Source of the DNA: Thermoanaerobaculia bacterium
GTDB taxonomy: Bacteria; Acidobacteriota; Thermoanaerobaculia; Multivoradales; Multivoraceae
Length of the DNA stretch: 64,000 nucleotides
Assembly (NCBI GenBank): GCA_963664405.1
Contig: OY761158.1
Span: 4,352,001-4,416,000 of the forward strand
Direction of reading: 5' to 3'
The number at the start of each line of letters is the position of its first letter. Position 1 is the stretch's first letter. This document shows positions 1 to 64,000 of the stretch, one piece after another. The notes beneath the pieces are model-generated. The model was not told the DNA's origin, did no database searches, and was given only the letters and a program-made list of their open reading frames with translations. Position numbers and translations under genes: made by a program.

Positions 1-105
1 CGGGGTCTCGCAGAGAGTGCTGGGGTAGGCGTGCGGGGTCGGCGAGAGCCGGCGCGGCTCACGGATCTACCGTTCTATAAGCGACAAAGAGTGCAGGAGG
101 CGTAG
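1..105 (+). CDS. gcvT: Glycine cleavage system T protein, C-terminal fragment (5' end outside window)
   Basis: Frame 1 reads ...VGVRGRREPARLTDLPFYKRQRVQEA*, matching the GcvT C-terminal V.RG...A....PFYKR pattern; lies directly upstream of gcvH. Confidence 0.75.
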   Translation, partial: RGLAESAGVGVRGRREPARLTDLPFYKRQRVQEA

Positions 106-106
106 A

Positions 107-496
107 GTGGCGAACTTTCCCCAGACCTTTCTCTATTCGAGTGAGCACGAGTGGCTGGAGGTCGAAGAGGAGACGGCGAGCCTCGGCATTACGGACTTTG
201 CCCAATCCGAGCTCGGCGACGTCGTCTTTGTGGAGTTACCGTCGGTTGGCAATAGCTTTGCCGAAGGAGACGAGATCGGAACGATCGAGTCGGTCAAGGC
301 GGTGGCAGAGATCTATACGCCGGTTTCCGGCGAGATCATCGAAATCAACGAGGACCTGGACGACCACCCTGAGATGGTCAACCAAGATCCCCACGGCTCT
401 GGCTGGCTGGTGCGGTTGCGCCTCGCCCAGCCCGATGAGACTGCCAGCCTGATGAACGCGGAGGACTACGGGCGCTTCGTGGAGAGCGTCGAGTAA
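107..496 (+). CDS. gcvH: Glycine cleavage system H protein
   Basis: HEW, GITDFAQSELGDVVFVELP, lipoyl-Lys motif ESVKA, VNQDP.G.GW. Confidence 0.97.
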   Translation: MANFPQTFLYSSEHEWLEVEEETASLGITDFAQSELGDVVFVELPSVGNSFAEGDEIGTIESVKAVAEIYTPVSGEIIEINEDLDDHPEMVNQDPHGSGWLVRLRLAQPDETASLMNAEDYGRFVESVE

Positions 497-506
497 GGGC
501 GGGGTC

Positions 507-920
507 TTGGTCTTGCGCCGTGTCGAGCTGATCCTGGTGGCCTTCTTCTTTGCGACCTGGGGCGTGGATTGCCTCGCCCTCTTGGGGCTGGTCGAGATCA
601 GTGGCAGCCTGGAGATCGGGCTCTACCCCCTTTATTCAATGGCAGCGGCGACGGGCTGGATCGCGGGCAATATCTATGTTCCCAGGACACGTCGGCTGCC
701 ACGCGAGCTGCGTCGCCGATTCCTCTGGGTCTATTTCGTTGGCCCGGTCGGATTGATGTATCTGTTGCGCGCGATGGCGACCGAGCAGAGTCAACAGCAG
801 GCGCCGCTCGTGCCGTTGTATGGCCTCGGAGTCTTTACCGTTCTCTTTCTGGTGCCGGTTGTGCTCAAGCGGTCGCCGCGTCACGCCACCTTCAGACTCG
901 GCGGTCGTGACGAGGACTAG
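507..920 (+). CDS. Hypothetical membrane protein (about 4 TM segments)
   Basis: 137-aa ORF with hydrophobic stretches, co-directional with gcvH. Confidence 0.7.
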   Translation: MVLRRVELILVAFFFATWGVDCLALLGLVEISGSLEIGLYPLYSMAAATGWIAGNIYVPRTRRLPRELRRRFLWVYFVGPVGLMYLLRAMATEQSQQQAPLVPLYGLGVFTVLFLVPVVLKRSPRHATFRLGGRDED

Positions 921-1081
921 ACCAGCGTTTCCAAAGTTGGTGCACATAGCTCGAGGTCATTCTGTTCGCTGGCCAGGCGCGGCGACGCAGGCATATTGGG
1001 CAATATGTCGAGGAGGCGCAACGCCGCCAGCGGGCAGAAGGGGCCGAGATTTGTACGCGAACCTTGGAGACGCTGGTCTAG
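917..1081. repeat. 165-bp CTAG-bounded MITE-like hairpin element, copy A
   Basis: Terminal inverted repeats CTAGACCAGCGTTTCCAAAGTT...AACCTTGGAGACGCTGGTCTAG; inverted copy at 21751-21915 with 13 mismatches in 165 bp by manual alignment. Confidence 0.9.
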
Positions 1082-1108
1082 GATCCTCCGGTGGTACCAT
1101 GACGCGTC

Positions 1109-1903
1109 GTGTCATTGTGCCGAATCGATAGAATTTGTACCGATCTCGGCCGCCGCGGACCGATTCTGGTGGCCTTTTCCGGCGGGGTCGACTCTGGCCT
1201 GGTCGCGGCACTCAGCTATCGCGCTCTCGGCGCCGACGCCTTGGCGGTAACCGCCGCCGCGGAGACGATGGCCGGCCGTGAGCTGGATCAGGCCCGTCGT
1301 CTGGCTGCTGAAATAGGTATTGCACACGAGGTTGTCACCTACAGCGAGCTCGACAATCCAGAGTTCGTCGCCAACCCGAGCTTCCGCTGTTATGTCTGTC
1401 AGGGGATGCGCATGGACTCGATGACCGAGCTGGCCGGTCGGCGAGGCTATGCGACCGTCTGTGACGGTACCAACGCTTCCGATCCTGGTCCCAATCGGCC
1501 CGGTCTGGAGGCGATTACTGAGCGTGGCGTTTACAGTCCGCTGCTCGCCCATAGGGTTCTCAAGGCCGAAGCGCGAGCGATGAGCCAAAGCCTCGGATTG
1601 TCGGTTTGGAACCGGCCGCAAAACGCGTGTCTCTCTTCGCGGATTCCGCACGGCCAGCTGGTGACCTTGGAGCGCCTTCGTCGCGTCGAGGTGGCGGAGG
1701 AGGTCCTCTACGATCGGGGCTTTCGAGTGGTGCGGGTGCGCAACGACGGTGGCCACGCCAGGGTCGAGGTCGGCGCAGACGAGCTCGAGAGGCTGGCGCA
1801 ATTGTGGCCCCAGATCTCTCCGGAGCTCCTCGCCCTCGGCTTCCACGAAGTCGCTCTGGCAGAGAAGGGCTACCGTTCCGGCGGCGCCGACCTCGCTTCC
1901 TGA
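1109..1903 (+). CDS. larE: LarE-family ATP-dependent sulfur transferase (PP-loop)
   Basis: AFSGGVDS PP-loop, RCYVC, DGTNASD, RPGL, SPL, ACLSSRIP.G, RVR...ARVEV. Confidence 0.9.
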   Translation: MSLCRIDRICTDLGRRGPILVAFSGGVDSGLVAALSYRALGADALAVTAAAETMAGRELDQARRLAAEIGIAHEVVTYSELDNPEFVANPSFRCYVCQGMRMDSMTELAGRRGYATVCDGTNASDPGPNRPGLEAITERGVYSPLLAHRVLKAEARAMSQSLGLSVWNRPQNACLSSRIPHGQLVTLERLRRVEVAEEVLYDRGFRVVRVRNDGGHARVEVGADELERLAQLWPQISPELLALGFHEVALAEKGYRSGGADLAS

Positions 1904-1915
1904 ACGCTGGTCTAG
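1903..1915. repeat. Solo 13-bp end of the CTAG-bounded element
   Basis: AACGCTGGTCTAG is identical to the last 13 nt of copy B (21903-21915) and is the reverse complement of 917-929. Confidence 0.7.
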
Positions 1916-2952
1916 CCTCGACTCCTGCCACTACGCTCCAGCAGCATGGCGTCTCCGTAGGAGTAGAACCGGTAACCCTCTCGTGCCGCCTCTTGATAGG
2001 CGGCCAGAACGCGCTCGGTGCCGGCGAAGGCGCATACGAGCATCAGCAGAGTCGAGCGCGGGAGATGGAAGTTGGTGAAGAGAGCGTCCACCACCTCGAA
2101 GCGAAAGCCCGGTCGAATGAAGAGATCGGTTGCTGCCTCACCGGGCTGGAGTCGACCGCCTCCCTTCGAGACCGCCGACTCGAGTGCGCGAACTACGGTG
2201 GTGCCGACAGCGACGATCCGTCTGCCTTCGGCTCGGGCTCGATTGATGGTTTCGCACGCGCCTGGGTCGAGAGCGTAGCGCTCTGTGTGCATGTGGTGGT
2301 CGTCGATGTGGTCGGCGGAGACCGGACGGAAGGTGCCTATCCCTACGTGAAGAGTGATCTCGGTGGTTGCGATGCCGGCCGCGGTGAGGGCGGAGAGCAG
2401 GTCGCGGCTGAAGTGGAGGCCTGCGGTTGGGGCCGCGATGGCTCCGGGCTCGCGCGCGTAGACCGTCTGGTAGCGCTCGGCGTCTTCCGGTTCCTCCGCC
2501 CGTCCCAGGTATGGGGGCAAAGGGATGTGACCTACGCTCTCTAGGAGCCCTTCGATCTCGCGATCGAAACTGAGCTCGCAGAGGCCTTGGGTAGCGGGTC
2601 TCTCGATGCGCGCTCTCAGCCCCCCCTCGAGCAAGAGCTCTACGCCGGCGCGGAGCCGCTTGGCGGGCCGAGCCAGTGCGGTCCAGTGCTTCGGCCTCAG
2701 CTTCTCGCTCAGCAATAACTCGATCTCTCCTCCGCTGCCGACCCGCCGGGCAAAGAGACGCGCCCGAATCACACGGGTGTTGTTGAGAACGAGTAGGTCC
2801 CCTTGGCGGAGTAGCCGAGGCAGGCGATCGACGCTCTGGTGGCGGTCGGAAGGAGGGCCCTCGAGTACCAACAACCGACTGCTCCCGCGGGGCGCCGGCC
2901 TCTGCGCGATCTGCTCGGCGGGCAGGTGAAATTCGAAGTCTTCGGTGCGCAA
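1912..2952 (-). CDS. queA: S-adenosylmethionine:tRNA ribosyltransferase-isomerase
   Basis: DFEFHLP.EQIAQ, NNTRVI.ARL, PLPPY, YQTVYA, AAPTAGLHF, TNFHLPRSTLL, YRFYSYGDAM; TTG start inferred at 2952. Confidence 0.97.
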   Translation of the reverse strand: MRTEDFEFHLPAEQIAQRPAPRGSSRLLVLEGPPSDRHQSVDRLPRLLRQGDLLVLNNTRVIRARLFARRVGSGGEIELLLSEKLRPKHWTALARPAKRLRAGVELLLEGGLRARIERPATQGLCELSFDREIEGLLESVGHIPLPPYLGRAEEPEDAERYQTVYAREPGAIAAPTAGLHFSRDLLSALTAAGIATTEITLHVGIGTFRPVSADHIDDHHMHTERYALDPGACETINRARAEGRRIVAVGTTVVRALESAVSKGGGRLQPGEAATDLFIRPGFRFEVVDALFTNFHLPRSTLLMLVCAFAGTERVLAAYQEAAREGYRFYSYGDAMLLERSGRSRG

Positions 2953-2993
2953 ATCAGATTTACCCAGGGACCCAACTGGTATCGTTGAGGGTG

Positions 2994-4382
2994 ATGGCAA
3001 AGGACGCCCGAGCGCGGTTTTCTCGACGACTTCTGGTCGGCACTGTTGTCGTGGGTGTCCTCATCCTCTGCAATCTCGGCCTTTTCGGGATGCTGCTCTT
3101 CCGCTCGCTGTCGGAGCAGGAGCTTCGAAGGGTGTTGGGAGAGACCCGCACCGAAGCGGAAGAACTGGCTTCACAGCTCGCCGGAGAGGTCGAGAGGGAA
3201 GGGGCGGATCTCTTCACCGCCATCGTACAAGAGCAGGAGACCCAGACCTATATCGACCGAGTGCTGACTCAGAGAGAGATCGTCGAGACTGTGCGGATCT
3301 TTGATAGCGCCGGAACTCTGGTCTTCGAGAAGCGGGAGGAGAGCAGCGAGTCGGCGGACGAGAGCGCCGATCTCGGCCTCGATGAGCCGAGCTCAGTGCA
3401 GACCAAGGTCTTGCGCACAGAGACGCCGTACGAAGTGTTGGAGGTTCCGGTGGGAAAGGTCGGCTCCTTTGTCATTGGTCTCAGCAAGACCGAGCTCGAT
3501 CGCAGAGTTCAAGTGCTGCGCGGGGAGCTCATCCGCACCGCGGCGCCGATCGCCGTCTTGACGGTGGTTCTCCTCGTCGGCGCCTACATTCTCATTCTGT
3601 GGTTGGTGCGCCGAGGGCGCAAGCTCGAGGGGCGAGCGAGAGAGGCGGAACAGCTCGCCTACGTGGGCACCCTCGCATCGGGGCTTGCTCACGAGATCAG
3701 GAGTCCTCTGAATAGCCTCAACCTCAACATGCAGATGCTCGAGGAGGAAGCGGGAGAGCGAGAAGGTTCCTCGCGGCAGCGGATCCTTTCGATTGCGAGA
3801 TCGGAGATCACCAGACTAGAGAACCTGGTCACAGACTTTCTGTCTTACGCTCGCCCGCGACCTCTAGAGATCTGTAGAGTTCGGGCAGTCGATCTTCTGC
3901 ACCGTGTGAAGAGCGTTCTCTCCGGGGAGCTTCGGGCGGGCTCTGTCGAGCTCGAAGTGGTCGACTCCACGGGTGGCGCCGAAGTGGAGGTGGATGTCGA
4001 TCAGCTCAGCCAGCTGCTGCTGAATCTAGTGCAGAATGGGATCTTCGCGGCCGAGAAGAGCGGACGCTTGCCGCACATTCGACTGCTTGCGGAGCGCCTG
4101 GGTGGACGTCTACGTCTTTCTGTCGAAGACAACGGCGGCGGCATCCCGGAGGCTGAAAGAGATCGCATTTTCGATCTCTTCTACTCGACGCGCAAGGGTG
4201 GCACTGGGCTCGGGTTGGCGATTGCCCGCCGGATCGCTCATGAGCATGGCGGAGAGCTGTCGGTCGACAGCCCATCGTCGGGGGGCACGCGTGTAGGCGT
4301 CGCTCTGGCCGCCGCCGGAAAGTCGCGACTCCACGACGTCGCCGAGATGGAGGGCCGCCCGAGTATCAGCGCGATTTCTTGA
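2994..4382 (+). CDS. Membrane sensor histidine kinase; no cognate response regulator adjacent
   Basis: Two TM segments, H-box LAHEIRSPL, N-box NLVQNG, DNGGGI, FYSTRKGGTGLGL. Confidence 0.92.
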   Translation: MAKDARARFSRRLLVGTVVVGVLILCNLGLFGMLLFRSLSEQELRRVLGETRTEAEELASQLAGEVEREGADLFTAIVQEQETQTYIDRVLTQREIVETVRIFDSAGTLVFEKREESSESADESADLGLDEPSSVQTKVLRTETPYEVLEVPVGKVGSFVIGLSKTELDRRVQVLRGELIRTAAPIAVLTVVLLVGAYILILWLVRRGRKLEGRAREAEQLAYVGTLASGLAHEIRSPLNSLNLNMQMLEEEAGEREGSSRQRILSIARSEITRLENLVTDFLSYARPRPLEICRVRAVDLLHRVKSVLSGELRAGSVELEVVDSTGGAEVEVDVDQLSQLLLNLVQNGIFAAEKSGRLPHIRLLAERLGGRLRLSVEDNGGGIPEAERDRIFDLFYSTRKGGTGLGLAIARRIAHEHGGELSVDSPSSGGTRVGVALAAAGKSRLHDVAEMEGRPSISAIS

Positions 4383-4439
4383 GCCGCCCAGACACAGCGG
4401 GCACTCAACGGAGGGCAAGAGCTCCTTCGGTCTCTCCGA

Positions 4440-4469
4440 TTGACCCGAGGACGGTTCCCATGCTACCTT
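4440..4469 (+). promoter_or_regulatory. Putative sigma70 promoter of the rplU operon
   Basis: TTGACC-18 bp-TACCTT with an extended TG. Confidence 0.5.
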
Positions 4470-4535
4470 CCGCAATCCCCACGGCGTGGGGTTTCCACCG
4501 ATGTGGGTGAGCTATATCTGGGGTACGGCACGATC

Positions 4536-4853
4536 ATGTATGCGATCATCGAAAGCGGCGGAAAACAGTATCGGGTGGAGAGTGGCGACGTGCTCGATGT
4601 CGAGCTCGACGCCGCGGTCGACGGAGAAGGCGTGAGCTTCGATCGGGTCCTGATGGTTGGCGGCGAAGGCCCCATCAAAGTGGGCGATCCGGTGGTCGCG
4701 GACGCGAGTGTCAGTGCCGTCGCCGTAGGCGAGGTCCGCGGACCTAAGATCGTGGTGTTCAAGAAAAAGCGGCGCAAGGGCTACAAGCGTACGCGTGGTC
4801 ACCGTCAGAACCTGCTCCGGGTTCGCATCGACGAGATCCAACCGGGAGCCTGA
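4536..4853 (+). CDS. rplU: 50S ribosomal protein L21
   Basis: MYAIIESGGKQYRV...KKKRRKGY...GHRQ. Confidence 0.98.
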   Translation: MYAIIESGGKQYRVESGDVLDVELDAAVDGEGVSFDRVLMVGGEGPIKVGDPVVADASVSAVAVGEVRGPKIVVFKKKRRKGYKRTRGHRQNLLRVRIDEIQPGA

Positions 4854-4867
4854 AGGAGCGCTGAGCC

Positions 4868-5125
4868 ATGGCACACAAAAAAGGTCAAGGATCGAGTCGT
4901 AACGGAAGGGATTCCAACGCCCAGAACCTGGGTGTCAAGCGTTTCGGTGGTCAGCCTGTTCTCGGGGGCACCATCTTGGTGAGGCAGCGAGGCACCAAGT
5001 TTCATCCCGGCGAAAACGTCGGACGTGGCGGCGACGACACCTTGTTCGCCACCGCTGCCGGTATAGTGACCTTCCAGAACAAGGGCAGGCGAGGGAAATT
5101 CGTCCACGTCCTTCCCGCCGAGTGA
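4868..5125 (+). CDS. rpmA: 50S ribosomal protein L27
   Basis: [16 protein letters not shown]...[10 protein letters not shown]. Confidence 0.99.
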
Positions 5126-5168
5126 GCTTGGAGCTCCGCGCCCCTAGGCCGCTTGCTCCCGAGGCCAA

Positions 5169-6173
5169 TTGGTCTTCATCGACGAGGCTAGAATCGAGGT
5201 CCGCGGCGGCAGCGGAGGGGATGGCTGCGTCGCGTTTCGGCGCGAGAAGTACGTACCGAAAGGCGGCCCGGCGGGCGGCAACGGTGGCAACGGCGGGTCG
5301 GTAATCCTCGTCGGCGACCGTTCCCTGAACACACTCTTCCACCTCCGTCACACGAGGCACCTCAATGCCGAGAGGGGCCGCCACGGAGAAGGCTCTAATC
5401 GCACCGGGCGCTCCGGCGAGGACTCCCGAGTGAGAGTGCCGCTCGGCACATTGGCCTACGCAGCCGACGGGCAAGAGCCATTCGGTGAGATCCTGGAGCA
5501 GGACGAGGAGTTGGTCGTAGCCGTGGGTGGGCGCGGTGGCCGTGGCAACGCTCACTTCGCTACCGCGACCCGCCAGGCGCCGGACCAGGCACAGCGTGGA
5601 GGAGAGGGCGCTGAGCTCGATCTGCGACTGGAGCTGAAGCTGCTTGCGGATGTGGGGCTGGTAGGCCTGCCCAATGCGGGTAAATCGACCTTCATCAGCG
5701 TCGTCTCGGCGGCTCGCCCCAAGGTCGCCGACTATCCGTTCACCACTCTTGTACCCCAGCTCGGAGTGGTCGCCCTCGATCCTTTGCGCGATCCGTTTGT
5801 TATCGCAGATCTTCCGGGCCTGGTTGAAGGCGCTGCCGATGGGGTCGGGCTGGGTATTCAGTTTCTCAAGCACGTCGAGAGATGCCGGCTGCTGGTGCAC
5901 TTGGTCGACCTCTCGGGTGATGACGGGGACCCGCTCAGGGATGTGACGACCGTCGAGAGGGAGCTCGAGGCCTTCAACGCCGACCTCCTCTCTCGCCAGC
6001 GCTTTCTGGTCGGGAGCAAGCGTGACGCCGCGAATCCCAGCCGCTCGGAGAGTTTGCGTGAAGCCGCCTCGGCAAGGGGACTTCGCTATTACGAAGTTTC
6101 CGCTGTAACGCGCGACGGATTACCCCAGTTGCTCGGCGCTCTCGAGACGGCTCTCGGTAGTGGGTGTGAGTGA
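5169..6173 (+). CDS. obgE: GTPase ObgE/CgtA
   Basis: FRREKYVPKGGP, GLPNAGKST, YPFTTL, DLPGL; canonical position after rpmA. Confidence 0.97.
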   Translation: MVFIDEARIEVRGGSGGDGCVAFRREKYVPKGGPAGGNGGNGGSVILVGDRSLNTLFHLRHTRHLNAERGRHGEGSNRTGRSGEDSRVRVPLGTLAYAADGQEPFGEILEQDEELVVAVGGRGGRGNAHFATATRQAPDQAQRGGEGAELDLRLELKLLADVGLVGLPNAGKSTFISVVSAARPKVADYPFTTLVPQLGVVALDPLRDPFVIADLPGLVEGAADGVGLGIQFLKHVERCRLLVHLVDLSGDDGDPLRDVTTVERELEAFNADLLSRQRFLVGSKRDAANPSRSESLREAASARGLRYYEVSAVTRDGLPQLLGALETALGSGCE

Positions 6174-6775
6174 TGAGGTTGGGGCTCTTTGGGGGTAGCT
6201 TCGATCCTATTCACCGAGGTCACGTCGAACCTGTGCTCGAAGCAGCCGAACGACTCGGTCTGGACCGCGTCGTCTACCTCCCAACCGGTCGGCCCCCGCA
6301 CAAGCCGGATCGGAAGCTCGCTCCCGCGCTCCCCCGTTATGCAATGACCGACATCGCCTTGCTGGAGCATCGGGATCTGTGGGTGTCCGCCTTCGAGCTC
6401 TCGGAAGAACGCCCTTCGTACACCATCGACACCATCCTCCACTTCCGGGCGAAGCACCCAGCGGCCGAGATCTTTCTTCTGGTGGGAGCCGACTCCTATG
6501 CTGAGTTGCGGCTTTGGCATCGTTGGGAGGCGATTCTCGATAACGCGACCTTGGTCGTACTCGACCGTCCACCGATCGAAGCCAAGGCAGCGAAGATCGA
6601 GGGGAGCGGCGCGGCCCCTGTGACAGACCACAGGGTGGTGCTGGCCGGCAACAGCCCCCGCGATGTCTCGTCGACCGAGATCCGGGCTCTGCTGGCTCGT
6701 CGAGAGCGCCCCCCCTCGAGTTGGATGTCTTCAGCGGTGGTAGACTTTGCTCTCAAGTACCGCCTCTATCGATGA
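6173..6775 (+). CDS. nadD: Nicotinate-nucleotide adenylyltransferase
   Basis: FGGSFDPIHRGH, PPHK, SYTIDT, GADS, VSSTEIR. Confidence 0.95.
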   Translation: MRLGLFGGSFDPIHRGHVEPVLEAAERLGLDRVVYLPTGRPPHKPDRKLAPALPRYAMTDIALLEHRDLWVSAFELSEERPSYTIDTILHFRAKHPAAEIFLLVGADSYAELRLWHRWEAILDNATLVVLDRPPIEAKAAKIEGSGAAPVTDHRVVLAGNSPRDVSSTEIRALLARRERPPSSWMSSAVVDFALKYRLYR

Positions 6776-7164
6776 CTGTAACGTCCCCCTCGCCAGAGCC
6801 CAGCGTCGGTCTTCGCCTTGCCGTGGAGGTGGCGGACGGCCGGCAGGCGATCGACCTCAAGGTGCTCGAGCTCGAAGCCGTTAGCGACTTCACGGATCAC
6901 TTCTTGATTTGCTCCGGCTCGAGCTCTCGCCAAGTTCAGGCCATCGCGGATGCGGTCGAGAGGAGGTTGCGGGATGGCGGGGTGCGGCCGCTTCATATCG
7001 AGGGGGCCAGACAGGGGCGCTGGGTGCTGATGGACTACGGAGAGTTTATCGTCCATATTTTCGACCCGGAGCGGCGCGACTACTTTCGCCTCGAAGACAT
7101 CTGGTCCGACGCCCCGGACATCACCGACTCCCTTCTCGAAAACGGCTCTGCGGCCGAGCTGTGA
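6772..7164 (+). CDS. rsfS: Ribosome silencing factor
   Basis: DHFLICSG.S.RQVQAIAD, EG....WVLMDYG..IVHIF...R.Y.LE.IW.DAP; follows nadD. Confidence 0.93.
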   Translation: MTVTSPSPEPSVGLRLAVEVADGRQAIDLKVLELEAVSDFTDHFLICSGSSSRQVQAIADAVERRLRDGGVRPLHIEGARQGRWVLMDYGEFIVHIFDPERRDYFRLEDIWSDAPDITDSLLENGSAAEL

Positions 7165-8072
7165 TCGCTCAGCCGCTTTCCCTCGAGCGAGTCATGAGCT
7201 CGTCAGTGCTTGCTCAGGCGCTTCGCGGCGCCGAGCGAGCAGCGCGAGCGGACACGCCTCTGCTCATCCTCGGCGAGGCAGGCACCGGCCGCACCACTTT
7301 CGCGCGTGCTCTGCATGACGCCAGCACCCGCACTGGAGCTCTTGTGGAGGTTGACGTCGCTACGATCCCTGCTTCTCTCTTCGAGAGCGAGCTCTTCGGT
7401 TACCGCGCTGGAGCCTTCAGTGGGGCAGACCGAAACAACGCCGGCAGGGTGACGCTGGCTCGCCAGGGAACGCTCTTCCTCGACCACATCGAGGAGCTTC
7501 CCCTGGAGACTCAGCCCAAGCTCCTTCGCCTTCTTGCTGAGGGGGCCTACGCTCCACTCGGTGGGGCTGAGGCCCACTGTGACGCTCGCGTCATCGCGGT
7601 AGCCTCGGATCAACTGCCACAGCGGGTTCAGCGCGGTCTCTTCCGGGAGGATCTCTACTATCGACTCGACGTCATCTCCTTTCAAATGCCACCATTGCGG
7701 CAGCGAAAGGGGGACCTGGCCGAGCTCGTCGAAGTAATGCTCGAGGAATTGCGTCAGCGTTACCGTCGTTTTGATCTGGTCTTGGAGGAGACCGCTCTCG
7801 AGTGGATGGAGGGCTACTCCTGGCCGGGAAATTTGCGCCAGCTCCGCAACCTGCTCGAGCGCGAGCTACTCTCCGGCGACAGTCCGACGCTAAGTCCCGG
7901 ACCCCCCTTCGATGCAATGGGAGAGCGCCCCAAGCGTCTTCGCGATCTCGAGTTGGAAGAGGTCAAGAAGGCCTTGCGGTACACGAAGGGGCATCAAGGT
8001 CGCGCGGCTGCCCTCCTCGGTATCAGCCGAAAGTCTCTGTGGGAGAAGCGCAAGCGCTTCGAGATCGGCTGA
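7161..8072 (+). CDS. Sigma54-activator-like AAA+/Fis-HTH regulator with degenerate ATPase motifs and no input domain
   Basis: ESELFGYRAGAFSGA, FREDLYYRL, WPGNLRQL, C-terminal HTH AAALLGISRKSLW; Walker A GEAGTGRT, Walker B LFLDHI. Confidence 0.85.
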   Translation: MIAQPLSLERVMSSSVLAQALRGAERAARADTPLLILGEAGTGRTTFARALHDASTRTGALVEVDVATIPASLFESELFGYRAGAFSGADRNNAGRVTLARQGTLFLDHIEELPLETQPKLLRLLAEGAYAPLGGAEAHCDARVIAVASDQLPQRVQRGLFREDLYYRLDVISFQMPPLRQRKGDLAELVEVMLEELRQRYRRFDLVLEETALEWMEGYSWPGNLRQLRNLLERELLSGDSPTLSPGPPFDAMGERPKRLRDLELEEVKKALRYTKGHQGRAAALLGISRKSLWEKRKRFEIG

Positions 8073-8077
8073 CTCGA

Positions 8078-9505
8078 ATGTTCTCGATCTCGAAATGCGT
8101 GGTGATCCCGTTTCTCCTCGCAGCTCATAGCCTTGCTCTGCCTGGCTTAGCCATGACCCCATCAGCTCTCGTGGAAGAGCTCTCGGAGTTGGGGCCGCGG
8201 CTTCCAGGAACCGACTCGCATCGGCGGGCGCAGGAGATCCTGTTGCGGGAGATGGCCGTCCTCGGCCTCGAGGTGTCTCGAACGCAGCCCGACCCTGCTC
8301 AGCTCGTCTTCAATCTCGAGGGAGTGCTGGCTGGGACGACGGAGGGCGAAATCGTCATCGGTGCCCACTACGACACGGTCGCGTCGAGCCCCGGTGCTCT
8401 GGATGATGCCTCTGGCTGCGCGGTAGCTCTCGCGGCGCTACAGGAGCTGCGCCGAATGCCGCTGCGCCGTACCTTGCGCGTGGTCTTCTTTGATGCCGAG
8501 GAGCAAGGCCTGCAGGGGAGTCGGCTGTGGGCTTCTTCGCTATCGGAGAAGGAGCGCCAAGGTATTCTCGCCGGAATCGTCCTCGACATGGTCGGTGAAG
8601 AGGGCTCGCGGAGGCCATTGATACTCGATCTGGGCGTCGCCGCTGATGGACCGGGTGCTGGATCGGTCTCGGCCGATCTGGAGTCGGCCGGCCTCGGTCG
8701 AGGGACCAAGTCGCCAGCCTGGCTCGTCCATTCCGCGCTGCGGGCAGGTGAGGCCTCGGGTTTTCCTCTGAGCGTTGCTTCCGCTCGTCAGTCCTTGGCC
8801 ACACAGATCCTGATGCGCTCGGTGACGACACCGTTCAGTTCGGACCGTCGCACCCTCTTGGCTGCCGGAATTCCGGCCGTTCTTCTGAGCGACTTCTCTG
8901 TTCATGCGCCGTCGCGGGTCTATCATGGTGGCGAAGACACTGCACCCCGCTTGAGCGCGCAGCGTCTAGGAAGCTGGTCTCTGACCGTCGCCGCGCTGGT
9001 ACGGCGGCTCGATGCGTTGGAGGGGAGACCGCGGTGGGAGGACGAGTATCTGGTGTGGGCACGGCGAGTCTGGATTCGCCGCGACCTCATGTGGGTCGGT
9101 TTCCTGCTCTGGGTGGCGATGATCTTTCGCATGCGGCCTGGACGCTGGGCCGGCGTGAGCTCGGAGGAGAGGAGGCTCCGGGGGCGCGTCTATCTGCCGG
9201 GTTTTCTCTTTCGGGGCGGCTTCTTGGGGGTGACTCTCTGGTTCCCAGCGGTGGGAGGGCCGCTGATCTATCCCCTTGCGCTCGCGGCTCTCGTGAAGCC
9301 TTCCTCTCCCCGCATGCGAGGCTGGCTGCAGGTCGCGGCCATGGCCCCCACGGCCTTTTGGCTCGGCATGATCTCCGTCGCAGTGATGCGCGGTACGGCG
9401 ACAGCGTACAAGGTGGGCTGGACGAAGACCGGAGCCCTCCTAGTGGTCCTGACCGCCTTCAGTTGGCAGCTATGGCAGGTCGGTAGGCCTTCCTTGTTGA
9501 AGTAA
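8078..9505 (+). CDS. M28-family metallopeptidase with C-terminal membrane domain
   Basis: Signal-like N-terminus, GAHYDT, GALDDASG, DAEEQGL, LDMVG, YHGGED; hydrophobic C-terminal helices. Confidence 0.85.
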   Translation: MFSISKCVVIPFLLAAHSLALPGLAMTPSALVEELSELGPRLPGTDSHRRAQEILLREMAVLGLEVSRTQPDPAQLVFNLEGVLAGTTEGEIVIGAHYDTVASSPGALDDASGCAVALAALQELRRMPLRRTLRVVFFDAEEQGLQGSRLWASSLSEKERQGILAGIVLDMVGEEGSRRPLILDLGVAADGPGAGSVSADLESAGLGRGTKSPAWLVHSALRAGEASGFPLSVASARQSLATQILMRSVTTPFSSDRRTLLAAGIPAVLLSDFSVHAPSRVYHGGEDTAPRLSAQRLGSWSLTVAALVRRLDALEGRPRWEDEYLVWARRVWIRRDLMWVGFLLWVAMIFRMRPGRWAGVSSEERRLRGRVYLPGFLFRGGFLGVTLWFPAVGGPLIYPLALAALVKPSSPRMRGWLQVAAMAPTAFWLGMISVAVMRGTATAYKVGWTKTGALLVVLTAFSWQLWQVGRPSLLK

Positions 9506-9549
9506 AAGACATTACAATACGTCGATATTCTGGAGAGAGTGCGCCTGCG

Positions 9550-10233
9550 ATGATCACGGGACACAACACCGAGGTCAAACACGACAATGTAGCCTTCCAT
9601 GTCCAGACGGAGGACAAGGGAGTCGGTGATCCGTACATTGTCAGCCTCATCTATGTAGGGGGGCGGGTGCTCGCGGCGCGGCGGACCAGTTACGCCGAGA
9701 AGCTCGCCGAGGGTCTCGAAGAGCCGGGTATAGCCGAGCTCATAGAGCGTCAGCATCGCACGATGGTGGTCGCCATTCGGCATGGGCGTTTCGACAACGA
9801 GCTCAAGGAGCTCCTCGACAGTGAAGAGCCCGCAGAGGCGGCGCCGGTAGAACAGGACTCGGGCGGCGATGAGACCCTTGAGGACCTTGGTGCTTCCCTC
9901 AACCAGATGGTCTCTCAGTATCTGGGGACCGAGGTTCCGAAGGTCCTCGAAGTGGCGGTTCAGACCTTCTCTCCTCGCCCGAACACGACTGCGATGCAGA
10001 TCGAGTTCAGGGCCTACTCGAGTCCCGGAGGCGCCGCTTTAGAGGACGTCGGAGTCCTGGTAGAGTTGATCTGCATGGTTCGGCCGCCCGAGATGCTGGC
10101 CACCGGAAGCACCGGAGGAGACGGCGCGGTGCTTTTTTCCATTCCAATGCCGGAGGTCGAGGAGGGGATGGCAGCCCTCATTGTCAGGGCTGCGGGTGAG
10201 CTGGGAGAGGCCGAGGAGACGATACTGATTTGA
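9550..10233 (+). CDS. Hypothetical protein
   Basis: 227-aa ORF with typical codon usage; overlaps the thiS-like start. Confidence 0.75.
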   Translation: MITGHNTEVKHDNVAFHVQTEDKGVGDPYIVSLIYVGGRVLAARRTSYAEKLAEGLEEPGIAELIERQHRTMVVAIRHGRFDNELKELLDSEEPAEAAPVEQDSGGDETLEDLGASLNQMVSQYLGTEVPKVLEVAVQTFSPRPNTTAMQIEFRAYSSPGGAALEDVGVLVELICMVRPPEMLATGSTGGDGAVLFSIPMPEVEEGMAALIVRAAGELGEAEETILI

Positions 10234-10475
10234 GCTCGGAGGCGTCAGGGAAGGGAGATCGAATCCGGATTCTGGTCAACGGCGACGAGCTGGAGGTGAA
10301 CGGCGGTTCTTTCGTCGTCGATGTCCTGGCTGCGCTGGATCTCCACCCGCAGACCGTGGCGGTCGAGTACAACGGCAATATCCTCAAACGTTTAGACTAC
10401 TCTTCCACCCAGCTTCAAGCGGCCGATCGGCTCGAGGTCGTCCGTTTCGTCCAGGGCGGAATGGGAGCGAGTTGA
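10230..10475 (+). CDS. thiS: ThiS-family sulfur carrier protein
   Basis: I.VNG, VAVEYNG.I, DRLEVVRFVQGG; the Gly-Gly is followed by a 4-aa extension MGAS. Confidence 0.88.
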   Translation: MSSEASGKGDRIRILVNGDELEVNGGSFVVDVLAALDLHPQTVAVEYNGNILKRLDYSSTQLQAADRLEVVRFVQGGMGAS

Positions 10476-10500
10476 ATTTTACCAAGGCCATCGCTATAGT
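10472..10500 (+). promoter_or_regulatory. Putative sigma70 promoter of the tRNA-Lys/tRNA-Leu/tig unit
   Basis: TTGAAT-17 bp-TATAGT, 13 bp upstream of tRNA-Lys. Confidence 0.6.
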
Positions 10501-10513
10501 CGCCTGTTGCCGC

Positions 10514-10589
10514 GGGCCGCTAGCTCAATTGGCAGAGCAGCAGACTCTTAATCTGCGGGTTCGGGGTTCGATTCCCTGGCGGCTCACCA
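10514..10589 (+). tRNA. tRNA-Lys(CTT)
   Basis: GGGCCGC acceptor stem, anticodon arm GCAGA-CTCTTAA-TCTGC, GGTTCGATTCC T-arm, encoded CCA. Confidence 0.97.
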
Positions 10590-10651
10590 GATCGCTTCCG
10601 GGTTTTACAACCTTCCTGAACAGCAGACGATCGAAGACTTGTCCCGTCCCC

Positions 10652-10738
10652 GCGAAAGTGGCGGAATCGGTATACGCGCTAGACTTAGGATCTAGTCCCG
10701 CTTGCGGGTTGGGGGTTCGAGTCCCCCCTTTCGCACCA
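10652..10738 (+). tRNA. tRNA-Leu(TAG)
   Basis: GCGAAAG acceptor stem, CTAGA-CTTAGGA-TCTAG anticodon arm, long variable arm, encoded CCA. Confidence 0.97.
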
Positions 10739-10746
10739 TCGCCCCA

Positions 10747-12015
10747 ATGAGTGTAGTTAGCTCCATCGAGAACCTAGGCCCCTGTCTCAAGCGTGTTGAG
10801 ATCGAGGTGCCGGCTCCGGCCGTCGACGCCGAGACGATGCGAGTAGTTCGGGACTATGGCCGTAACGTCCGAATCCCGGGCTTTCGTAAGGGAAAAGTGC
10901 CCGCCAATCTGGTGCAGCAGCGCTTTCGTGGCGAGATCGAAAAGGAGGTACTGGACCGTCTCGTGCCTCGCTATTGGAAACAGGCCGAGGCGGAAGCCTC
11001 TCTGGAGCCGTTGTTGCCCCCTAGCGTGGGAGATGTCGAACTGCAGAAGGGAGAGCCGCTCACTTTTACCGCCACGGTGGAGGTCAGGCCGGAGCTCGAG
11101 CTTGGCGACCTCGATCACTTTGAGCTGCCGAACACCGAGACCGAGCCCACCGCGGACGAGGTCGACGAAGCCCTTGGCAACCTACAGTCTCAGGTCGGCG
11201 AGTGGGTGGAGACCGACCGTGCGGCGGTCCGCGGCGACCTGGTATCGATGGAGAGTCAAGAGCTCGATGACGAGGGAGAGGCGCTGCAGGAGACCCAGAG
11301 CCTGGATGTGGAGGTCGGCAGCCCGCGGGTATGGGAGGAGTTGTCGCTTGCCTTGACGGGCCTCGAAGCCGGCCAGGAGAGCGAGTTCAGACGCCAGGAG
11401 GAAGTCGACGGCGAAACCAGGGTCAGACACTTCCGGGTCAAGGCCGGGGTGGTCAAAGAAAAGGACTTGCCGCCTCTCGACGACGAATTTGCGGCCAAGC
11501 TGGGAGAGTTCGAGAACCTCGAGGCTTTGCGAGACCACGTGGAAGAACGACTGCGGGTCGAGAAGCGCGACCATGCACAGAATGAGAAAGAGCAGGCGGT
11601 TCTAGAGCAACTTCGCGATCGCCACCCTCTCGAGCTGCCGCGCGGGGTCGTCGAAGAGGAGACACGCCATCTCTTGCAGGAGTATGCGGAGAGTCTTGGG
11701 CACCAGGGCGTCGAGCTGGAGAAGGCCAAGATAGACTGGGAAGGGCTGGCTCAAGAGGTTCGACCGCAGGCCGAGAGACGAGTGCACGTGCGGTTGCTTC
11801 TCGATGCCGTCGCGGACAATGACGATATTCAAGTCGAGCCGGAGGAGTTCGAGGCTCGGCTGGCCGAGCTTGCCAAAGCGCAGGGGCAGACTACCAGTGC
11901 TATTCGAGCGGCCCTCGGAAAAAGTGGGCAGCTCGAGAGCATGGGCCGGCAGATGCGTCGAAGGAAGACCATAGACAGACTTCTCGCCGCCGGTGCCGCG
12001 GCCGAGGGCGATTGA
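10747..12015 (+). CDS. tig: Trigger factor
   Basis: IPGFRKGKVP ribosome-binding loop; upstream of clpP. Confidence 0.96.
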   Translation: MSVVSSIENLGPCLKRVEIEVPAPAVDAETMRVVRDYGRNVRIPGFRKGKVPANLVQQRFRGEIEKEVLDRLVPRYWKQAEAEASLEPLLPPSVGDVELQKGEPLTFTATVEVRPELELGDLDHFELPNTETEPTADEVDEALGNLQSQVGEWVETDRAAVRGDLVSMESQELDDEGEALQETQSLDVEVGSPRVWEELSLALTGLEAGQESEFRRQEEVDGETRVRHFRVKAGVVKEKDLPPLDDEFAAKLGEFENLEALRDHVEERLRVEKRDHAQNEKEQAVLEQLRDRHPLELPRGVVEEETRHLLQEYAESLGHQGVELEKAKIDWEGLAQEVRPQAERRVHVRLLLDAVADNDDIQVEPEEFEARLAELAKAQGQTTSAIRAALGKSGQLESMGRQMRRRKTIDRLLAAGAAAEGD

Positions 12016-12028
12016 GCGGGAGTTCTAG

Positions 12029-12613
12029 ATGCTTGTACCGATGGTTGTAGAGCAGACGAACCGCGGAGAGCGGGCGTACGATATCTATTCTCGTCTTCTC
12101 AAAGACAACATCATTTTTGTCGGGCGAGCGATCGACGACGAGGTCGCGAATCTGGTGATAGCCCAGATGCTCTTTCTCGAAGTCGTGAACCCGGAGAGGG
12201 ATATCGCGCTCTATATCAATTCACCGGGGGGCTCGATCACCGCCGGCTTCGCCATCTACGACACGATGCAGTATGTGAAGCCCGACGTGTCTACACTCTG
12301 CGTCGGGCAGGCCGCTTCTTTTGCCGCCGTGCTCCTGGCGGGCGGCACGAAAGGAAAGCGATCCGTGCTCCCGAATTCGCGGGTTTTGATCCACCAGCCC
12401 TGGGTGCACAACCTGGGCGGACAAGAAACCGACATCGCGATCCAGGCGCAGGATCTTCAGCGGATGCGCGATCGTCTCGATGAGATCCTCGCGCTCCATA
12501 GTGGTAAAGAGAAGGAGGAGGTGCACCTCGACACCGAGCGTGACCGCATCCTCACTGCGGAAGAGGCTGTGACCTACGGCCTCGCAGACCAGGTAATGAA
12601 GTCGCGAAAGTGA
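12029..12613 (+). CDS. clpP: ATP-dependent Clp protease proteolytic subunit
   Basis: [21 protein letters not shown] (Ser), IHQP (His), DTERD (Asp). Confidence 0.98.
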
Positions 12614-12660
12614 ACGGCTAGGAATAGGTGGAGGTGCCGGGACGGTTGTAACAAACGGAT

Positions 12661-12690
12661 TTGACACCAAGCGGGCTTGCCGCCTAGCAT
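12661..12690 (+). promoter_or_regulatory. Putative internal sigma70 promoter for clpX
   Basis: TTGACA-18 bp-TAGCAT. Confidence 0.55.
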
Positions 12691-12720
12691 GCGTTTGATC
12701 CCTTCCGACCGGAAGTCTAA

Positions 12721-13959
12721 ATGGCGAAAAAGGAAACCGGAGACGAGGCTCTACGTTGCTCTTTTTGTAATAAGAGCCAGCGAGAGGTGAAGAAACTCAT
12801 CGCCGGTCCGACGGTCTTCATCTGCGACGAGTGTGTCGACATCTGCCTCGACATCATCGCCGAGGATCGCATGCTCGAGCAGCAGCAGGATACGAATCTG
12901 CCCAAGCCGCAAGAGATCAAGGCGCTACTCGACGACTACGTGATCGGCCAGGAGCAGGCCAAGAAGAAGCTCGCGGTCGCGGTCTACAACCACTACAAGC
13001 GCATCGACTTCGTAGAGAAGGCGCGAACCGATGTCGAGTTGCAGAAGTCCAATATCCTTTTGATCGGTCCTACCGGGACCGGCAAGACCCTGCTGGCGCA
13101 GACTCTGGCCAAACTCCTCAGCGTTCCCTTCACCATCGCCGATGCAACCACGCTGACCGAGGCTGGCTACGTGGGAGAGGACGTCGAGAACATCATCCTC
13201 AAGCTCTATCAGGCGTCGGGGAACGATAAAGACAAGACGCAGCGCGGCATCGTCTACATCGACGAGGTCGACAAGATCTGCCGCAAGGGCGACAACCCTT
13301 CGATCACCCGAGACGTATCCGGCGAGGGTGTGCAGCAGGCTCTGCTCAAGATTCTCGAAGGAACTCAGTGTAACGTTCCGCCCCAGGGTGGGCGCAAGCA
13401 CCCGCACCAGGAATTTCTTCAGATCGACACGACCAATATTCTGTTCATCTGTGGTGGTGCCTTCGTCGGCCTGGAGGAGCAGATCGAGCGGCGGCTCAAC
13501 GAAAAGACGATGGGGTTTGGAGCCGAGATCATCGGTCGCTCGGATCGGATCCAAGGTGCCCTTCTGGAGTTCGCCAGGCCGGAGGACATGATCAAGTACG
13601 GGCTCATCCCGGAGTTCGTCGGGCGTCTGCCCGTTGTCGCCACCCTCGAGCAACTCGACCAGGAAGCCTTGGTAAGAATCCTCACAGAGCCGAAGAACAG
13701 TCTTGTCCGCCAGTACACGACGATGTTCGAGATGGAAGATGTAAAGCTGCTCTTTACCGACGAGGCGCTGGAATCGATTGCAGCAGAGGCGATCACCAGA
13801 ACTGTCGGCGCTCGCGGCCTACGCATCATCCTCGAAGAGCTGATGCTTGACCTGATGTACCGGATTCCCTCTCAGTCGGATATCCAGGAGTGTTTGATCA
13901 CCGACGAGGTGGTCAAGAATCGCGCGCAGCCCATCACTTCCTTCAAGAAGGCCGGCTGA
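12721..13959 (+). CDS. clpX: Clp protease ATP-binding subunit ClpX
   Basis: CSFC...CDEC zinc finger, [29 protein letters not shown]. Confidence 0.99.
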
Positions 13960-14000
13960 TCGGCGAGCGCCGGTAGCCGTCTCTCCCACGAGCTTTTTTT

Positions 14001-16412
14001 ATGTCCTCTTTTATTACAACAGCCCGCGACATCTATCCAGTTGTACCTCTGCGCGACATGGTCGTCTTTCCCCACATGATGGCGCCCTTCATTATCGGCC
14101 GTGAGGGCTCGGTGACGGCGCTCGAGAGGACCCTGGGACGCAGCGATCGACACATTTTCCTGGTTACCCAGAGAGACCCCAAAGTCGACGACCCTGGCGC
14201 CGAAGATCTTTACGAGATTGGGTCGGTAGCCCGTGTGGTCCAGAATCTGAAGCTGCCGAACGGCAACGTCAAGGTCATGGTCGAGGGGGTGTGCCGCGGA
14301 CGCCTGCTCGATCTCACAGCGGTCGAGGACTCCTTCGATGCCGAAGTCGAGACCTTCGACGTCGAGTACCCCGTTGGTGAGAAGGTCCAGATGTACATGA
14401 GCAAGGTGCTCAGCGCCTTCGAGCAGTACGCAAAGATGTCTCATCACATGGGCTATGAGAATCTGGTCTCCACTCTCCGACAGGACGATCCTGACCACTT
14501 CTGCGATGTTCTTGCTGCCCACGTGATGGTGCCGACTCACGAGAAGCAGTCTCTTCTCGAGCAGCTCAACCCCTATGAGCGCCTCCAGCGCCTGCAGGAT
14601 CTGATCGACATGGAAGTCGAAAAGATCAATATCGACAAGCGCATCAACACGCAAGTCAAGAAGCAGATGGAGCGTGCGCAGAAGGAGTACTACCTCAACG
14701 AGAAGGTAAAGGCGATCCACGATGAGCTGGGTCGCAAGGACGATCGCACCGACGAGCTCGAGCAGCTGAAGGAGAAGATCGAAGAGGTCGGACTTCCCAA
14801 AGACGTCAAGGAGAAGGCGGACCAGGAGATCAAGCGACTCGAGGCGATGCCGCCGGTGTCAGCCGAGGCGACGGTGTCGCGTAACTACATCGACTGGCTG
14901 GTCTCGGTGCCTTGGAAGAAGGCCAGCCGTGAGCTGCGCGACCTCGACCGGGCGGAGAAGATCCTGAACGAGGATCACTTCGGGCTCGACAAGATCAAAG
15001 AGCGCATTCTCGAGTTTCTGGCAGTACGGCAACTGACCCGTAAGACGCAGAGCTCGATCATTTGCTTCGTGGGTCCCCCCGGAGTGGGGAAGTCATCGCT
15101 CGCGAAGTCCATTGCGCGCGCCACCGGTCGCAAGTTCGTGCGCCTCTCTCTCGGCGGAGTTCGAGATGAGGCCGAAATTCGAGGCCATCGCCGCACTTAT
15201 ATCGGCGCCTTCCCCGGCCAGATCATTCAGATGATGAAGAGAGCCGGCACCGTTAACCCGGTCTTCCTCCTCGACGAGATCGAGAAGATGTCGATGGATT
15301 TTCGTGGCGACCCCTCGGCGGCACTGCTCGAAGTTCTCGATCCTGAGCACAACAGCACTTTTCACGACCACTATCTCGACGTGGACTACGACCTCTCCAA
15401 GGTGATGTTCATCGCTACGGCGAACGTGATGCACACCGTCCCGCCGGCGTTGCGGGATCGGATGGAGATCATCCAGCTGTCGGGCTACACCCAGCAGGAG
15501 AAGCTCGCAATCGCGCAGGGTTTTCTGGTGCCTCGACAGATCAAGGCTCACGGATTGAAGGCCGATCGCATCGTTGTCGATGACGGGGCGGTAAAGAGCG
15601 TGATCGAGGGCTTCACTCGTGAGGCCGGTGTGCGCAGCCTAGAGAGAGAGATAGGAGCCATCTGTCGCAAGGTTGCTCGCAGAGTGGTCAAGGAAGGCAA
15701 GAAGCTGAAGCTCGCGGTTGACCCCGATGTGGTTACCGAGCTTCTCGGTAAGCCTCGTTTTCGGCTGCGTCGTATGCTGGACGATTCCGAGGTGGGTGTA
15801 GCGACCGGTCTGGCCTGGACCGAGGCCGGGGGAGAGCTGCTCGAGAGCGAAGTCGGGTTGATGAAAGGAAAGGGCAAGCTCACGCTTACCGGCAAGCTTG
15901 GTGAGGTGATGCAGGAGTCCGCGCAAGCTGCCGTCACCTACACACGCAGTCGCGCCGCCCTCCTAGGTCTCGATCACGACTTCCACGAGCGACAAGACAT
16001 CCACATCCATGTTCCGGAAGGCGCCATTCCGAAAGACGGCCCTTCGGCCGGAATCACCATGGCCACAGCTTTGATATCGGCTCTGCTCGAGAAACCGGTC
16101 CGCAAGGACATCGCCATGACCGGTGAGATTACGCTTCGCGGCAAGGTCCTTCCTGTCGGTGGCGTCAAAGACAAGGCCCTTGCGGCCTACCGGGCGGGTA
16201 TCCACCAGTTGATCCTGCCTCGCGAGAACGAAAAGGACCTCGACGACATCCCGGAGGAGATCCGTGATGTAATGAAGGTCCACTTAGTGGACTCGATGGA
16301 CGAAGTGCTTCGGATTGCGGTCGACCACGAGTTCGCACCTTTGGTTAAAACTCGGAGTGGTCTTGAGAAGGCACCTTCGGAGCCGCCTGTAGAACCTGGT
16401 TCCCTGAACTAG
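14001..16412 (+). CDS. lon: Lon protease
   Basis: [34 protein letters not shown]. Confidence 0.99.
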
Positions 16413-16455
16413 TCAGGCGTTTTTTTCGGGCCGCGGATTCGCCGTGGTCTTTCCC
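16403..16455 (+). terminator. Possible intrinsic terminator region after lon
   Basis: CCTGA-actag-TCAGG followed by T7, then a second hairpin GGCCGCGG-attcg-CCGTGGTC followed by TTT. Confidence 0.4.
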
Positions 16456-16537
16456 ATGAGTAAGTTGTTGGAGAGCGTCGAGGGACGCCACTGCTGATTC
16501 GCTGCGATGGGCGGGGAGAGCTTGGTGGTTTGCACTC

Positions 16538-17119
16538 GTGAAAGTTCAGAATGCTGAATTCATCAGATCGGCCTTCGGAGTCAAGGACTTCTTCCGCGAT
16601 GGGCGGCCCTCCGTTGCCTTTGTCGGACGCTCCAACGTGGGGAAGTCGAGCCTCCTCAATGCCCTTCTCGGCGGGCGCAAGCTGGCGCGGACGAGCTCCA
16701 CACCGGGACGGACGCGCTCGGTCAATTACTTCCTGGTCAATCGGCGTTTATACTTCGTCGATCTGCCGGGATATGGCTATGCCCGTGCGCCTCGTGGAGA
16801 GAGAAAAAAGTGGGCGGACATCGCAGAGCTCTACTTTCGTGAGGCAGCGGCCGGCACCCGCGTGGTTCTGCTCGTCGATGGTTTGGTCGGTGCCACAGCC
16901 CTCGACGTCCAAGCGCTCGAGTATCTACTCGATCTGGAGCTGAGTGTGATCGTTGCTGCTACTAAAATCGACAAGGTCAAGCGGAGTCAGCGGACTAAGA
17001 AGCATCGGGAGGTTTCCGAAGTGCTTGGCTTGCCCGACGGGGTGCCGTTGGTGGCGGTTTCGGCCCGCTCCGGCGAGGGATTCTCGGCGCTCTGGAAGGA
17101 GATAGAGGTGATCCGATGA
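16538..17119 (+). CDS. engB: Ribosome-biogenesis GTPase EngB/YihA/YsxC
   Basis: [30 protein letters not shown]. Confidence 0.96.
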
Positions 17120-18441
17120 CAGAGGTCACAAGTGAGGAAAAGATGGACAAGACTCAAACACAGATACGAGAGGACCACGAGCGCGACCGCCAGTCGCTTG
17201 ACATCAGGGCGCTCAAGGACATGGTCATCGCGGACCTCACCCAGATCGCGAAAGATCTCGAAGTCGAGGGCGCGGCGGGGCTGCGCAAACAGGAGCTGAT
17301 CTTCAAGATCCTGCAGGCTCAGACCGAGAAAAGTGGTCTCATCTTCGCCGAGGGCGTACTCGAGTGTCTTCCGGATGGTTTCGGTTTCTTGCGCGCGCCG
17401 GAGTACAACTATCTTCCCGGTCCGGACGACATCTATGTGAGTCCGAGCCAGATTCGGCGTTTCGACCTGCGCACCGGAGACACGGTGTCGGGGCAGGTCA
17501 GGCAGCCGAAGGACGGAGAGCGGTACTTCGCCCTGATCAAGGTCGAGGCCGTCAACTTCGAGCACCCCGACGTATCTCGCAACAAGATCTTCTTCGACAA
17601 CCTGACCCCTCTCTACCCTGAAGAGCGGATCACTCTCGAGGTCGCGGGGGATATGTCATCACGCGTCATGGATCTGGCCACGCCGATGGGCAAAGGCCAG
17701 CGTGCGCTCATCGTCGCCCCTCCGCGGACCGGCAAGACCATGCTGCTGCAATCGATCGCTCGATCCGTCGCCACCAATCATCCGGAGGTCGTGCTCATCG
17801 TCCTCCTGATCGACGAGCGGCCGGAAGAGGTGACCGACATGGAACGTTCGGTGCAGGGCGAGGTGGTTTCGTCGACCTTCGACGAGCCTGCCACCCGTCA
17901 CGTCCAAGTGGCCGAGATGGTGATCGAGAAGGCGAAGCGTCTGGTCGAGCACAAGCGAGACGTCGTCATCCTCCTCGATTCGATTACCCGCCTGGCGCGC
18001 GCATACAACACCGTCCAACCGCCGTCAGGCAAGGTGCTCTCCGGCGGTATCGATGCCAACGCGCTGCATCGGCCGAAGCGCTTCTTCGGAGCTGCCCGTA
18101 ACATCGAGGACGGGGGCTCGTTGACCATCATCGCCACCGCTCTGGTCGACACCGGAAGCCGCATGGACGACGTTATCTTCGAGGAGTTCAAGGGCACAGG
18201 CAACTGCGAGATCCATCTCGACCGTAAGCTGGTCGACAGGAGGGTTTTCCCTGCCATCGACATCAACAAGTCTGGTACTCGCAAAGAAGAGCTGCTCATG
18301 CCTAAAGATGAGCTGCGCCGTGTGTGGGTCTTGCGCAAAGTGCTGAACCCGCTCTCCACGACGGAGAGCTTGGAGCTCCTCTTGGACAAGCTCGCGAAGA
18401 CCGAGAAGAACCAGGACTTCCTCGGCGCGATGTCGAAGTAG
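17116..18441 (+). CDS. rho: Transcription termination factor Rho
   Basis: [35 protein letters not shown]. Confidence 0.99.
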
Positions 18442-18455
18442 GTCGGTCGGGTTAG

Positions 18456-19289
18456 ATGCTGAAGGTCGGCATTGTCGATTTTCTCAACTCCCGGCCTTTG
18501 GCCTGGAGTTTTTTGGCAGGCGACTTCGAGGATCTCTTCTCGGCCGTGTACACATCGCCGGCTCGGGTCGCGGAGCTGCTGGCCGAAGGCGAGATCGACA
18601 TCGGGCTCGTCCCGAGCATTGAAGTGCTCCGCATCCCCGACCTCGAGATCCTGCCAGGACCCTGCGTTGCGGCGACGCGGGAAGTGCGCAGCGTCCTGTT
18701 GCTCTCGCGTGGCCCACTTGCCGAGGCTCAGCGCATCGCGGTCGATACCAGTAGCCGGACTTCGGTAGCCTTGCTGCACATTCTGCTCGCCGAGCTCTAC
18801 CATCTCGAGATCGAGCTCGAACCTGCTCCGCCTTGCGCCGCCGGTGTACCTCCTGGTTACGACGGGGCGCTGATCATCGGCGATCCGGCGCTCAAGGTCG
18901 ATCGGCGGCTCTTCGAGGTGGTGGACCTGGCGGCGGCGTGGCGGGAGCTGACCGGTCTGCCCTTCGTCTTTGCCGTGTGGGCGGTGAGACGGGAGAAGAG
19001 GAAGCCGGGAATCGAGCAGTACTTTGAGCGCAGCTTGACGGCAGGGCTCGCTGCTCTCGAGCGGATCGGCGAAGAAGCGGCCGCCGAGCAGGGGCTACCC
19101 CTCGCCGACGTTCACCGGTACCTCCGTCAGAATCTTCGCTTTCGGCTCGATGTGGAAGAGATCAGTGGCTTGCGAGAGTTCTTTCGACGCGCCTCGGAGC
19201 ACGGCCTGACCAGCGAAGATCTGCCTGCCACGATACCTTGCTATCCAGTCGAGCCTTCCGTAGAGTCTTCGCGTGACGCGCATGACTGA
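18456..19289 (+). CDS. mqnA: Chorismate dehydratase (futalosine pathway)
   Basis: FLNSRPL, VRSVLL, SSRTSVAL, LIIGDPAL, W..LTGLPFVFAVW. Confidence 0.92.
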   Translation: MLKVGIVDFLNSRPLAWSFLAGDFEDLFSAVYTSPARVAELLAEGEIDIGLVPSIEVLRIPDLEILPGPCVAATREVRSVLLLSRGPLAEAQRIAVDTSSRTSVALLHILLAELYHLEIELEPAPPCAAGVPPGYDGALIIGDPALKVDRRLFEVVDLAAAWRELTGLPFVFAVWAVRREKRKPGIEQYFERSLTAGLAALERIGEEAAAEQGLPLADVHRYLRQNLRFRLDVEEISGLREFFRRASEHGLTSEDLPATIPCYPVEPSVESSRDAHD

Positions 19290-20466
19290 GAGGCCGGGTC
19301 GAGGGGTCGAAGAGATCCTAGCCGACGCCGTCGGCGGGGAGCGTATCTCCGCCGCTGACGCGATCACGCTCTTGGAAGAGGGTGATCTCTTATCGCTCGG
19401 GCTTGCCGCGGACGAAGTGAGGAAGCAACACTGCGACCCGACTATTGCCAGCTACAACGTCGACCGCAACATCAACTACACCAATGTGTGCGTTTACAAG
19501 TGTCGCTTCTGCGCCTTCTATCGCGAGCCCGGAGACGCCGAAGGCTACCTCCTCCCCTTCGAAGAGATCGGGCGCAAAGTAGAGGAGACGCTGGCGCTCA
19601 ACGGTACCGGCATACTGATGCAGGGGGGTGTTCATCCCGACCTTCCTCTCAGCTACTACGAAGAGCTTCTTTCGTATCTCCGCGAGAACTACCCCGCGAT
19701 CCATCTCCATGCTTTCTCTCCGCCGGAGGTGAAGTTCATTGCCAAGAAAGAGCGGATGAGCTTCTACGACGTGATCTCTCGCCTCAAGGCTGCCGGTCTG
19801 ATGTCGATTCCCGGAGGCGGGGCAGAGGTGCTCTCCGACGACATCCGGCGCGACGTCTTGGCATATTCGAAGTGCAGCGCCGAGGAATGGATTGACGTCA
19901 TGCGCCAGGCGCATGCCAACGGTCTACGGACTTCGGCCACGATGATGTACGGGCTGGGCGAGAATCTAGCCGCGCGAGCGGAGCACTTTCAGCGCATCAG
20001 GGATCTGCAGGACGAGACCGGTGGTTTCACCGCCTTTATCTCCTGGACCTTTCAACAAGATCACACCGATCTCGAGAGTGAGCGAATCCCAGAGGTCTAT
20101 GCCGACGAGTACCTGCGAACGCTGGCGGTATCGAGACTCTTCATCGACAATGTCGATCACTTCCAGACCAGTTGGGTTACCCAGGGCAAGAAGATAGGGC
20201 AGGCGGCGCTGAACTTTGGTGCCGACGACATGGGGTCTATCATGATCGAAGAGAACGTGGTGGCGGCGGCGGGTACTTCGTACCGGATGAGCCAGGAAGA
20301 GATGGAGCATCTGATCTCCGCCGCGGGATACGAGCCTCGCCAGCGGACGAACCTCTACGAGCGGCACGTTTCTCGTCAGGATACGGCGGAGATGGCGAGT
20401 CGCTATCGCGGCTCAGTGACGGTTGAGAATCAGGATCGTGCGCCCAGTCTGCCGGTGCTGTCATGA
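19282..20466 (+). CDS. mqnC: Cyclic dehypoxanthinyl futalosine synthase (radical SAM)
   Basis: DRNINYTNVCVYKCRFCAFYR, LMQGGVHP, SIPGGGAE, FTAFISWTFQ, SWVTQG, IMIEENVV. Confidence 0.93.
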   Translation: MTERPGRGVEEILADAVGGERISAADAITLLEEGDLLSLGLAADEVRKQHCDPTIASYNVDRNINYTNVCVYKCRFCAFYREPGDAEGYLLPFEEIGRKVEETLALNGTGILMQGGVHPDLPLSYYEELLSYLRENYPAIHLHAFSPPEVKFIAKKERMSFYDVISRLKAAGLMSIPGGGAEVLSDDIRRDVLAYSKCSAEEWIDVMRQAHANGLRTSATMMYGLGENLAARAEHFQRIRDLQDETGGFTAFISWTFQQDHTDLESERIPEVYADEYLRTLAVSRLFIDNVDHFQTSWVTQGKKIGQAALNFGADDMGSIMIEENVVAAAGTSYRMSQEEMEHLISAAGYEPRQRTNLYERHVSRQDTAEMASRYRGSVTVENQDRAPSLPVLS

Positions 20467-21743
20467 GCGCTTCCAAGGTGGCCATACTCCGGACGGCCCC
20501 GGAAAGTGTTTTCAGCGACTATCACGAGCTGCTGAACCTCGCCGGGTACCGTGACACGCTCGATCCGGCCGCTGACACTGCGCTGAAGATCAACATTTCT
20601 TGGCACTTCTTCTTCCCGGGCAGCTCGACAACGCCGTGGCAGCTCGAAGGAGTGATCCGGGCGATGAAGAGGGACGGCTTCGACCCGGCGCTCATTCACG
20701 GCTGCCATAACCGAACCGTGGTGATCGATGCCCATCTTGGTGAGCGAGAGAACAAGCAGCTCCAGGTTGTCGAGGCACACGACCTTCGCAATATCCACCT
20801 CTACGAGGGGGAAGAGTGGATCCACGTGCGCGAGGCGGTAGGCGACCTCGCGGACCGCTTTCTCTGTCTCAACGAGGTCTATCCGAAGGGCTTCCACATC
20901 CCGAGGCGTTTCATCGGCGAGAACATCATTCATCTGCCGACGATCAAGACCCATGTGTTCACCACCACGACCGGTGCAATGAAGAATGCCTTCGGGGGTC
21001 TTCTCAACGAGCACCGTCACTGGACCCACCCGGTCATTCACAAGACCCTGGTCGATCTTCTGATGATTCAAAAGAAGATCCACTCTGGCGTTTTCGCGGT
21101 CATGGACGGCACTTTCGCAGGCGATGGACCTGGCCCTCGGTGCATGATTCCCTACGTCAAGGACGTAATCCTGGCGAGTGCTGATCAGGTGGCGATTGAC
21201 GCGGTGGCGGCAAAGCTGATGGGGTTCGACCCGCTCAGCATCGAGTACATTCGCACCGCCCACGAGTTGGGCTTGGGTTGTGGCGATCCTTCCGAGATCG
21301 AGATCGTCGGTGATACCGATGCAGCGGCGAAATCATGGAGCTTCGTCGGGCCCTTCAAAGAGATGACCTTCGCCTCGCGCATGCAGCACAAGATCTACTG
21401 GGGGTCCTTGAAGAAGCCGATCGAGTGGTCGCTCAAGACCTTTCTCGCGCCCTGGGCGTACATGGCGAGCGTCATCTACCACGACAGCTTCTGGTACCCC
21501 TTCAAGGCGAAGCGGCAGATGGCGGATGTGCTGCGCAGCCATTGGGGTCGTCTGTTCCAGCAGTGGGAGAACCTGAAGCCCGACGAAGAAGGCTTCAAAG
21601 AGCTTGGTTCCGAAGAGGCCTCAATCACCCGCACCGGATTCAGAGCGTTCCTCACTTCTCTCGGCATCCTTTGGACATGTTTGAAGGAGTCGCCGGAGTC
21701 CTTCCTGCGTCGGCGTTATCAGGCACCCCAGAGCTCGAAGTGA
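20463..21743 (+). CDS. DUF362-family protein
   Basis: LKIN...TTP..LEGVI, LPTIKTH...TTGAMKNAFG, D.VAIDAVAAKLMGFDP; ATGA overlap with mqnC. Confidence 0.82.
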   Translation: MSASKVAILRTAPESVFSDYHELLNLAGYRDTLDPAADTALKINISWHFFFPGSSTTPWQLEGVIRAMKRDGFDPALIHGCHNRTVVIDAHLGERENKQLQVVEAHDLRNIHLYEGEEWIHVREAVGDLADRFLCLNEVYPKGFHIPRRFIGENIIHLPTIKTHVFTTTTGAMKNAFGGLLNEHRHWTHPVIHKTLVDLLMIQKKIHSGVFAVMDGTFAGDGPGPRCMIPYVKDVILASADQVAIDAVAAKLMGFDPLSIEYIRTAHELGLGCGDPSEIEIVGDTDAAAKSWSFVGPFKEMTFASRMQHKIYWGSLKKPIEWSLKTFLAPWAYMASVIYHDSFWYPFKAKRQMADVLRSHWGRLFQQWENLKPDEEGFKELGSEEASITRTGFRAFLTSLGILWTCLKESPESFLRRRYQAPQSSK

Positions 21744-21750
21744 CCGCTCT

Positions 21751-21915
21751 CTAGACCAGCGTTTCCAAAGTTCGCGCACATATCTCGGGCCCTTCTGTCC
21801 GCTGACGGCGTTTCGCCTCCTCGACATATTGCCCAATATGCCTGCGTCGGCGGGCCTGGCCAGCGAACAGAATGACCTCGACCTATGTACACGAACTTTG
21901 GAAACGCTGGTCTAG
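21751..21915. repeat. 165-bp CTAG-bounded MITE-like hairpin element, copy B (inverted relative to A)
   Basis: Perfect 24-bp TIR CTAGACCAGCGTTTCCAAAGTTCG; core CCTCGACATATTGCCCAATATGCCTGCGTC. Confidence 0.9.
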
Positions 21916-21961
21916 TCGGCCAGGTATTGGAGCCGGAATCCGGGCACCCGGTGGTTGTACC

Positions 21962-23986
21962 GTGTCGAGCGCTCTAGCACCTGCTCTGGTTCTCGCCCTC
22001 TTCGGTCTCTGGTCTGGAACCTTTTACGGCGGAGCGGGTGGGGCCGCGCAGCTGGTCGGTGCTGCAACGCTGATCGTGTTTGCGGTGGGTTTGGGCGGAG
22101 GTGTCGCCGATCCGCTGCGACTGGGCCGGCGTGGACGCTTCCTGCCGCCGGCGCTCTGGGTAGCTACCCTGGCCAGTCTCATCGCCTCTCCGGTTCCCCG
22201 CGCCGGGACCCTGATCCTAGCGACCCTACCGCTGGTACTCCTAATTCCGGCAGCGGTGGAGCGCTGCTGGAGCGAGCCGGCTCGTCGTCGCCGTGGCCTC
22301 TTGGCTGTAGTTTTAGTCGCTGGTGGCGTCGCGGGGTTGTCTCTAGTCTGGGCGTGGGCTCTCGGTTCGGCACGCACCGCGCTTCCCTTGGGCCATCACA
22401 ACGCTCTCGCGCTTTTTTGTGTTTTTCTCTTTCCCTTCGCTCTATTGGCGTTGCGCGAGCAGGGGAGGTGGCGGTGGGTGGCCGTCTGCGTGTCGATGCT
22501 GATCGTCGTTGCCGTTGTTTCGAGTCTCTCGCTCGTGGGCAGCGCCGCGTTGGTCCTTCAACTTGCGATGCAGAGTCTGGACCCGGCGGCTCGGAAGGGT
22601 CCTGAGCCTTCTGAGAAGGACGCTTCCGGTCTCTCGAGGGGCTGGTTGCGCTGGGTCCTGCCTCTGCTCGTGGCGTGTTCGGTTGCCGGGCTGCAGTGGG
22701 CTCGTCTCACCGGTCTAGTGGTCGGTGTCGACTCTTCTCTCGCGGCACGTCGAAGCTATATCGCGGCGGGCTGGGAGGGCGTCAGTGAGCGGCTCCTGTT
22801 GGGATGGGGAGCGGGCTCGGTCCCCTGGGTCTCTGGGCTACACCTGCGTCCGCGTCCAGGCGCCAACCCGCCCGGAGAAGTCGTATCGTCTTTGCACTTT
22901 CTTCCGTTGCAGGCCGCCTACGAGCTCGGCCTCACCGGCCTTTTGCTGCTGAGCGCCATGATCGCTCTCTTTCTCTCTCGTCGGAGACGAGAACTTGCGG
23001 TAGCTGAGGATCCCGGTCTGCTGTGGGCGTCGCTGACCGCCCTGGGCCCCGGCCTCCTCGCTCTGTGTCTGGCAGGATTCCCGGTGCTACCTGCGTTACC
23101 GGTAGCGATCGCGGTGGCGGCTGGAGCCGGCCTTGCGGCACTGCCCGGTCGGCTTCGCCGGGGCCCTCGCCGATGGTCGCTTGCTGCGGCCGCGCTAGCG
23201 GTCGTGGTTGCGGCTCCGGCCGGCATCGCGACTCTCCGCTATGAGGCGGCGAGAGTCGCCCCGAGCTCCCTGGCCGATCTCGATGCGGCGCTCCGCTTCG
23301 ATCCAGGGTTTCCACTGTACCGAGCGAGGAGTGCCTGGGCACGGGCAGCGGTCGAGCCCGGCGCGACAGAGGTGGCAGAGCAGGCGATTGTCGCCGCCGA
23401 GGCTGCGCCGGGAGTGGCGGCGTTATGGCTTGCTGCCGGGCTATTGAGCTCTGACGCCGGCCTTGGAGCGCGCTCGGCGCGCGCTTTGGAACGAGCTTGC
23501 GACCTCGACCCTCTGGCGGCCCTGGCGCCCTTCTATTTGATGATGCTCAACCCCGATGGCGAGGACTCGCCGGTTCTTGGAGCGCGGGCGGTTCTCGCCG
23601 AGCCGCGTCTGGCGGCGGCGACTTGGTGGCGAGGAAGGGAGGAGCTGGCTCGGGCGGCGGCGTTACAGATCGACGGCTGGCGGGGCGTGAGTGTCGACAC
23701 TCGTCGCCGCTTGGCATCCCACCTAGCGTCGCTGCCGGTCGGAGGCGGAGCCACTCAACGCTTCTTCCTCGAGATCGACGGCGAGCCTTCTACGTCGTTG
23801 ACGCTCTTCGTCTTCCGTCGATCACCATGGCCGGTGGAGTTAGGCAATATCGAGCTCGACTCGGCGGTATTGCAGACCGTCGTCGTTGGCTCGCCTGCTT
23901 TCGATCCCAGCACTGAGGCTCTCGCCTTTCCGGTAAATGGCTGTGGTGCCCCTGCCGAGCCGTCCCCGAAGACTTCGGACCCCTGA
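21962..23986 (+). CDS. O-antigen-ligase-like (Wzy_C) membrane protein with a helical/TPR-like C-terminus
   Basis: Many TM helices, PLGHHNALA, LLGWGAGS, H..PLQ..YELG..GLL; start uncertain because the upstream ATG 21872 lies inside the repeat element. Confidence 0.75.
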   Translation: MSSALAPALVLALFGLWSGTFYGGAGGAAQLVGAATLIVFAVGLGGGVADPLRLGRRGRFLPPALWVATLASLIASPVPRAGTLILATLPLVLLIPAAVERCWSEPARRRRGLLAVVLVAGGVAGLSLVWAWALGSARTALPLGHHNALALFCVFLFPFALLALREQGRWRWVAVCVSMLIVVAVVSSLSLVGSAALVLQLAMQSLDPAARKGPEPSEKDASGLSRGWLRWVLPLLVACSVAGLQWARLTGLVVGVDSSLAARRSYIAAGWEGVSERLLLGWGAGSVPWVSGLHLRPRPGANPPGEVVSSLHFLPLQAAYELGLTGLLLLSAMIALFLSRRRRELAVAEDPGLLWASLTALGPGLLALCLAGFPVLPALPVAIAVAAGAGLAALPGRLRRGPRRWSLAAAALAVVVAAPAGIATLRYEAARVAPSSLADLDAALRFDPGFPLYRARSAWARAAVEPGATEVAEQAIVAAEAAPGVAALWLAAGLLSSDAGLGARSARALERACDLDPLAALAPFYLMMLNPDGEDSPVLGARAVLAEPRLAAATWWRGREELARAAALQIDGWRGVSVDTRRRLASHLASLPVGGGATQRFFLEIDGEPSTSLTLFVFRRSPWPVELGNIELDSAVLQTVVVGSPAFDPSTEALAFPVNGCGAPAEPSPKTSDP

Positions 23987-24014
23987 GTGGCTCCGGGAGT
24001 ACTCTCGAACCGGC

Positions 24015-25154
24015 CTACGGCGACCGGGGCCGGGCGCCGGCAAAGGGAGCGAAGGGGCCGCGCCGACGCACCACTTCACCCGCGACCGCGGTCCGATTTC
24101 GACCGGTCTCTTTAGCGACGTACATCGCTGCATCGGCGAGGTGGAGAAGCGTACTCTTGGCGTCTTCGCGCGACTGTTCCTGAGTGAGGTGACGATGAGC
24201 CGTGGAGACTCCGACTGAGCAGGTGATGCCCCGGAGGTGGAGGGGCTCTGGCTGAATGCTGCCGACGCCGGAACAGAAGACCTCTGTCTCGATGCGAGTG
24301 CGGATCTCTTCGGCCATGTCCACCGCGGAATCGAGGTGTAGGCCCGGCAGCGTGAGCACGAACTCGTCGCCTCCATATCTGGCCGCAATCCCGACCTCGT
24401 CCGGTACGATCGAGGCCAAGAGCTTGCCTACCTCCCGCAGTACCTGACTACCTGCGAGGTGGCCGTGGGAGTCATTTACGCGCTTGAAGAAGTCGAGATC
24501 CAGAAAGAGGATGGCGAGATCGGTGCCCCGCTCCTGGACGACATCGATCTCTCTGCTCAGGGACAAGTGCAGGTAGCGGTCATTGTAGAGGTCGGTCAGA
24601 TTGTCTCGCTTGGCTAGCTCCTGCGCGTGCCGACCGTCGAGTGCGTTCTGCACTGAGATACTGATGTAGTCGGCAAAGATCTCGAGTAGATTGCGGTCGT
24701 GCTCGCTGTAGTGGCCAGCCTGCTGGCGGTTGATGAGCTCGAGAACGCCGCTGACCTCCTCACCGATGCGAATCGGAATGGCGACTACGGAAGTCGTTTG
24801 GTGGTCGATCTCGAGGTCGATACGCGGCTGAAAGAAGCGATCTTGCTCTAGATCGGAGCTGAGGTGGGTCTGGCCAGCGGTGTAAACATGACCGGCGATG
24901 CCCTCGGCAGCACCAATCTCGCGTCCGACGATGCTGTCGCCTCGCACACCGAAAGCGGCAACGAAGGTGAGGGTGTGCTGAGATCGGCGGCGGGTCTTGC
25001 TGCGGGGATCGGCGAGCAGGATGGACCCGGACTCAGAGGGAACGAACTCATTCGCCTTCTGGAGAACCTGGGTCAGGTTTTCGGCGAGGTTGAGCTCGAA
25101 ATTGGCGGAATCGTCCGGTGTGGCGAGGAAGCGCTCGAGCTCGGGCGATTCCAT
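24015..25154 (-). CDS. GAF-domain diguanylate cyclase
   Basis: GAF (GIAGHV, VLELIN), DNLTDLYN, DLDFFKRVNDSHGHLAGS, ARYGGDEF, ADAAMY.AK..GRN; alternative start at 25175. Confidence 0.93.
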   Translation of the reverse strand: MESPELERFLATPDDSANFELNLAENLTQVLQKANEFVPSESGSILLADPRSKTRRRSQHTLTFVAAFGVRGDSIVGREIGAAEGIAGHVYTAGQTHLSSDLEQDRFFQPRIDLEIDHQTTSVVAIPIRIGEEVSGVLELINRQQAGHYSEHDRNLLEIFADYISISVQNALDGRHAQELAKRDNLTDLYNDRYLHLSLSREIDVVQERGTDLAILFLDLDFFKRVNDSHGHLAGSQVLREVGKLLASIVPDEVGIAARYGGDEFVLTLPGLHLDSAVDMAEEIRTRIETEVFCSGVGSIQPEPLHLRGITCSVGVSTAHRHLTQEQSREDAKSTLLHLADAAMYVAKETGRNRTAVAGEVVRRRGPFAPFAGARPRSP

Positions 25155-25289
25155 ACAATGGAGCGAGGACTTCATAGTGTAGCCACCTGGTCGAGCGCAA
25201 GGCCGTAAAAACCATAGCAGAAGGCTCCTTGCCGACGATAGAGGGGTAGTCTGGGTTGCCTTCCGGGTCGACTCTTTCGCTTTCGCCGC

Positions 25290-26138
25290 ATGCATTCTGA
25301 GCCACCGCTACGTAAAGCTCTCGGGCAGCATCACCTGCGCAGCGCAGAGTTGTGTCGGCCGGCTTTGGACTTTCTCGACCCGCGAGGGAGGATCGTCGTC
25401 GAGATCGGCCCTGGTGGCGGCGTCCTCACCAGCGCGCTTCTGAGCGCGGGAGCCAGAGTCTTTGCCTGGGAGCTCGACCTTGCCTGGGCCTTCGAGCTAC
25501 GGCGGCAGAGAAGGGAAGCGGCGCTCGCGGTGGTGGCAGCCGACGCGCTCGATATGCCATGGGCGCAGCTCCCCACCGGGGCTTTGGCGGCAGGTAATCT
25601 GCCCTACTCGGTGGCTAGCCCCCTGATCGAGAGTTACCTGGTACACGCGACAGGAATGCCACGGGCAGTCTTTCTCGTCCAGGCCGAGGTGGCAGAGCGT
25701 CTCGTCGCCCCTCCTGGGAGCCGCAACTATGGGCTCTTGAGCGTGATGGTCGCGGCCCATGCAGAGGCCCGTCTTCTGGCCAGGGTAAAGCCCGGTAGCT
25801 TTCGCCCTCCGCCCAGGGTTTCAGGCGCTTTCGTCGGCTTGACCCGGCGAACAGGTGTCCTGGCGCCGGATCAGATGGCGGCCTTTCGTCGGACTCTCGT
25901 TGCAGCCTTCTCTTACCGCCGAAAGACTCTTCTCAACGCCGTAGGCACCTCCTGGGGGCGAGGGGCCACCGGCGAGATCCTGGCTGATGCGGCACTCGAC
26001 CCCTCGCGCCGTGCCGAAAGTCTCTCGCTCGACGAGCTACTGAGGCTACACCGAGCCCGGACGGCGTACGGTATTGGCGGCCTTCGTGACTCGGCTGAGG
26101 CTCGGGCGCGAGGCCAAAATATCAAAAAAAGTATTTAG
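25290..26138 (+). CDS. rsmA: 16S rRNA m6,2A dimethyltransferase
   Basis: KALGQH, VEIGPGGG.LT, GNLPY, Q.EVAERL, F.PPPRV, F..RRKTL.N, RAE.L. Confidence 0.93.
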   Translation: MHSEPPLRKALGQHHLRSAELCRPALDFLDPRGRIVVEIGPGGGVLTSALLSAGARVFAWELDLAWAFELRRQRREAALAVVAADALDMPWAQLPTGALAAGNLPYSVASPLIESYLVHATGMPRAVFLVQAEVAERLVAPPGSRNYGLLSVMVAAHAEARLLARVKPGSFRPPPRVSGAFVGLTRRTGVLAPDQMAAFRRTLVAAFSYRRKTLLNAVGTSWGRGATGEILADAALDPSRRAESLSLDELLRLHRARTAYGIGGLRDSAEARARGQNIKKSI

Positions 26139-26198
26139 AATGCTACACTTATCGGCTCATGGTCAAAATTCGATCGAAAGGGAGGCCTTACCAGCGGA

Positions 26199-28544
26199 GT
26201 GGCGGTAGCGCTTCGAGTCTGGGGGCATGAGATGAGGGCGGCAGCGGCCCGCGCCGTCAGAGAGTCCGCCGGCCTGACCGCGCCTAAAGGTCGGGAGGTT
26301 CTCGGTGTCGTCTTGGGGTTGGGCTGCTTGTTATTCAGCGCGAGTCTCCTCTCCCACTGGCCCAACGATCCCAGCCTGTTTCACTCTTCCTCCAGCAGTG
26401 GGTCGGTGAGGAACTGGATCGGACCCTTCGGTGCGAATCTTTCGGTTCTGGCGTTCGGCCTTCTTGGTTTTTCCGCCTTCCTCCTCCCAGCTACCTTCGC
26501 GGTCGCTGCATGGCGGCGGCTGCGATTCTCCGCCCCGCCGAAAGTCGTGGGTCGAGGTCTCGGTGCTGCCATAACCTTCGTCGCCCTGCCGACCTTCTTC
26601 GCCCTCGTTCTGGGTGAGACGGCCTGGCGCGGTTTCTCGATGCGGTCCGGCGGCTTGCTCGGCGGTCTCATCTCCGATGTTCTGAAGCCGGGACTCGGTG
26701 TTGTCGGCTCTTTGCTGCTTGTTTTGGGGGCGCTCATTATCGGCTCGACACTGATTGTCCAATCGAGCCTCGGTGAGTTCCTTCGCGGCTGGGGGCGCAG
26801 GCTCGAGAGCTTCTGGGAGCGGGTGGTGCTGCGGCGCACGCGGCACCGCGAGCAGAAGGACAAGGAGCAGACTCGACGGCGGCTGGTGGCCAAGCACGTT
26901 CGAGCGCGAGTCGAAGCGGTGCGGGTGAAGGAACTTCCTGGCCAGGGCCGCTTCTCGGTCCGGCGTGTCCAGGCGGAGGCGCCGGTGGTCAAGAAGAAGG
27001 CGGCGAAGACCTCGAAGAGGCGGGTGCCTCAGAAGAGTCTGGCCTTTGCAGAGGACGCGAGCGCCTCTTCGCGCGCAAGCCTCCCGCCGATCAACCTGCT
27101 CAACCAGCAGGAAACTTCGGGCGCGGTTGACGAGAAGGAGCTCGTCCGCCTTGGTGACCTCATCACCCAGCGCTGTCAGGAGTTCGGCGTTATCGGCTCT
27201 ATCGAAGGAATCACACCAGGGCCGGTTATTACCGTCTTCGAGTTTCAGCCGGCACCTGGGGTGAAGGTGAGTCAGATCGTCAACCTGCAGAACGATCTGG
27301 CGCTGGTTCTACGCGCTGAGTCGGTGCGCATCGATCGTCTAGCGGGTCGCTCCACGCTGGGGATCGAGGTGCCGAACGAGAAACGCCAGACCATCGCTCT
27401 GGGCCCGCTGCTGAACGACGATCGTTTTCGCCGTTCCCCGTCGCCCCTCACCCTCGCTCTTGGCTGCGATCTCCACGGTCAGCCCTACTACGCGGATCTC
27501 GCGACCATGCCTCACCTTCTGGTCGCGGGTGCTACCGGAGCTGGCAAGAGTGTAGGACTCCAGAGCATGATCACGTCAATTCTCTACAAGTCGCGACGTG
27601 ACGAGGTGCAGTTCATATTTATCGATCCCAAGCGGATCGAGCTTGGCGTCTATGCCGACATTCCGCACCTCAAGGCCGAAGTCGTCGTGGAGCCGAAGAA
27701 GGCCGCGAACGCTCTGCGATGGGCGGTGTCGGAAATGGAGCGTCGCTATCGACTCTTGGCCGAGGTCCATGTACGTTCTATCTCCTACTACAACAGTGCC
27801 ATTCGGGATCCAGAGATCCAGCGCCGTCTCTCCCTCCAGGACGAAGATACCGAGATCCAAGAGAGCGATCTCTCTCCTCTTCCCTACTACGTCATCGTCA
27901 TTGACGAGCTCGCCGACCTGATGATGGTGGCCTCCGCCGAGGTCGAGACCGCCATCGCTCGCCTTGCCCAGATGGCCAGGGCCGTAGGCATCCACCTCAT
28001 CGTCGCCACTCAGCGGCCCTCCGTCGACATCCTGACCGGCACGATCAAGGCTAACTTCCCCTGCCGTATCGCCTTTGCTACCGCCAGTCGACATGACTCT
28101 CGCACCATCCTCGACCAGGTCGGCTCCGAGCGGTTGCTGGGCCGCGGAGACGCACTGATGATGCCTCCCTCGAGTGCGCGTCTGATGCGTCTCCACGGTG
28201 CCTACATCAGTGAGCAGGAGACAGCTGGGTTGGTGCGATGGTTGAAGAAGCAGGGTAAGCCCGAGCTCGATCCCGATGTCATCAAAGCGCCGCCAGCGGA
28301 GGAGAGAAGTGGTTCTGAGGGTGGCGATGGAGGGGACGCGCTCTTCGACGAAGCGGCCCGGTTGGTGGTCGCCGAGGGGCAGGGATCGGCCAGCTTTCTG
28401 CAGCGCCGGATGCGTATTGGCTTTTCGCGGGCAGGGCGACTGATCGACATGATGGAGCAAGACGGGCTGCTCGGCCCCCCCAAGGGATCCAAGCCTCGCG
28501 AGGTCCTGGTCAAGCCCGATTACTTCACCGAGATCGAAGGCTAG
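26199..28544 (+). CDS. ftsK: DNA translocase FtsK
   Basis: N-terminal TM domain, MPHLLVAGATGAGKS, IDPKRIEL, IDELADLMM, ATQRPSVD, gamma domain LQRRMRIGFSRAGR; start uncertain. Confidence 0.97.
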   Translation: MAVALRVWGHEMRAAAARAVRESAGLTAPKGREVLGVVLGLGCLLFSASLLSHWPNDPSLFHSSSSSGSVRNWIGPFGANLSVLAFGLLGFSAFLLPATFAVAAWRRLRFSAPPKVVGRGLGAAITFVALPTFFALVLGETAWRGFSMRSGGLLGGLISDVLKPGLGVVGSLLLVLGALIIGSTLIVQSSLGEFLRGWGRRLESFWERVVLRRTRHREQKDKEQTRRRLVAKHVRARVEAVRVKELPGQGRFSVRRVQAEAPVVKKKAAKTSKRRVPQKSLAFAEDASASSRASLPPINLLNQQETSGAVDEKELVRLGDLITQRCQEFGVIGSIEGITPGPVITVFEFQPAPGVKVSQIVNLQNDLALVLRAESVRIDRLAGRSTLGIEVPNEKRQTIALGPLLNDDRFRRSPSPLTLALGCDLHGQPYYADLATMPHLLVAGATGAGKSVGLQSMITSILYKSRRDEVQFIFIDPKRIELGVYADIPHLKAEVVVEPKKAANALRWAVSEMERRYRLLAEVHVRSISYYNSAIRDPEIQRRLSLQDEDTEIQESDLSPLPYYVIVIDELADLMMVASAEVETAIARLAQMARAVGIHLIVATQRPSVDILTGTIKANFPCRIAFATASRHDSRTILDQVGSERLLGRGDALMMPPSSARLMRLHGAYISEQETAGLVRWLKKQGKPELDPDVIKAPPAEERSGSEGGDGGDALFDEAARLVVAEGQGSASFLQRRMRIGFSRAGRLIDMMEQDGLLGPPKGSKPREVLVKPDYFTEIEG

Positions 28545-28790
28545 TGGCCGGGCGTCCAGTCGCATCCTACGGAAGTGATCGGTATCACTTCCTCCGGATG
28601 CGGAACATGGCGCCGAGGACGGCGCATTCGGATTTCCTCCGGGCCATCCAGCCAGCCAGAGTGAAGGGTCGCTCGGCTCCAAGGAGTACGCCAGAGTACG
28701 CCTGTGTCGCCTCCCTCCTGCGCTGCGGCGATCTGGGGCACCCTGAACGCCCGGCCGGGGTTCAGTTTCGAGTGTGCCAAAGGCTGGGTG
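28541..28790. repeat. Two tandem degenerate members of the hairpin-element family in the ftsK-fmt spacer
   Basis: Begins at CTAG (ftsK stop); hairpin CGCATCC-tac-GGAAGTGAT-cggt-ATCACTTCC-tcc-GGATGCG at 28561-28602; second core CGGCTCCAAGGAGTACGCCAGAGTACGCCTGTGTCGCC at 28674-28711 aligns without gaps to the copy B core. Confidence 0.55.
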
Positions 28791-28834
28791 ATTCCTCGAG
28801 TGCCGGTGAACGCTTCCCGAGTTAGCATGGGCGC

Positions 28835-29830
28835 ATGAGCGCTTTGCGAAGGGTTGTTTTTTTCGGCTCGCCCGAGTTTGCTCTGCCGACGCTCGCAGCT
28901 CTGTGCTCTTCGCCATACCGGCCGATTCTGGTGGTGAGTCAACCGGCACGCCGGGCAGGTCGGGGGAAACGCCTCCAGGAGCCTCCCGTCGCCGAATGGG
29001 CGCGGCGCGAGGGGCTGGAGGTTTCGCAACCGGAGCGGGTCCGGAGTCCTGAGTTTCTCGCCGAGCTCTCCTCTCTCCAGCCTGATGCAGCTGTGGTCGT
29101 GGCCTTTGGCCAGATCTTCCCTCAGAGTCTGCTCGACATTCCCACTCAGGGCTGCGTCAATCTTCACGGCTCGCTGCTCCCGCGCTATCGGGGAGCCGCT
29201 CCGATCCAGGCAGCCATTGCCGCCGGCGAGAGTGGGACCGGAGTGACGACGATGCGCATGGAGGCCGGCCTCGACACTGGACCGATCTACCTCCAAGAGA
29301 GCCTTCCCATCGGCGACGGCGAGAGTGCTCCAGAGCTCTCCGTTCGAATGGCCGAGCTGGGCGCCGCATTGATGATCGAGACCCTCCAAGGTCTCGAGAG
29401 TGGGGATCTGCAACCTCGAGAGCAGGACGATGCGGCTGCGACCCTCGCCCCGCGGCTGACGCGGGAAGACGGTTATGTCGAATGGACCCGAGACCCGGAC
29501 GAGATCTGGCGTCGCAGCCTCGCTCTTCGACCATGGCCCGGACTGACCGCACTCTGTAGCGACCGGCCTCTAAAGCTGCTCGAAGTAGAGCCTGCCGTCA
29601 CCGGGACTCGAGAGGTCGCCGGGACCCCGGAAATCGCCGAGGTCGAGCCTGGAACCTTTCTCGGCGTCGAAGGGCGGTCGGTGCTGGTGGCTGCCGGTGG
29701 CGGATGCCTCGCTCTTCTTCGGGTTCAGCGCCCGGGCCGCCGAGAGCTCTCGGGAGCCGATTTCGTGAACGGAGAAGATCTCACCGTCGGTGCGGTCGAA
29801 TTCACCAGCCTCGGTCGTGGAGACGGTTGA
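28835..29830 (+). CDS. fmt: Methionyl-tRNA formyltransferase
   Basis: FFGSPEFA, VVAFGQI, NLHGSLLPRYRGAAPIQ, GLDTG, PWPG. Confidence 0.97.
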   Translation: MSALRRVVFFGSPEFALPTLAALCSSPYRPILVVSQPARRAGRGKRLQEPPVAEWARREGLEVSQPERVRSPEFLAELSSLQPDAAVVVAFGQIFPQSLLDIPTQGCVNLHGSLLPRYRGAAPIQAAIAAGESGTGVTTMRMEAGLDTGPIYLQESLPIGDGESAPELSVRMAELGAALMIETLQGLESGDLQPREQDDAAATLAPRLTREDGYVEWTRDPDEIWRRSLALRPWPGLTALCSDRPLKLLEVEPAVTGTREVAGTPEIAEVEPGTFLGVEGRSVLVAAGGGCLALLRVQRPGRRELSGADFVNGEDLTVGAVEFTSLGRGDG

Positions 29831-29831
29831 C

Positions 29832-31241
29832 GTGGCGCGACGAAAATCAGAGGGCGGCGGAAGGATTCGTCACGGCGCGCCTGGTCGACGAATGACCACC
29901 GCCCGCAACCCCCACGACCAGGTGCGTGCCGAGGCGGCCTGGGTAGTGGAGCGCACTCTCAACTCGCGTGCACCCGCCGACACTTTTCTACAGGGCGCTC
30001 TGGACCGCTGTGACCCTCGCGACGCGGGTCTCCTACGTGAGCTCGTTCTGGGCACCTTGCGTTGGCTGCGGAGGCTCGATGATGTGATCGGGCATGCCAG
30101 TGAGCGCAGCCTGGAAAAGATCGAGCCGGCGCTGCTGGCGCCGATGCGAGTTGCGGCCTACCAGATCTTCTTCCTGGATCGCGTGCCGATGCACGCGGTG
30201 GTGAACGAAGCAGTGGAGCACGCCCGGTCGCTGACCCATCGTGGGGGTGCGAGCTTTGTCAATGCGGTACTGCGGCGCATCGCCCGAGCGCCATCGCTGG
30301 AGCAATGGCCGATCGAGGAGAGTCGGGAGACGAGACGGCTCGCGATCGAGCTCAGCCACCCCGACTTCTTGGTCGAGCGCTGGTGGGCGCGCCTTGGAGA
30401 GGCTTCGACGCGCCGACTCCTCGAGGCCAATAATCGGCCCAAGCCGTTGCACTTGATGGCTTCCCGCGACCGCGGAGGGCGCGAGCTTCTTGCCGAATCG
30501 CTGATCGACGAGGGCTGTGAGGTCGAGGCTTCGGCATTGGCACCGCTCGGCCTCAAAGTGCGCGCCGGCCGGCCCTTGGACACTCGAGCCTTTCGAGAAG
30601 GGGAGTTCTATGTCCAGGACGAAGCTTCTCAGGCGGCGGCCCTTGTTCCCTCGCCGCAGCCCGGCGAGCGGGTTTTGGATCTGGCCGCCGCTCCGGGAGG
30701 AAAGAGCTTTGCGCTGATGGCGATGGAGCCCACGCTTGATTGCGTGCTCTCGGACCTTGATCCGGGGCGGATCGGGCTGGTGCGCGCTAATTTCAAACGG
30801 CTTGGCCGCTCCGGGGGATTGGTTGTCGCCGATGCTCGAAGGAGCCCATTCGTCGGCGTCTTCGATCGGGTTGTTCTCGACGTTCCCTGTAGCGGCACCG
30901 GAACGTTTCGTAAACATCCGGAGCTCAAGTGGAGGTTGAGCGAGGGCGAGATCGATCGCTTGAGTCGCCAGTCTCTGCGCCTGGCGCGAGCAAGCTGTGA
31001 CCTCGTTCGCCCCGGCGGCTTGCTCACCGTCATCAGCTGCTCGCTCGAAGAGGAGGAGAACGAAGACGTGGTGACGAGCCTGCTCGCCGAGCGCAGCGAC
31101 TTCGGCCGCTGCGAGCTCGACGGTTGCGTCATTCACTCTCTGGCGGCGCATGTCGTGGGACCCGGTTTTCTGCGCATCTGGACTGCTGATGACCACGACG
31201 GATTCAGTGTCTCGGTACTGCGTCGCAAAGGAGAGCCTTAA
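29832..31241 (+). CDS. rsmB: 16S rRNA m5C methyltransferase RsmB/Sun (NusB-like + methyltransferase domains)
   Basis: ELVLGTLRW, FVNAVLR, VQDEASQ, DLAAAPGGKS, DVPCSGTG, SCS...EENE; alternative start at 29892. Confidence 0.93.
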   Translation: MARRKSEGGGRIRHGAPGRRMTTARNPHDQVRAEAAWVVERTLNSRAPADTFLQGALDRCDPRDAGLLRELVLGTLRWLRRLDDVIGHASERSLEKIEPALLAPMRVAAYQIFFLDRVPMHAVVNEAVEHARSLTHRGGASFVNAVLRRIARAPSLEQWPIEESRETRRLAIELSHPDFLVERWWARLGEASTRRLLEANNRPKPLHLMASRDRGGRELLAESLIDEGCEVEASALAPLGLKVRAGRPLDTRAFREGEFYVQDEASQAAALVPSPQPGERVLDLAAAPGGKSFALMAMEPTLDCVLSDLDPGRIGLVRANFKRLGRSGGLVVADARRSPFVGVFDRVVLDVPCSGTGTFRKHPELKWRLSEGEIDRLSRQSLRLARASCDLVRPGGLLTVISCSLEEEENEDVVTSLLAERSDFGRCELDGCVIHSLAAHVVGPGFLRIWTADDHDGFSVSVLRRKGEP

Positions 31242-31256
31242 GGCAGTCGGAATGTG

Positions 31257-31285
31257 TTGACAGGGCCCGATACATGCCGTATCTT
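31257..31285 (+). promoter_or_regulatory. Putative sigma70 promoter of the HU gene
   Basis: TTGACA-17 bp-TATCTT. Confidence 0.6.
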
Positions 31286-31326
31286 CCCTTCAAGCCCCAC
31301 TAGTTAACCGTCAAGGAGAAGAAAAG

Positions 31327-31602
31327 ATGGCTGGAAAAGCGGACATCGTGGATGAGATTGCGGCCAAGGCCGGAGTATCGAAGAAGCAAGCAGCGGATGC
31401 GCTAGACGCGGCGATTGGCGCCATAACCGGCGCTCTGACCAGCGGAGAGCGCGTGCAGGTTCCTGGTTTCGGCAGCTTCTCGGTGAAGAGGCGAGAGGCA
31501 CGTATGGGGCGCAATCCGGCTACCGGAGCCTCCATCCACATTCCGGCCAGTAACAGCGTGCGCTTCAAGCAGGGTAAAGATCTAAAGGAAGCGGTCAACT
31601 AA
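31327..31602 (+). CDS. hup: DNA-binding protein HU
   Basis: GFGSF, R.GRNPATG, F..GK.LKEAVN. Confidence 0.97.
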   Translation: MAGKADIVDEIAAKAGVSKKQAADALDAAIGAITGALTSGERVQVPGFGSFSVKRREARMGRNPATGASIHIPASNSVRFKQGKDLKEAVN

Positions 31603-31818
31603 TCGGCTTCTGAAGATCCCTACCGAAGCGCGATTCGCTTAGGGTCGGCGCGGAAATAAGTTTCCAGTATCTGGGGTGACCATACCACTGCCCCCTTCTT
31701 CAGCCACCGCATAATCCTCCGGTACGCGCCTTGTTTGCAAGGTTTAGAGCTAGCATAGCCCTGCCCGCATTTGGTATAGTTTCCCCTGTCACCTCTTTTG
31801 GAAGGGGAACTATACCAA

Positions 31819-32580
31819 ATGGTACGAGCCGAAGATCGTGATGCAACAGTGCGCGAGCTCTTGATGAGCGAACAGATGGCCACCATGGATGAGCTCAAGG
31901 ACGCCATGGGAACCCGAGCCACCATGACGGTCTACCGTTCGCTGTCTCGATTGGGCTATTTGGCCAGCTACTCGGATCGAGGGCGGTTCTATACCTTGAA
32001 CGAGATTCCCGATTTCGACGATCTGGGTTTGTGGTCGTGCGGTTCGGCGAGGTTCAGTCGGCATGGCAGCCTCCTCGAAACTGCGGTGGCTGCCGTGGAC
32101 CGGTCCGCTGCCGGCTATACGGCTTCTGAACTCGAGCTCCTGCTGCAGGTCGAGGTCAAGCACGCGATGTTGCACCTCGTTCGTCGCAAGAGAATCGTAC
32201 GATCCAGAGTTGGGAAGAGGTTCGTATACTTGTGCTCGGAAACAGGGCGCCGTCGTCAGCAGAAGCTGATGCGCAACGAACGGCAGGCTCTCCAGGATGT
32301 AGCTGCCAGCCTCGTTCCAGAAGTGCTCCCCGAGGAGCTCAGGGCTGCCATCGTTTTATTCTTCAGCCTGCTAGACGAACGCCAGCGGCGGCTCTTCGCT
32401 GGCCTGGAAGCGACCAAGCTCGGGCATGGCGGCGACCGGAAGATCGCCGATCTTCTGGACCTGGACCCTCATACAGTCGCAAAAGGACGTCGCGAGCTCT
32501 TCGGCGGCTCCGTGGAGCGCGGAAGAGTTCGAAGAGCAGGCGGTGGCAACCAACGAGTGGAAAAAAAACGCCCGAGATAG
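31819..32580 (+). CDS. ISAzo13 transposase, N-terminal frame
   Basis: LDERQRRLFAGLEA.KLGHGG...IA.LL....TV.KGRREL...RVRRAGGG; ends just after an A8 run. Confidence 0.85.
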   Translation: MVRAEDRDATVRELLMSEQMATMDELKDAMGTRATMTVYRSLSRLGYLASYSDRGRFYTLNEIPDFDDLGLWSCGSARFSRHGSLLETAVAAVDRSAAGYTASELELLLQVEVKHAMLHLVRRKRIVRSRVGKRFVYLCSETGRRRQQKLMRNERQALQDVAASLVPEVLPEELRAAIVLFFSLLDERQRRLFAGLEATKLGHGGDRKIADLLDLDPHTVAKGRRELFGGSVERGRVRRAGGGNQRVEKKRPR

Positions 32581-33626
32581 TCGATGGAATCCATTCCATA
32601 CTCGAGGCCGATATAGCTGGTGATCCCATGTCATCAAAAAGATGGACGCACGAGACCGCTGCAAAGGTGGCCCAATGCCTTGCCGAACGCCTTGACATCA
32701 TCGTATCGGCTACGGTGGTGCGTCGATTGCTCGCAGACCTGAACTATTCCCTCAAGAGCAATAGGAAATGTCTGTCTTCGGGGAACTCCCCAGATCGTGA
32801 TGCACAGTTCAAGGCCATCAAGCGACTGCGCGAGGATTTCACAAGCGCTGGCGACCCGATCATCAGCGTCGATACGAAGAAGAAGGAGCTGATCGGTCGG
32901 TTCAAGAACCAGGGACAGACATGGTGCCGCGAGGCCAAGCGGGTCAAGGATCACGACTTCCGGTCCGAAGCTCTCGCCATCGCCTCCCCCTATGGGATCT
33001 ACGATCTTCAGAGGAACTTCGGCGTTCTCGTCCTCGGACAGTCGTCGGACACGCCGGAGTTCGCTGTCAACAGCATCGCGACCTGGTGGCTCAAATACGG
33101 TCGATCTCACTATCCGGCGTCTCAGCGTCTCCTCATTCTTGCCGACAGCGGCGCAAGCAACGGCGCACGGCTTCGAGCCTGGAAGAAGTACCTCCAGGAG
33201 AAGCTCGTAGACAAGTGCGGCCTCATCATCACCGTCGCCCACTATCCAACTGGCACCAGTAAATGGAATCCCATCGAGCACAGGATGTTCAGCGAGATCA
33301 GCAAGAACTGGGCCGGAGTTCCTCTCGAGAGTTTCGAGATCCTCGTCAACCTCGTCCGCAACACGACGACATCCACCGGACTGCGCGTCGAGCCGTGCCG
33401 TGATCAACGCCAATACCAGAAAGGAGTCAGGGTATCGGACAAGGAAATGCTGCAGCTCGCGGTGGCCAGGAGCGACTTCCTAGGAAAGTGGAACTACACC
33501 CTCTCGCCGAGACCGCGAACCGAGCAGGAAGAGCTTGCCCCACAGCCTGGGCTCAGCTCACCACCACCTCCAATGCAGCGACCGCCCTGTGGCGCCTCGG
33601 CCTCACACGCTCCGGCGATAATGTGA
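32561..33626 (+). CDS. ISAzo13 transposase, catalytic frame (reached by -1 frameshift)
   Basis: GDPMS..RWT, DRDAQF, ISVDTKKKELIG.FKN.G, DHDF, PYGIYD, AD.G.SNG, HYPTGTSKWNPIEHRMFS. Confidence 0.9.
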
Positions 33627-33653
33627 AGTTATTTCCGCGCCGACCCTTAGGAG

Positions 33654-33695
33654 ACCCTGTGGCTCTTGAATAGAGCTGCAGGGTACTTTTTCTTT
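33654..33695 (+). terminator. Intrinsic terminator between convergent genes
   Basis: ACCCTGTGGCTCT-tgaat-AGAGCTGCAGGGT followed by a T-rich tail. Confidence 0.75.
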
Positions 33696-34386
33696 AGTCG
33701 CTGGGCCGGCTTCTGTTCTCGTACAGTTTGGCGAGACGCTGGGGCGGAGCCCCCAGGAAGTAGAGCAACCAGATCAGCCAATTGGTGGCGACCGTGCGCA
33801 CGATGCCGTGCTTCGTGAAGCGCCTGGCAGAAGTGGTTACGTGCGCCGGCAGGATCGCGATCTCACCGCGTCGGCCGATGCGGCGGATGAGGTCGAGATC
33901 CTCGAGAATGGGCCAGTCTCGAAAACCGCCAAGCTCGCGAAAGATCTTGGCGCTGATGAACTGGGCTTGATCGCCCAGCGGCGCTCGCAAGAGGAGGGTA
34001 CGAAGATTGACGATTCGAGCCCCGAGTGCAAAGAGTCGACTCGAGTCATCGAAGCTCACGCGAAAGCCTCCCCCCGCGGCCCCTCCTTTCGCTGCCTCGT
34101 CGATGAGGTGCCGTGCCCTCGGAGGCAGGCGAGTGTCGGCGTGCAGGAAGAGAAGCGTTTCAGCCCCTTCCTCCAGAGCATCAGCCGCCCCGGCGTTGAG
34201 CTGTGTACCGCGTCCAGGCGCCGACTTGACCACTCTTGCTCCCAGCCGACTGGCGATCTCGACCGAGCCGTCGACGCTGCCGCCGTCAACCACTACGGTC
34301 AGGTCCGCGACCTCGACAGCAGCCTCGAGGTTCTCGAGCAAGGATTCCGCTTCGTTGATTACGGGGATGACGATGCCGAGTCGCAT
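33694..34386 (-). CDS. GT2 glycosyltransferase (TIGR04283-like)
   Basis: IVIPVINE, VVDGGS.D, GRG.QLNAGA, LFLHADT, GDQAQF, PILED, TSARR. Confidence 0.88.
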   Translation of the reverse strand: MRLGIVIPVINEAESLLENLEAAVEVADLTVVVDGGSVDGSVEIASRLGARVVKSAPGRGTQLNAGAADALEEGAETLLFLHADTRLPPRARHLIDEAAKGGAAGGGFRVSFDDSSRLFALGARIVNLRTLLLRAPLGDQAQFISAKIFRELGGFRDWPILEDLDLIRRIGRRGEIAILPAHVTTSARRFTKHGIVRTVATNWLIWLLYFLGAPPQRLAKLYENRSRPSD

Positions 34387-34419
34387 TGGGGGTGCTAGCA
34401 TAGCGAGCCCCGGCGCAGC

Positions 34420-34926
34420 ATGAGCTCGAAAAAACTCACGCATGTCGATGCATCCGGGCGCCCAGCCATGGTTGACGTCTCCGAGAAGGCGATCACCCGG
34501 CGAGTAGCAGAGGCCTCTTGCCGAGTGCTCCTCTCCGCCGAGACCCGTGAATGCCTCGACAGGCTGCCCAAAGGCGATGCCCTCGTTGTAGCGCGCCTCG
34601 CCGGCATCCAGGCGGCGAAGAGGGTCGACGAATTGATCCCCCTCGCGCACAGTCTAAATCTCGAGCACGTCGATGTCGATGTTCGCCCTGCTCCTTGTGG
34701 TGCGGAGATTCGCTGTAGCGTGGTCGTGACCGGGCGGACCGGGGCGGAGATGGAGGCTCTGACCGGGTGCGCTGCCGCTGCACTGACGGTCTACGACATG
34801 GTCAAGGCGGTCGAGCGCGACGCCTCGATCACGGACCTGCGCCTCGAGGCCAAGAGTGGTGGCCGAAGCGGTGATTGGAGACGGGAGCCTTTGGGTGCCG
34901 GCTCCGAGGGCCCTGCTGGCGAATGA
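34420..34926 (+). CDS. moaC: Cyclic pyranopterin monophosphate synthase
   Basis: LTHVD..G...MVDVSEK, KGD, LIPLAH, TG.EMEAL, YDMVKAV, KSGGRSG. Confidence 0.96.
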   Translation: MSSKKLTHVDASGRPAMVDVSEKAITRRVAEASCRVLLSAETRECLDRLPKGDALVVARLAGIQAAKRVDELIPLAHSLNLEHVDVDVRPAPCGAEIRCSVVVTGRTGAEMEALTGCAAAALTVYDMVKAVERDASITDLRLEAKSGGRSGDWRREPLGAGSEGPAGE

Positions 34927-36098
34927 TCCGTTGCGGTCTCGATCGCCTCCTGCGTGACACGAGTAGCCTGGCGGAGCGGAGCTATGGCCTGCTCGCGCAC
35001 GGTGCTTCGGTAACGTCGGATCTCTCTCCGATCGTTCCGGCGCTGACGCGGAGTGCGGCGGGCCCCCCACTGCGCCTGTTCGCTCCCGAGCACGGTTTTT
35101 GGGGTGTGGAGCAAGACATGATCAGCGTCGATGCGCGTCGAGATCCCTATTTCGATCTCGAAACGGTTTCTCTCTATGGCAGCGACGAGGCCTCCTTGAG
35201 ACCTCAGCCCTCCTGTTTTGAGGGACTCGAAATCTTGTTGATCGATCTTCAGGACGTCGGAGCGCGCTACTACACCTACGCTGCAACTGCGATTTGGGCG
35301 GCCGAGGCAGCGCTTGCGGCGGAGGTCGAGATTTGGGTGCTCGACCGCCCCAACCCTCTCGGTGGGCTTCAGGTGGAAGGCGGTTTGCCGGATCCGGGGT
35401 TCGAGTCCTTTGTCAGTGCCTTCGACCTGCCGGTGCGTCACGGTCTGACCCTGGGAGAGCTCCATCGCTTGGAGGCACAGCGGCGGGGCTGGGACGAAGC
35501 CGGCCTGCGTATCTTGCCGGTCGAGGGGTGGCAAAGAGAGGTGCCCTCTAAGCGAGCGGGCTGGACCTGGCGGTCGCCGTCACCGAATATGCCCACCCAG
35601 GAGACAGCTTTCGTCTACCCGGGCGGCTGTCTGATCGAGGCAACAGAGCTGTCTGAGGGACGCGGGACCACTCAGCCTTTCCATCTCGTGGGTGCACCAG
35701 GCCTCGACGGTCTCGAATTGGCGAAGCGGATGAATGCTCGTGGCCTCCCCGGCGCGCGCTACCTGCCGACATGCTTTCGCCCGCAATTCCAAAAACACGG
35801 GGGTCGTGCTTGTGGTGGGGTCGAGATCGTGGTGACCGATCAAGAGGTGTTTCCGTCGTATCGCGCGGGAGTGGAGTTGTTGGAGGAGGTTTGGAGCCTG
35901 GATCCAGATGCCGCGGCCTGGCGCTCCGAGCCTTACGAGTTCGTTATTGATCGGCCGGCTATCGACCTCTTGACTGGGGGCGAGGATTGTCGCCGACTCC
36001 TCGAAGAGGGTGGTGACGTCGCAGACTGGATTGCTTCGTGGAGCGAAGGAGAGCGCTCTTTCTTGGAAGAACGCGAGTCGGTGTTGCTTTACTCCTGA
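34923..36098 (+). CDS. DUF1343/NamZ-family exo-beta-N-acetylmuramidase
   Basis: LFAPEHG, SLYG, DLQDVGARYYTY, LDRPNP, RHGLTLGE, PSPNMP, SEGRGTT.PF. Confidence 0.9.
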   Translation: MIRCGLDRLLRDTSSLAERSYGLLAHGASVTSDLSPIVPALTRSAAGPPLRLFAPEHGFWGVEQDMISVDARRDPYFDLETVSLYGSDEASLRPQPSCFEGLEILLIDLQDVGARYYTYAATAIWAAEAALAAEVEIWVLDRPNPLGGLQVEGGLPDPGFESFVSAFDLPVRHGLTLGELHRLEAQRRGWDEAGLRILPVEGWQREVPSKRAGWTWRSPSPNMPTQETAFVYPGGCLIEATELSEGRGTTQPFHLVGAPGLDGLELAKRMNARGLPGARYLPTCFRPQFQKHGGRACGGVEIVVTDQEVFPSYRAGVELLEEVWSLDPDAAAWRSEPYEFVIDRPAIDLLTGGEDCRRLLEEGGDVADWIASWSEGERSFLEERESVLLYS

Positions 36099-36101
36099 GC
36101 G

Positions 36102-36512
36102 ATGGCTGTAGTTCACGCAATTCGCGTCGACCGAGGTGTAGAGATCTTTGCGCCGCTTGTCGCTGCGCTTCTCGAGAAGGGATACCGCGTCGGGTGGCTC
36201 GAGCTGCGCGCCCCGCCCGCTCTCGACCTCCCTCTCGAGAACGCGCTCGATGCGGGTGCTTTTCGTGTTGTGGCCGTGGGTGCGGGTCGGAGTTTGGCGG
36301 CGAAGTCGATGAAGGGCTCTCCGGTGCTCGAGGACGTCTTACGAGAGTCTTTCAAGGGTTGTCGCTTGGTCTTTGTTCAGGGCGAGTCGCGACTCCCGCA
36401 GCTTCGCGCCGCGGCCGGCCAATGGGAGCTGGTCACCCCCGAAGGAGCCGTCAGGCGACTCAGCTCTGCCGAGTTTGTCCGCGCCGTCGGCCGTCCAAGT
36501 CTCCACAAATGA
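36102..36512 (+). CDS. Hypothetical protein, degenerate MobB-like
   Basis: LV..L..KGYRVG, AGA..V, LVFVQG echo MobB, but there is no P-loop. Confidence 0.55.
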   Translation: MAVVHAIRVDRGVEIFAPLVAALLEKGYRVGWLELRAPPALDLPLENALDAGAFRVVAVGAGRSLAAKSMKGSPVLEDVLRESFKGCRLVFVQGESRLPQLRAAAGQWELVTPEGAVRRLSSAEFVRAVGRPSLHK

Positions 36513-36626
36513 TCGCGACTCGTTGGGCCGAATTCAGGAGAGGTTACCCCCTCCTACACGGGGCTCTGTTGGAGTAGGATCGGCTCGCCTCTCACGTTGG
36601 GGGGCAGGGATGGAGGGAGCCCTGGA

Positions 36627-38195
36627 ATGTACCGCATCGTCATATCAGATCCGCTCGAGAGTTCTGGCGTAGAGCGCCTACGTGAGGCTGGCGCCGAGGT
36701 GCTCGAGCTTCAAGACCGTGAGCGCCTACCGGAGATCATCGGGGAATTCGACGCTCTCATTGTGCGCAGCGGCACTCAGGTGACAGCCGAGATTCTGGAG
36801 GCCGGAACGCGCCTCAAGGTGGTTGGCAGAGCCGGAGTCGGAGTCGACAACGTCGATGTGCTGCGCGCCACGGAGCTTGGCATCCTGGTGGTCAATGCGC
36901 CGACTGCGAACCTCCTGTCAGCCACCGAGCACACCTTTGCTCTTCTGCTCTCGTTGGTGCGCCATGTCTCTGCCGCCGATAGCAAGCTGAAGGAAGGAGT
37001 GTGGGACCGCAAGGCCTTTGTTGGCCAAGAGCTCTATGGTAAGACTCTGGGGATTGTCGGTTTGGGGCAGATCGGAAAGCGGGTAGCGGATCGGGCCAAG
37101 GCGTTCGAGATGAAGGTGGTCGCCTACGACCCCTTTCTCGATGCGGAGGCCGCACGGCGGCTCGGCGTCGAGCTGATGGAGGTCGACGAGATGTTGCCCG
37201 TGGTCGACGCCCTTACTTTCCACACCCCGCTCACCGACCAGACCCGCGGTCTCCTCGGCAAAGAGCAACTGGCCAAGATGAAGGCTGGCGCCGTGGTGAT
37301 CAACTGCGGGCGAGGTGGCGTGGTCGACGAGGACGCTCTGCTCTCGGCGCTCGAGTCAGGCCATATCGGCGGCGCCGGTCTCGACGTTTTTAGCCAAGAG
37401 CCTCCGGCCAGCTTCGATCTGGTTTCACATCCCAATGTAGTGGCGACACCGCATCTCGGCGCCCAGACCAAGGAGGCTCAGCAGCGAGTAGCCACCCAGA
37501 TCACCGACATGGTGCTGGCGGCCCTCGGCGGCTCGATGTCGGTGAGTGCGGTCAATCTTCCGTTTCGGCCGGCGGCCGGTCCGAGTGAGGCTTTCTTGCT
37601 CCTCGGCGAGCAACTCGGTCGACTGGCGAGCTCGCTTTCCGGCGGTAGCGTCAAACAGATCGAGGTCGATCTGTGGGGGATCGACGATGACATGCGCGCG
37701 CCGATCTCCGTGGCCGCGACCAAGGGAGCGATGGTTCCCTTTCTCGGTGAGGTGGTGAACTTCGTCAACGCCGAGAAGATCGCTTCAGATCGCGGCATCG
37801 AAGTCGTGCGCGCGGTGCACTCACAGAGCGCCGACTATTCGCACTTGATCGGAGTTACTCTGAAGGGAGAGCAAGGAGAGATCGAGGTCCAAGGAACTCT
37901 CTATGGCAGCGGTGATCCGAGAGTCGTCGGTATTTGGGGCTTCCAGCTCGAGTTCCGACCGCAGGGGAAACTGCTGGTGCTGCGCAACGACGACATCCCG
38001 GGCTTTGTGGGACGCCTGGGCACTCTGCTCGGTGAGTCGAAGATCAATATCGCCGACATCCACCTGGCTCGCGACGAAAAATCGAATGATGCGTTGGCGG
38101 TTCTACGGCTCGATCAGGAGCCCTCGGCCGAGGTCTTGGCGCGGCTTCAGGATCTTCCCGAGGTTCAGGAGACTCACGTCTTCGATCTCGGCTGA
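36627..38195 (+). CDS. serA: D-3-phosphoglycerate dehydrogenase (long form with ASB and ACT domains)
   Basis: GRAGVGVDNVD, GLGQIG, INCGRGG, TPHLGAQT.EAQ, ND.PG..G.LG. Confidence 0.97.
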   Translation: MYRIVISDPLESSGVERLREAGAEVLELQDRERLPEIIGEFDALIVRSGTQVTAEILEAGTRLKVVGRAGVGVDNVDVLRATELGILVVNAPTANLLSATEHTFALLLSLVRHVSAADSKLKEGVWDRKAFVGQELYGKTLGIVGLGQIGKRVADRAKAFEMKVVAYDPFLDAEAARRLGVELMEVDEMLPVVDALTFHTPLTDQTRGLLGKEQLAKMKAGAVVINCGRGGVVDEDALLSALESGHIGGAGLDVFSQEPPASFDLVSHPNVVATPHLGAQTKEAQQRVATQITDMVLAALGGSMSVSAVNLPFRPAAGPSEAFLLLGEQLGRLASSLSGGSVKQIEVDLWGIDDDMRAPISVAATKGAMVPFLGEVVNFVNAEKIASDRGIEVVRAVHSQSADYSHLIGVTLKGEQGEIEVQGTLYGSGDPRVVGIWGFQLEFRPQGKLLVLRNDDIPGFVGRLGTLLGESKINIADIHLARDEKSNDALAVLRLDQEPSAEVLARLQDLPEVQETHVFDLG

Positions 38196-38815
38196 TTCGG
38201 AGCGCTGAGGAGGACCGCTTCGTAGCCTTCTCTAGCGAGGCTGCGACGAAGCGATAGAGCCCGCTTGTGAGTTTGTTGCCCGCCCAGGCGGACCCGGTGC
38301 CAGCCTCCTTCGGAGAGCACCGCGACGTCCGGATACTTGGGCCGAAGCTCGGCGGCGAGGAGCTCGGCTCGCTGGCGGGCCTGGAACGCTCCGACCTGCA
38401 CCACATATGCCGCAGAGGCCGGCGAAGGCAGCTCGACGACGCGGAGGCGAATCCGGGCGATACCCGCTGCCTCCATTCCCAGCTCAGCGGCGGCGGCGCG
38501 AGAGAGGTCGAGAATCCGGCCCCGCACGAAGGGTCCCCGATCATTGATGCGGACCTGGAGCGTTCGTCCGTTCTCCAGGTTCTCGACATCGACCACAGTG
38601 CCGAGCGGCAGAGTTCGATGAGCGGCCGAGATGCCGTTCATGTCGAAGACCTCGCCGCTGGCTGTTGGCTTGCCGTGAAAGCCGGGTCCGTACCATGAGG
38701 CGATACCCACCTGTTTCTTTGGTGGCCGCGAAGAGCTGCAACCGGCAGCGACGAGGGCAAGAATGAGGAGAAGAGAACGAAAGCAGACAGCGGTGCGCTG
38801 ACGGCCGCAGGTCAC
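38174..38815 (-). CDS. rlpA: Septal ring lytic transglycosylase RlpA-family lipoprotein with SPOR domain
   Basis: Lipobox AAGC, ASWYG..FHG..TASGE, AAHRTLPLG, INDRGPF, VQVGAF. Confidence 0.93.
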   Translation of the reverse strand: MTCGRQRTAVCFRSLLLILALVAAGCSSSRPPKKQVGIASWYGPGFHGKPTASGEVFDMNGISAAHRTLPLGTVVDVENLENGRTLQVRINDRGPFVRGRILDLSRAAAAELGMEAAGIARIRLRVVELPSPASAAYVVQVGAFQARQRAELLAAELRPKYPDVAVLSEGGWHRVRLGGQQTHKRALSLRRSLAREGYEAVLLSAPNQPRSKT

Positions 38816-40236
38816 ACTCTCGGCTCCTCGAGCGGGGCGGGATCGAGATCTTCGAGCTGAGGGTCGACGACTTCGCGCAGGAACTCATCGACCTGCTGCG
38901 CCGCCCGACCGGTGAAAGCGATGGGGTCGAGCCGATCGACGATCTCGTCACGGCTGAGCCGGAAGTCGGGATCCGAGGCGATCAGATCGATGAGCGGGTT
39001 GGCGCCTCCGCCGGCCAGTGCCTCCTGAGCGTCGAGACTGTAGCGACGGATCTGCTCGTGGAGCTCCTGGCGATCGCCGCCACGCAAGACCGCCTCCATC
39101 AGAATGGTCTCGGTTGCCATGAAAGGCAGCTCGCGCGCAACGTGGGCCGTGATGGCGCGCTCCGGGGTGGTGAGGCCACGGGCTACGCCCGCAGCCAGGT
39201 GGAGGATGGCGTCGCAGGTGAGAAAGGCGTCAGTCAGCACGAGTCGCCGGTTCGATGAATCGTCGAGGCTCCTCTCCAGCCACTGAAGCGAGCTGGTGAG
39301 CGGACCATTCATGGCATCCGTCAGCAGACGGCGAGCCAGGCCACACATGCGCTCGGTGCGAATCGGGTTGCGCTTGTAAGCCATTGCCGAAGAGCCGACC
39401 TGGCTCGACCCGAATGGCTCCGAGAGCTCACCGAGACCCTGGAGGAGGCGTATATCGGTGCCCATCTTGTGGATAGTCTCGCCGACCCCGGCGAGTGCCA
39501 GCAGGATCTGGGAGTCCTGCTTGCGGGGGTAGGTCTGACCGGTCACGGCCCAGCTCTCATTGAACCCGAGCTTGGTCGCGATCCCGCGGTCGAGTGCTCG
39601 CACCTTTTCGTGATCACCATCGAAGAGGGTCAGGAAGCTGGCCTGGGTACCGGTAGTTCCCTTGGCTCCACGACAGCGCAGCCTTCGAGCGCGCTCTTGG
39701 ATCGCGGTGAGATCCTCGATCGTGTCCTGGAGCCACAGGCAGGCCCGCTTGCCGACAGTGGTGAGCTGCGCCGGTTGCAGGTGAGTGTAGGCGAGCGTGG
39801 GCAGGGCCCGGGTGCGGAGTGCAAAAGTGCGCAGCTCGGTCGCCAGTCGCACGAGCCGTCTTGTCACCAGGTCGAGGGCGTCGCGGAGGATCAACACATC
39901 GGTGTTGTCGGTGATGAAAGCGCTGGTGGCACCCAGATGAAGAATGCCTCCCGCCTCACCGGTCTGTTCGGCGAAGTGACGCAGGTGAGCGACGACGTCG
40001 TGGCGGGTTTGGTTCTCGAGCTCGGCAACGCGCTCGAAATCGATACTGTCGGCGCTCGCTTCGAGGCTCTCGAGCTGTTCCTTCCGGATCGGGAGCCCGA
40101 GCTCCGCTTCGACGGTCGCCAGGGCGATCCACATCTCTCGCCACTTGCGATAGCGCGATCGCGGCGCGAAGAGCGCTCGCATCTCGGCGGTGGCATAACG
40201 CTCGTGGAGTGGGTTCTGGGGCTCCGCGGAGGACAT
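38812..40236 (-). CDS. purB: Adenylosuccinate lyase
   Basis: RHDV.AH, HLGATS, THLQPAQLTTVGKR, GSSAMAYKRNP, ERSLDDS. Confidence 0.96.
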   Translation of the reverse strand: MSSAEPQNPLHERYATAEMRALFAPRSRYRKWREMWIALATVEAELGLPIRKEQLESLEASADSIDFERVAELENQTRHDVVAHLRHFAEQTGEAGGILHLGATSAFITDNTDVLILRDALDLVTRRLVRLATELRTFALRTRALPTLAYTHLQPAQLTTVGKRACLWLQDTIEDLTAIQERARRLRCRGAKGTTGTQASFLTLFDGDHEKVRALDRGIATKLGFNESWAVTGQTYPRKQDSQILLALAGVGETIHKMGTDIRLLQGLGELSEPFGSSQVGSSAMAYKRNPIRTERMCGLARRLLTDAMNGPLTSSLQWLERSLDDSSNRRLVLTDAFLTCDAILHLAAGVARGLTTPERAITAHVARELPFMATETILMEAVLRGGDRQELHEQIRRYSLDAQEALAGGGANPLIDLIASDPDFRLSRDEIVDRLDPIAFTGRAAQQVDEFLREVVDPQLEDLDPAPLEEPRV

Positions 40237-40260
40237 GGCAACGAGAATACCAGCCGTCGC

Positions 40261-40806
40261 TCAGAGCTGCTTCATCAGGTCGCGCCAGGCTCGACCGCGG
40301 TGGCCCTCGGCGTCCTTTGCGGCGACTCCCAGCTCGGCGTAAGTCTTCGCCGATCCCGCGGGCAGAAAGACGGGGTCCCATCCGAAGCCGGCTTCGCCAC
40401 GCTCCGGCAAGACCAAGCTGCCCTCGTTGATCCCCTCTCCGATCACTCGCCGGCTGCCGTCGAAGAAGAGAACGAGACAGCGCGCCGTCGCCCTCGGGTC
40501 TCCGAGAGCTATAGCGCAGCGTGCGATGCCCTGGGCTCCGGCGGACTCCAGCATCCACTTCACCAGCGGACCCGGGAAACCCCCCAGAGCGCTGAGCTCG
40601 AGCGAGGTCTCCTCGACGACGACGGGTTTGCGCAATCTCGACCACGCTTCCATGGCCTTGGCCTCGAGCACTTCCCTCGGATCGAGTGACTGGATCTCCG
40701 GCAGATCCACCTCGGCTGCTTCGAGCTCCGCCCCGAGAATCCGGCGAGCTTCGGCAAGCTTGTGCCGGTTGCCTGTGACTAGAAGGAACGGGAGGGCGTC
40801 GGTCAC
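40261..40806 (-). CDS. rdgB: Non-canonical purine NTP pyrophosphatase (Ham1/RdgB)
   Basis: TGNRHK..E, EIQ, LGGFPGP, GFGWDPVF, TYAEL...K...HR. Confidence 0.92.
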   Translation of the reverse strand: MTDALPFLLVTGNRHKLAEARRILGAELEAAEVDLPEIQSLDPREVLEAKAMEAWSRLRKPVVVEETSLELSALGGFPGPLVKWMLESAGAQGIARCAIALGDPRATARCLVLFFDGSRRVIGEGINEGSLVLPERGEAGFGWDPVFLPAGSAKTYAELGVAAKDAEGHRGRAWRDLMKQL

Positions 40807-41405
40807 GAGCCTTCGAGCCTCTTATTGAGCTTGGCCACTAGTTCTTCGACCTGCTTTCGCAGCTCGTCGAGGCTACCCTCGTTGTGGAGCACGTAGTCTG
40901 CCAGAGCGATACGGGTGGCGCTGTCTGCCTGGGCCTCGAGCCGTGCCCTCGCCGAGTCTGGATCCACCCCGCGCTCGATCGCGCGAGCGATGCGAAGCTC
41001 AGGGTCGGCTTCGACCGTGACCACCGCGTCATAGCGGCTCTTGCCGCTGGTCTCAGCCAGTAGAGGGACCTCGAAGATGACGATGCCATCGGAGCTTGCC
41101 ACGAGATCCTGGAACGCCTTCCCGACCAGCGGGTGAATGGCGGCCTCGAGGCGGCGTAGGGCTGCGGTGTTGTTGAAAACCAAATCGGCGAGCTTGGGGT
41201 GCAGGACGGCTCCCGCAGAGTCGAGAAAACCCTCTCCGAAGAGGTCGCGAACCGCGGCCGCGCCAACAGCGCCCGGTCGGTAGAGCTCTGCGACCAGCGA
41301 GTCGGCGTCGGCCACGGTGCAACCTAGCTCTCGGAGCCAACGGCCGACGGTCGACTTCCCGCTGGCAATCCCCCCGGTGAGGGCGACGATGAAGCTTCGA
41401 GGCAT
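40803..41405 (-). CDS. coaE: Dephospho-CoA kinase
   Basis: LTGGIASGKST, DAD, LE..IHP, EVPLL.E, AD.VL.NEG. Confidence 0.95.
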   Translation of the reverse strand: MPRSFIVALTGGIASGKSTVGRWLRELGCTVADADSLVAELYRPGAVGAAAVRDLFGEGFLDSAGAVLHPKLADLVFNNTAALRRLEAAIHPLVGKAFQDLVASSDGIVIFEVPLLAETSGKSRYDAVVTVEADPELRIARAIERGVDPDSARARLEAQADSATRIALADYVLHNEGSLDELRKQVEELVAKLNKRLEGS

Positions 41406-41406
41406 G

Positions 41407-41574
41407 CTAGTGGACCGTAACACCCAAACGTTTAGCGTCTGAGCGGCCCTCGCGGCCGATCTCTGCGTTACGCATCCTCGACATAGTCCCCGCTATGCCT
41501 GCGTCAGCGCGCCTTGATCTCGACCACGAATGACTCACTCAGCCCCTAGACGTTCGAGTGTTACGGTCCACTAG
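41407..41574. repeat. 168-bp CTAG-bounded hairpin element, copy C (different arms, same core)
   Basis: Perfect 17-bp TIR CTAGTGGACCGTAACAC; core CCTCGACATAGTCCCCGCTATGCCTGCGTC matches copies A/B. Confidence 0.85.
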
Positions 41575-42293
41575 GCGTCTACCGGCTTCTTGGCCATGTA
41601 CATACACACGGTTCCAGCTGAGAGGTCCCGCCAGGTGGCGAGGACGAAGCCGGCTCGTTGCAGAGTCTCGGTCATCGCGTCGCGCTGCTGAAACTCGAGG
41701 ACCGAGTCTCGTAGGTAGTGGTAGGCCGTGCCTCGACCGCTGACGAGGCGCGCGATGGTGGGCATGAGGTGTCGGAAATAGAAGAGATAGGCATGGCGGA
41801 GGAGGACGATACGAGGAAGCGCAAACTCGAGGATGACGAGCAAGCCGCCGGGTCTGAGCGCGTCGAGCATCTCCTCGAGAGCGGCATCCACGTCGGCGAC
41901 GTTACGAATCCCGAAGGCGACGGTGACGGCCGCGAACGAATCGGTGGCAAAGGGGAGCGAGAGTGCGTCGGCAGCTGTCGCGCTTGGTGCCGCTCTAGGC
42001 GACCCACTGAACTTGCGACCCGCCCGCTGCAACATCGGTAAACAGAAATCGGCGGCGATAACGGGGAGGCGGTGGCGAGAGATAGAGAGAGCCTGGTCTC
42101 CGGTGCCGCAGCATAGGTCGAGCACCACCCCCGCGGGAGCCTCGCGAGTGACTGCCTTGGCCACCTGGCGCCGCCACAGCCGATCCAGAGAGACCGAGAG
42201 CACGCCATTGAGTAGATCGTAGCGGGGAGCGACTTTTGCGAACATGTCGCGGATGGTGGTGGCGCTCTTATCGAGCGGTGCCGAGCTGTCCAT
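41571..42293 (-). CDS. ubiE: UbiE/MenG-family quinone C-methyltransferase
   Basis: MF..VAPRYDLLN, WRR, LDLCCGTGD, FGIRNV, LRPGG.L.ILEF, AY.YL..SV..F. Confidence 0.93.
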   Translation of the reverse strand: MDSSAPLDKSATTIRDMFAKVAPRYDLLNGVLSVSLDRLWRRQVAKAVTREAPAGVVLDLCCGTGDQALSISRHRLPVIAADFCLPMLQRAGRKFSGSPRAAPSATAADALSLPFATDSFAAVTVAFGIRNVADVDAALEEMLDALRPGGLLVILEFALPRIVLLRHAYLFYFRHLMPTIARLVSGRGTAYHYLRDSVLEFQQRDAMTETLQRAGFVLATWRDLSAGTVCMYMAKKPVDA

Positions 42294-42336
42294 TTCTCGT
42301 CAACGATCCTATCTTTCATTCGGCGCCGGAACGCCC

Positions 42337-42365
42337 TTGACACCGGCATCGGAGGCCCGTAACAT
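42337..42365 (+). promoter_or_regulatory. Putative sigma70 promoter of the rplM operon
   Basis: TTGACA-17 bp-TAACAT. Confidence 0.65.
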
Positions 42366-42437
42366 CGACCGCCCTTGCCTGGCAAGGCCCCTGGAAGTTT
42401 GTCTGCACCCCGTCTAGAAGCGAAGAGGTTGGAGTTC

Positions 42438-42908
42438 ATGACCAAGACATATAGCCCGAAGGCGGGCGAGGTGGAGCGTCGGTGGTTTGTGGTCGATGCT
42501 GCGGATATCCCTCTTGGACGATTGTCTACGAGGATCGCCACGGTTTTGCTCGGTAAGCACAAGCCTCAGTACGCTCGACATATCGATACCGGCGACTTTG
42601 TGGTCGTCGTCAATGCCGAGAGGACTGTCCTTACCGGAAACAAAGAAGAGGGCAAGATCTACTATCGGCACAGCGGCCGACCGGGGAACCTCAGGTCGGA
42701 GACGGCGGCGCAGGTTCGACGGCGCTACCCTACTCGCCTGATCGAGCGTGCCGTTCGCGGCATGTTGCCGAAGGGGCCCTTGGGCCGGCAGCAGCTAACT
42801 AAGCTGAAGGTCTACGCGGGGCCGGAGCACCCGCACGAAGCGCAGAAGCCGGAGTCTCTGCCGCTGTTGCAGGGCGCCGCCGCGCGAACTCAGGAGGTTT
42901 CACCGTGA
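42438..42908 (+). CDS. rplM: 50S ribosomal protein L13
   Basis: W.VVDA...[33 protein letters not shown]. Confidence 0.99.
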
Positions 42909-43297
42909 GCGAACTCACCCACTACGCTACCGGACGGCGCAAGACTTCGACCGCGCGCGTCTATCTTCGGCCCGGCGACGGTCAGGCGACAGTCAATGGA
43001 AGGCCTCTCGAGGAGTACTTCGGCAACGACGTGCTCAAGATGATCATCCGGCAGCCGCTGCTCCTGACCGAGAATGACGAGAAGCTCGACTTCATCGCCA
43101 CCGTCAAGGGTGGAGGCACCACAGGCCAGGCGGGCGCGATCCGTCATGGTCTCGCTCGAGCTTTGACCTCGTACGAGCCCGAGTTGCACCAGACGCTTCG
43201 GGACGCCGGGTTCCTCACTCGTGACTCCCGCAAGAAAGAGCGCAAGAAGTACGGTCTCAAAGGGGCTCGCGCCCGTTACCAGTTCAGCAAGAGATAG
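42905..43297 (+). CDS. rpsI: 30S ribosomal protein S9
   Basis: [29 protein letters not shown]...QFSKR. Confidence 0.99.
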
Positions 43298-43311
43298 AAG
43301 GAGAGTCCCCT

Positions 43312-44151
43312 TTGTCCCAGGTCACGATGCAGGAGCTTTTGGAGGCGGGTGTTCACTTTGGGCACCAGACACGCCGTTGGAATCCGAAGATGCGACGCTA
43401 CATCTTCGGCCGTCGTAACGGCATCTACATCATCGACCTCCAAAAGACGATGGCGATGTTCGACGAAGCGGTGGAGTACGTACGCCAACTCTCCCGCGAG
43501 GGTCGAAAGATCCTCTTCGTCGGCACCAAGCGCCAGGCGCAGCAGGTGATCGAAGAAGAGGCGTCTCGCTGTAAGCAGTACTACATGACCCACCGCTGGC
43601 TGGGCGGCACGCTCACCAACTTCGTGACCATTCGTGCGTCGGTGGAGAGGTTGAAAGAGACCGAGGCCAAGCTCGCCGACGAAGAGAGTCATCTCACCAA
43701 GAAGGAGCTCTTGCGGCTGGAGCGCGACCGGCTGAAGATGACACGGAACCTCGAAGGTATTCGAGACATGGAGAGTCTCCCCGATGCACTCTTCGTCGTC
43801 GATTCGAGGCGCGAATCGATCGCGGTCGCAGAAGCGAACAAGTTGGGCGTTCCGGTAATCGGTATCGTCGACACCAACTGCGATCCTGAGCTCATCGACT
43901 ACGTCATTCCCGGCAACGACGATGCGATTCGCACCATTCGACTCTTCGCCGGTAGGCTTGCCGACACCTACAACGAGGGGCAGGGAATCTCAGCCAAGCA
44001 GGAGATGATCGAAGAGACGGCTGCCGAGCCCACCGCTGTAGCGCCGGCAACCGCAGAAGGTGCGGTCGCTCCAGCTGCAACCGAGGTACCGCTCACGGCC
44101 GGCACTGAAGAGCCGATCGTGCCGGCGAACGACAGCCCCGCCTCATCGTAG
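43312..44151 (+). CDS. rpsB: 30S ribosomal protein S2
   Basis: [39 protein letters not shown]; TTG start with Shine-Dalgarno AAGGAG. Confidence 0.99.
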
Positions 44152-44293
44152 GCAGTATCACGTCAGACATCTAGAGCTGGTAGACGTCGATCTCAGACGT
44201 CATGGAAAATGGGACGGAAGCACTCTTCGACGGGTTGCCGCCTAATTCCGCTCAGAGCCAGCTCACATTCTTATTTCTAGGAGGCGTCTTTCC

Positions 44294-44890
44294 ATGCAGA
44301 TCACGGCGCAGTTAGTCAAAGAGCTCAGGGAACGCACCGCGGCTCCGATGATGGATTGCAAAGCAGCACTTCAGGAAGCCGACGGCGATGTAGAGGCGGC
44401 CATTGACGTGCTGAGAACGAGGGGGCTCTCGAAGGCGGCCAAGAAGGCCGGGAGGGCGACCAGTGACGGCATCGTCGGCCACTACATCCACGCGGGCGGC
44501 AAGATCGGAGTGCTGCTCGAGGTCAATTGCGAAACCGACTTCGTCGCTCGTACCGAGGACTTTCAGGGCCTGGTGAAGGACATCGCGATGCACATCGCGG
44601 CGGCTGAGCCTCGTTACGTCGCTCGGGAAGAAGTCACTGCCGAGGACCTCGCTAAAGAGAAAGAGATTTTTCGCGAGCAGGCCCTGGCTTCAGGCAAGCC
44701 CGAGAACGTGGTCGAGCGCATCGTCGAGGGCAAGCTCGAGAAGTTCTACGCTGATGCTGTGCTGCTCGATCAGCCCTTCGTCAAGGACAGCGACAGGAAC
44801 GTTCGTGAACTAGTGAGCGACATGGTCGCCAAGCTCGGCGAGAACATTCAGGTGCGCCGCTTCGCTCGTTTCAAGCTTGGAGAAGGCTGA
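44294..44890 (+). CDS. tsf: Elongation factor Ts (short form)
   Basis: VKELRERT...[28 protein letters not shown]. Confidence 0.99.
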
Positions 44891-44894
44891 GATC

Positions 44895-45611
44895 GTGGAA
44901 GCAACCTCAGCGTATCGTCGAATTCTCCTGAAGCTTTCGGGCGAGGCTCTCATGGGAGAGCAGATCTTCGGTATCGATGAGGACGTGGTGGAGCGGATCG
45001 CCTCCGACATCAAGGACGTTCATGGGCTGGGCGTCCAGATCGCGATCGTAGTTGGCGGCGGCAACATCATCCGGGGTGTTGCGGCTCACGATCGCGGCGT
45101 GGACCGGGTGACGGCCGACTACATGGGCATGCTGGGGACGGTGATCAACGCCCTGGCTCTCCAAGACGCCTTGGAGCGGATCCAGGTCACGACTCGAGTG
45201 CAGACGGCGATCGAGATCCGCGACGTCGCCGAGCCTTTTATCCGTCGCCGTGCGGTTCGCCATCTCGAGAAGGGGCGAGTGGTGATCTTCGGCGCCGGAA
45301 CCGGCAACCCTTTCTTCACCACCGACAGCGCCGCGGCGTTGCGGGCGAATGAGGTTCACGCCGACATTTTGCTCAAGGGAACAGGAGTCGATGGCATCTA
45401 TTCTGCGGATCCCAGAAAGGACCCGAATGCTATGCTCTTGTCTCGATTGACGCATAGGGAGATCCTCGAAAAGGACCTCAGAGTGATGGATGCCGCGGCC
45501 ATTAGTCTTTGCCGAGACAACGGCATTCCCATCGCGGTATTCAAGTTGATGGAGCCAGGGAACCTTCGCCGGATCGTCTGCGGCGAGGAGATCGGGTCCA
45601 TCGTCAGGTGA
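44895..45611 (+). CDS. pyrH: UMP kinase
   Basis: [38 protein letters not shown]. Confidence 0.98.
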
Positions 45612-45624
45612 GGCGGAGGGGCAG

Positions 45625-46179
45625 ATGAAGCGCGTTTTCCAGGAAGTAGAGGTCAAGATGAAGGGGGCCGTCGACCATTTTCACGAAGAGCTGAAGACTC
45701 TTCGCACCGGTCGCGCCTCGCTTTCTATTCTCGACTCGGTTCGGGTGGACTATTTCGGAACGCCGACTCCTCTCAACCAGGTCGCTAATCTTTCGGTTGC
45801 GGACGCCAGCTTGATCATGGCGCAGCCGTGGGATCCCTCCACCATCGGCGCCATCGAGAAGGGCATCCTGCAAGCCGATCTGGGCCTGAACCCCGCCAAC
45901 GACGGCAAAGTCATCCGCATTCCCGTGCCCCCACTGACCGAAGAGCGGAGGCGAGAGATCGTCAAGCGGGCTCACGAATTCGCCGAGGCCAACCGCAACT
46001 CCATTCGGCAGATTCGGCGCGACGGCAACGAGGCGCTGAAGAAGATGGAGAAGGACAAAGAGATCGGGCAGGACGAAGAGCATCATGGCCTCGACGAGAT
46101 CCAGAAGCTTCACGATCACTACATCGCTCAGATCAACAGCGCCGCGGAGACCAAAGAAAAGGATCTGATGACGGTGTGA
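45625..46179 (+). CDS. frr: Ribosome recycling factor
   Basis: RTGRA, LGLNP.NDG, PPLTEERR, IR.IRRD. Confidence 0.98.
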   Translation: MKRVFQEVEVKMKGAVDHFHEELKTLRTGRASLSILDSVRVDYFGTPTPLNQVANLSVADASLIMAQPWDPSTIGAIEKGILQADLGLNPANDGKVIRIPVPPLTEERRREIVKRAHEFAEANRNSIRQIRRDGNEALKKMEKDKEIGQDEEHHGLDEIQKLHDHYIAQINSAAETKEKDLMTV

Positions 46180-46964
46180 CGACCCGGGCTCCGCACCGAA
46201 GGGCCAAGGCGGGAGCCGAGGGCCCACAGCCCGAGCCCACGGCGAGCGTCGCAGCGCCCGTACCCGGCCACTTGGTGCACGGGTTCCACTCGGTTCGAGA
46301 AGCGCTCCGCAGTCGTCCGCAGCACCTGCGTCGGGTATTGATGAGTGACGGTGACGGGGGGCGCCGCCGCGAGATTCGTGCTCTTTGCGAGCGCCATCAG
46401 GTGTCGCTCGAGATCGTCGCCGACGGCGCTCTACAGCGCTTGGCGCCCGAGGCCCATCAGGGCTTTGTCGCCGAGATCGAAGACCTCGGCGCCTCGATCG
46501 GTGGAGGTGTCGATACCGAGCTCGTCGTACTTCTCGAGGACATTCAAGACCCTCGCAATCTGGGCGCGCTACTACGAGTTTGCGAGGGTGCCGGTGTCGG
46601 TCGCGTTCTAGTCCGGGATCGAGGTTCGGCGCCGCTGACCTCGACCGTTGCCCACACCTCCGCCGGAGCCAGTGAGTGGGTGGCCCTGGAGCGCATCACC
46701 AACACGGCCAACGAGCTCGCCCGCTTCAAGAAAGAGGGCTTCTGGATCTATGGCGCCGCCGAGGGTGGGACGCCACCTTGGGATCTGGATCTCCAGGGTC
46801 CTTTAGTTCTCTGTTTGGGAGGCGAAGAGAGTGGCCTCAGGCACCGCACGCGCGAAACTTGTGATGCGCTCGTCGGCCTGCCGATGCGAGGTCGTGTGAG
46901 CTCGTTGAACGTGGCAACTGCTGCGTCGGCTCTGCTCTACGAGGCCGTCCGCCAGCGTGTCTGA
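46176..46964 (+). CDS. rlmB: 23S rRNA Gm2251 methyltransferase RlmB (SPOUT)
   Basis: G.H.V.EAL, HQG, DPRNLGA..R, GGEESG, PMRG.V.SLNV. Confidence 0.93.
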   Translation: MTTRAPHRRAKAGAEGPQPEPTASVAAPVPGHLVHGFHSVREALRSRPQHLRRVLMSDGDGGRRREIRALCERHQVSLEIVADGALQRLAPEAHQGFVAEIEDLGASIGGGVDTELVVLLEDIQDPRNLGALLRVCEGAGVGRVLVRDRGSAPLTSTVAHTSAGASEWVALERITNTANELARFKKEGFWIYGAAEGGTPPWDLDLQGPLVLCLGGEESGLRHRTRETCDALVGLPMRGRVSSLNVATAASALLYEAVRQRV

Positions 46965-47052
46965 CGGGGTCGATTCGCTTGCCTTCGACAAAAGCCACGA
47001 GCTAGACTTTGCCGCCGCCAAAGCGTCTGCCCAGCAGGCGACGGAGGCCAGT

Positions 47053-47128
47053 GCCGGCATAGCTCAGCGGCTAGAGCAGCTGACTTGTAATCAGCAGGTC
47101 CTCGGTTCGATTCCGAGTGCCGGCTCCA
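47053..47128 (+). tRNA. tRNA-Thr(TGT)
   Basis: GCCGGCA acceptor stem, GCTGA-CTTGTAA-TCAGC anticodon arm, GGTTCGATTCC T-arm, encoded CCA. Confidence 0.97.
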
Positions 47129-48171
47129 TCTAAATATAATGTTTTCATAACTTTAGGGATACTACGATCATTCGCAACTGTGGTAGCCGTATTTCTCGTA
47201 ATCGGTTCGTAATCAGGAAGAGGCGAAAAAGCTGTGCACAGATGGAATTCGCGGGCCCTTGGCCATAGCGGCCTGAATTGGGGCTGTTTGGCTGAGTTGG
47301 TGAGCTTGAGGTGAGCAAGGCCATCAGCCCTGATCCAGTGACGCGTCTATACCAAAAACTTGAAGCCCTACTGGTCCAAGGCTGTTCTGCGTTGTCTTCG
47401 CCGCCAGCCTTTCTAGACGATCGATCACATCCCTAAACTGGAGCACAGCTCGAGTGTCTGGATCGCGCCAGGTTCGATTTCCGTGGTGGGACACAACCAG
47501 CACCCCCCAGCGCCTCGAGGCCGGTTTCAGGTAGTTCTCGGCAAGCTGCTTAGTCAAGGCCGATTCGAGCCGGCGTACTGACCATCCCTTCTCTCTTCCA
47601 CCGTGCTTTACCTCAATCGCTGCTTCCGCAAGGGCAGCAGTTGCGGACACCACAATGTCGGGCTTGTTGCCACCTGAGACTTCGGTCTCGCGGTGAACGT
47701 GATAGCGACCGTTGGAGCGGAGCCTCACTTGCTCAGAGAGCCACTCTTGAACCTGGGCCTCGCTCTCCGCCTTTTGGAGTAAGTCTCGGGAGGACGAGTC
47801 GCCGCTTGTCATATCGTCTTGGACGTCCGAGAGAACGCCGAGCAACACGTTTAGGAGCCTCCCTCCAGTGGTTACTGGTGCTAGGTAAGTCCGCTCGAAG
47901 GCGGGAACCTCAGTAGCCTTCCACCGTGAGAGTGATCAGGGTAGTTGATGGGATTCGCCTCTGTTCTAGTCACGGTAGTCGAGGGAAGAGCGTACTGGTC
48001 CCTCGGATAGCGTGATCAAAGCGGGCAAAAGAGCCGGCATCATCCGCGGCCACCGGGCGCGCCGTTGTTGTGGGGGGGGAGTGAGGTGCCCTCCGGGGGT
48101 TGACGTCCCCTCGGAGGGCGTGTCTTCTTTCGTTGAATTTAAAAACGAAAGGCCGAAAGGAGACAGCCCTC

Positions 48172-48738
48172 TTGTACCAGACCCTGCTTCAGGATGCCAG
48201 TTTCTACGATCTACTGTTGCGACTCGACGAGGATCTAGCGGAGAAGACTCGCGCCCTAGGCTGCGAATGCGGTGGGCGTTTGCACCAGGCTCACTATCCA
48301 CGTAAGCCTCGCGGAGGGCCCGAGGAGCTGCGCAGAAGGACCTCGTTGCGGCTGAGCTATTGCTGCTCGGTGGAGGGGTGCCGGCGTCGTCAGACGCCTG
48401 CGTCCTTTCGTTTTCTGGGCCGAAAGGTGTACTTCAGCGTGTTGGTACTTCTGGTCCCAGTGCTGCGGGAAGGGGCCAAGGGAGAGCGGCTGCATCGTCT
48501 ACAGGAATTGTTTCAGGTGAGCGCACGTACGGTGCGCCGTTGGCAGAGATGGTGGCGAGAGGACTTCGGTCTCAGCCCGGTCATGACTCGCTTTCAAGGC
48601 TTTCATGCCGAGCCGATCCAGCGGCAAGACTTGCCGGGCTCTCTGCTCCTAGTCTTTCGTCAATTGTCGCCGGCAGGCGAGAGGGTGCTGGCGGTGATTC
48701 GCGCCCTATTGGTCGGGCCCTCTGTGCTAGCTGTGTGA
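48172..48738 (+). CDS. Transposon accessory protein (Cys/His-rich with HTH-like segment)
   Basis: CECGGRLH, SYCCSVEGCRRR, VSARTVRRW..WW; TTG start behind AAGGAG. Confidence 0.75.
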   Translation: MYQTLLQDASFYDLLLRLDEDLAEKTRALGCECGGRLHQAHYPRKPRGGPEELRRRTSLRLSYCCSVEGCRRRQTPASFRFLGRKVYFSVLVLLVPVLREGAKGERLHRLQELFQVSARTVRRWQRWWREDFGLSPVMTRFQGFHAEPIQRQDLPGSLLLVFRQLSPAGERVLAVIRALLVGPSVLAV

Positions 48739-48844
48739 GGGTCGCCGGAAACCCGCAGAAGATGCGTCTCGACTCGCCGAGAAGCGGGCCTTAAGGTCTC
48801 TGTTCTCGCCGCCGATTGAAGGAATCGGCGCCCAGGAGAGGGAG

Positions 48845-50269
48845 ATGAGCCATCGAGCCTCGACGCAACAACGCTGGGCGCAGTTTCGCTTCAGTGTGGT
48901 GGGTGAGCTGTTGGCTGCGCCTCCCGCACCGGGACATCTGCAGGTGGAATTGTCTCGACTCTCCCAGAAGGCCTGGCGCCATCCGATCACGGAGAAGGCG
49001 GTGTACTTTGCCCGCTCGACGATTGAGCGTTGGTACTACACGGCCCTGGCCGGTCGCGATCCGATCGGGGCGCTACAACGCCGATCGAGAAGCGACAGCG
49101 GCCAAGCGCGCGCCATCCCAACCCGGATCGCCGAGCTGATCCACACGCAATACAAGGCCCACCCGACGTGGAGCTACCAGCTCCATTGGGACAATCTGGA
49201 CGTGGTGCTAAAAGAGCGACCGGAGCCAGGGAAGGTGCCTTCCTACTCCACCCTGCGCCGCTTCATGATCGCGCACGGTTGGCCCAAACAACGACGCACG
49301 AAGGGAAAGGATCGCAGCACTGCCTCCGGTGCCCCTGCGCGCGAGAAGCGCAGCTACGAAGCCGAGTACGTCAACGGGCTCTGGCACCTCGACTTCCACC
49401 ACGGCTCGCGCAAGATCCCGAGCTCCGCAGGGACCTGGGAAGTACCGATGCTGCTGGCGATTCTCGACGATCACTCCCGGCTCACCTGCCATCTGCAGTG
49501 GTATCTGCACGAGACCGCCGAGTGTCTGATCCACGCTCTGATCCAAGCCTTCATCAAACGCGGACTGTGCCGCTCACTGCTCACCGATAACGGCAGCGCC
49601 ATGATCGCCGACGAGACCACCGAGGGGCTCCTACGCCTCTCCGTCGTCCATCGCACCACATTGCCCCGGAGCCCCTATCAAAACGGGAAACAAGAAAACT
49701 TCTTCTCTCGAGTCGAATCCCGCCTCCTCGCCATGCTCGAAGGACACGCGGATCTCAATCTGGCATTGCTCAATGAGGCGACGCTGGCTTGGGTGGAGAT
49801 GGAGTATCACCGCACCGTCCATTCCGAGACCGGCCAGACGCCGCTCGACCGCTTTCTCGAGGGTCCCTCCGTCTCTCGGATCTGCCCCAGCCTGGACGAG
49901 CTGCGCTTCGCCTTCACCGCCGCTCGAAAGCGCACCCAGCGCCAAAGCGACGGCACCATCAGCCTCGACGGCACCCGTTTCGAGATCCCCTCTCGTTTCC
50001 ATCATCTCAACCGGATCTCGGTGCGATACCAGAGCTGGGAGAAAAGCTCCGTCTTCATGGTCGACGAAAGCTCCGACGTCCCACTCGAGCGCCTCTACCC
50101 CCTCGACAAGGCAAGAAACGCTTCCGGCATCCGCCGCCCGATCCAACCCCAGAGCACCGACGAGCCGACAGGCCCGGAGCCTGGCATCGCACCCCTACTC
50201 CGCAAACACATGGCGGAGTACGCCGCCACCGGGCTCCCGCCCGCCTACCTCAAAAAGGAGACACCGTGA
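48845..50269 (+). CDS. DDE transposase/integrase with Mu-transposase-like C-terminal domain
   Basis: LWHLD, LTDNGS, NGKQE..F, DGTISLDG.RFEIP. Confidence 0.93.
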   Translation: MSHRASTQQRWAQFRFSVVGELLAAPPAPGHLQVELSRLSQKAWRHPITEKAVYFARSTIERWYYTALAGRDPIGALQRRSRSDSGQARAIPTRIAELIHTQYKAHPTWSYQLHWDNLDVVLKERPEPGKVPSYSTLRRFMIAHGWPKQRRTKGKDRSTASGAPAREKRSYEAEYVNGLWHLDFHHGSRKIPSSAGTWEVPMLLAILDDHSRLTCHLQWYLHETAECLIHALIQAFIKRGLCRSLLTDNGSAMIADETTEGLLRLSVVHRTTLPRSPYQNGKQENFFSRVESRLLAMLEGHADLNLALLNEATLAWVEMEYHRTVHSETGQTPLDRFLEGPSVSRICPSLDELRFAFTAARKRTQRQSDGTISLDGTRFEIPSRFHHLNRISVRYQSWEKSSVFMVDESSDVPLERLYPLDKARNASGIRRPIQPQSTDEPTGPEPGIAPLLRKHMAEYAATGLPPAYLKKETP

Positions 50270-51108
50270 ACAACCAGAAACTACTGGCACTCTTCGGACT
50301 GAAGTGGAACCCCTTTACCCCCAACATCCCCGTCGAAGCGCTGTGGCGACACCCGCATCTCGACCACTTCTGCTGGCGCCTGGAGACCCTCGTCCACGAC
50401 GGTGGCTTCGCATTGATCTCCGGTGATCCCGGCACCGGCAAGTCGGTCGCTCTACGCACCCTCGCTCACCACCTTCAACACCTGCCCGACCTGCGCACCG
50501 GAGTCCTCACGCGGCCACAGAGCAGTCTCGCCGACTTTTACCGTGAGCTCGGACAGCTCTTCGGGGTCCCGCTCAATCCACACAACCGATGGGCCGGATT
50601 CAAAGCCCTCCGACAGACCTGGCTCTCCCATGTCGATGCCACCCATCAAAGACCCGTACTCTTGATCGACGAAGCCCAGGAGCTCGCCGCCAACGTGCTG
50701 GCCGAACTGCGCATCCTCGCCTCTGCGGACTTCGACTCACGCTCCATCCTCACCGTCGTCCTGTGCGGCGACTCCCGACTCACACAGCTCTTCCGACGAG
50801 ACGATTTCCTACCCGTCGCCAGCCGCATCCGCGTACGCCTCCTCCTCGACTACCTGCCCCCAGAGACGTTGGCCGAATGGCTCCAGCACTCCCTGACACA
50901 AGCCGGAAACCCCAGTCTCCTCGACCACGAGGTCATCACCACTCTCGCCGAGCACGCCGCCGGAAACCTCAGAGTACTCGCACACATGGCCAACGAGCTC
51001 CTCGCCATGGCCGCCAAAGAAGAGCTACCCAACATCGATCAGAAGCTCTACCTCGAGGTCTTCTCGCCACCTACCTCCCAGCGCTCTCCCAGGAAAGCCC
51101 GTGCCTGA
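50266..51108 (+). CDS. ExeA-like AAA+ ATPase (transposition helper)
   Basis: FGLKWNPF, GDPGTGKS, VLLIDEAQ, GNLR; GTGA overlap with the transposase. Confidence 0.92.
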   Translation: MNNQKLLALFGLKWNPFTPNIPVEALWRHPHLDHFCWRLETLVHDGGFALISGDPGTGKSVALRTLAHHLQHLPDLRTGVLTRPQSSLADFYRELGQLFGVPLNPHNRWAGFKALRQTWLSHVDATHQRPVLLIDEAQELAANVLAELRILASADFDSRSILTVVLCGDSRLTQLFRRDDFLPVASRIRVRLLLDYLPPETLAEWLQHSLTQAGNPSLLDHEVITTLAEHAAGNLRVLAHMANELLAMAAKEELPNIDQKLYLEVFSPPTSQRSPRKARA

Positions 51109-51448
51109 CTCCCCATCCGCCCAGCAACAACGACGGCACCTCCAGAGCGTCCTCGAGCTCTATCGACGACATCCCCAAACCACCGGACGAGTCAGAAACG
51201 CCGATCGCCGCCTCGCCGTACATCTCTATCGAAACGGCGTTACCCTCGACACCATCAACGCTGCCTTACTACTCGTCGCCGCCAGGAGATGCAACGAGGC
51301 ACACACCACAACCCCCATCCAGAGTCTCCACTACTTCCTCCCCGTCATCCGAGAGATTCGCGATAGACCCCTCGATAACGGCTACCTCCGGTACCTTGAA
51401 ACTCTCATCCGCGACAGCAGCCAAGACCCAGACCATCATTTACTGTGA
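51101..51448 (+). CDS. Hypothetical protein inside the transposon
   Basis: 115-aa ORF overlapping the ATPase stop and ending at the right TIR. Confidence 0.65.
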   Translation: MPDSPSAQQQRRHLQSVLELYRRHPQTTGRVRNADRRLAVHLYRNGVTLDTINAALLLVAARRCNEAHTTTPIQSLHYFLPVIREIRDRPLDNGYLRYLETLIRDSSQDPDHHLL

Positions 51449-54400
51449 TCAGCCCGCCATCGATTACCGTGATCACTCTCACCACCGCGGAGGTTCAGCA
51501 TCCTGCTCTGCCTTCTCGCGTGCTAAAGCGATGAGGCAACTAGAGGACAGCGGGAAGCCCTTCTCCTCCGAAAGCGAAAGAACAGCTTGGTAGGCGTCTG
51601 GGCCTCGACGGTCAACAAGCGAAGAGAACAGTCTTTCACGGGCCCACTCGGCCTCATCCCTCTCATCAGGGCTATAGGCACCCTCGTGGACTGCGTCGTC
51701 TTTCGTGTTTACCTCTCGGTATGCGATGCGCACCAATGAAGAAAGCGCCGGAACCGACATAGAAGTGGGCGCCTCCGCTGCCAGGCCGAACTCTCGACCG
51801 AAAAGGACGGCCAAGCCTGCTTCCGTTGTAGCAGCCTTGGTATCGATCCACTTGATCAGCTGGGTCGTAGCCTGGTCGGTATCCGCCAGGAACAGCAGGG
51901 CAATAGAGCGTACAGCGCGATCGACATCATCGACCTTCAATGCTGCTCGAAATCGGCGGCGAGCGACCGCCACAACCCGACGCCTCTCCTCATCGGAGAA
52001 CTGCATTCGTCGCAGCGCCTGAATGCCTCGATCGAGCGCTCTCAGTGACGTCGCGTCCTCGCTCATCATGATCTCGAAGAGGGGGCCTTGTACAGAAGGA
52101 GGGAAGGGCGCACCCTTATCGCGATAATGGGTGAGCAGTTCGACCTGGCCCCCATCATGGCTTTTCCACTCATCTTCTAGAGCCTTGCTCACGACCGGTA
52201 GCACGGATACACCGCGTTGATCGATGAGCTTGTCGAGCCATTCGGGATAGCCCAGTTCACTCATGCAAGCGTGCCTTGCAGCGCAGGCGGCATCGGCGGC
52301 GCTGAGACCCGCTGGCCAGTTCGACTCCTCGCGAGCTTCGACCCCTATGCCTGCAAAGGAAAGGACGCTCGGATGCTTCCTTGAGAAACCACGATCGGTA
52401 CGCTCAGGGGCTTCAGGTCGTGTAATGCGCCAGAGCACCTTCATCCCTTCACAATAGGCCTCGGCTACGGTCCCGCCGAATGCCGGTGCCGGTGCCAGCA
52501 ATTGCCACTGCAAGGCTGCTTGCTCTGCGTTCTTTCCAGTCTTCTTCTGCAGCCACTGGGTTAGCCAGTAAAGTCTGGACGACCCTGTCTCCCAATCTGC
52601 CAATCGAGCTGGATCGGTTAGTCCGGCAGGGTCTGCTTGAAGCTCTTCCCTGAACCGGATCCACTGCGCCTCGGTCTCTTTTCTTTCCTCAGCCTCGCGG
52701 TCTTGCTTCTGTTGGGTGTTCCTTTCGTGCTCGAGCGCCGCTTCTAGCTCTGTCTCTGACGGAGGTGCGAGATAGCCGTCGAGATCGGCCGCCAGTTCAT
52801 TGCAGCCCGCAGCGAGCTCTCCTAGACGAGAGGATTCAGAGTCGAGTTCGCCAGCTGCGCGCAAGATTCGGGCGAGAGCGCTAAGAGCCACCTGTCGATC
52901 AGCAACCAGCGGGCGATGCGAGTAGTCTTCAAAGAGCCAGCCCACGTCATGGGGCCCAAGCTCCCATAGAACGTCACCGCACCCCCAGACATGCGAAAGC
53001 CTCGTTGGGTATTCCTCGGCGTGGCGGTTGTCGTTTAGCCGCGTCTCCTCGACGTCAGCCCAGAAAAGTGTGCGCTGCAGTTGCGAATCACCGGTCACGA
53101 GCGCTCTTAGGGCAGGTTCTTCTTGGTCCCAGTTGCGCTGACTGTCAGCCCGCTCGACAGCCATGAGGAAACGTACAAGCACTCCAGGGGGGTCAGCGTT
53201 CCCCATGTCTATAACAACGTCGCGAGCGATCTTTGCCATACGCCTTGCGATGCCGACGTGGCGAGCTGAGATACGTCCGTGCCTGGACTGGAAGGGTGGT
53301 GAGAGACTCAAGTCTGAGAGGCCGACGATCAGTCTCTCGCGTGCGTCTGAATCAGGGCAAACTTCCCACAGCTTCGCGACTTCGCTCTCGAAGCCACCTA
53401 ACGATCCTGGCTCCGCCGACGGCGTTAGCTCGACCAAGCGAAGCACCTCGTCGACATCAAGGTGTTCTGGAAAGAGAACCCCCACGAATTCCGGTGCGAG
53501 AACGGCACTCGCCGGACCGGCGGCTCCCTTCAACCAGCCTGCTGCTTGCCGTAACCCGTCGGTGTCCTCACACGCGCTGAGTGCCTCAAGCGCGACGATG
53601 CGAAAGTGGTCTCCGCACCCTTGGTCGACAGCTACTTTACGGGCGAGGTGGGCGCAGGCCGCTATCCTCCCTTCCCTCACGATGCGGAGGAGGTTTGTAC
53701 GGAAGAACTCTCGCTTGTTGAGACCCCAGCAGCGCTCGATGGTCGAGGCGAGTTCAGGGTCGGAGAACATCCAAAGGGCTCGTTCATCGGGAATGTAATC
53801 TGCCCTCCGGCCCTCCGGTCCCGCCTTCGCGTAATTGAGCAGGAGGGTCTTCTTTGCATCGAGGGGCAGCGAGCCCGGGTCTCCGTAGCGCAAAGCACGA
53901 TCGGTGCGCGTCGGATGATTTCGGCGCGGATGTCGGTCTGACTCAGCGACAGCCATGCTGCAGCGCCTTGCAGTGACGGTACGAGAGCTTCGACTCCGTA
54001 GACGTCCTCGAAGAGCAAGTCCTTCACAACGTGGCGGGGGCAGCCTCCCTCGAGGAGGCGTTTGAGCCAGCTCGCCATCAGGTACTCCCTAGTACCGCGA
54101 TGGTGGAAGCGGATACGCCCATAGGTGGCTTGCTCGAAGACGCCTCTTCGTAGCAGTGCATTCCGCTCCGCGTCCGTCCAGCTGTCGAGCACTTCGGCCG
54201 AATCAATGGCACCGGCAGCAAGCGTCGGATCAGCCTCTTGGCCCGATGCTCGAATAGTTGAACTCTTCACCAAGGCCAATGCAGCTGACAGTCGCTCGGC
54301 GCCGCGCCGCGATTTGTCGTTGGCGAGATCTCGGTTGTCTGCTCGGTATCGGTCGTGCTCACGCAGCTTCCGATTCACGCTGTTCTCGGTCATTCTCTCC

Positions 54401-55441
54401 AGGCTGTCAAAGCCGTTCCAGGCCTTCCAGTGCTCAGCGAGATCGAGAAGATCCCCCGGCCGTTGCGCCAGGTTGTCGAGCCCCTGCTGCACAATCGCTT
54501 GGACGAATACCGCAGGTTCCTCTGCTCCGGCACTCGCAGCAAGTAGCCGCATTTGTTCAGGATCGAGAGGCACAAGCCTGACCACCAGAGTGTCGTCGGC
54601 TTCCTCGGTACGCCGTGGTAAGCCGAAGACCGAGTTCGTCGGCACCTTGCTCCCAAATATGGGGCCGAGCAGATACGAATCGTCCTCCTCAGCGGAGATT
54701 GGAGCTTGCTCCTTCCATGCTGGTAGAAGCCGCCTGAATTCAGCTAGGTCGGTACGGCCCTTCCAGTCGCTTCCGCGACAAGAGATGTATACATGTGCAC
54801 GGTGTAGAGCTCCAGAGACTTCACGCGCAAAGTGCGACAGAGCTCTTTGCAGGCTCTTGCCATGGAGTTGCGCTTCATCTACAGAATCCAGAAAGAACCA
54901 CCCCTCCTCGCTCCCACTCTCCTTCCACTGCTCGAACTTCCTTGCTGCTTGTGGATCAAGGGCAGCGTCGAAGCCATAGTCGGCAAGGTCCTCGATGCGG
55001 ACGAAGAACCCCGACTTGCCCTCAGCGAGCAACGACGCTGCACGGTTCCGGAACTCCTCTGTCTTCCCGCTCGAGGCCTCAGCGAGCAACACCACGCGAC
55101 GGTGCGTGAGTAGGCCAGACCAGTGGAGCGAACCCGATAGCCCTAAGAGTCTGTGAACCTCCAGACTCCACTCCTCGTCCTTCTCAACACGAACGAAGCG
55201 ACGATCAAGTTCGACAAATTCCATACTGGAGGTCACCTACGACTCACTGTCTGGAATCCTCTCACGCCCCGCCTGGCAGCTGCACCGTCGCCCGCACCTC
55301 TTTCAGCATGCGCTCCGCGCTTTACACCTGCCAGCGCCATTCGCCACAATCAACTGGGCGAATCGAGCAATCGCGCAGACTCGCTGACTGCGGGTTCCCC
55401 TAACGATCGACGGTGGCGTACAGAGGGGGCGGCAGGAATCT

Positions 55442-56020
55442 ATGATCGTTTTCATCCAGGGCCCCCCAGCATCCGGCAAGTCGACACTGGGTATGGGGCT
55501 CAGCGCGAAGCTAAACATCCCCCATGTCAGCAAAGATGACATCAAAGAAAATCTGTTCGATTCATTGGGGGCGCGCGATGCCGCGTGGTCACGCGAGTTG
55601 GGGGCGGCGTCGAATCGACTGCTCTTCCTACTGGTGCGAAAGTACGCGTCGCTTTCGCGGGACATCATCATCGAGAGCAACTTCTCGAGAGATGAAGTAG
55701 CAGAAATCGAACGGACTCTCGCAGGCGGAAGTCAGGACGTCTGTGATGTGTTCCTGACTGCGCCGCCCGATGTACTGATGGCGCGTTTCCGGGAGCGCTG
55801 GGAGTCCGGGCGGCGTCATCCGGGACATGTGGACGATCAGCGATATGAAGACATCGAGAGCTACATTGCCGAACAGAAGTCGCGGCCGATGGGGCTCGGG
55901 ATAGTCCAGATCCGGATCAACACCGAACGCGAAGGCCCGGACTCCGTTCTGTCGACCGTACTTGCACAGCTCGCGGCGGTCGCCGCATCTCAGGGAGCTT
56001 CGACCGGGCCCAGCAAATGA
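55442..56020 (+). CDS. P-loop small-molecule kinase (AAA_33-like)
   Basis: IQGPPASGKST, SKDDIKE.L, IIESNF, R...R...RHPGH. Confidence 0.85.
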   Translation: MIVFIQGPPASGKSTLGMGLSAKLNIPHVSKDDIKENLFDSLGARDAAWSRELGAASNRLLFLLVRKYASLSRDIIIESNFSRDEVAEIERTLAGGSQDVCDVFLTAPPDVLMARFRERWESGRRHPGHVDDQRYEDIESYIAEQKSRPMGLGIVQIRINTEREGPDSVLSTVLAQLAAVAASQGASTGPSK

Positions 56021-56790
56021 AGCTGACCATGCAGCAGGATGCTATCGGGCAGGCAGTCTATGACTGTTATCGGGGGCTCGGCGGGTACGAGATCATCGAG
56101 CGCTCCGATGGCTTCATCCAGGAAAGTGGCGGCCCCAGGATCTACCTATCCGAGTATCGATCTTGGCCACGCTACCAGAAGCTCGCGCTTCGGCACGTGA
56201 GTGGCCGTGTGCTCGACATTGGCTGTAATGCCGGCAGGCATGCCCTCTACCTTCAGGAACGAGGCCACTCCGTCCTGGGTATCGACATCTCGCCGCTCGC
56301 AATCAAGACCGCCGGCCTGAGGGGCCTGAAAGCAAGGAGGGTCCTCCCGATCACGGGTGTTAGCAGGCACTTGGGATCTTTCGAGACCATTTTCCTTCTC
56401 GGTAACAACTTTGGCCTCTTTGCCACTTGGGCGCGAGCACGGTGGCTGCTACGCCGCCTGAGGACGATCACCGCGGAGGATGCTCGCCTCATCGTAGAAA
56501 GCCTGGATGTGTACCGGACGGACGAACCAGAGCATCTCGAATACCAGGCAGAGAATCGCAGACTTGGCCGGATGAGCGGTCAAATCCGGATGAGGGCTCG
56601 ATACAAGCAGTTTGCCACGCCCTGGTTCGACTATCTGATGGTGTCGCAGCAGGAGATGGAGTCCATTCTTGAGGGAACGGGCTGGATCACCAACCGGTTC
56701 TTCAATGGACCTGGTGGCTCGTACGCCGCTGTCATCAAGAAAGAGACATTAGGGACCCCTACTTGCGCCCCAGTTGCGTCGAAGGAGTAA
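56017..56790 (+). CDS. Class I SAM-dependent methyltransferase
   Basis: VLDIGCNAGRH, GIDISP, LLGNNFG; ATGA overlap with the kinase. Confidence 0.88.
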   Translation: MKLTMQQDAIGQAVYDCYRGLGGYEIIERSDGFIQESGGPRIYLSEYRSWPRYQKLALRHVSGRVLDIGCNAGRHALYLQERGHSVLGIDISPLAIKTAGLRGLKARRVLPITGVSRHLGSFETIFLLGNNFGLFATWARARWLLRRLRTITAEDARLIVESLDVYRTDEPEHLEYQAENRRLGRMSGQIRMRARYKQFATPWFDYLMVSQQEMESILEGTGWITNRFFNGPGGSYAAVIKKETLGTPTCAPVASKE

Positions 56791-57200
56791 GATCAGAGCT
56801 GGCCTATAGGGCCGGACCCCCCGGTCCACGAGCGGCAGGGAAGCCACGGCGGGACCCCCCGCAGCCAACCCTGCCCAGTTTCTCTGCCGCCGTTCTTCGC
56901 GAGCCCCGCCCCCGATCGGGATCGCGAGCCCCCAACAGAGCCTCCCACCTGCGCCCCGGTTGCGCCTAGGGGCCGTATGCTGAGGTGTTCTCACGAAAGG
57001 ATATCTGTGTCTTGGGTTAGAGAACCGTGCTCGGCCAGGCCGCACCAGAGCGTGGGCTCCACTACCACCGGCTGTTGCTTCTGGAGAATCCGAGCGACGT
57101 GGCCCGAAACCTCGCCCGCCATCGCCTGGCCGGCGTCGTACTTCTCCCGGAAAGTGAAGCGAGTGGCCTGCGAGTCCATCCGAATGGGACGATAGTCGCC

Positions 57201-57848
57201 ATGCTGCGGACACCCCAGCGTCCCGGAGCTCAACCGTCGCCGACCGCGGCCACCGCGCTGAGCTACGACCGCATAGCCGACGACTACGTGAAGCGCAACC
57301 GGGACCGATCCGCTATGGCCCCGGCCATGGACCGGTTCGCGGCGCAGCTCGCACCCGGCGCGCTCGTCGTGGATGTCGGCTGCGGGCCCGGGTTCGACGG
57401 GGTGCTGCTTCGGCAGCGCGGGCTGCGGGTGATCGGGGTGGACCTGTCGGCGGGGATGCTCGCAACCGCGCGGGAGCTCTTCCCCGGCGTATTCGTGCAG
57501 GGCGACCTGCGACGGCTGCCGCTGTCGCGGCGCGCGGACGGGCTCTGGGTGAACGCGTCGCTGTTGCACGTGCCGCGGGACGAGGTGCCGGTGGCTCTGG
57601 AGGGGTTCGCGGGGGCGCTGCGGCCGGGCGGCGTGCTGTTCGTCAGCGTGAAGGCGGGGGACGACGAGGGCTGGGAGGACGAACCGGCGTACGGCGATCC
57701 CCGCTGGTTCACGTACTGGACCGAGGACGCGCTCGACGCGGCGTTGGCCAGCGCCGGGTTCACGGTGACCGACGGGCGGACGAACCCGTCGCCGTTGGGG
57801 CTGTGGATCCTGCGGGTAGCGCATTTCCGCGGGCCGGGCTCGGCGTAG
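57201..57848 (+). CDS. Class I SAM-dependent methyltransferase (very high GC)
   Basis: YD.IA..Y, VVDVGCGPG, GVDLS..ML, ASLLHVP, LRPGG.LFVS. Confidence 0.88.
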   Translation: MLRTPQRPGAQPSPTAATALSYDRIADDYVKRNRDRSAMAPAMDRFAAQLAPGALVVDVGCGPGFDGVLLRQRGLRVIGVDLSAGMLATARELFPGVFVQGDLRRLPLSRRADGLWVNASLLHVPRDEVPVALEGFAGALRPGGVLFVSVKAGDDEGWEDEPAYGDPRWFTYWTEDALDAALASAGFTVTDGRTNPSPLGLWILRVAHFRGPGSA

Positions 57849-58105
57849 CGGACGTGATCACCTTGTGCGTCCTTTCGCGCGACGCAACCCGGGCCCCGCG
57901 TCCTGAGTCGGACTTCGACTTCCCGGTCGCTGCCCGAGATGAGCTGTTCGCCCTTCCAACCCTCTCGTCGTCCCGGCAGGGAAAGTGCCATCTCGCTACT
58001 TGCTAGGACGCGCTCCTCGAACCGAGGGAAGACTACAGACGACAGACGATGACGGTCGAGTAGGGTGTACACAGCAATAAAATGCACGACTGAAGGAAAC
58101 CACGA

Positions 58106-58513
58106 ATGAAGAGACGTCATGGAAGCTGTCTTTGCGGCGGTGCAAGGTTTGCGATCACCGGCGAGATTCGGGGGGTCGGAAGTTGTCACTGCTCGAAGTG
58201 CCGCAAGGTGTCTGGGACCGGAGGGAACGCTCAGTTCATTGTTCCAAGAGACAGCTTTCAGTGGCTTCGGGGTGAGTCGGATGCCATGACCTTCCAACGC
58301 GATGACGGCTGGAGCGTGTCTCGCTGCAACACCTGTGGCAGCCCACTACCTCGTAGCTATGACGGACAACGGTTCTGGGTCCCTGGGGGCCTGATGGACG
58401 ACCCGCTCGACACGGACGTGAAGAGGCACATCTTCTGCGCTTCAAGAGCAGACTGGGATCGAGAGTCAGAGACTGCCGAGTACCACGATGAATACCCGCC
58501 AGCGCTCAGCTAG
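58106..58513 (+). CDS. GFA-family protein
   Basis: GSCLCG, CHCSKCRK, CNTCGS, HIF..S.ADW. Confidence 0.92.
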   Translation: MKRRHGSCLCGGARFAITGEIRGVGSCHCSKCRKVSGTGGNAQFIVPRDSFQWLRGESDAMTFQRDDGWSVSRCNTCGSPLPRSYDGQRFWVPGGLMDDPLDTDVKRHIFCASRADWDRESETAEYHDEYPPALS

Positions 58514-58582
58514 CATGGCCTAGGCTCCGACAACTTGTTCCTTTCACCTTTCCCTTTGGGCTAGTGTTGGTGCGAGCAGAGA

Positions 58583-59311
58583 ATGTCTATCTCAAGGGAG
58601 AGCATCAAGGGACTGTGCTTCGATTTCGGCAATACGCTCGTGGAATTTGGACCCAGGCAGGTAGCCGCACAGTACGAAACATTTGAGCGAACGTTGACTG
58701 GCCTGTTCGGTCCCTGCGACGCAGCGCGCTTCAAGGCCGTGCGAGATCGCCAGCGCGCTGCCCCGCTCAGCAACGGCTATAAGGAGAGCGAATTGACGTC
58801 GCTCTCGCAGGAGTTGATTCGGGAGCTCTATGACGCGGAGCCGGACGAGAACCACATCGAAGTCCTAAATCAGACGCGTTGCGATTCGGTAGCTGATGCC
58901 ATTGAACTTAACGATGAGGTGTTGCCGCTCTTGCGCGAGCTCCGGCGGCGGTACCGCCTGGGATTGTTGTCGAACTACCCCTGCGGTCGCTCTGTTCGCA
59001 ACGTCCTCGCCAAGGTGGGCCTGTTGGACATCTTCGAGGTGGTTGTGATCTCGGGCGATGTCGGGTACGTGAAGCCTCACACCAGGCCGTTCGAGGCCAT
59101 GTTGTCGCAGATGGGCCTTGCCCCCTCGGAGTGTCTATACGTCGGCGACAACTGGCTGGCGGATATTCAAGGGGCAAAGCAGATCGGGATGCGGGCGGTT
59201 CTAACGACTCAGTACACACCCCACACAATCTTCAAGCCCGTGGTGGGCGATCACTTACCCGACGCACGCATCGCACACCTAGACGAACTTCGGGCGCTGC
59301 TTCTGAGCTGA
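58583..59311 (+). CDS. HAD-superfamily hydrolase
   Basis: FDFGNTL, LLSN, KP, YVGDNW.ADIQGA. Confidence 0.9.
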   Translation: MSISRESIKGLCFDFGNTLVEFGPRQVAAQYETFERTLTGLFGPCDAARFKAVRDRQRAAPLSNGYKESELTSLSQELIRELYDAEPDENHIEVLNQTRCDSVADAIELNDEVLPLLRELRRRYRLGLLSNYPCGRSVRNVLAKVGLLDIFEVVVISGDVGYVKPHTRPFEAMLSQMGLAPSECLYVGDNWLADIQGAKQIGMRAVLTTQYTPHTIFKPVVGDHLPDARIAHLDELRALLLS

Positions 59312-59334
59312 GACTGGGCCGCACCGATTCCTCT

Positions 59335-59396
59335 ATCGCATCCGCTACCACCTTCCGCTAGAGAAGGCGCCAACGCCCATCGCAAGCTTCCACCAG
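59335..59396 (+). repeat. Palindromic ~30-bp site, cluster 1 (one full unit plus degenerate flanking units)
   Basis: CACCTTCCGCTAGAGAAGGCGCCAACGCCCAT, 31/32 identical to 59924-59955. Confidence 0.85.
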
Positions 59397-59581
59397 TCCG
59401 GTCGCGATCAGAATCACCGCTGTCAGAGTCGCCTGGAGGACGAGCAGCGACTGCTGCGCCCCGAGCGTTCCGAATAGGCGACTTTGTCGCTTGTTCCTCA
59501 GACGCTCCGTGGAAAGACGGATTGGAAACCCGCAGTCCAAACCTCGTGGAGAGTCCTGGGGTAGCCGGTCGGCGAGAGGTG

Positions 59582-59707
59582 TACCTTGATGGCGACATCC
59601 CGCTCCAGGCGTGTGTCACGACCCAGGTACACCTCTCCCATGCCGCCCTTGCCGCGCAGCTCGACGATCTCGTAGGGACCGAGGCGTGTGCCAGCTCCTA
59701 GAGCCAT
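59582..59707 (-). pseudogene. N-terminal 42-codon remnant of a eukaryotic-like Ser/Thr protein kinase
   Basis: MALGAGTRLGPYEI....GKGGMGEVY...DTRLERDVAIKV, then loss of similarity. Confidence 0.88.
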
Positions 59708-59839
59708 GACTTGGCGACATCTTACCCGTCGCCCGACGGGATCAGCGGGGCTCGATCTAACGTGTCGCGAAGGACCACAAACTACGACAGCGATCTCCGC
59801 TAGCCCCCGTAGTTATTGCACTCTTGGGCCGCCCCGGGG

Positions 59840-59868
59840 AGATTTTGCGACACCGTGTCGCAAAATCT
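59840..59868. promoter_or_regulatory. Perfect 29-bp palindrome, possible operator
   Basis: AGATTTTGCGACAC-C-GTGTCGCAAAATCT. Confidence 0.6.
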
Positions 59869-59919
59869 GCGAAGGTGCGACACCCCCGCTTCCGACAGCG
59901 CAACAAAAGTACCCTCGTC

Positions 59920-59984
59920 ATGGCACCTTCCGCTACAGAAGGCGCCAACGCCCATGGCACCTTCCACTAGAAGACGTGACAACT
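59920..59984 (+). repeat. Palindromic ~30-bp site, cluster 2 (two tandem units)
   Basis: ATGGCACCTTCCGCTACAGAAGGCGCCAACGCCC followed by ATGGCACCTTCCACTAGAAGACGTGACAACT. Confidence 0.85.
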
Positions 59985-60126
59985 GACCGAGTCTCTGGAG
60001 TATGGTCTATCAATGCCCGGCGGGCGCTATTGAGACAAGCCGCTCTCGGCCATCGCCTCTCGCACCTGCTCGCCGGCAAAGTGAGTCGTGTCATTGAGCA
60101 ACGGTGCCGGTTCGGTGTACTCGCTA

Positions 60127-60906
60127 TCAGGTAGCAACAGAGAGTTGTAGCACCAGCTCATTCCCGTCGCCGAATGCCTCGCCCTGATAGCCGCCCCAAG
60201 TGCTCACGATCGCGAGCCCTTGGTCTCCCACCAGCTCGGCAATCTGATCTGGATACCAGCAGCGCATTGTGATTGGCATCGTGAGTTCCTCTAGTAGTTC
60301 GTCGCCGCGATACCGTCGGAAGACGAGCTCCGGGTACAGCACCAGCCTCTTCGCGTCCATTCGCGGCCGCCGATCTGAACCGACGATGCGCTCGTCTCCG
60401 ATCCATCGTTCCCACTCAACTGTCTCTTCTTCTCGAATCCATCCGGCACGCAGCGCGTCCGGGTCTTTCAAAGGCTTGAACATCGTCAATACACAGGAGC
60501 CGGAAGGCTTCATGTGTTGGCGCAGGCAGCGAAAGAAGCCTGCCACCTGCTCGTCCGTCTCCAGAGCCTGGAATACTCGGTACGGCGCCAGGACAAGATC
60601 GAACGTGCGGCCGAGGTCGAAATCCGTAATGTCGGCCTCAATCAGACTGATTCTGCGCTGAACGTCACCTGGTAGGCGGCGGACCTTTCCCTCTGCAATG
60701 TCAAGCATGGCCCGCGAGAGGTCGATACCGACGGCTGAGCCACACAGCTCCGCCAACTCGAGGATCACCCGACCGGTCCCACAGCCGAGCTCCAACAGGG
60801 AGGTTCCTCGGGAAGTGATGAGATCTCGGTAGAAGGGGACGTCTTCGTCGAAATCCTGAAGATCATAGAACTTCGCGGCGCCGCTGCGTTGGTCAACTGT
60901 CTTCAT
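60127..60906 (-). CDS. Class I SAM-dependent methyltransferase
   Basis: AKFYD....EDVPFY, LELGCGTGR, GIDLS..ML, FDLVLAPY. Confidence 0.9.
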   Translation of the reverse strand: MKTVDQRSGAAKFYDLQDFDEDVPFYRDLITSRGTSLLELGCGTGRVILELAELCGSAVGIDLSRAMLDIAEGKVRRLPGDVQRRISLIEADITDFDLGRTFDLVLAPYRVFQALETDEQVAGFFRCLRQHMKPSGSCVLTMFKPLKDPDALRAGWIREEETVEWERWIGDERIVGSDRRPRMDAKRLVLYPELVFRRYRGDELLEELTMPITMRCWYPDQIAELVGDQGLAIVSTWGGYQGEAFGDGNELVLQLSVAT

Positions 60907-60951
60907 TGAGTTCTCACGATTGTATGCACGACGGCTCTACGATGCGCTGGG

Positions 60952-60982
60952 CTGTCGTCTTCCACTACAAGACGTGCCAACT
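60952..60982 (+). repeat. Palindromic ~30-bp site, cluster 3
   Basis: CTGTCGTCTTCCACTACAAGACGTGCCAACT; the last 24 nt match 59961-59984 at 22 positions. Confidence 0.8.
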
Positions 60983-61089
60983 CAGCGTTTCGCCGGAGAG
61001 CCCACTAAAACCAACGCGTGAGAAATCTGACCAACAAGCTCACCCCAGATAGCGAGGGAAGAAGAGCCGTGGCGATCAGAATCATGCCC

Positions 61090-61998
61090 TCACGAGCAAG
61101 AGGTCAACGGAAGGTAGCGACGTATCCGCTCAAGTCCACTACTCACTCGCTTCGGGTGGTTGTCCAGGTAGCCGTAGTGGACCTCGCCGACGGCGATCAT
61201 GATGGCCTTGTGTTCAAGCCAGCGCCACTCGTCATCATCCGGTTCCGCGCCATAGGTCCAAAAGGCACGCGCCGCGCACTCACGACCGCCCGCGTAAAAG
61301 AGACCTCCGAAGTCGGCACTTCGGATGGTGGTGCAGGCATCGGCCCAGTCGATGATGCCGGCCAGGGCGCTCGTTGCCGGGTCCACGAGGATGTGGTCTG
61401 CTAGCAGATCTGCATGCGCCAGCACAAGCGGCACTTCTGGTTCCGGCGGCAAGGGGTCCTGGAGGTAAGCGTCGAGCCGCCTGCGGAGCGTGGCAGAGTA
61501 CGCATCGGCGGAATGACGGAATTCGCGCAACGCCCACTGGCTGTAGTCCTGTCCTGCCCAGGGGCTCGGGACCTCAGTTGCGATGCGCGCCCGGTGCAGG
61601 ACGGCTAGAAACTCACCGACTTCTGCTGCGACGTCGTTGAGGATGGCGGCATCACTAATGTCAGTGAGGGGCGTGCCGCTCAGGTATCTGTAGGCTGCGA
61701 AGTGCCACGGAAATTCCGCGAGCGGGGAGCTGAAGTACTCGAACCCTGGCACCGGGACGGGCAGCGGCAGATTGTGCATCCGCTTGAGTATCTCCCGTTC
61801 CCGGACGAGCACGCCATCGCACTCGGCGCGCTTCGGAAATCGTAGGACCCATTCGCCGTCGGCGAGGTAGCTGATGTAGTCGAACCCCTCGGCCAGTTTC
61901 TCGACGTCTGCGCAGCGTATACCGAAGGCGCGGCGCGCGAGCGCCCCGGCACGGTTGGGCTCCAGTTGGAGCTCCGCCGCCCACGGGAAGTGGGTCAT
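61090..61998 (-). CDS. Aminoglycoside-phosphotransferase-like kinase
   Basis: EGFD, WVLRFP, P.PVP, FLA.LH, Brenner motif HADL...HILV, GIIDW.D. Confidence 0.88.
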   Translation of the reverse strand: MTHFPWAAELQLEPNRAGALARRAFGIRCADVEKLAEGFDYISYLADGEWVLRFPKRAECDGVLVREREILKRMHNLPLPVPVPGFEYFSSPLAEFPWHFAAYRYLSGTPLTDISDAAILNDVAAEVGEFLAVLHRARIATEVPSPWAGQDYSQWALREFRHSADAYSATLRRRLDAYLQDPLPPEPEVPLVLAHADLLADHILVDPATSALAGIIDWADACTTIRSADFGGLFYAGGRECAARAFWTYGAEPDDDEWRWLEHKAIMIAVGEVHYGYLDNHPKRVSSGLERIRRYLPLTSCS

Positions 61999-62500
61999 GG
62001 GTTTGCCATCCTGCCCGTTGAAGGCGCTCGGGAGATGCTGCCCGCCCGACGCCTTGTTGAAAGGGAGAGCTGAAGAGCCACTTAATTGTGATAGCGAGAC
62101 GGCGCGCCTAGCAGGCCAACGATTCTAAGAGAGTGATCACGTGTTGATGGCTGCGAGAAAGCGCATCCCGTTGGCTGCGAGCGCAGTTTCCGGGATGGAG
62201 TGAGCTGAGGGCTTCGCGACCGCGGGAAAGCTAGGCCTTCTTCAGGAAGGGCGGCATCATCCCGCCGGAACGGCGGTCCGGGTGCGTGGTCCCGGCGGCG
62301 TGTTTGCGGTCGGAAGAGATGCGTGAGTCGGTGTAGGGCTTTGCAGTGCGGGCTCTGCTCTGATAGAGCAGGCCGACCAGAGACGGCGAGAGCCCGGGAA
62401 AGCGAAGTAGAAAACGCCCCGGGCTCTGCCCCAAACCGCAGCATTAGCTGCGCTTGCAGTATGGCAGAGAGTCGGGGTCGTCGTCGAATGGGAGGCGACG

Positions 62501-62896
62501 ATGCGACCGGACTACCGACTCTTCGACTGTGCTCGATGCCGTCGGCGTATCTCGCTGTGCTCGCACTGTGACCGTGGCCAGCGTTACTGCCGGGCTTGTG
62601 CTCTGGTGGCTCGTCGGGAATCGACTCGGGCGGCCGGCCATCGGTACCAGCGAAGCCTCCGAGGTCGGCATTGTCATGCCGCCCGTCAGGCCCGCTACCG
62701 TCGGCGCCAGCGCGAGCGGGCAGAGAAAGTGACGCATCAGGGTACCCCAGGCGGTACTTCGGGGAGGACACTGTGTCGGATCGAGACTCCGAGGCGCGAA
62801 GTGCGCTACGACCCGAGGAATCCGCGATGCATGCAGTGTGGAGAGGCCTGCCGAGAGTTTGTGCGAACGAGCTTTCGTCGTTGCCGACGGAGATAG
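62501..62896 (+). CDS. Cys-rich putative zinc-finger protein of the element
   Basis: CARC...CSHCDRGQRYCRAC, ARQARYR, KVTHQG, CMQCG. Confidence 0.75.
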   Translation: MRPDYRLFDCARCRRRISLCSHCDRGQRYCRACALVARRESTRAAGHRYQRSLRGRHCHAARQARYRRRQRERAEKVTHQGTPGGTSGRTLCRIETPRREVRYDPRNPRCMQCGEACREFVRTSFRRCRRR

Positions 62897-62900
62897 GGGC

Positions 62901-64000
62901 GTGATCGACGCACAGCTGCGCGGGGAGATCCGTCGTCTGTTCCTGGTCGAGAAGTGGAAAGTCGGCACGATCGCTCGACAGCTACAGCTGCACCCCTCAA
63001 CCGTGCGCCGGGCGCTGGAGAAGTCCGGCGTGCTACCCCAGCAGCGACGAGGGAGGATGATCGATCCTTACCTGCCGTTCATCGAGCAGGTGCTCGGGAC
63101 CTACCCACGACTGCCGGCGAGCCGTCTCTACACCATGGTGGTGGAGCGCGGCTATCCAGGAGGCCCGGATCAGTTTCGCCACCTGGTGGCCTCGATGCGA
63201 CCGAAGCCCCAGCGCGAGGCGTTTCTCTCGCTGCGCATGCTGCCAGGAGAGCAGGCGCAGGTCGACTGGGGCCACTTCGGTCGGCTCCGCGTCGGCCGGG
63301 CACATCGTCGGCTCTATGCCTTCGTCTTCGTGCTGTCGTTCTCGCGCACGGTCTTCGTGCACTTCACCCTCGACACTCGTCTCGAAACCTTCTTGCACGC
63401 TCACCAGCTGGCCTTCCACTACGTCGACGGCGTCGTCAGGACCGTTCTGTACGACAACCTGCGAACCGCGGTGATCGAGCGGCAGGGAACCGCGGTGCGC
63501 TTCCATCCCGTGCTGCTCGATTTCGCCAGCCACTACGGCTTCCTTCCCACCGTCGCCGCGGTGGCTCGGGGAAATGAGAAAGGCCGCGTCGAGCGCGCAA
63601 TCCGCTTCCTGCGAAGCTCGTTCTTCGGCGCCCGAACGGTGAGCGATTTGGATCGTCTGAATCGGCAGGTCCTGGAATGGTGCCAGAGGTCGCAGCGCAG
63701 ACCCTGGCCGCAGGACCGACAGCGAACCGTGAAAAGCGCCCTGGCCCAGGAACGACCTCGACTGCTTGAGCTTCCCGGAGACGACTTCGAAACCGACCTG
63801 CGACTGGAGATCAAGGTCAGAAAGACGCCGATCGTGCGCTTCGACCTCAACGACTACTCGGTGCCGCACAGTCATGTGCAGAGGACCGTCACGCTCCTCG
63901 CCAGCGAGCATCGGGTGCGGATCCTCGATGGCCAGGAGCTCCTCGCCGAGCACCCTCGCTCGTACTCCCGGGGCGAGCAGATCCTCGATCCTCAACACCT
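62901..64000 (+). CDS. istA: IS21-family transposase IstA (3' end outside window)
   Basis: Manual translation from GTG 62901: MIDAQLRGEIRRLF...TIARQL..H.STVRRAL, PGEQAQVDWG, YDNLRTAV, NEKGRVER, FDLNDYSVP. Confidence 0.92.
   Translation, partial: MIDAQLRGEIRRLFLVEKWKVGTIARQLQLHPSTVRRALEKSGVLPQQRRGRMIDPYLPFIEQVLGTYPRLPASRLYTMVVERGYPGGPDQFRHLVASMRPKPQREAFLSLRMLPGEQAQVDWGHFGRLRVGRAHRRLYAFVFVLSFSRTVFVHFTLDTRLETFLHAHQLAFHYVDGVVRTVLYDNLRTAVIERQGTAVRFHPVLLDFASHYGFLPTVAAVARGNEKGRVERAIRFLRSSFFGARTVSDLDRLNRQVLEWCQRSQRRPWPQDRQRTVKSALAQERPRLLELPGDDFETDLRLEIKVRKTPIVRFDLNDYSVPHSHVQRTVTLLASEHRVRILDGQELLAEHPRSYSRGEQILDPQH

Follow-up and report, generated by a model that had tools for sequence, protein, structure and literature searches.

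The window, a 64,000-nt stretch of a Thermoanaerobaculia genome (contig OY761158.1), carries on its minus strand three ORFs, located at 53677–55236 (519 aa, GTG-started), 51479–53956 (825 aa) and 47324–47848 (174 aa, with a possible GTG start). A frameshift lies where the first two overlap, and a transposon separates the second from the third. The original prediction took the three ORFs for a single gene. They are indeed parts of a single gene with some 1,446 codons, and the three parts are joined colinearly in 18 of the 18 full-length homologues examined (1,447–1,738 aa). The motifs quoted for the NTPase (LAEASSGKT, FFLDSVDE, ISCR and RFHHRGTREYL) and for the C-terminus (RETEV...PDIVV...IEVK) are all present in the ORF translations. 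The reconstructed length is 7,901 − 3,555 − 6 + 1 = 4,341 nt, equal to 1,446 aa and a stop codon. The alignments of the homologues start across from residue 5 of the ORF with the GTG start, so the ATG at 55224 fits as the start, in agreement with the predicted position. The gene can be divided into three minus-strand segments. Segment 1 (53893–55224; codons 1–444) is the NACHT NTPase with Walker A, Walker B, ISCR and the winged-helix and helical subdomains, delineated by the ORF, the HyoA profile, AlphaFold and Foldseek. Segment 2 (51482–53892), defined by the 825-aa ORF and the HyoA profile, is the middle part, roughly 800 aa long, and ends at the insertion point. Segment 3 (47324–47920), based on the HyoA profile and a model, comprises a linker and the C-terminal PD-(D/E)xK nuclease-like domain, together 198 aa followed by the stop.

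The frameshift maps to 53890–53896 on the minus strand, in a short T run (plus strand 53892–53894) that is one base short relative to the homologues. In all 18 homologues, the homology of the first ORF stops at its residue 448–450 and that of the second starts at its residue 22–25. The family consensus across this point is REPLxLLxHGDPGSLPL, where the window reads RAPIVL and then, in the other frame, (L)RYGDPGSLPL; therefore exactly one base is absent at the CTTTG run and no residue is lost. The frameshift sequence is identical, with no differences, no other letters and no gaps, in contigs of four runs from two studies, these being Logan contigs of which one may come from the assembly's own sample, hence the runs are not fully independent. 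The breakpoints, the consensus and the contigs together support the missing T that had been proposed here.

The transposon (47927–51481, plus strand; 3,555 bp) was recognized by its inverted repeats, Pfam and NCBIfam matches and genome copies. It is of the Mu/IS481-like type, with TG...CA ends, terminal inverted repeats of 26 nt that are 88% complementary, and three genes coding for an HTH protein (48100–48738), an rve DDE transposase (48845–50269) and an AAA_22 ATPase (about 50270–51108). The same genome holds five full-length copies with 99–100% identity, each matching over positions 1–3555, which fixes the boundaries of the element. The near-identity of the copies also makes the locus a clean, datable case in which an active transposon has led to the loss of a costly immune gene. 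The target-site duplication CCACCG is found at 47921–47926 on the left and at 51482–51487 on the right, where it encodes the final two residues (R, W) of segment 2; it is 6 bp at this copy compared with 5 bp at the other four. When the transposon is removed together with one CCACCG, the frame is preserved: the last codons of the 825-aa ORF are ...CGG TGG, and from 47920 the sequence continues in the frame of the 174-aa ORF (72 nt, or 24 codons). The rejoined linker of 23–24 residues equals the gap in the homologues, for instance that from residue 1254 to 1279 of P0002, and so the claim that excision restores a single frame is borne out.

Alternatively, the gene may still be functional, either because the missing base is an assembly error or the frameshift is bypassed, or because the pieces work as a split NACHT/sensor/nuclease system. 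None of the three pieces has lost its catalytic residues, the C-terminal piece could be started from its own GTG, and lesions at just two sites suggest that the decay is recent. Nevertheless, the one-base state shows no difference among the contigs of the four runs, and the ends of the transposon are exact with the duplication on both flanks. The long homologues are fused (18/18), and 16 shorter homologues (801–1,255 aa) align from residue 1 and end early. Two of the four tails inspected, those of P0026 and P0090, end out of frame, indicating that the shorter homologues are truncations and not a natural split form. A functional gene in this strain is thus very unlikely.

The N-terminal part is predicted to fold as a NACHT module. 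The AlphaFold model of segment 1 has a pLDDT of 83.6, and a Foldseek search against the PDB gave 77 matches at E ≤ 0.001, the best being NLRP2, NAIP/NLRC4, NOD2 and NLRP3 with E values from 1e-8 to 1e-5 (best 1.4e-8). The Avs4 structure 8dgf also matches the model (E 1.8e-5). Walker A (GKT; protein residues 48–54) and Walker B (FFLDSVDE) are intact, and the residues G53, K54, D113, D116, E117 and R150 are invariant in 39 sequences. The fold matches to NLRs and Avs4 agree with the assignment of a NACHT/STAND NTPase to the extreme N-terminus.

The C-terminal part is predicted by its model to be a PD-(D/E)xK-type domain having an alpha-beta-beta-beta-alpha-beta core and an E...D...ExK signature. 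The model of segment 3 (pLDDT 91.4) contains a helix at 54–67, strands at 73–77, 89–93 and 99–106, a second helix at 115–130 and a strand at 136–145. The residues E54, E78, D88, E103 and K105 are invariant, the last four of them in 39 sequences. In VIA-align the top match is the CdiA-CT DNase (Z 9.2, rmsd 3.0, 123 aligned), followed by LlaBIII (8.4), PaqCI (8.3), BspD6I (8.2), Can2 (8.1) and BamHI (8.0), and nearly all of the 50 rows are enzymes of the restriction-endonuclease fold; restriction enzymes score Z 6–9, with 8–9 being a range that the tool rates as middling. Foldseek alone gave nuclease matches no better than E 0.013 for this model. By sequence, the domain had no match among PDB chains (best E 1.4) and matched no nuclease family in Pfam. 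The CdiA-CT of EC869, the LlaBIII nuclease domain, PaqCI, BamHI and Can2 share the core fold and the E...D...ExK signature with segment 3, but only 9–16% of the sequence. The expected restriction-endonuclease-like C-terminus is therefore backed by structural matches and invariant signature residues.

The pieces match, in gene order and over profile positions 1–1428, the 1,430-position NCBIfam model NF058534, annotated as "NACHT domain-containing antiphage protein HyoA". A search of the pieces gave matches at positions 1–433, 431–1235 and 1264–1428 (E 5e-138, 2e-127 and 2.5e-42), with scores of 461.7 + 426.6 + 144.7 = 1,033 bits. A six-frame search of the genome gave positions 1–433, 431–1237 and 1232–1428 with 460.9 + 427.6 + 159.4 = 1,048 bits, and detected no second HyoA match in the genome. 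The gene resembles HyoA in size class (1,446 aa, where the profile has 1,430 positions) and in the order of an N-terminal NACHT, a long middle region and a C-terminal nuclease-like domain, but differs in not being one intact ORF. The middle segment shares 32–42% identity with 16 of the 18 full-length homologues across 97% of its length and is presumed to be a helical sensor. The summed score of about 1,033–1,048 bits misses the NCBI equivalog cut-off of 1,200 bits, as do the scores of the closest intact relatives (1,157–1,192 bits); the gene is therefore filed as a divergent HyoA-like one and not as an equivalog. The cut-off is passed only by the more distant P0017 (1,264 bits) and P0018 (1,450 bits), which share 25–40% identity with the pieces in the window.

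HyoA is probably Hypnos, an equation based on the names and on the sister model EruA; a literature search did not find the name HyoA in this sense. Hypnos was reportedly described by van den Berg et al. (2024, Cell Host Microbe 32:1427). The EruA model (NCBIfam NF058535), which probably stands for Erebus, also describes a NACHT antiphage protein. It matches the gene in part, with 76 bits at profile positions 129–355 of 1,318, in the NACHT helical and winged-helix part; this is far under its cut-off of 1,000 bits, and EruA was rejected as the identity of the gene. The intact relatives score 151–197 bits against it. According to the accessible part of a 2026 Nature article, Erebus, Hypnos and bNACHT64 are grouped as Avs10, sensors of phage major capsid protein (PMC13581612). 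This trigger, and the killing of cells when capsid protein is expressed, are likewise reported in the available portions of that article and of a preprint (PMC13581612, PMC12803255), the latter stating that effector mutations abolished cell death (PMC12803255). If HyoA is Hypnos, the gene in the window belongs with Avs10, which likewise comprises STAND proteins with a helical sensor and an effector in the accessible text (PMC13581612). However, the capsid-protein trigger and the cell death come, in those same portions, from other representatives than the clade of the window. Given the sub-cut-off score and the 25–40% identity, the trigger and activity of the tested Avs10 members may not hold for this gene. 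None of the four names sought occurs in the Avs10 supplementary files. Since members of the clade fall just under the cut-off and share 25–40% identity with the passing proteins, they might form a distinct Avs10-type branch that senses a phage protein other than the major capsid protein, although this is unlikely.

The gene had been put forward as a candidate new defence system with a reversed architecture. In classical Avs proteins the effector is generally at the N-terminus, in the part of the source that is accessible (PMC13581612). The gene in the window follows the same scheme as Avs1–Avs5 and Avs7, with a sensor, an NTPase switch and a nuclease effector; the effector is N-terminal in those systems in the same accessible text (PMC13581612), whereas the nuclease is C-terminal here. 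The classical Avs (Avs1–5) layout was rejected, since the NTPase starts before residue 50 and the nuclease occupies the last ~150 residues. It follows from the HyoA/Hypnos family match that NACHT first and nuclease last is the normal layout of this family, so the arrangement is not a reversal and should be recognized as the known Avs10-type layout. An undescribed single-gene system could be argued from Pfam, where the pieces gave only a sub-threshold nSTAND_NTPase5 match (16 bits against a cut-off of 34), from PADLOC 2.0 (2023), none of whose models matches the pieces, and from the summed HyoA score below the curated cut-off. Yet the pieces align colinearly and from end to end with a named antiphage profile, at E values down to 5e-138. 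At E ≤ 0.001, a search with the C-terminal domain retrieved 1,267 cluster representatives; in the best 150 of these the domain is similarly placed, at the C-terminus of proteins of about 1,430–1,490 aa or of shorter ones. In addition, the Avs10 grouping is already published, as the accessible text shows (PMC13581612). Novelty of the system was rejected on the match to HyoA, which leaves an undescribed system highly improbable; the gene is a dead copy of an already known system.

The tRNA-Thr(tgt) gene at 47053–47128 on the plus strand, identified by ARAGORN and synteny, lies 196 nt from the stop codon of the gene and forms the left edge of what is, compared with related genomes, a 71.7-kb insertion. 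In the relatives, tRNA-Tyr, tRNA-Gly, tRNA-Thr(ggt) and tuf come immediately after tRNA-Thr(tgt). The insertion is therefore real by synteny, with the gene at its edge, and in this lineage the thrU-tyrU-glyT-thrT-tuf cluster acts as a hot spot where large insertions occur. A tRNA-linked island had been proposed: the gene does follow the tRNA directly, on the border of a large insertion, but no PF00589 integrase was found from position 4399128 to 4470842 of the genome (the closest one, at 4471809, lies beyond tRNA-Gly), nor a direct repeat of the tRNA-Thr(tgt) 3′ end (att) at the far border. The 71.7 kb are rich in IS elements and hold a mixture of genes for metabolism and modification. No complete defence systems were found there, and the insertion is not a defence island. 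The HyoA profile matches 5 of 41 genomes, that of the window included; among the 40 related genomes there are 4 weak matches (at most 95 bits, none over the cut-off) and 36 without any. This rarity, and the uninterrupted tRNA-tuf order of the relatives, indicate that the gene was acquired horizontally.

The neighbouring metabolic or modification enzymes, in place of defence systems, could also point to a STAND NTPase whose role is in housekeeping or regulation and has nothing to do with phage defence. This is extremely improbable, for the family is curated as antiphage, the Avs10 members are reported in the accessible texts to kill cells upon capsid-protein expression (PMC13581612, PMC12803255), and the profile is absent from 36 of the 40 related genomes, with the other four matching weakly. 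A nuclease effector domain and loss to a transposon would also be typical of dispensable, costly defence genes. The locus is thus very probably a pseudogene of a horizontally acquired, HyoA-type single-gene antiphage STAND protein, most likely related to Hypnos/Avs10. The value of this reading lies chiefly in annotation, as three "hypothetical" ORFs and a transposon become one disrupted HyoA/Hypnos-like antiphage gene.

Going by the family, the intact protein (~1,446 aa) would use its middle, presumably helical, region to bind a phage protein, reported for Avs10 to be the HK97-fold major capsid protein. Binding would free the N-terminal NACHT NTPase to oligomerise, and the oligomers would bring the C-terminal PD-(D/E)xK nuclease domains together, so that DNA would be degraded and the infection aborted. 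The one-base deletion shifts the frame after codon 444, and the 3.55-kb transposon parts the sensor from the nuclease domain. Because of these two lesions the gene cannot act as a sensor-nuclease in this strain; of the predicted antiphage sensor-nuclease, the family annotation as antiphage stands while the activity does not. The repeated decay, by transposon and frameshift here and by frameshift elsewhere in fragments such as P0026 and P0090, might, though this is unlikely, result from a high cost of autoimmunity.

The three minus-strand ORFs at 47324–55236 (519, 825 and 174 aa) are the remains of one broken gene, which reads from an ATG at 55224 to a stop at 47324 and yields a product of 1,446 aa once reconstructed. 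The first and second ORFs overlap in different frames, and in all 18 full-length relatives the homology passes from residue 448–450 of the first to residue 22–25 of the second. Comparison with the family consensus REPLxLLxHGDPGSLPL places the frameshift in a short T run at 53892–53894, where exactly one base is missing. The other lesion is a three-gene transposon of 3,555 bp (47927–51481). Excision of the element together with one copy of CCACCG preserves the frame and leaves a linker of the length seen in intact homologues. The original prediction of a single gene is thus upheld in all details, with every quoted motif present in the translations, and proteins of 1,447–1,738 aa from many bacteria do join all three parts.

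The gene belongs to a known and named family, of which it is a divergent and disrupted member. In NCBIfam, all three pieces fall in order on NF058534, "NACHT domain-containing antiphage protein HyoA" (1,430 positions): the first covers positions 1–433 (461.7 bits), the second 431–1235 (426.6 bits) and the third 1264–1428 (144.7 bits). Searched in all six frames, the genome matches NF058534 at these three places alone, with no second copy. The sister model EruA (NF058535) is matched weakly, at 76 bits. The summed score of the pieces, about 1,033–1,048 bits, lies under the curated NF058534 cut-off of 1,200, a shortfall for which the separate scoring of fragments accounts only in part. The closest intact relatives (P0002, P0004, P0006 and P0001) score 1,157–1,192 bits and P0015 scores 960, all under the cut-off. 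Among the relatives scored, it is exceeded only by the more distant P0017 (1,264) and P0018 (1,450), which share 25–40% identity with the pieces. Since both the pieces and their nearest intact relatives fall below the cut-off, the gene is termed HyoA-like and not a HyoA equivalog. A PADLOC 2.0 search with the three pieces returned no match, a Pfam search of the pieces gave sub-threshold matches only, and a cluster look-up of four homologues produced no informative names. A search with the C-terminal 198 residues alone gives, at E ≤ 0.001, matches to 1,267 cluster representatives; in the best 150 of these the domain is likewise C-terminal, in proteins of about 1,430–1,490 aa or shorter. The in-order match to a named family removes the claim of a new system, and the "reversed" architecture with a C-terminal nuclease, proposed as a novelty, is the usual placement among those best 150 matches.

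The domain calls made from the sequence, a NACHT NTPase at the N-terminus and a restriction-endonuclease-like C-terminus, are borne out by predicted folds and invariant motifs. The N-terminal 444 residues, folded with a 39-sequence alignment, give a model with a pLDDT of 83.6 that resembles the NACHT modules of NLRP2, NAIP/NLRC4, NOD2 and NLRP3 (E 1.4e-8 and weaker); Avs4 is also matched, and there are 77 matches at E ≤ 0.001. The alignment is invariant at the Walker A GK, the Walker B D...DE and the ISCR arginine. The C-terminal model reaches a pLDDT of 91.4. Foldseek against the PDB finds nothing for it at E ≤ 0.001, the best row being OkrAI at E 0.013. VIA-align, a structure search independent of Foldseek, returns rows that are almost wholly nucleases of the restriction-endonuclease fold, led by the CdiA-CT DNase (Z 9.2) and followed by LlaBIII (8.4), PaqCI (8.3), BspD6I (8.2), Can2 (8.1) and BamHI (8.0). 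Residues E78, D88, E103 and K105 of the C-terminal piece, within RETEV, PD and IEVK, are invariant. Sequence searches of the PDB with the N- and C-terminal pieces found nothing.

The antiphage role that had been proposed is likely to be right, given that NF058534 is curated as an antiphage family. A search of the available literature found no paper using "HyoA" in the NACHT antiphage sense and nothing relevant for EruA. HyoA is probably Hypnos and EruA probably Erebus; the paper that named Hypnos is reportedly van den Berg 2024. A 2026 article (PMC13581612; preprint PMC12803255) groups "Erebus/Hypnos/bNACHT64" as Avs10, with citations of van den Berg 2024 and Kibby 2023. It reports that major capsid proteins of phages trigger cell killing by Avs10 representatives, and it models the sensor on the A-domain of the capsid protein; according to the preprint, killing is abolished by effector mutations (PMC12803255). 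A phage paper (PMC12390725) also lists Hypnos among the systems countered by an anti-defence protein. The names Avs10, Hypnos, Erebus and bNACHT64 are all absent from those parts of the PMC13581612 supplements that were examined, and "bNACHT64" is absent from the Kibby preprint.

By analogy with the family, the middle sensor of the intact protein would bind a phage structural protein, upon which the NACHT NTPase would switch and oligomerise. The C-terminal PD-(D/E)xK domains, clustered in this way, would then cut DNA and abort the infection. Folds, motifs and family membership are shown directly here; what triggers the protein, its oligomerisation and its nuclease activity are inferred.

The copy in this strain is inactive. 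Translation is predicted to stop shortly past the NACHT module, with the transposon placing the nuclease domain 3.5 kb away. Four public runs, from two studies in all, provided Logan contigs that were aligned to 51440–55300; one of the runs may be the assembly's own sample. The contigs of all four runs are the same as the window over 51454–55300, with no other letter and no gap, so the missing base is not confined to this assembly. These contigs show no uninterrupted allele, a result that does not argue against the existence of one. None of them formally spans the junction of transposon and gene by 31 letters on both sides, because contigs break at the repeat; the longest begins 28 nt within the transposon. 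Where loose contig ends occur at the transposon end, they match the sequence flanking a different copy, which is what a multi-copy element would give. Shorter database homologues (16 examined, 801–1,255 aa) are truncations, and out-of-frame sequence ends two of the four printed tails (P0026 and P0090), so there is no sign of a natural split form. The HyoA-like genes for P0026 and P0090, from public collections, lie on contigs 939 kb and 31 kb long and lose homology after about 725–794 residues; as both end out of frame, frameshift decay in the HyoA-like family is not unique to this genome. In P0001, a 1,738-aa prediction, a REP-associated tyrosine transposase (103 bits) precedes a full HyoA-like protein, probably through a gene-call fusion or an insertion beside the gene start.

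The transposon has 26-nt terminal inverted repeats with TG...CA ends. It encodes an HTH protein, an rve-type DDE transposase and an AAA_22 ATPase. For the transposase, the top hit in NCBIfam is IS481 at 123.6 bits, a score below the IS481 cut-off. Five full-length copies are present in the genome at 99–100% identity, the other four at L005–L008, and all match positions 1–3555, which fixes the element ends to the base. The target duplication is 5 bp at the other four copies and the 6-bp CCACCG at the copy in the gene. The last 51 nt also match 15 further sites in the genome at 86–88% identity, a sequence pattern that suggests related elements or end-derived miniature copies.

The stop codon of the gene lies 196 nt from tRNA-Thr(tgt) (47053–47128); the core genes tsf, pyrH and a SpoU methylase also lie upstream. 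Synteny was compared by blastn in five related genomes (G018, G020, G013, G005 and G016); a further locus, L031, was omitted as too short (1,144 nt, at a contig end). In the first four, either tRNA-Tyr/tRNA-Gly or tRNA-Thr(ggt) and tuf come no more than a few hundred bases after tRNA-Thr(tgt); the interval is about 5 kb in G016, and G005 has about 8 kb inserted past tRNA-Gly. The window's genome carries 71.7 kb between tRNA-Thr(tgt) and tRNA-Tyr and a further 55 kb between tRNA-Gly and tRNA-Thr(ggt), the remaining parts of the split cluster lying outside the window at the genome equivalents of 118843–119008 and 174273–175702. Because G005 and G016 also hold smaller insertions within it, this conserved cluster (tRNA-Thr(tgt)/tRNA-Tyr/tRNA-Gly/tRNA-Thr(ggt)/tuf) seems to be a hot spot for insertion. 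The 71.7-kb insertion contains no tyrosine integrase; the sole one in the area sits just past tRNA-Gly and thus belongs to the second insertion. Searching the window and the 500 kb downstream revealed no att-type repeat of the 3′ end of tRNA-Thr. The HyoA profile matches 5 of 41 genomes, the window's own included; the four among the 40 related genomes come from one genus and are weak (at most 95 bits). This distribution fits horizontal acquisition.

Mobile content of the 71.7 kb comprises IS21-like, Mutator-type and IS6-like elements. Its cargo includes many SAM methyltransferases, GNAT acetyltransferases and HAD hydrolases, as well as an APH-family phosphotransferase, a MacB-type permease, polyamine genes, PspA, an intein-bearing RtcB, glutamate dehydrogenase and esterases. 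When 60 insertion ORFs were scanned with PADLOC, 10 matched at E ≤ 1e-5 without yielding a system; all ten matches were partial and confined to generic domains (a methyltransferase to mad2, HTH, ankyrin, intein endonuclease, a flavoprotein N-terminus). The gene is therefore the first of a tRNA-adjacent insertion, as predicted. That insertion cannot be recognised as a defence island.

Several other features were observed. A small AAA_33/zeta-toxin-like kinase gene (55442–56020, plus strand; Zeta_toxin E 1.2e-5 and 25.3 bits, the cut-off being 22.3) is divergent from the HyoA-like gene. An IS21-type element at 62838–63998 (plus strand), continuing outside the window at L034:3–2166, encodes an IstA-like transposase with rve and Mu-transposase C-terminal domains, then IstB (211 bits), and another transposase of this sort is found at L035:676–2220. 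An intein carrying a LAGLIDADG homing-endonuclease domain interrupts the RtcB RNA ligase gene (851 aa; L036:8898–11450, outside the window). Two 242-aa HAD hydrolase ORFs (58583–59311 and L034:17767–18492) with equal Pfam coordinates lie about 22 kb apart, and several methyltransferase and GNAT genes in the insertion are also alike; segmental duplication may therefore have occurred inside the island. Finally, the tuf genes of relatives match genome positions 4526423–4527612 and 4542589–4543785, outside the window, at 76–79% identity, which points to two putative tuf copies on either side of the rpoB/rpoC region.

Follow-up and report, generated by a model that had tools for sequence, protein, structure and literature searches.

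An IS21-type and a Tn6049-type transposon in a Thermoanaerobaculia genome share a small gene and a hairpin motif, a probable accessory module

Introduction

Transposons of the Mu, Tn7 and Tn5053 types couple a DDE transposase to an AAA+ target-selecting ATPase, and IS21, described as a two-gene system, serves as the structural model of a dedicated AAA+ ATPase that controls a DDE transposase. Replication offers a second point of reference in the ssi sites, where RepB' acts with ssiA and ssiB, and in the DnaD-type domains, which work with DnaC/DnaI-type loaders. In the part of PMC10122671 used here, the IS21 family is characterized by two ORFs, L1/L2 and R1/R2 repeats, and 5-bp repeats. The gene order of Tn6049 is given as ORF1, an IS481-like transposase, a gspA-like ATPase and a small ORF in the parts of PMC2864759 and PMC4739549 used here.

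Here we describe two transposons within a window of 64,000 nucleotides of a Thermoanaerobaculia genome (GCA_963664405.1, OY761158.1:4352001-4416000). The original prediction placed both in a single composite family, in which common ends would enclose two transposase/ATPase modules and the 3.5-kb element would be the single-module form. Our analysis shows that Element 1 (EL1) and IS21-A are separate transposons of two known families whose ends are not common. The expectation that they share something was correct in another form, since what they have in common is a homologous last gene, ORF4, and a CATCATC-hairpin motif in the leader.

Results

EL1 is a complete Tn6049-type transposon

EL1 occupies positions 47927-51481 on the + strand (3555 bp, with TG..CA ends) and, as predicted, is complete: genome-wide comparison reveals five copies with 99.5-100% identity, each with its own target duplication. 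The flanks show duplications of 5 bp in four copies (CCGGA, CTCCT, CTCAG and AGGAC) and of 6 bp in the window copy (CCACCG, at 47921-47926 on the left and 51482-51487 on the right). The terminal repeats, supported by the copies and by alignment of the two ends, are TGAGAGTGATCAGGGTAGTTGATGG on the left (47927-47951, + strand) and TGAGAGTGATCACGGTAATCGATGG, read on the − strand, on the right (51457-51481); their alignment score of 35 compares with a shuffle mean of 12.8, and none of 1000 shuffles scores as high. Stubs of EL1 ends are also present elsewhere in the genome, with 27 nt of a left end at 4480057 and 113 nt of a right end at 395820.

Four genes lie within EL1 in the order ORF1, IS481-like DDE transposase, GspA/ExeA-like AAA_22 ATPase and ORF4, all on the + strand. 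ORF1 (48172-48738; 188 aa) has a Cys/His cluster and a weak Pfam HTH_23 match, its relatives form 1879 clusters at E<=1e-3, and it is 42% identical to Tn6049 ORF1 (E 2e-35); the copy of Tn6049 on pMOL30 is the reference for all identities. The transposase (48845-50269; Pfam rve) is 48.4% identical to its Tn6049 counterpart and scores 123.6 bits against the NCBIfam IS481 model, under that model's 224-bit cut-off, and the ATPase (50266-51108; Pfam AAA_22, E 1.9e-22) is 56% identical to that of Tn6049. ORF4 (51101-51448; 115 aa) overlaps the ATPase stop by 8 nt and encodes the accessory protein shared with IS21-A.

EL1 is thus a complete Tn6049-type transposon that moves on its own ends. With Tn6049 of Cupriavidus metallidurans CH34, also found in P. 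aeruginosa pHS87a, it shares a size of about 3.5 kb, a multicopy state and a common gene order in which an IS481-like transposase is followed by a gspA-like ATPase. The two differ at their ends, which are TGAGAGTGATCA.. in EL1 and TGTGCaTaAGCA in Tn6049, and in the duplication, of 5-6 bp in EL1 and 4 bp in Tn6049, as published in the part of PMC4739549 used here; the inverted repeats and 4-bp direct repeats published for the pHS87a copy are absent from EL1. The fourth gene of Tn6049 is not homologous to EL1 ORF4 (hhalign probability 0.2%), and Tn6049 lacks the CATCATC-hairpin motif that EL1 possesses. The parts of the published Tn6049 accounts used here (PMC2864759, PMC4739549) make no mention of the fourth gene or of any motif.

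IS21-A is an IS21 member with additional genes

The second element, IS21-A, begins at 62142 on the + strand, runs through the window end at 64000 and continues to window-equivalent position 65531 (142-3531 of locus L001), a length of 3390 bp. Its boundaries at 62141/62142 and 65531/65532 are fixed by 21 complete copies that a genome BLAST recovers at approximately 100% identity, together with one more that is truncated at the right end. It has its own ends (TGTTGATGG.. and TGTTACCGG..). The left terminal repeat, TGTTGATGGCTGCGAG.. (62142-62185, + strand), contains a repeated, L1/L2-like word, GGCTGCGAG, and is paired with TGTTACCGGCTACGAG.. on the right; the left-right alignment score is 41, which none of 1000 shuffles attains. 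Duplications measure 5 bp in 18 of the 21 copies and 6 bp in one, with none in the remaining two; at the window copy the duplication is ATCACG, at 62136-62141 on the left and again directly past the right end.

The genes of IS21-A, in order, are a Cys-rich ORF1, istA, istB and ORF4. ORF1 (62501-62896, + strand; 131 aa) has eight conserved Cys in an invariant pattern, and none of its 232 homologues matches Pfam; its AF2 model (pLDDT 82) predicts a zinc ribbon plus a helical hairpin, and Foldseek finds no match to it in the PDB at E<=1e-3. The GTG start of istA is at 62901 and the gene is cut by the window end (62901-64000, + strand). IstA scores 245 bits against NF033546 (cut-off 160 bits) and has Pfam rve and Mu-transpos_C_2 domains, and IstB, encoded directly downstream, scores 210.6 bits against NF038214 (cut-off 200). 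The ORF4 start lies in an ATGA overlapping the istB stop. The forecast for the sequence beyond 64000 was accordingly right as to istB, which follows the rest of istA, and wrong as to what comes after: ORF4 and the IS21 right end are found there rather than EL1-type genes, and no homologues of the ORFs at 48172, 48845 and 50266 follow IS21-A.

By its core machinery IS21-A is an IS21 member, and by its gene content it is a variant. Like IS21 and IS5376 it has IstA and IstB, TG..CA ends with repeated sub-sites, and 5-bp duplications; it departs from IS21, as described in the part of PMC10122671 used here, in having four genes rather than two and a length of 3390 bp. The additions are the Cys-rich ORF1 upstream, ORF4 downstream, and the hairpin motif in the left end. 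A literature search found no description of a third or fourth IS21 gene, whether accessory or passenger.

The two elements do not have common ends

All of the letters quoted in the original prediction are present in the sequence, and exact GAGAGTGATCA sites occur in the window at 47928, 51470 (− strand) and 62129. The IS21 element had been thought to begin within 62128-62150 with the EL1 end. The 13-nt identity is real, in that GAGAGTGATCACG (62129-62141, + strand) equals positions 2-14 of the EL1 right end, but these 13 nt are host flank outside the IS21, and the flanks of the remaining 20 copies do not contain them. What appeared to be a 22-nt end match is this host flank joined to the GTTGATGG of IS21 itself. 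The proper IS21 ends are not similar to those of EL1 (p 0.09-0.96; local alignment, 1000 shuffles).

A composite transposon, in which IS21-type and Tn6049-type modules lie inside common GAGAGTGATCA.. ends and EL1 is the single-module form, would draw on the adjacency of the 13-nt identity to TGTTGATGG, which extends the match to the EL1 left end to 21 of 24 positions, and on the presence of ORF4 and the leader motif in both elements. It is refuted because the IS21 has its own ends from 62142: the boundaries and duplications are set by 21 copies, and the supposed end motif, far from being tied to istA, flanks just one of them. Neither is there a partner right end within 40 kb downstream at <=1 mismatch, nor any partner of GAGAGTGATCACG in the 6.5 kb beyond IS21-A at <=3 mismatches, nor EL1-type genes after the IS21. 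No pair of common ends unites the elements, which stand 10.6 kb apart as separate units, and we regard the composite arrangement as virtually untenable. The 13-mer could instead be the relic stub of an EL1-type end older than the IS21 insertion, as the stubs at 4480057 (27 nt) and 395820 (113 nt) illustrate, and our arithmetic puts the naive probability of a chance 13-nt terminal match exactly at the IS21 junction at about 1e-3 or less, registers allowed. The similarity nevertheless ends after 13 nt, with the terminal T replaced by A; the reconstructed target goes on into intergenic DNA that is unrelated and lies upstream of an APH-family gene; about 0.2-0.3 copies of such a 13-mer are expected genome-wide from composition by our own arithmetic; and chance seems to account for the other two stray GAGAGTGATCA sites. 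We regard a relic as somewhat doubtful. One of these two stray sites, at 2882760, has both GAGAGTGATCA and CGCATACGA in common with the site in the window and was set aside as chance because, by reading of the DNA, it falls within a TPR-like coding region. No orthologous empty site for the 62129 locus is present in genome G164. A preference of the IS21 for EL1-like ends is unsupported, since the logo of 26 IS21-A/B insertion targets has no consensus (maximum 0.45 bits per position).

The first ORFs are likewise not shared. A Cys-rich ORF heads both elements, as noted originally, but the two ORF1 families are unrelated (BLASTP E 2.3; hhalign probability 0.07%).

ORF4 is homologous in the two elements

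ORF4 is the last gene of both EL1 and IS21-A, is unannotated, and in both overlaps the stop of the ATPase gene. The two proteins are 41% identical over 78 aa (BLASTP E 2e-15). IS21-B, a second IS21 family in this genome with seven copies, also has ORF4, whose GTGA overlaps the stop of istB. Among 20 loci of ORF4 homologues drawn from 401 genomes of this phylum, istB is directly upstream in 17, at IstA identities down to 25%, and one more is EL1 itself. The family numbers at least 853 members, which are unannotated and match nothing in Pfam, and one genome contains at least 51 matches. A tblastn search of 72,556 plasmids found no homologue, and the metagenome contigs searched contained no relatives of EL1 ORF4. 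Tn6049 and four further relatives also have no ORF4.

The AF2 model of the EL1 protein is a five-helix bundle (pLDDT 87.8). For ORF4, Foldseek finds no match in the PDB at E<=1e-3, a PDB profile search gave nothing under E 1.9, and the ESM Atlas yields only clusters named 'hypothetical protein'. VIA-align fold matches to an AAA+ lid (Z 7.3) and to DnaD-like structures (Z 5.9 and 5.4) are all under helical-bundle noise, and RepB_primase_C (PF22448) matches 18 of 54 members, with a best E of 6.7e-4 that is below the gathering score.

A CATCATC-hairpin motif accompanies ORF4

The second shared feature is a subterminal cis motif made up of CATCATC(C) and, immediately after it, a 6-bp GC stem closed by a 3-nt loop; it always reads 5' to 3' inward from the nearer end. 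In IS21-A it lies at 62255-62276 (+ strand; CATCATC plus CCGCCG-GAA-CGGCGG) and scores 36.6 bits with covariance model R1. In EL1, at 48038-48061 (+ strand), CATCATC precedes an imperfect hairpin, CGCGgCC-ACC-GGgCGCG. R1 was built without EL1 and scores this motif at 19.4 bits (E 0.005), the best match in 221 kb outside the training set and close copies; the motif is also homologous to the canonical one of an EL1-derived 477-bp MITE.

This is the context of the leader word CGGCATCATCC. Its two occurrences, at 48035 and 62252, are confirmed, and the two leaders have no longer word in common. On its own the word carries little weight, because a match of 11 nt or more to one or other leader turns up in 2-4% of random genome segments, but it does belong to the conserved motif. 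The second quoted word, CCGGG(C/T)GCG, is present as CCGGGCGCG at 48053-48061 and CCGGGTGCG at 62278-62286, but in non-equivalent places, forming the hairpin loop and 3' arm in EL1 and lying just past the hairpin in IS21-A.

Across 13 instances, 92.3% of stem cells are paired and four of the six pairs have changed on both sides; none of 500 shuffles reaches this pairing and covariation, and slid controls are 26-58% paired. The genome contains 1772 CATCATC sites, and all those with the exact configuration (offset 0, 6-bp stem, 3-nt loop) belong either to IS21-A, as copies or fragments, or to copies of the 477-bp MITE. A wider scan, with one genome per species, gave among the matches listed 82 instances in 80 loci with flanks (at least 118 stretches). 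The 49 fully paired stems among these listed matches comprise 30 in IS21-type elements, one in an EL1-type element, three beside ORF4 or ORF1 by HMM, seven at contig ends and eight beside nothing recognized. An ORF4-type transposon context is found for 34 of 42 testable fully paired stems as against 1 of 33 unpaired ones, again among the matches listed.

The position of the motif differs between clades. In all five left-end-type IS21 loci checked, of 14, ORF4 lies approximately 2.9 kb downstream, and in a second IS21 clade (16 wide-scan instances plus loci L047, L052 and L053) the motif lies past ORF4, at the right end and on the opposite strand. The motif is absent from Tn6049 and from L186, an ORF4-less relative whose leader is covered. 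The pairing of ORF4 with the motif is not universal, because the ORF4-bearing IS21 lineages L041/42/48, L044, L045 and L050 lack the canonical motif. At the gathering score Rfam identifies only a tRNA in 47000-64000 and no family for the motif.

Discussion

We consider it likely that these are two independent, active, multicopy transposons that share an accessory module made up of ORF4 and the CATCATC hairpin. The ORF4 proteins are homologous, the stem covaries, and the motif and ORF4 co-occur across lineages; from the sequences we infer that the pair functions as a portable accessory module, and that the EL1 lineage acquired both parts from an IS21-type element, a direction of transfer that rests on a midpoint-rooted tree. 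ORF4 is predicted to recognise the hairpin, for which we judge the chances to be about even. The hairpin itself might act as DNA on the non-transferred strand – which would be the lagging-strand template after strand transfer – and aid transpososome or ATPase assembly, or host priming and helicase loading, a putative role that we rate as rather doubtful. A literature search found no description of a shared module of ORF4 and hairpin.

Two other readings would assign these features differently. The hairpin could act as RNA, as part of an operon 5' leader through which ORF4 or some other bound factor would autoregulate translation or mRNA stability; in EL1 and the IS21-A/B clade the motif is carried by the coding strand in the stretch that separates ORF1 from the left end, and its covariation is typical of RNA structure. 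In the second IS21 clade, however, the motif is past ORF4 at the right end and on the opposite strand, so that the mRNA strand there has a different sequence, and DNA sites at the ends of transposons are arranged in just this inverted, end-relative way; as the motif also matches no Rfam family at the gathering score, an RNA role seems unlikely. Alternatively, ORF4 and the motif may be unrelated passengers. ORF4 would then act on a host factor or in anti-defence or regulation, and the protein that binds the hairpin would be the transposase, the ATPase or one supplied by the host. Because the transposase/ATPase pairs that accompany ORF4 are of two very different kinds, its target would be common to both and not necessarily the motif, and the ORF4 lineages without a canonical motif agree with this. 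Yet ORF4 is the sole accessory protein common to all three motif groups (left-end IS21, right-end IS21 and EL1), and lineages without ORF4 are also without the motif, which makes independent passengers rather unlikely.

A more specific candidate, which we consider very unlikely, is that a cognate ORF4-hairpin pair moved between two ATPase-dependent DDE transposon families that are unrelated, and that the hairpin provides the element with a primosome or helicase-loading site of its own. After strand transfer the non-transferred strand serves as the lagging-strand template, and it is on this strand that the hairpin would extrude; ORF4, as a DnaD/RepB'-C-like helix bundle made with a DnaC-like ATPase, would use it as a loading site, and the element would thereby carry its own replication-restart signal. 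We know of no replication role for IS21, and the priming idea is weakened because IS21, to our knowledge, is not an established case of replicative transposition.

The IS21 elements that carry this conserved additional protein and covarying hairpin form a widespread, mostly environmental set, and both features are found again in one lineage of the unrelated Tn6049 family. The recurrence of the same pair in the two settings suggests that ATPase-dependent transposition has a third component, one that is portable. In annotation, ORF4 and the motif can also serve as markers for these elements of 3.3-3.6 kb and for their MITEs.

Compared with known systems, the motif resembles ssiA and ssiB of RSF1010 in that a conserved single-stranded word adjoins a short GC hairpin, and ORF4, which is small and helical and is encoded next to a DnaC-like ATPase (IstB), resembles the ssi-site partners, namely the C-terminal domain of RSF1010 RepB' and DnaD-type domains; unlike in ssi systems, there is no primase in the elements, and all of the ORF4 similarity is sub-threshold. 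EL1 and IS21-A differ from Mu, Tn7 and Tn5053-type two-component transposons in having no TniQ/TnsD-type targeting protein, no resolvase and the size of an insertion sequence, and are like them in pairing an rve-type transposase with a regulatory ATPase and in having TG..CA ends, several internal repeats and duplications of about 5 bp.

Two transposons of separate families

EL1 (window positions 47927-51481) is present as five copies of 99.5-100% identity in this genome (one contig, 6.78 Mb, 62.6% GC), which also has two stubs of the element, 113 nt of the right end and 27 nt of the left. The element is 3555 bp long and has TG..CA ends; its 25-nt terminal repeat is imperfect (the left and right ends align with a score of 35, where shuffles average 12.8), and the flanks, read by eye, show 5-bp target duplications in four of the five copies (CCGGA, CTCCT, CTCAG and AGGAC) and a 6-bp duplication, CCACCG, in the window copy. 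Of its four genes, ORF1 has a Cys/His cluster and matches HTH_23 weakly, the second and third encode an rve transposase and an AAA_22 ATPase, and the small fourth gene, ORF4, is without any family match. The nearest model to the transposase is IS481, at 123.6 bits and below the 224-bit cut-off; a tblastn search of plasmids with this protein matched 148 records, and it shares 48.4% identity with Tn6049 genes of C. metallidurans (pMOL28 and pMOL30) and P. aeruginosa (pHS87a). The pMOL30 copy of Tn6049 has the same gene order as EL1, with 42% identity in ORF1 (E 2e-35) and 56% in the ATPase, although the end sequences differ. This shared order, together with the ORF1, transposase and ATPase identities, marks EL1 as a Tn6049-type transposon. 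Papers on Tn6049 describe a 3.5-kb element with 12 copies in CH34, in which a gspA-like ATPase is always present (PMC2864759), and 12-bp inverted repeats with 4-bp direct repeats in pHS87a (PMC4739549).

We note that EL1 lies about 800 nt downstream of a tRNA-Thr (TGT) gene (47053-47128); downstream are long ORFs of 825 and 519 amino acids without a Pfam match and a series of small enzyme genes (kinase-like, methyltransferase, HAD and APH-family). This region may be a tRNA-linked island; an association of Tn6049 with islands is reported (PMC2864759). The 825-aa ORF (51479-53956, minus strand) belongs to no known family, and EL1 is inserted about five codons ahead of its natural stop; at the reconstructed empty site its frame is open and ends just past the junction.

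The second element, IS21-A, is a 3390-bp repeat whose boundaries, from BLAST of 61500-69000 against the genome, are 62141/62142 and 65531/65532. There are 21 complete copies, one truncated at the right end, one interrupted, and fragments; target duplications are 5 bp in 18 of the 21, 6 bp (ATCACG) in the window copy, and absent in two. The ends read TGTTGATGGCTGCGAGAAAGCGCA.. and TGTTACCGGCTACGAGAAAGCGCA.., with GGCTGCGAG repeated about 24 nt further inward at each, and there are four ORFs: a Cys-rich ORF1, istA and istB, both of whose products score above the NCBIfam cut-offs, and an ORF4 of 118 aa. A second family, IS21-B (3326 bp, seven copies, 5-bp duplications), has the same four genes at 50% (IstA), 60% (IstB) and 40% (ORF1) identity to IS21-A, and a third (IstA 26% identical) has neither ORF4, by tblastn, nor the hairpin motif described below. 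Two IS21-A copies, at genome positions 5444194 and 6746429, are inserted at differing offsets into one repeated host word, ctggggcaccctgaacggcc, and another, at 2646767, is inserted in an IS21-B copy.

The original prediction held that both elements belong to one composite family with two transposase/ATPase modules inside common ends. Every string on which it drew is present: GAGAGTGATCA at 47928, 51470 (minus strand) and 62129; CGGCATCATCC, the longest word that both leaders contain, at 48035 and 62252; CCGGGCGCG at 48053 and CCGGGTGCG at 62278. A small Cys-rich ORF also opens each element. The composite family itself is refuted by the test set out with the prediction, as IS21-A has its own ends and GAGAGTGATCACG has no partner in the 40 kb searched downstream; the shared end was a misreading of the IS21 junction, and the two elements belong to different, known families. 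No similarity was found between IS21-A ends and EL1 ends by alignment (p 0.09-0.96). EL1-type genes had been expected beyond the IS21 genes, and EL1-type proteins have no matches outside the five EL1 copies except one short ORF1 fragment elsewhere. The opening ORFs belong to unrelated families (BLASTP E 2.3; hhalign probability 0.07%): the EL1-type family has 1879 clusters, and the IS21-type has 232 matches with eight conserved Cys, a fold predicted to combine a zinc ribbon with a helical hairpin, and a detected range restricted to the clade near IS21-A and IS21-B.

Since 21 copies and their target duplications fix the IS21-A boundaries, GAGAGTGATCACG (62129-62141) is flanking DNA outside the element. 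It is absent from the flanks of the other 20 copies; no inverted partner occurs within 40 kb at up to one mismatch or in the 6.5 kb beyond IS21-A at up to three, and the similarity to the EL1 end stops after 13 nt. The site is intergenic, upstream of an APH-family gene. About 0.2 such 13-mers would be expected in the genome from composition. For one to fall exactly at an IS21 junction by chance is unlikely, and a logo of IS21 insertion sites shows no preference. The 13-mer may be either a chance match or a relic stub of an EL1-type end.

A shared fourth gene

What the two elements share lies inside them. ORF4 of EL1 is homologous to ORF4 of IS21-A (E 2e-15, with 41% of residues identical over 78 aa) and similarly placed: the IS21-A start overlaps the istB stop (ATGA), as in IS21-B (GTGA), and in EL1 it lies 8 nt before the ATPase stop. 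A profile search with 8000 candidates scored gave at least 853 relatives at E<=1e-3, of which none has a Pfam domain and every one with a name is 'hypothetical', with which the ESM Atlas agrees. Matches occur in 30 of 401 genomes of the phylum (the unpublished G049 is part of the count), often in 5-11 copies, and istB is directly upstream at 17 of 20 loci inspected, down to 25% IstA identity; the other three are EL1 in genome G164, one on a short contig, and a weak host homologue. The predicted fold is a five-helix bundle (pLDDT 87.8) whose structural matches, an AAA+ lid (Z 7.3) and DnaD-like folds (Z 5.9 and 5.4), all fall below noise level, as does RepB_primase_C in 18 of 54 members (best E 6.7e-4).

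Several members are unusual. Genomes G401 and G403 show massive expansion of ORF4 elements, with at least 51 and at least 45 matches. At locus L041 (917-2422, minus strand; G230) istB and ORF4 form one 501-aa open frame, either a fusion or a frameshift; in its paralogues L042 and L048 the genes are separate and ORF4 is extended by about 110 aa at its N terminus. A host ORF of 272 aa, present as a single copy in G296 and seven more sister-genus genomes (L026, 1078-1896, minus strand), shows a weak match to positions 1-80 of the profile (E ~1e-6 to 1e-8); in L026, from ORF translations read by eye, it adjoins biotin-ligase-like and tRNA-synthetase genes and is not in a transposon.

ORF4 is not general to Tn6049-type elements. 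In Tn6049 of pMOL30 the fourth gene is a small ORF without relation to it (hhalign probability 0.2%), and in four further Tn6049-like elements from the phylum, whose ATPases are 50-58% identical, nothing downstream matches the ORF4 family (E > 0.04). In a midpoint-rooted tree of 48 rows, EL1 ORF4 groups with four database proteins of unknown context (support 98/99), and this clade is placed among istB-linked clades. The data fit, but do not prove, a gain of ORF4 by EL1 from an IS21-type element. Genome G164, of another family of the phylum, has IS21-A, with proteins 100% identical, as well as EL1 at 99% identity, and does not contain the window's flanking locus, which suggests that both elements were recently transferred horizontally. 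In G164, IS21-A interrupts the transposase gene of EL1 near codon 39.

A shared hairpin motif

The last 51 nt of EL1 have about 15 extra BLAST matches in the genome, which are copies of a 477-bp MITE with ends TGAGAGTGAGCACGATAATCGATGG (about eight of full length and about seven of 349 nt). The MITE (for example, genome positions 410937-411413, locus L066 38-514) derives from an EL1-type element and keeps both ends and the hairpin motif; homology to the EL1 leader spans its first ~145 nt, in which CGGCATCATCC is equally far from the end. In the MITE, IS21-A, IS21-B and five IS21 relatives from other genomes (L036, L037, L038, L040 and L043), CATCATC is directly followed by a 6-bp GC stem with a 3-nt loop, and the stems vary (CCGCCG, CCCGCC, CCCACC, CGCACC, CGCGCC); EL1 itself has an imperfect 7-bp stem with one G-G mismatch. 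In a distant IS21 lineage (L047 and L053, with L052 a weak case), between one and three copies lie at the right end, immediately past ORF4 and on the other strand. Some ORF4 lineages are without a canonical motif, and none was found in the leaders of Tn6049 (L054) or the ORF4-less relative L186 (69 nt of the L185 leader were covered, and L188 was not placed).

Across 13 instances the helix is 92.3% paired, with double changes in four of six pairs; slid controls are 26-58% paired, and 0 of 500 shuffles reach both of these values, a count that overstates support as some of the instances are related. A covariance model from 11 canonical instances, leaving out EL1 and IS21-B, was run over 221 kb; EL1 scored 19.4 bits (E 0.005), the best match outside the training set and close copies, and IS21-B 13.9 bits (E 0.19). 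Of the 1772 CATCATC sites in the genome, those followed directly by exactly a 6-bp stem with a 3-nt loop all lie in copies of IS21-A or the MITE.

The pattern CATCATCCNCNCCGNAGGNGNG, scanned in one genome per species, matched at least 118 stretches, with flanks for 80 loci. Because about 70 chance matches were expected from database size, the two N-N pairs of the pattern served as an internal control. Among the 82 instances listed, the stem is fully complementary in 49 and not in the other 33. An IS21-type arrangement of motif, ORF1 and istA on the same strand accompanies 14 of the 49 and none of the 33; the motif beside ORF4, with istB and istA following on the opposite strand, 16 and none; an EL1-type element (L100; ORF1 58% and transposase 60% identical), one and none; and an ORF4 or IS21-ORF1 neighbor by HMM only, three and one. 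Seven fully paired and no unpaired instances had under 400 nt of inward sequence and fell outside the test, and nothing was detected beside eight of the 49 and 32 of the 33. At all five left-end-type loci checked, ORF4 follows on the same strand at a distance of about 2.9 kb.

A putative module and its relation to known systems

The motif always reads 5' to 3' inward from the nearer end, and no accessory protein other than ORF4 is present in all three groups that carry the motif; from these two features we propose that ORF4 and the hairpin may be a cognate pair and act as a portable module. In DDE transposases of this kind, with TG..CA chemistry, the non-transferred strand is the one that begins 5' at the terminus. 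CATCATC and the hairpin fall on that 5'-terminal strand, and the motif would then be carried by the non-transferred strand. More speculatively, the kinship of IstB to DnaC (among its weak NCBIfam matches), the weak DnaD and RepB'-C signals of ORF4, and this strand could point to a role in priming or helicase loading. The inward arrangement is the same as that of DNA sites at transposon ends. The families of EL1 and IS21-A are known. The ORF4 and hairpin that the two elements share are new to the sources searched.
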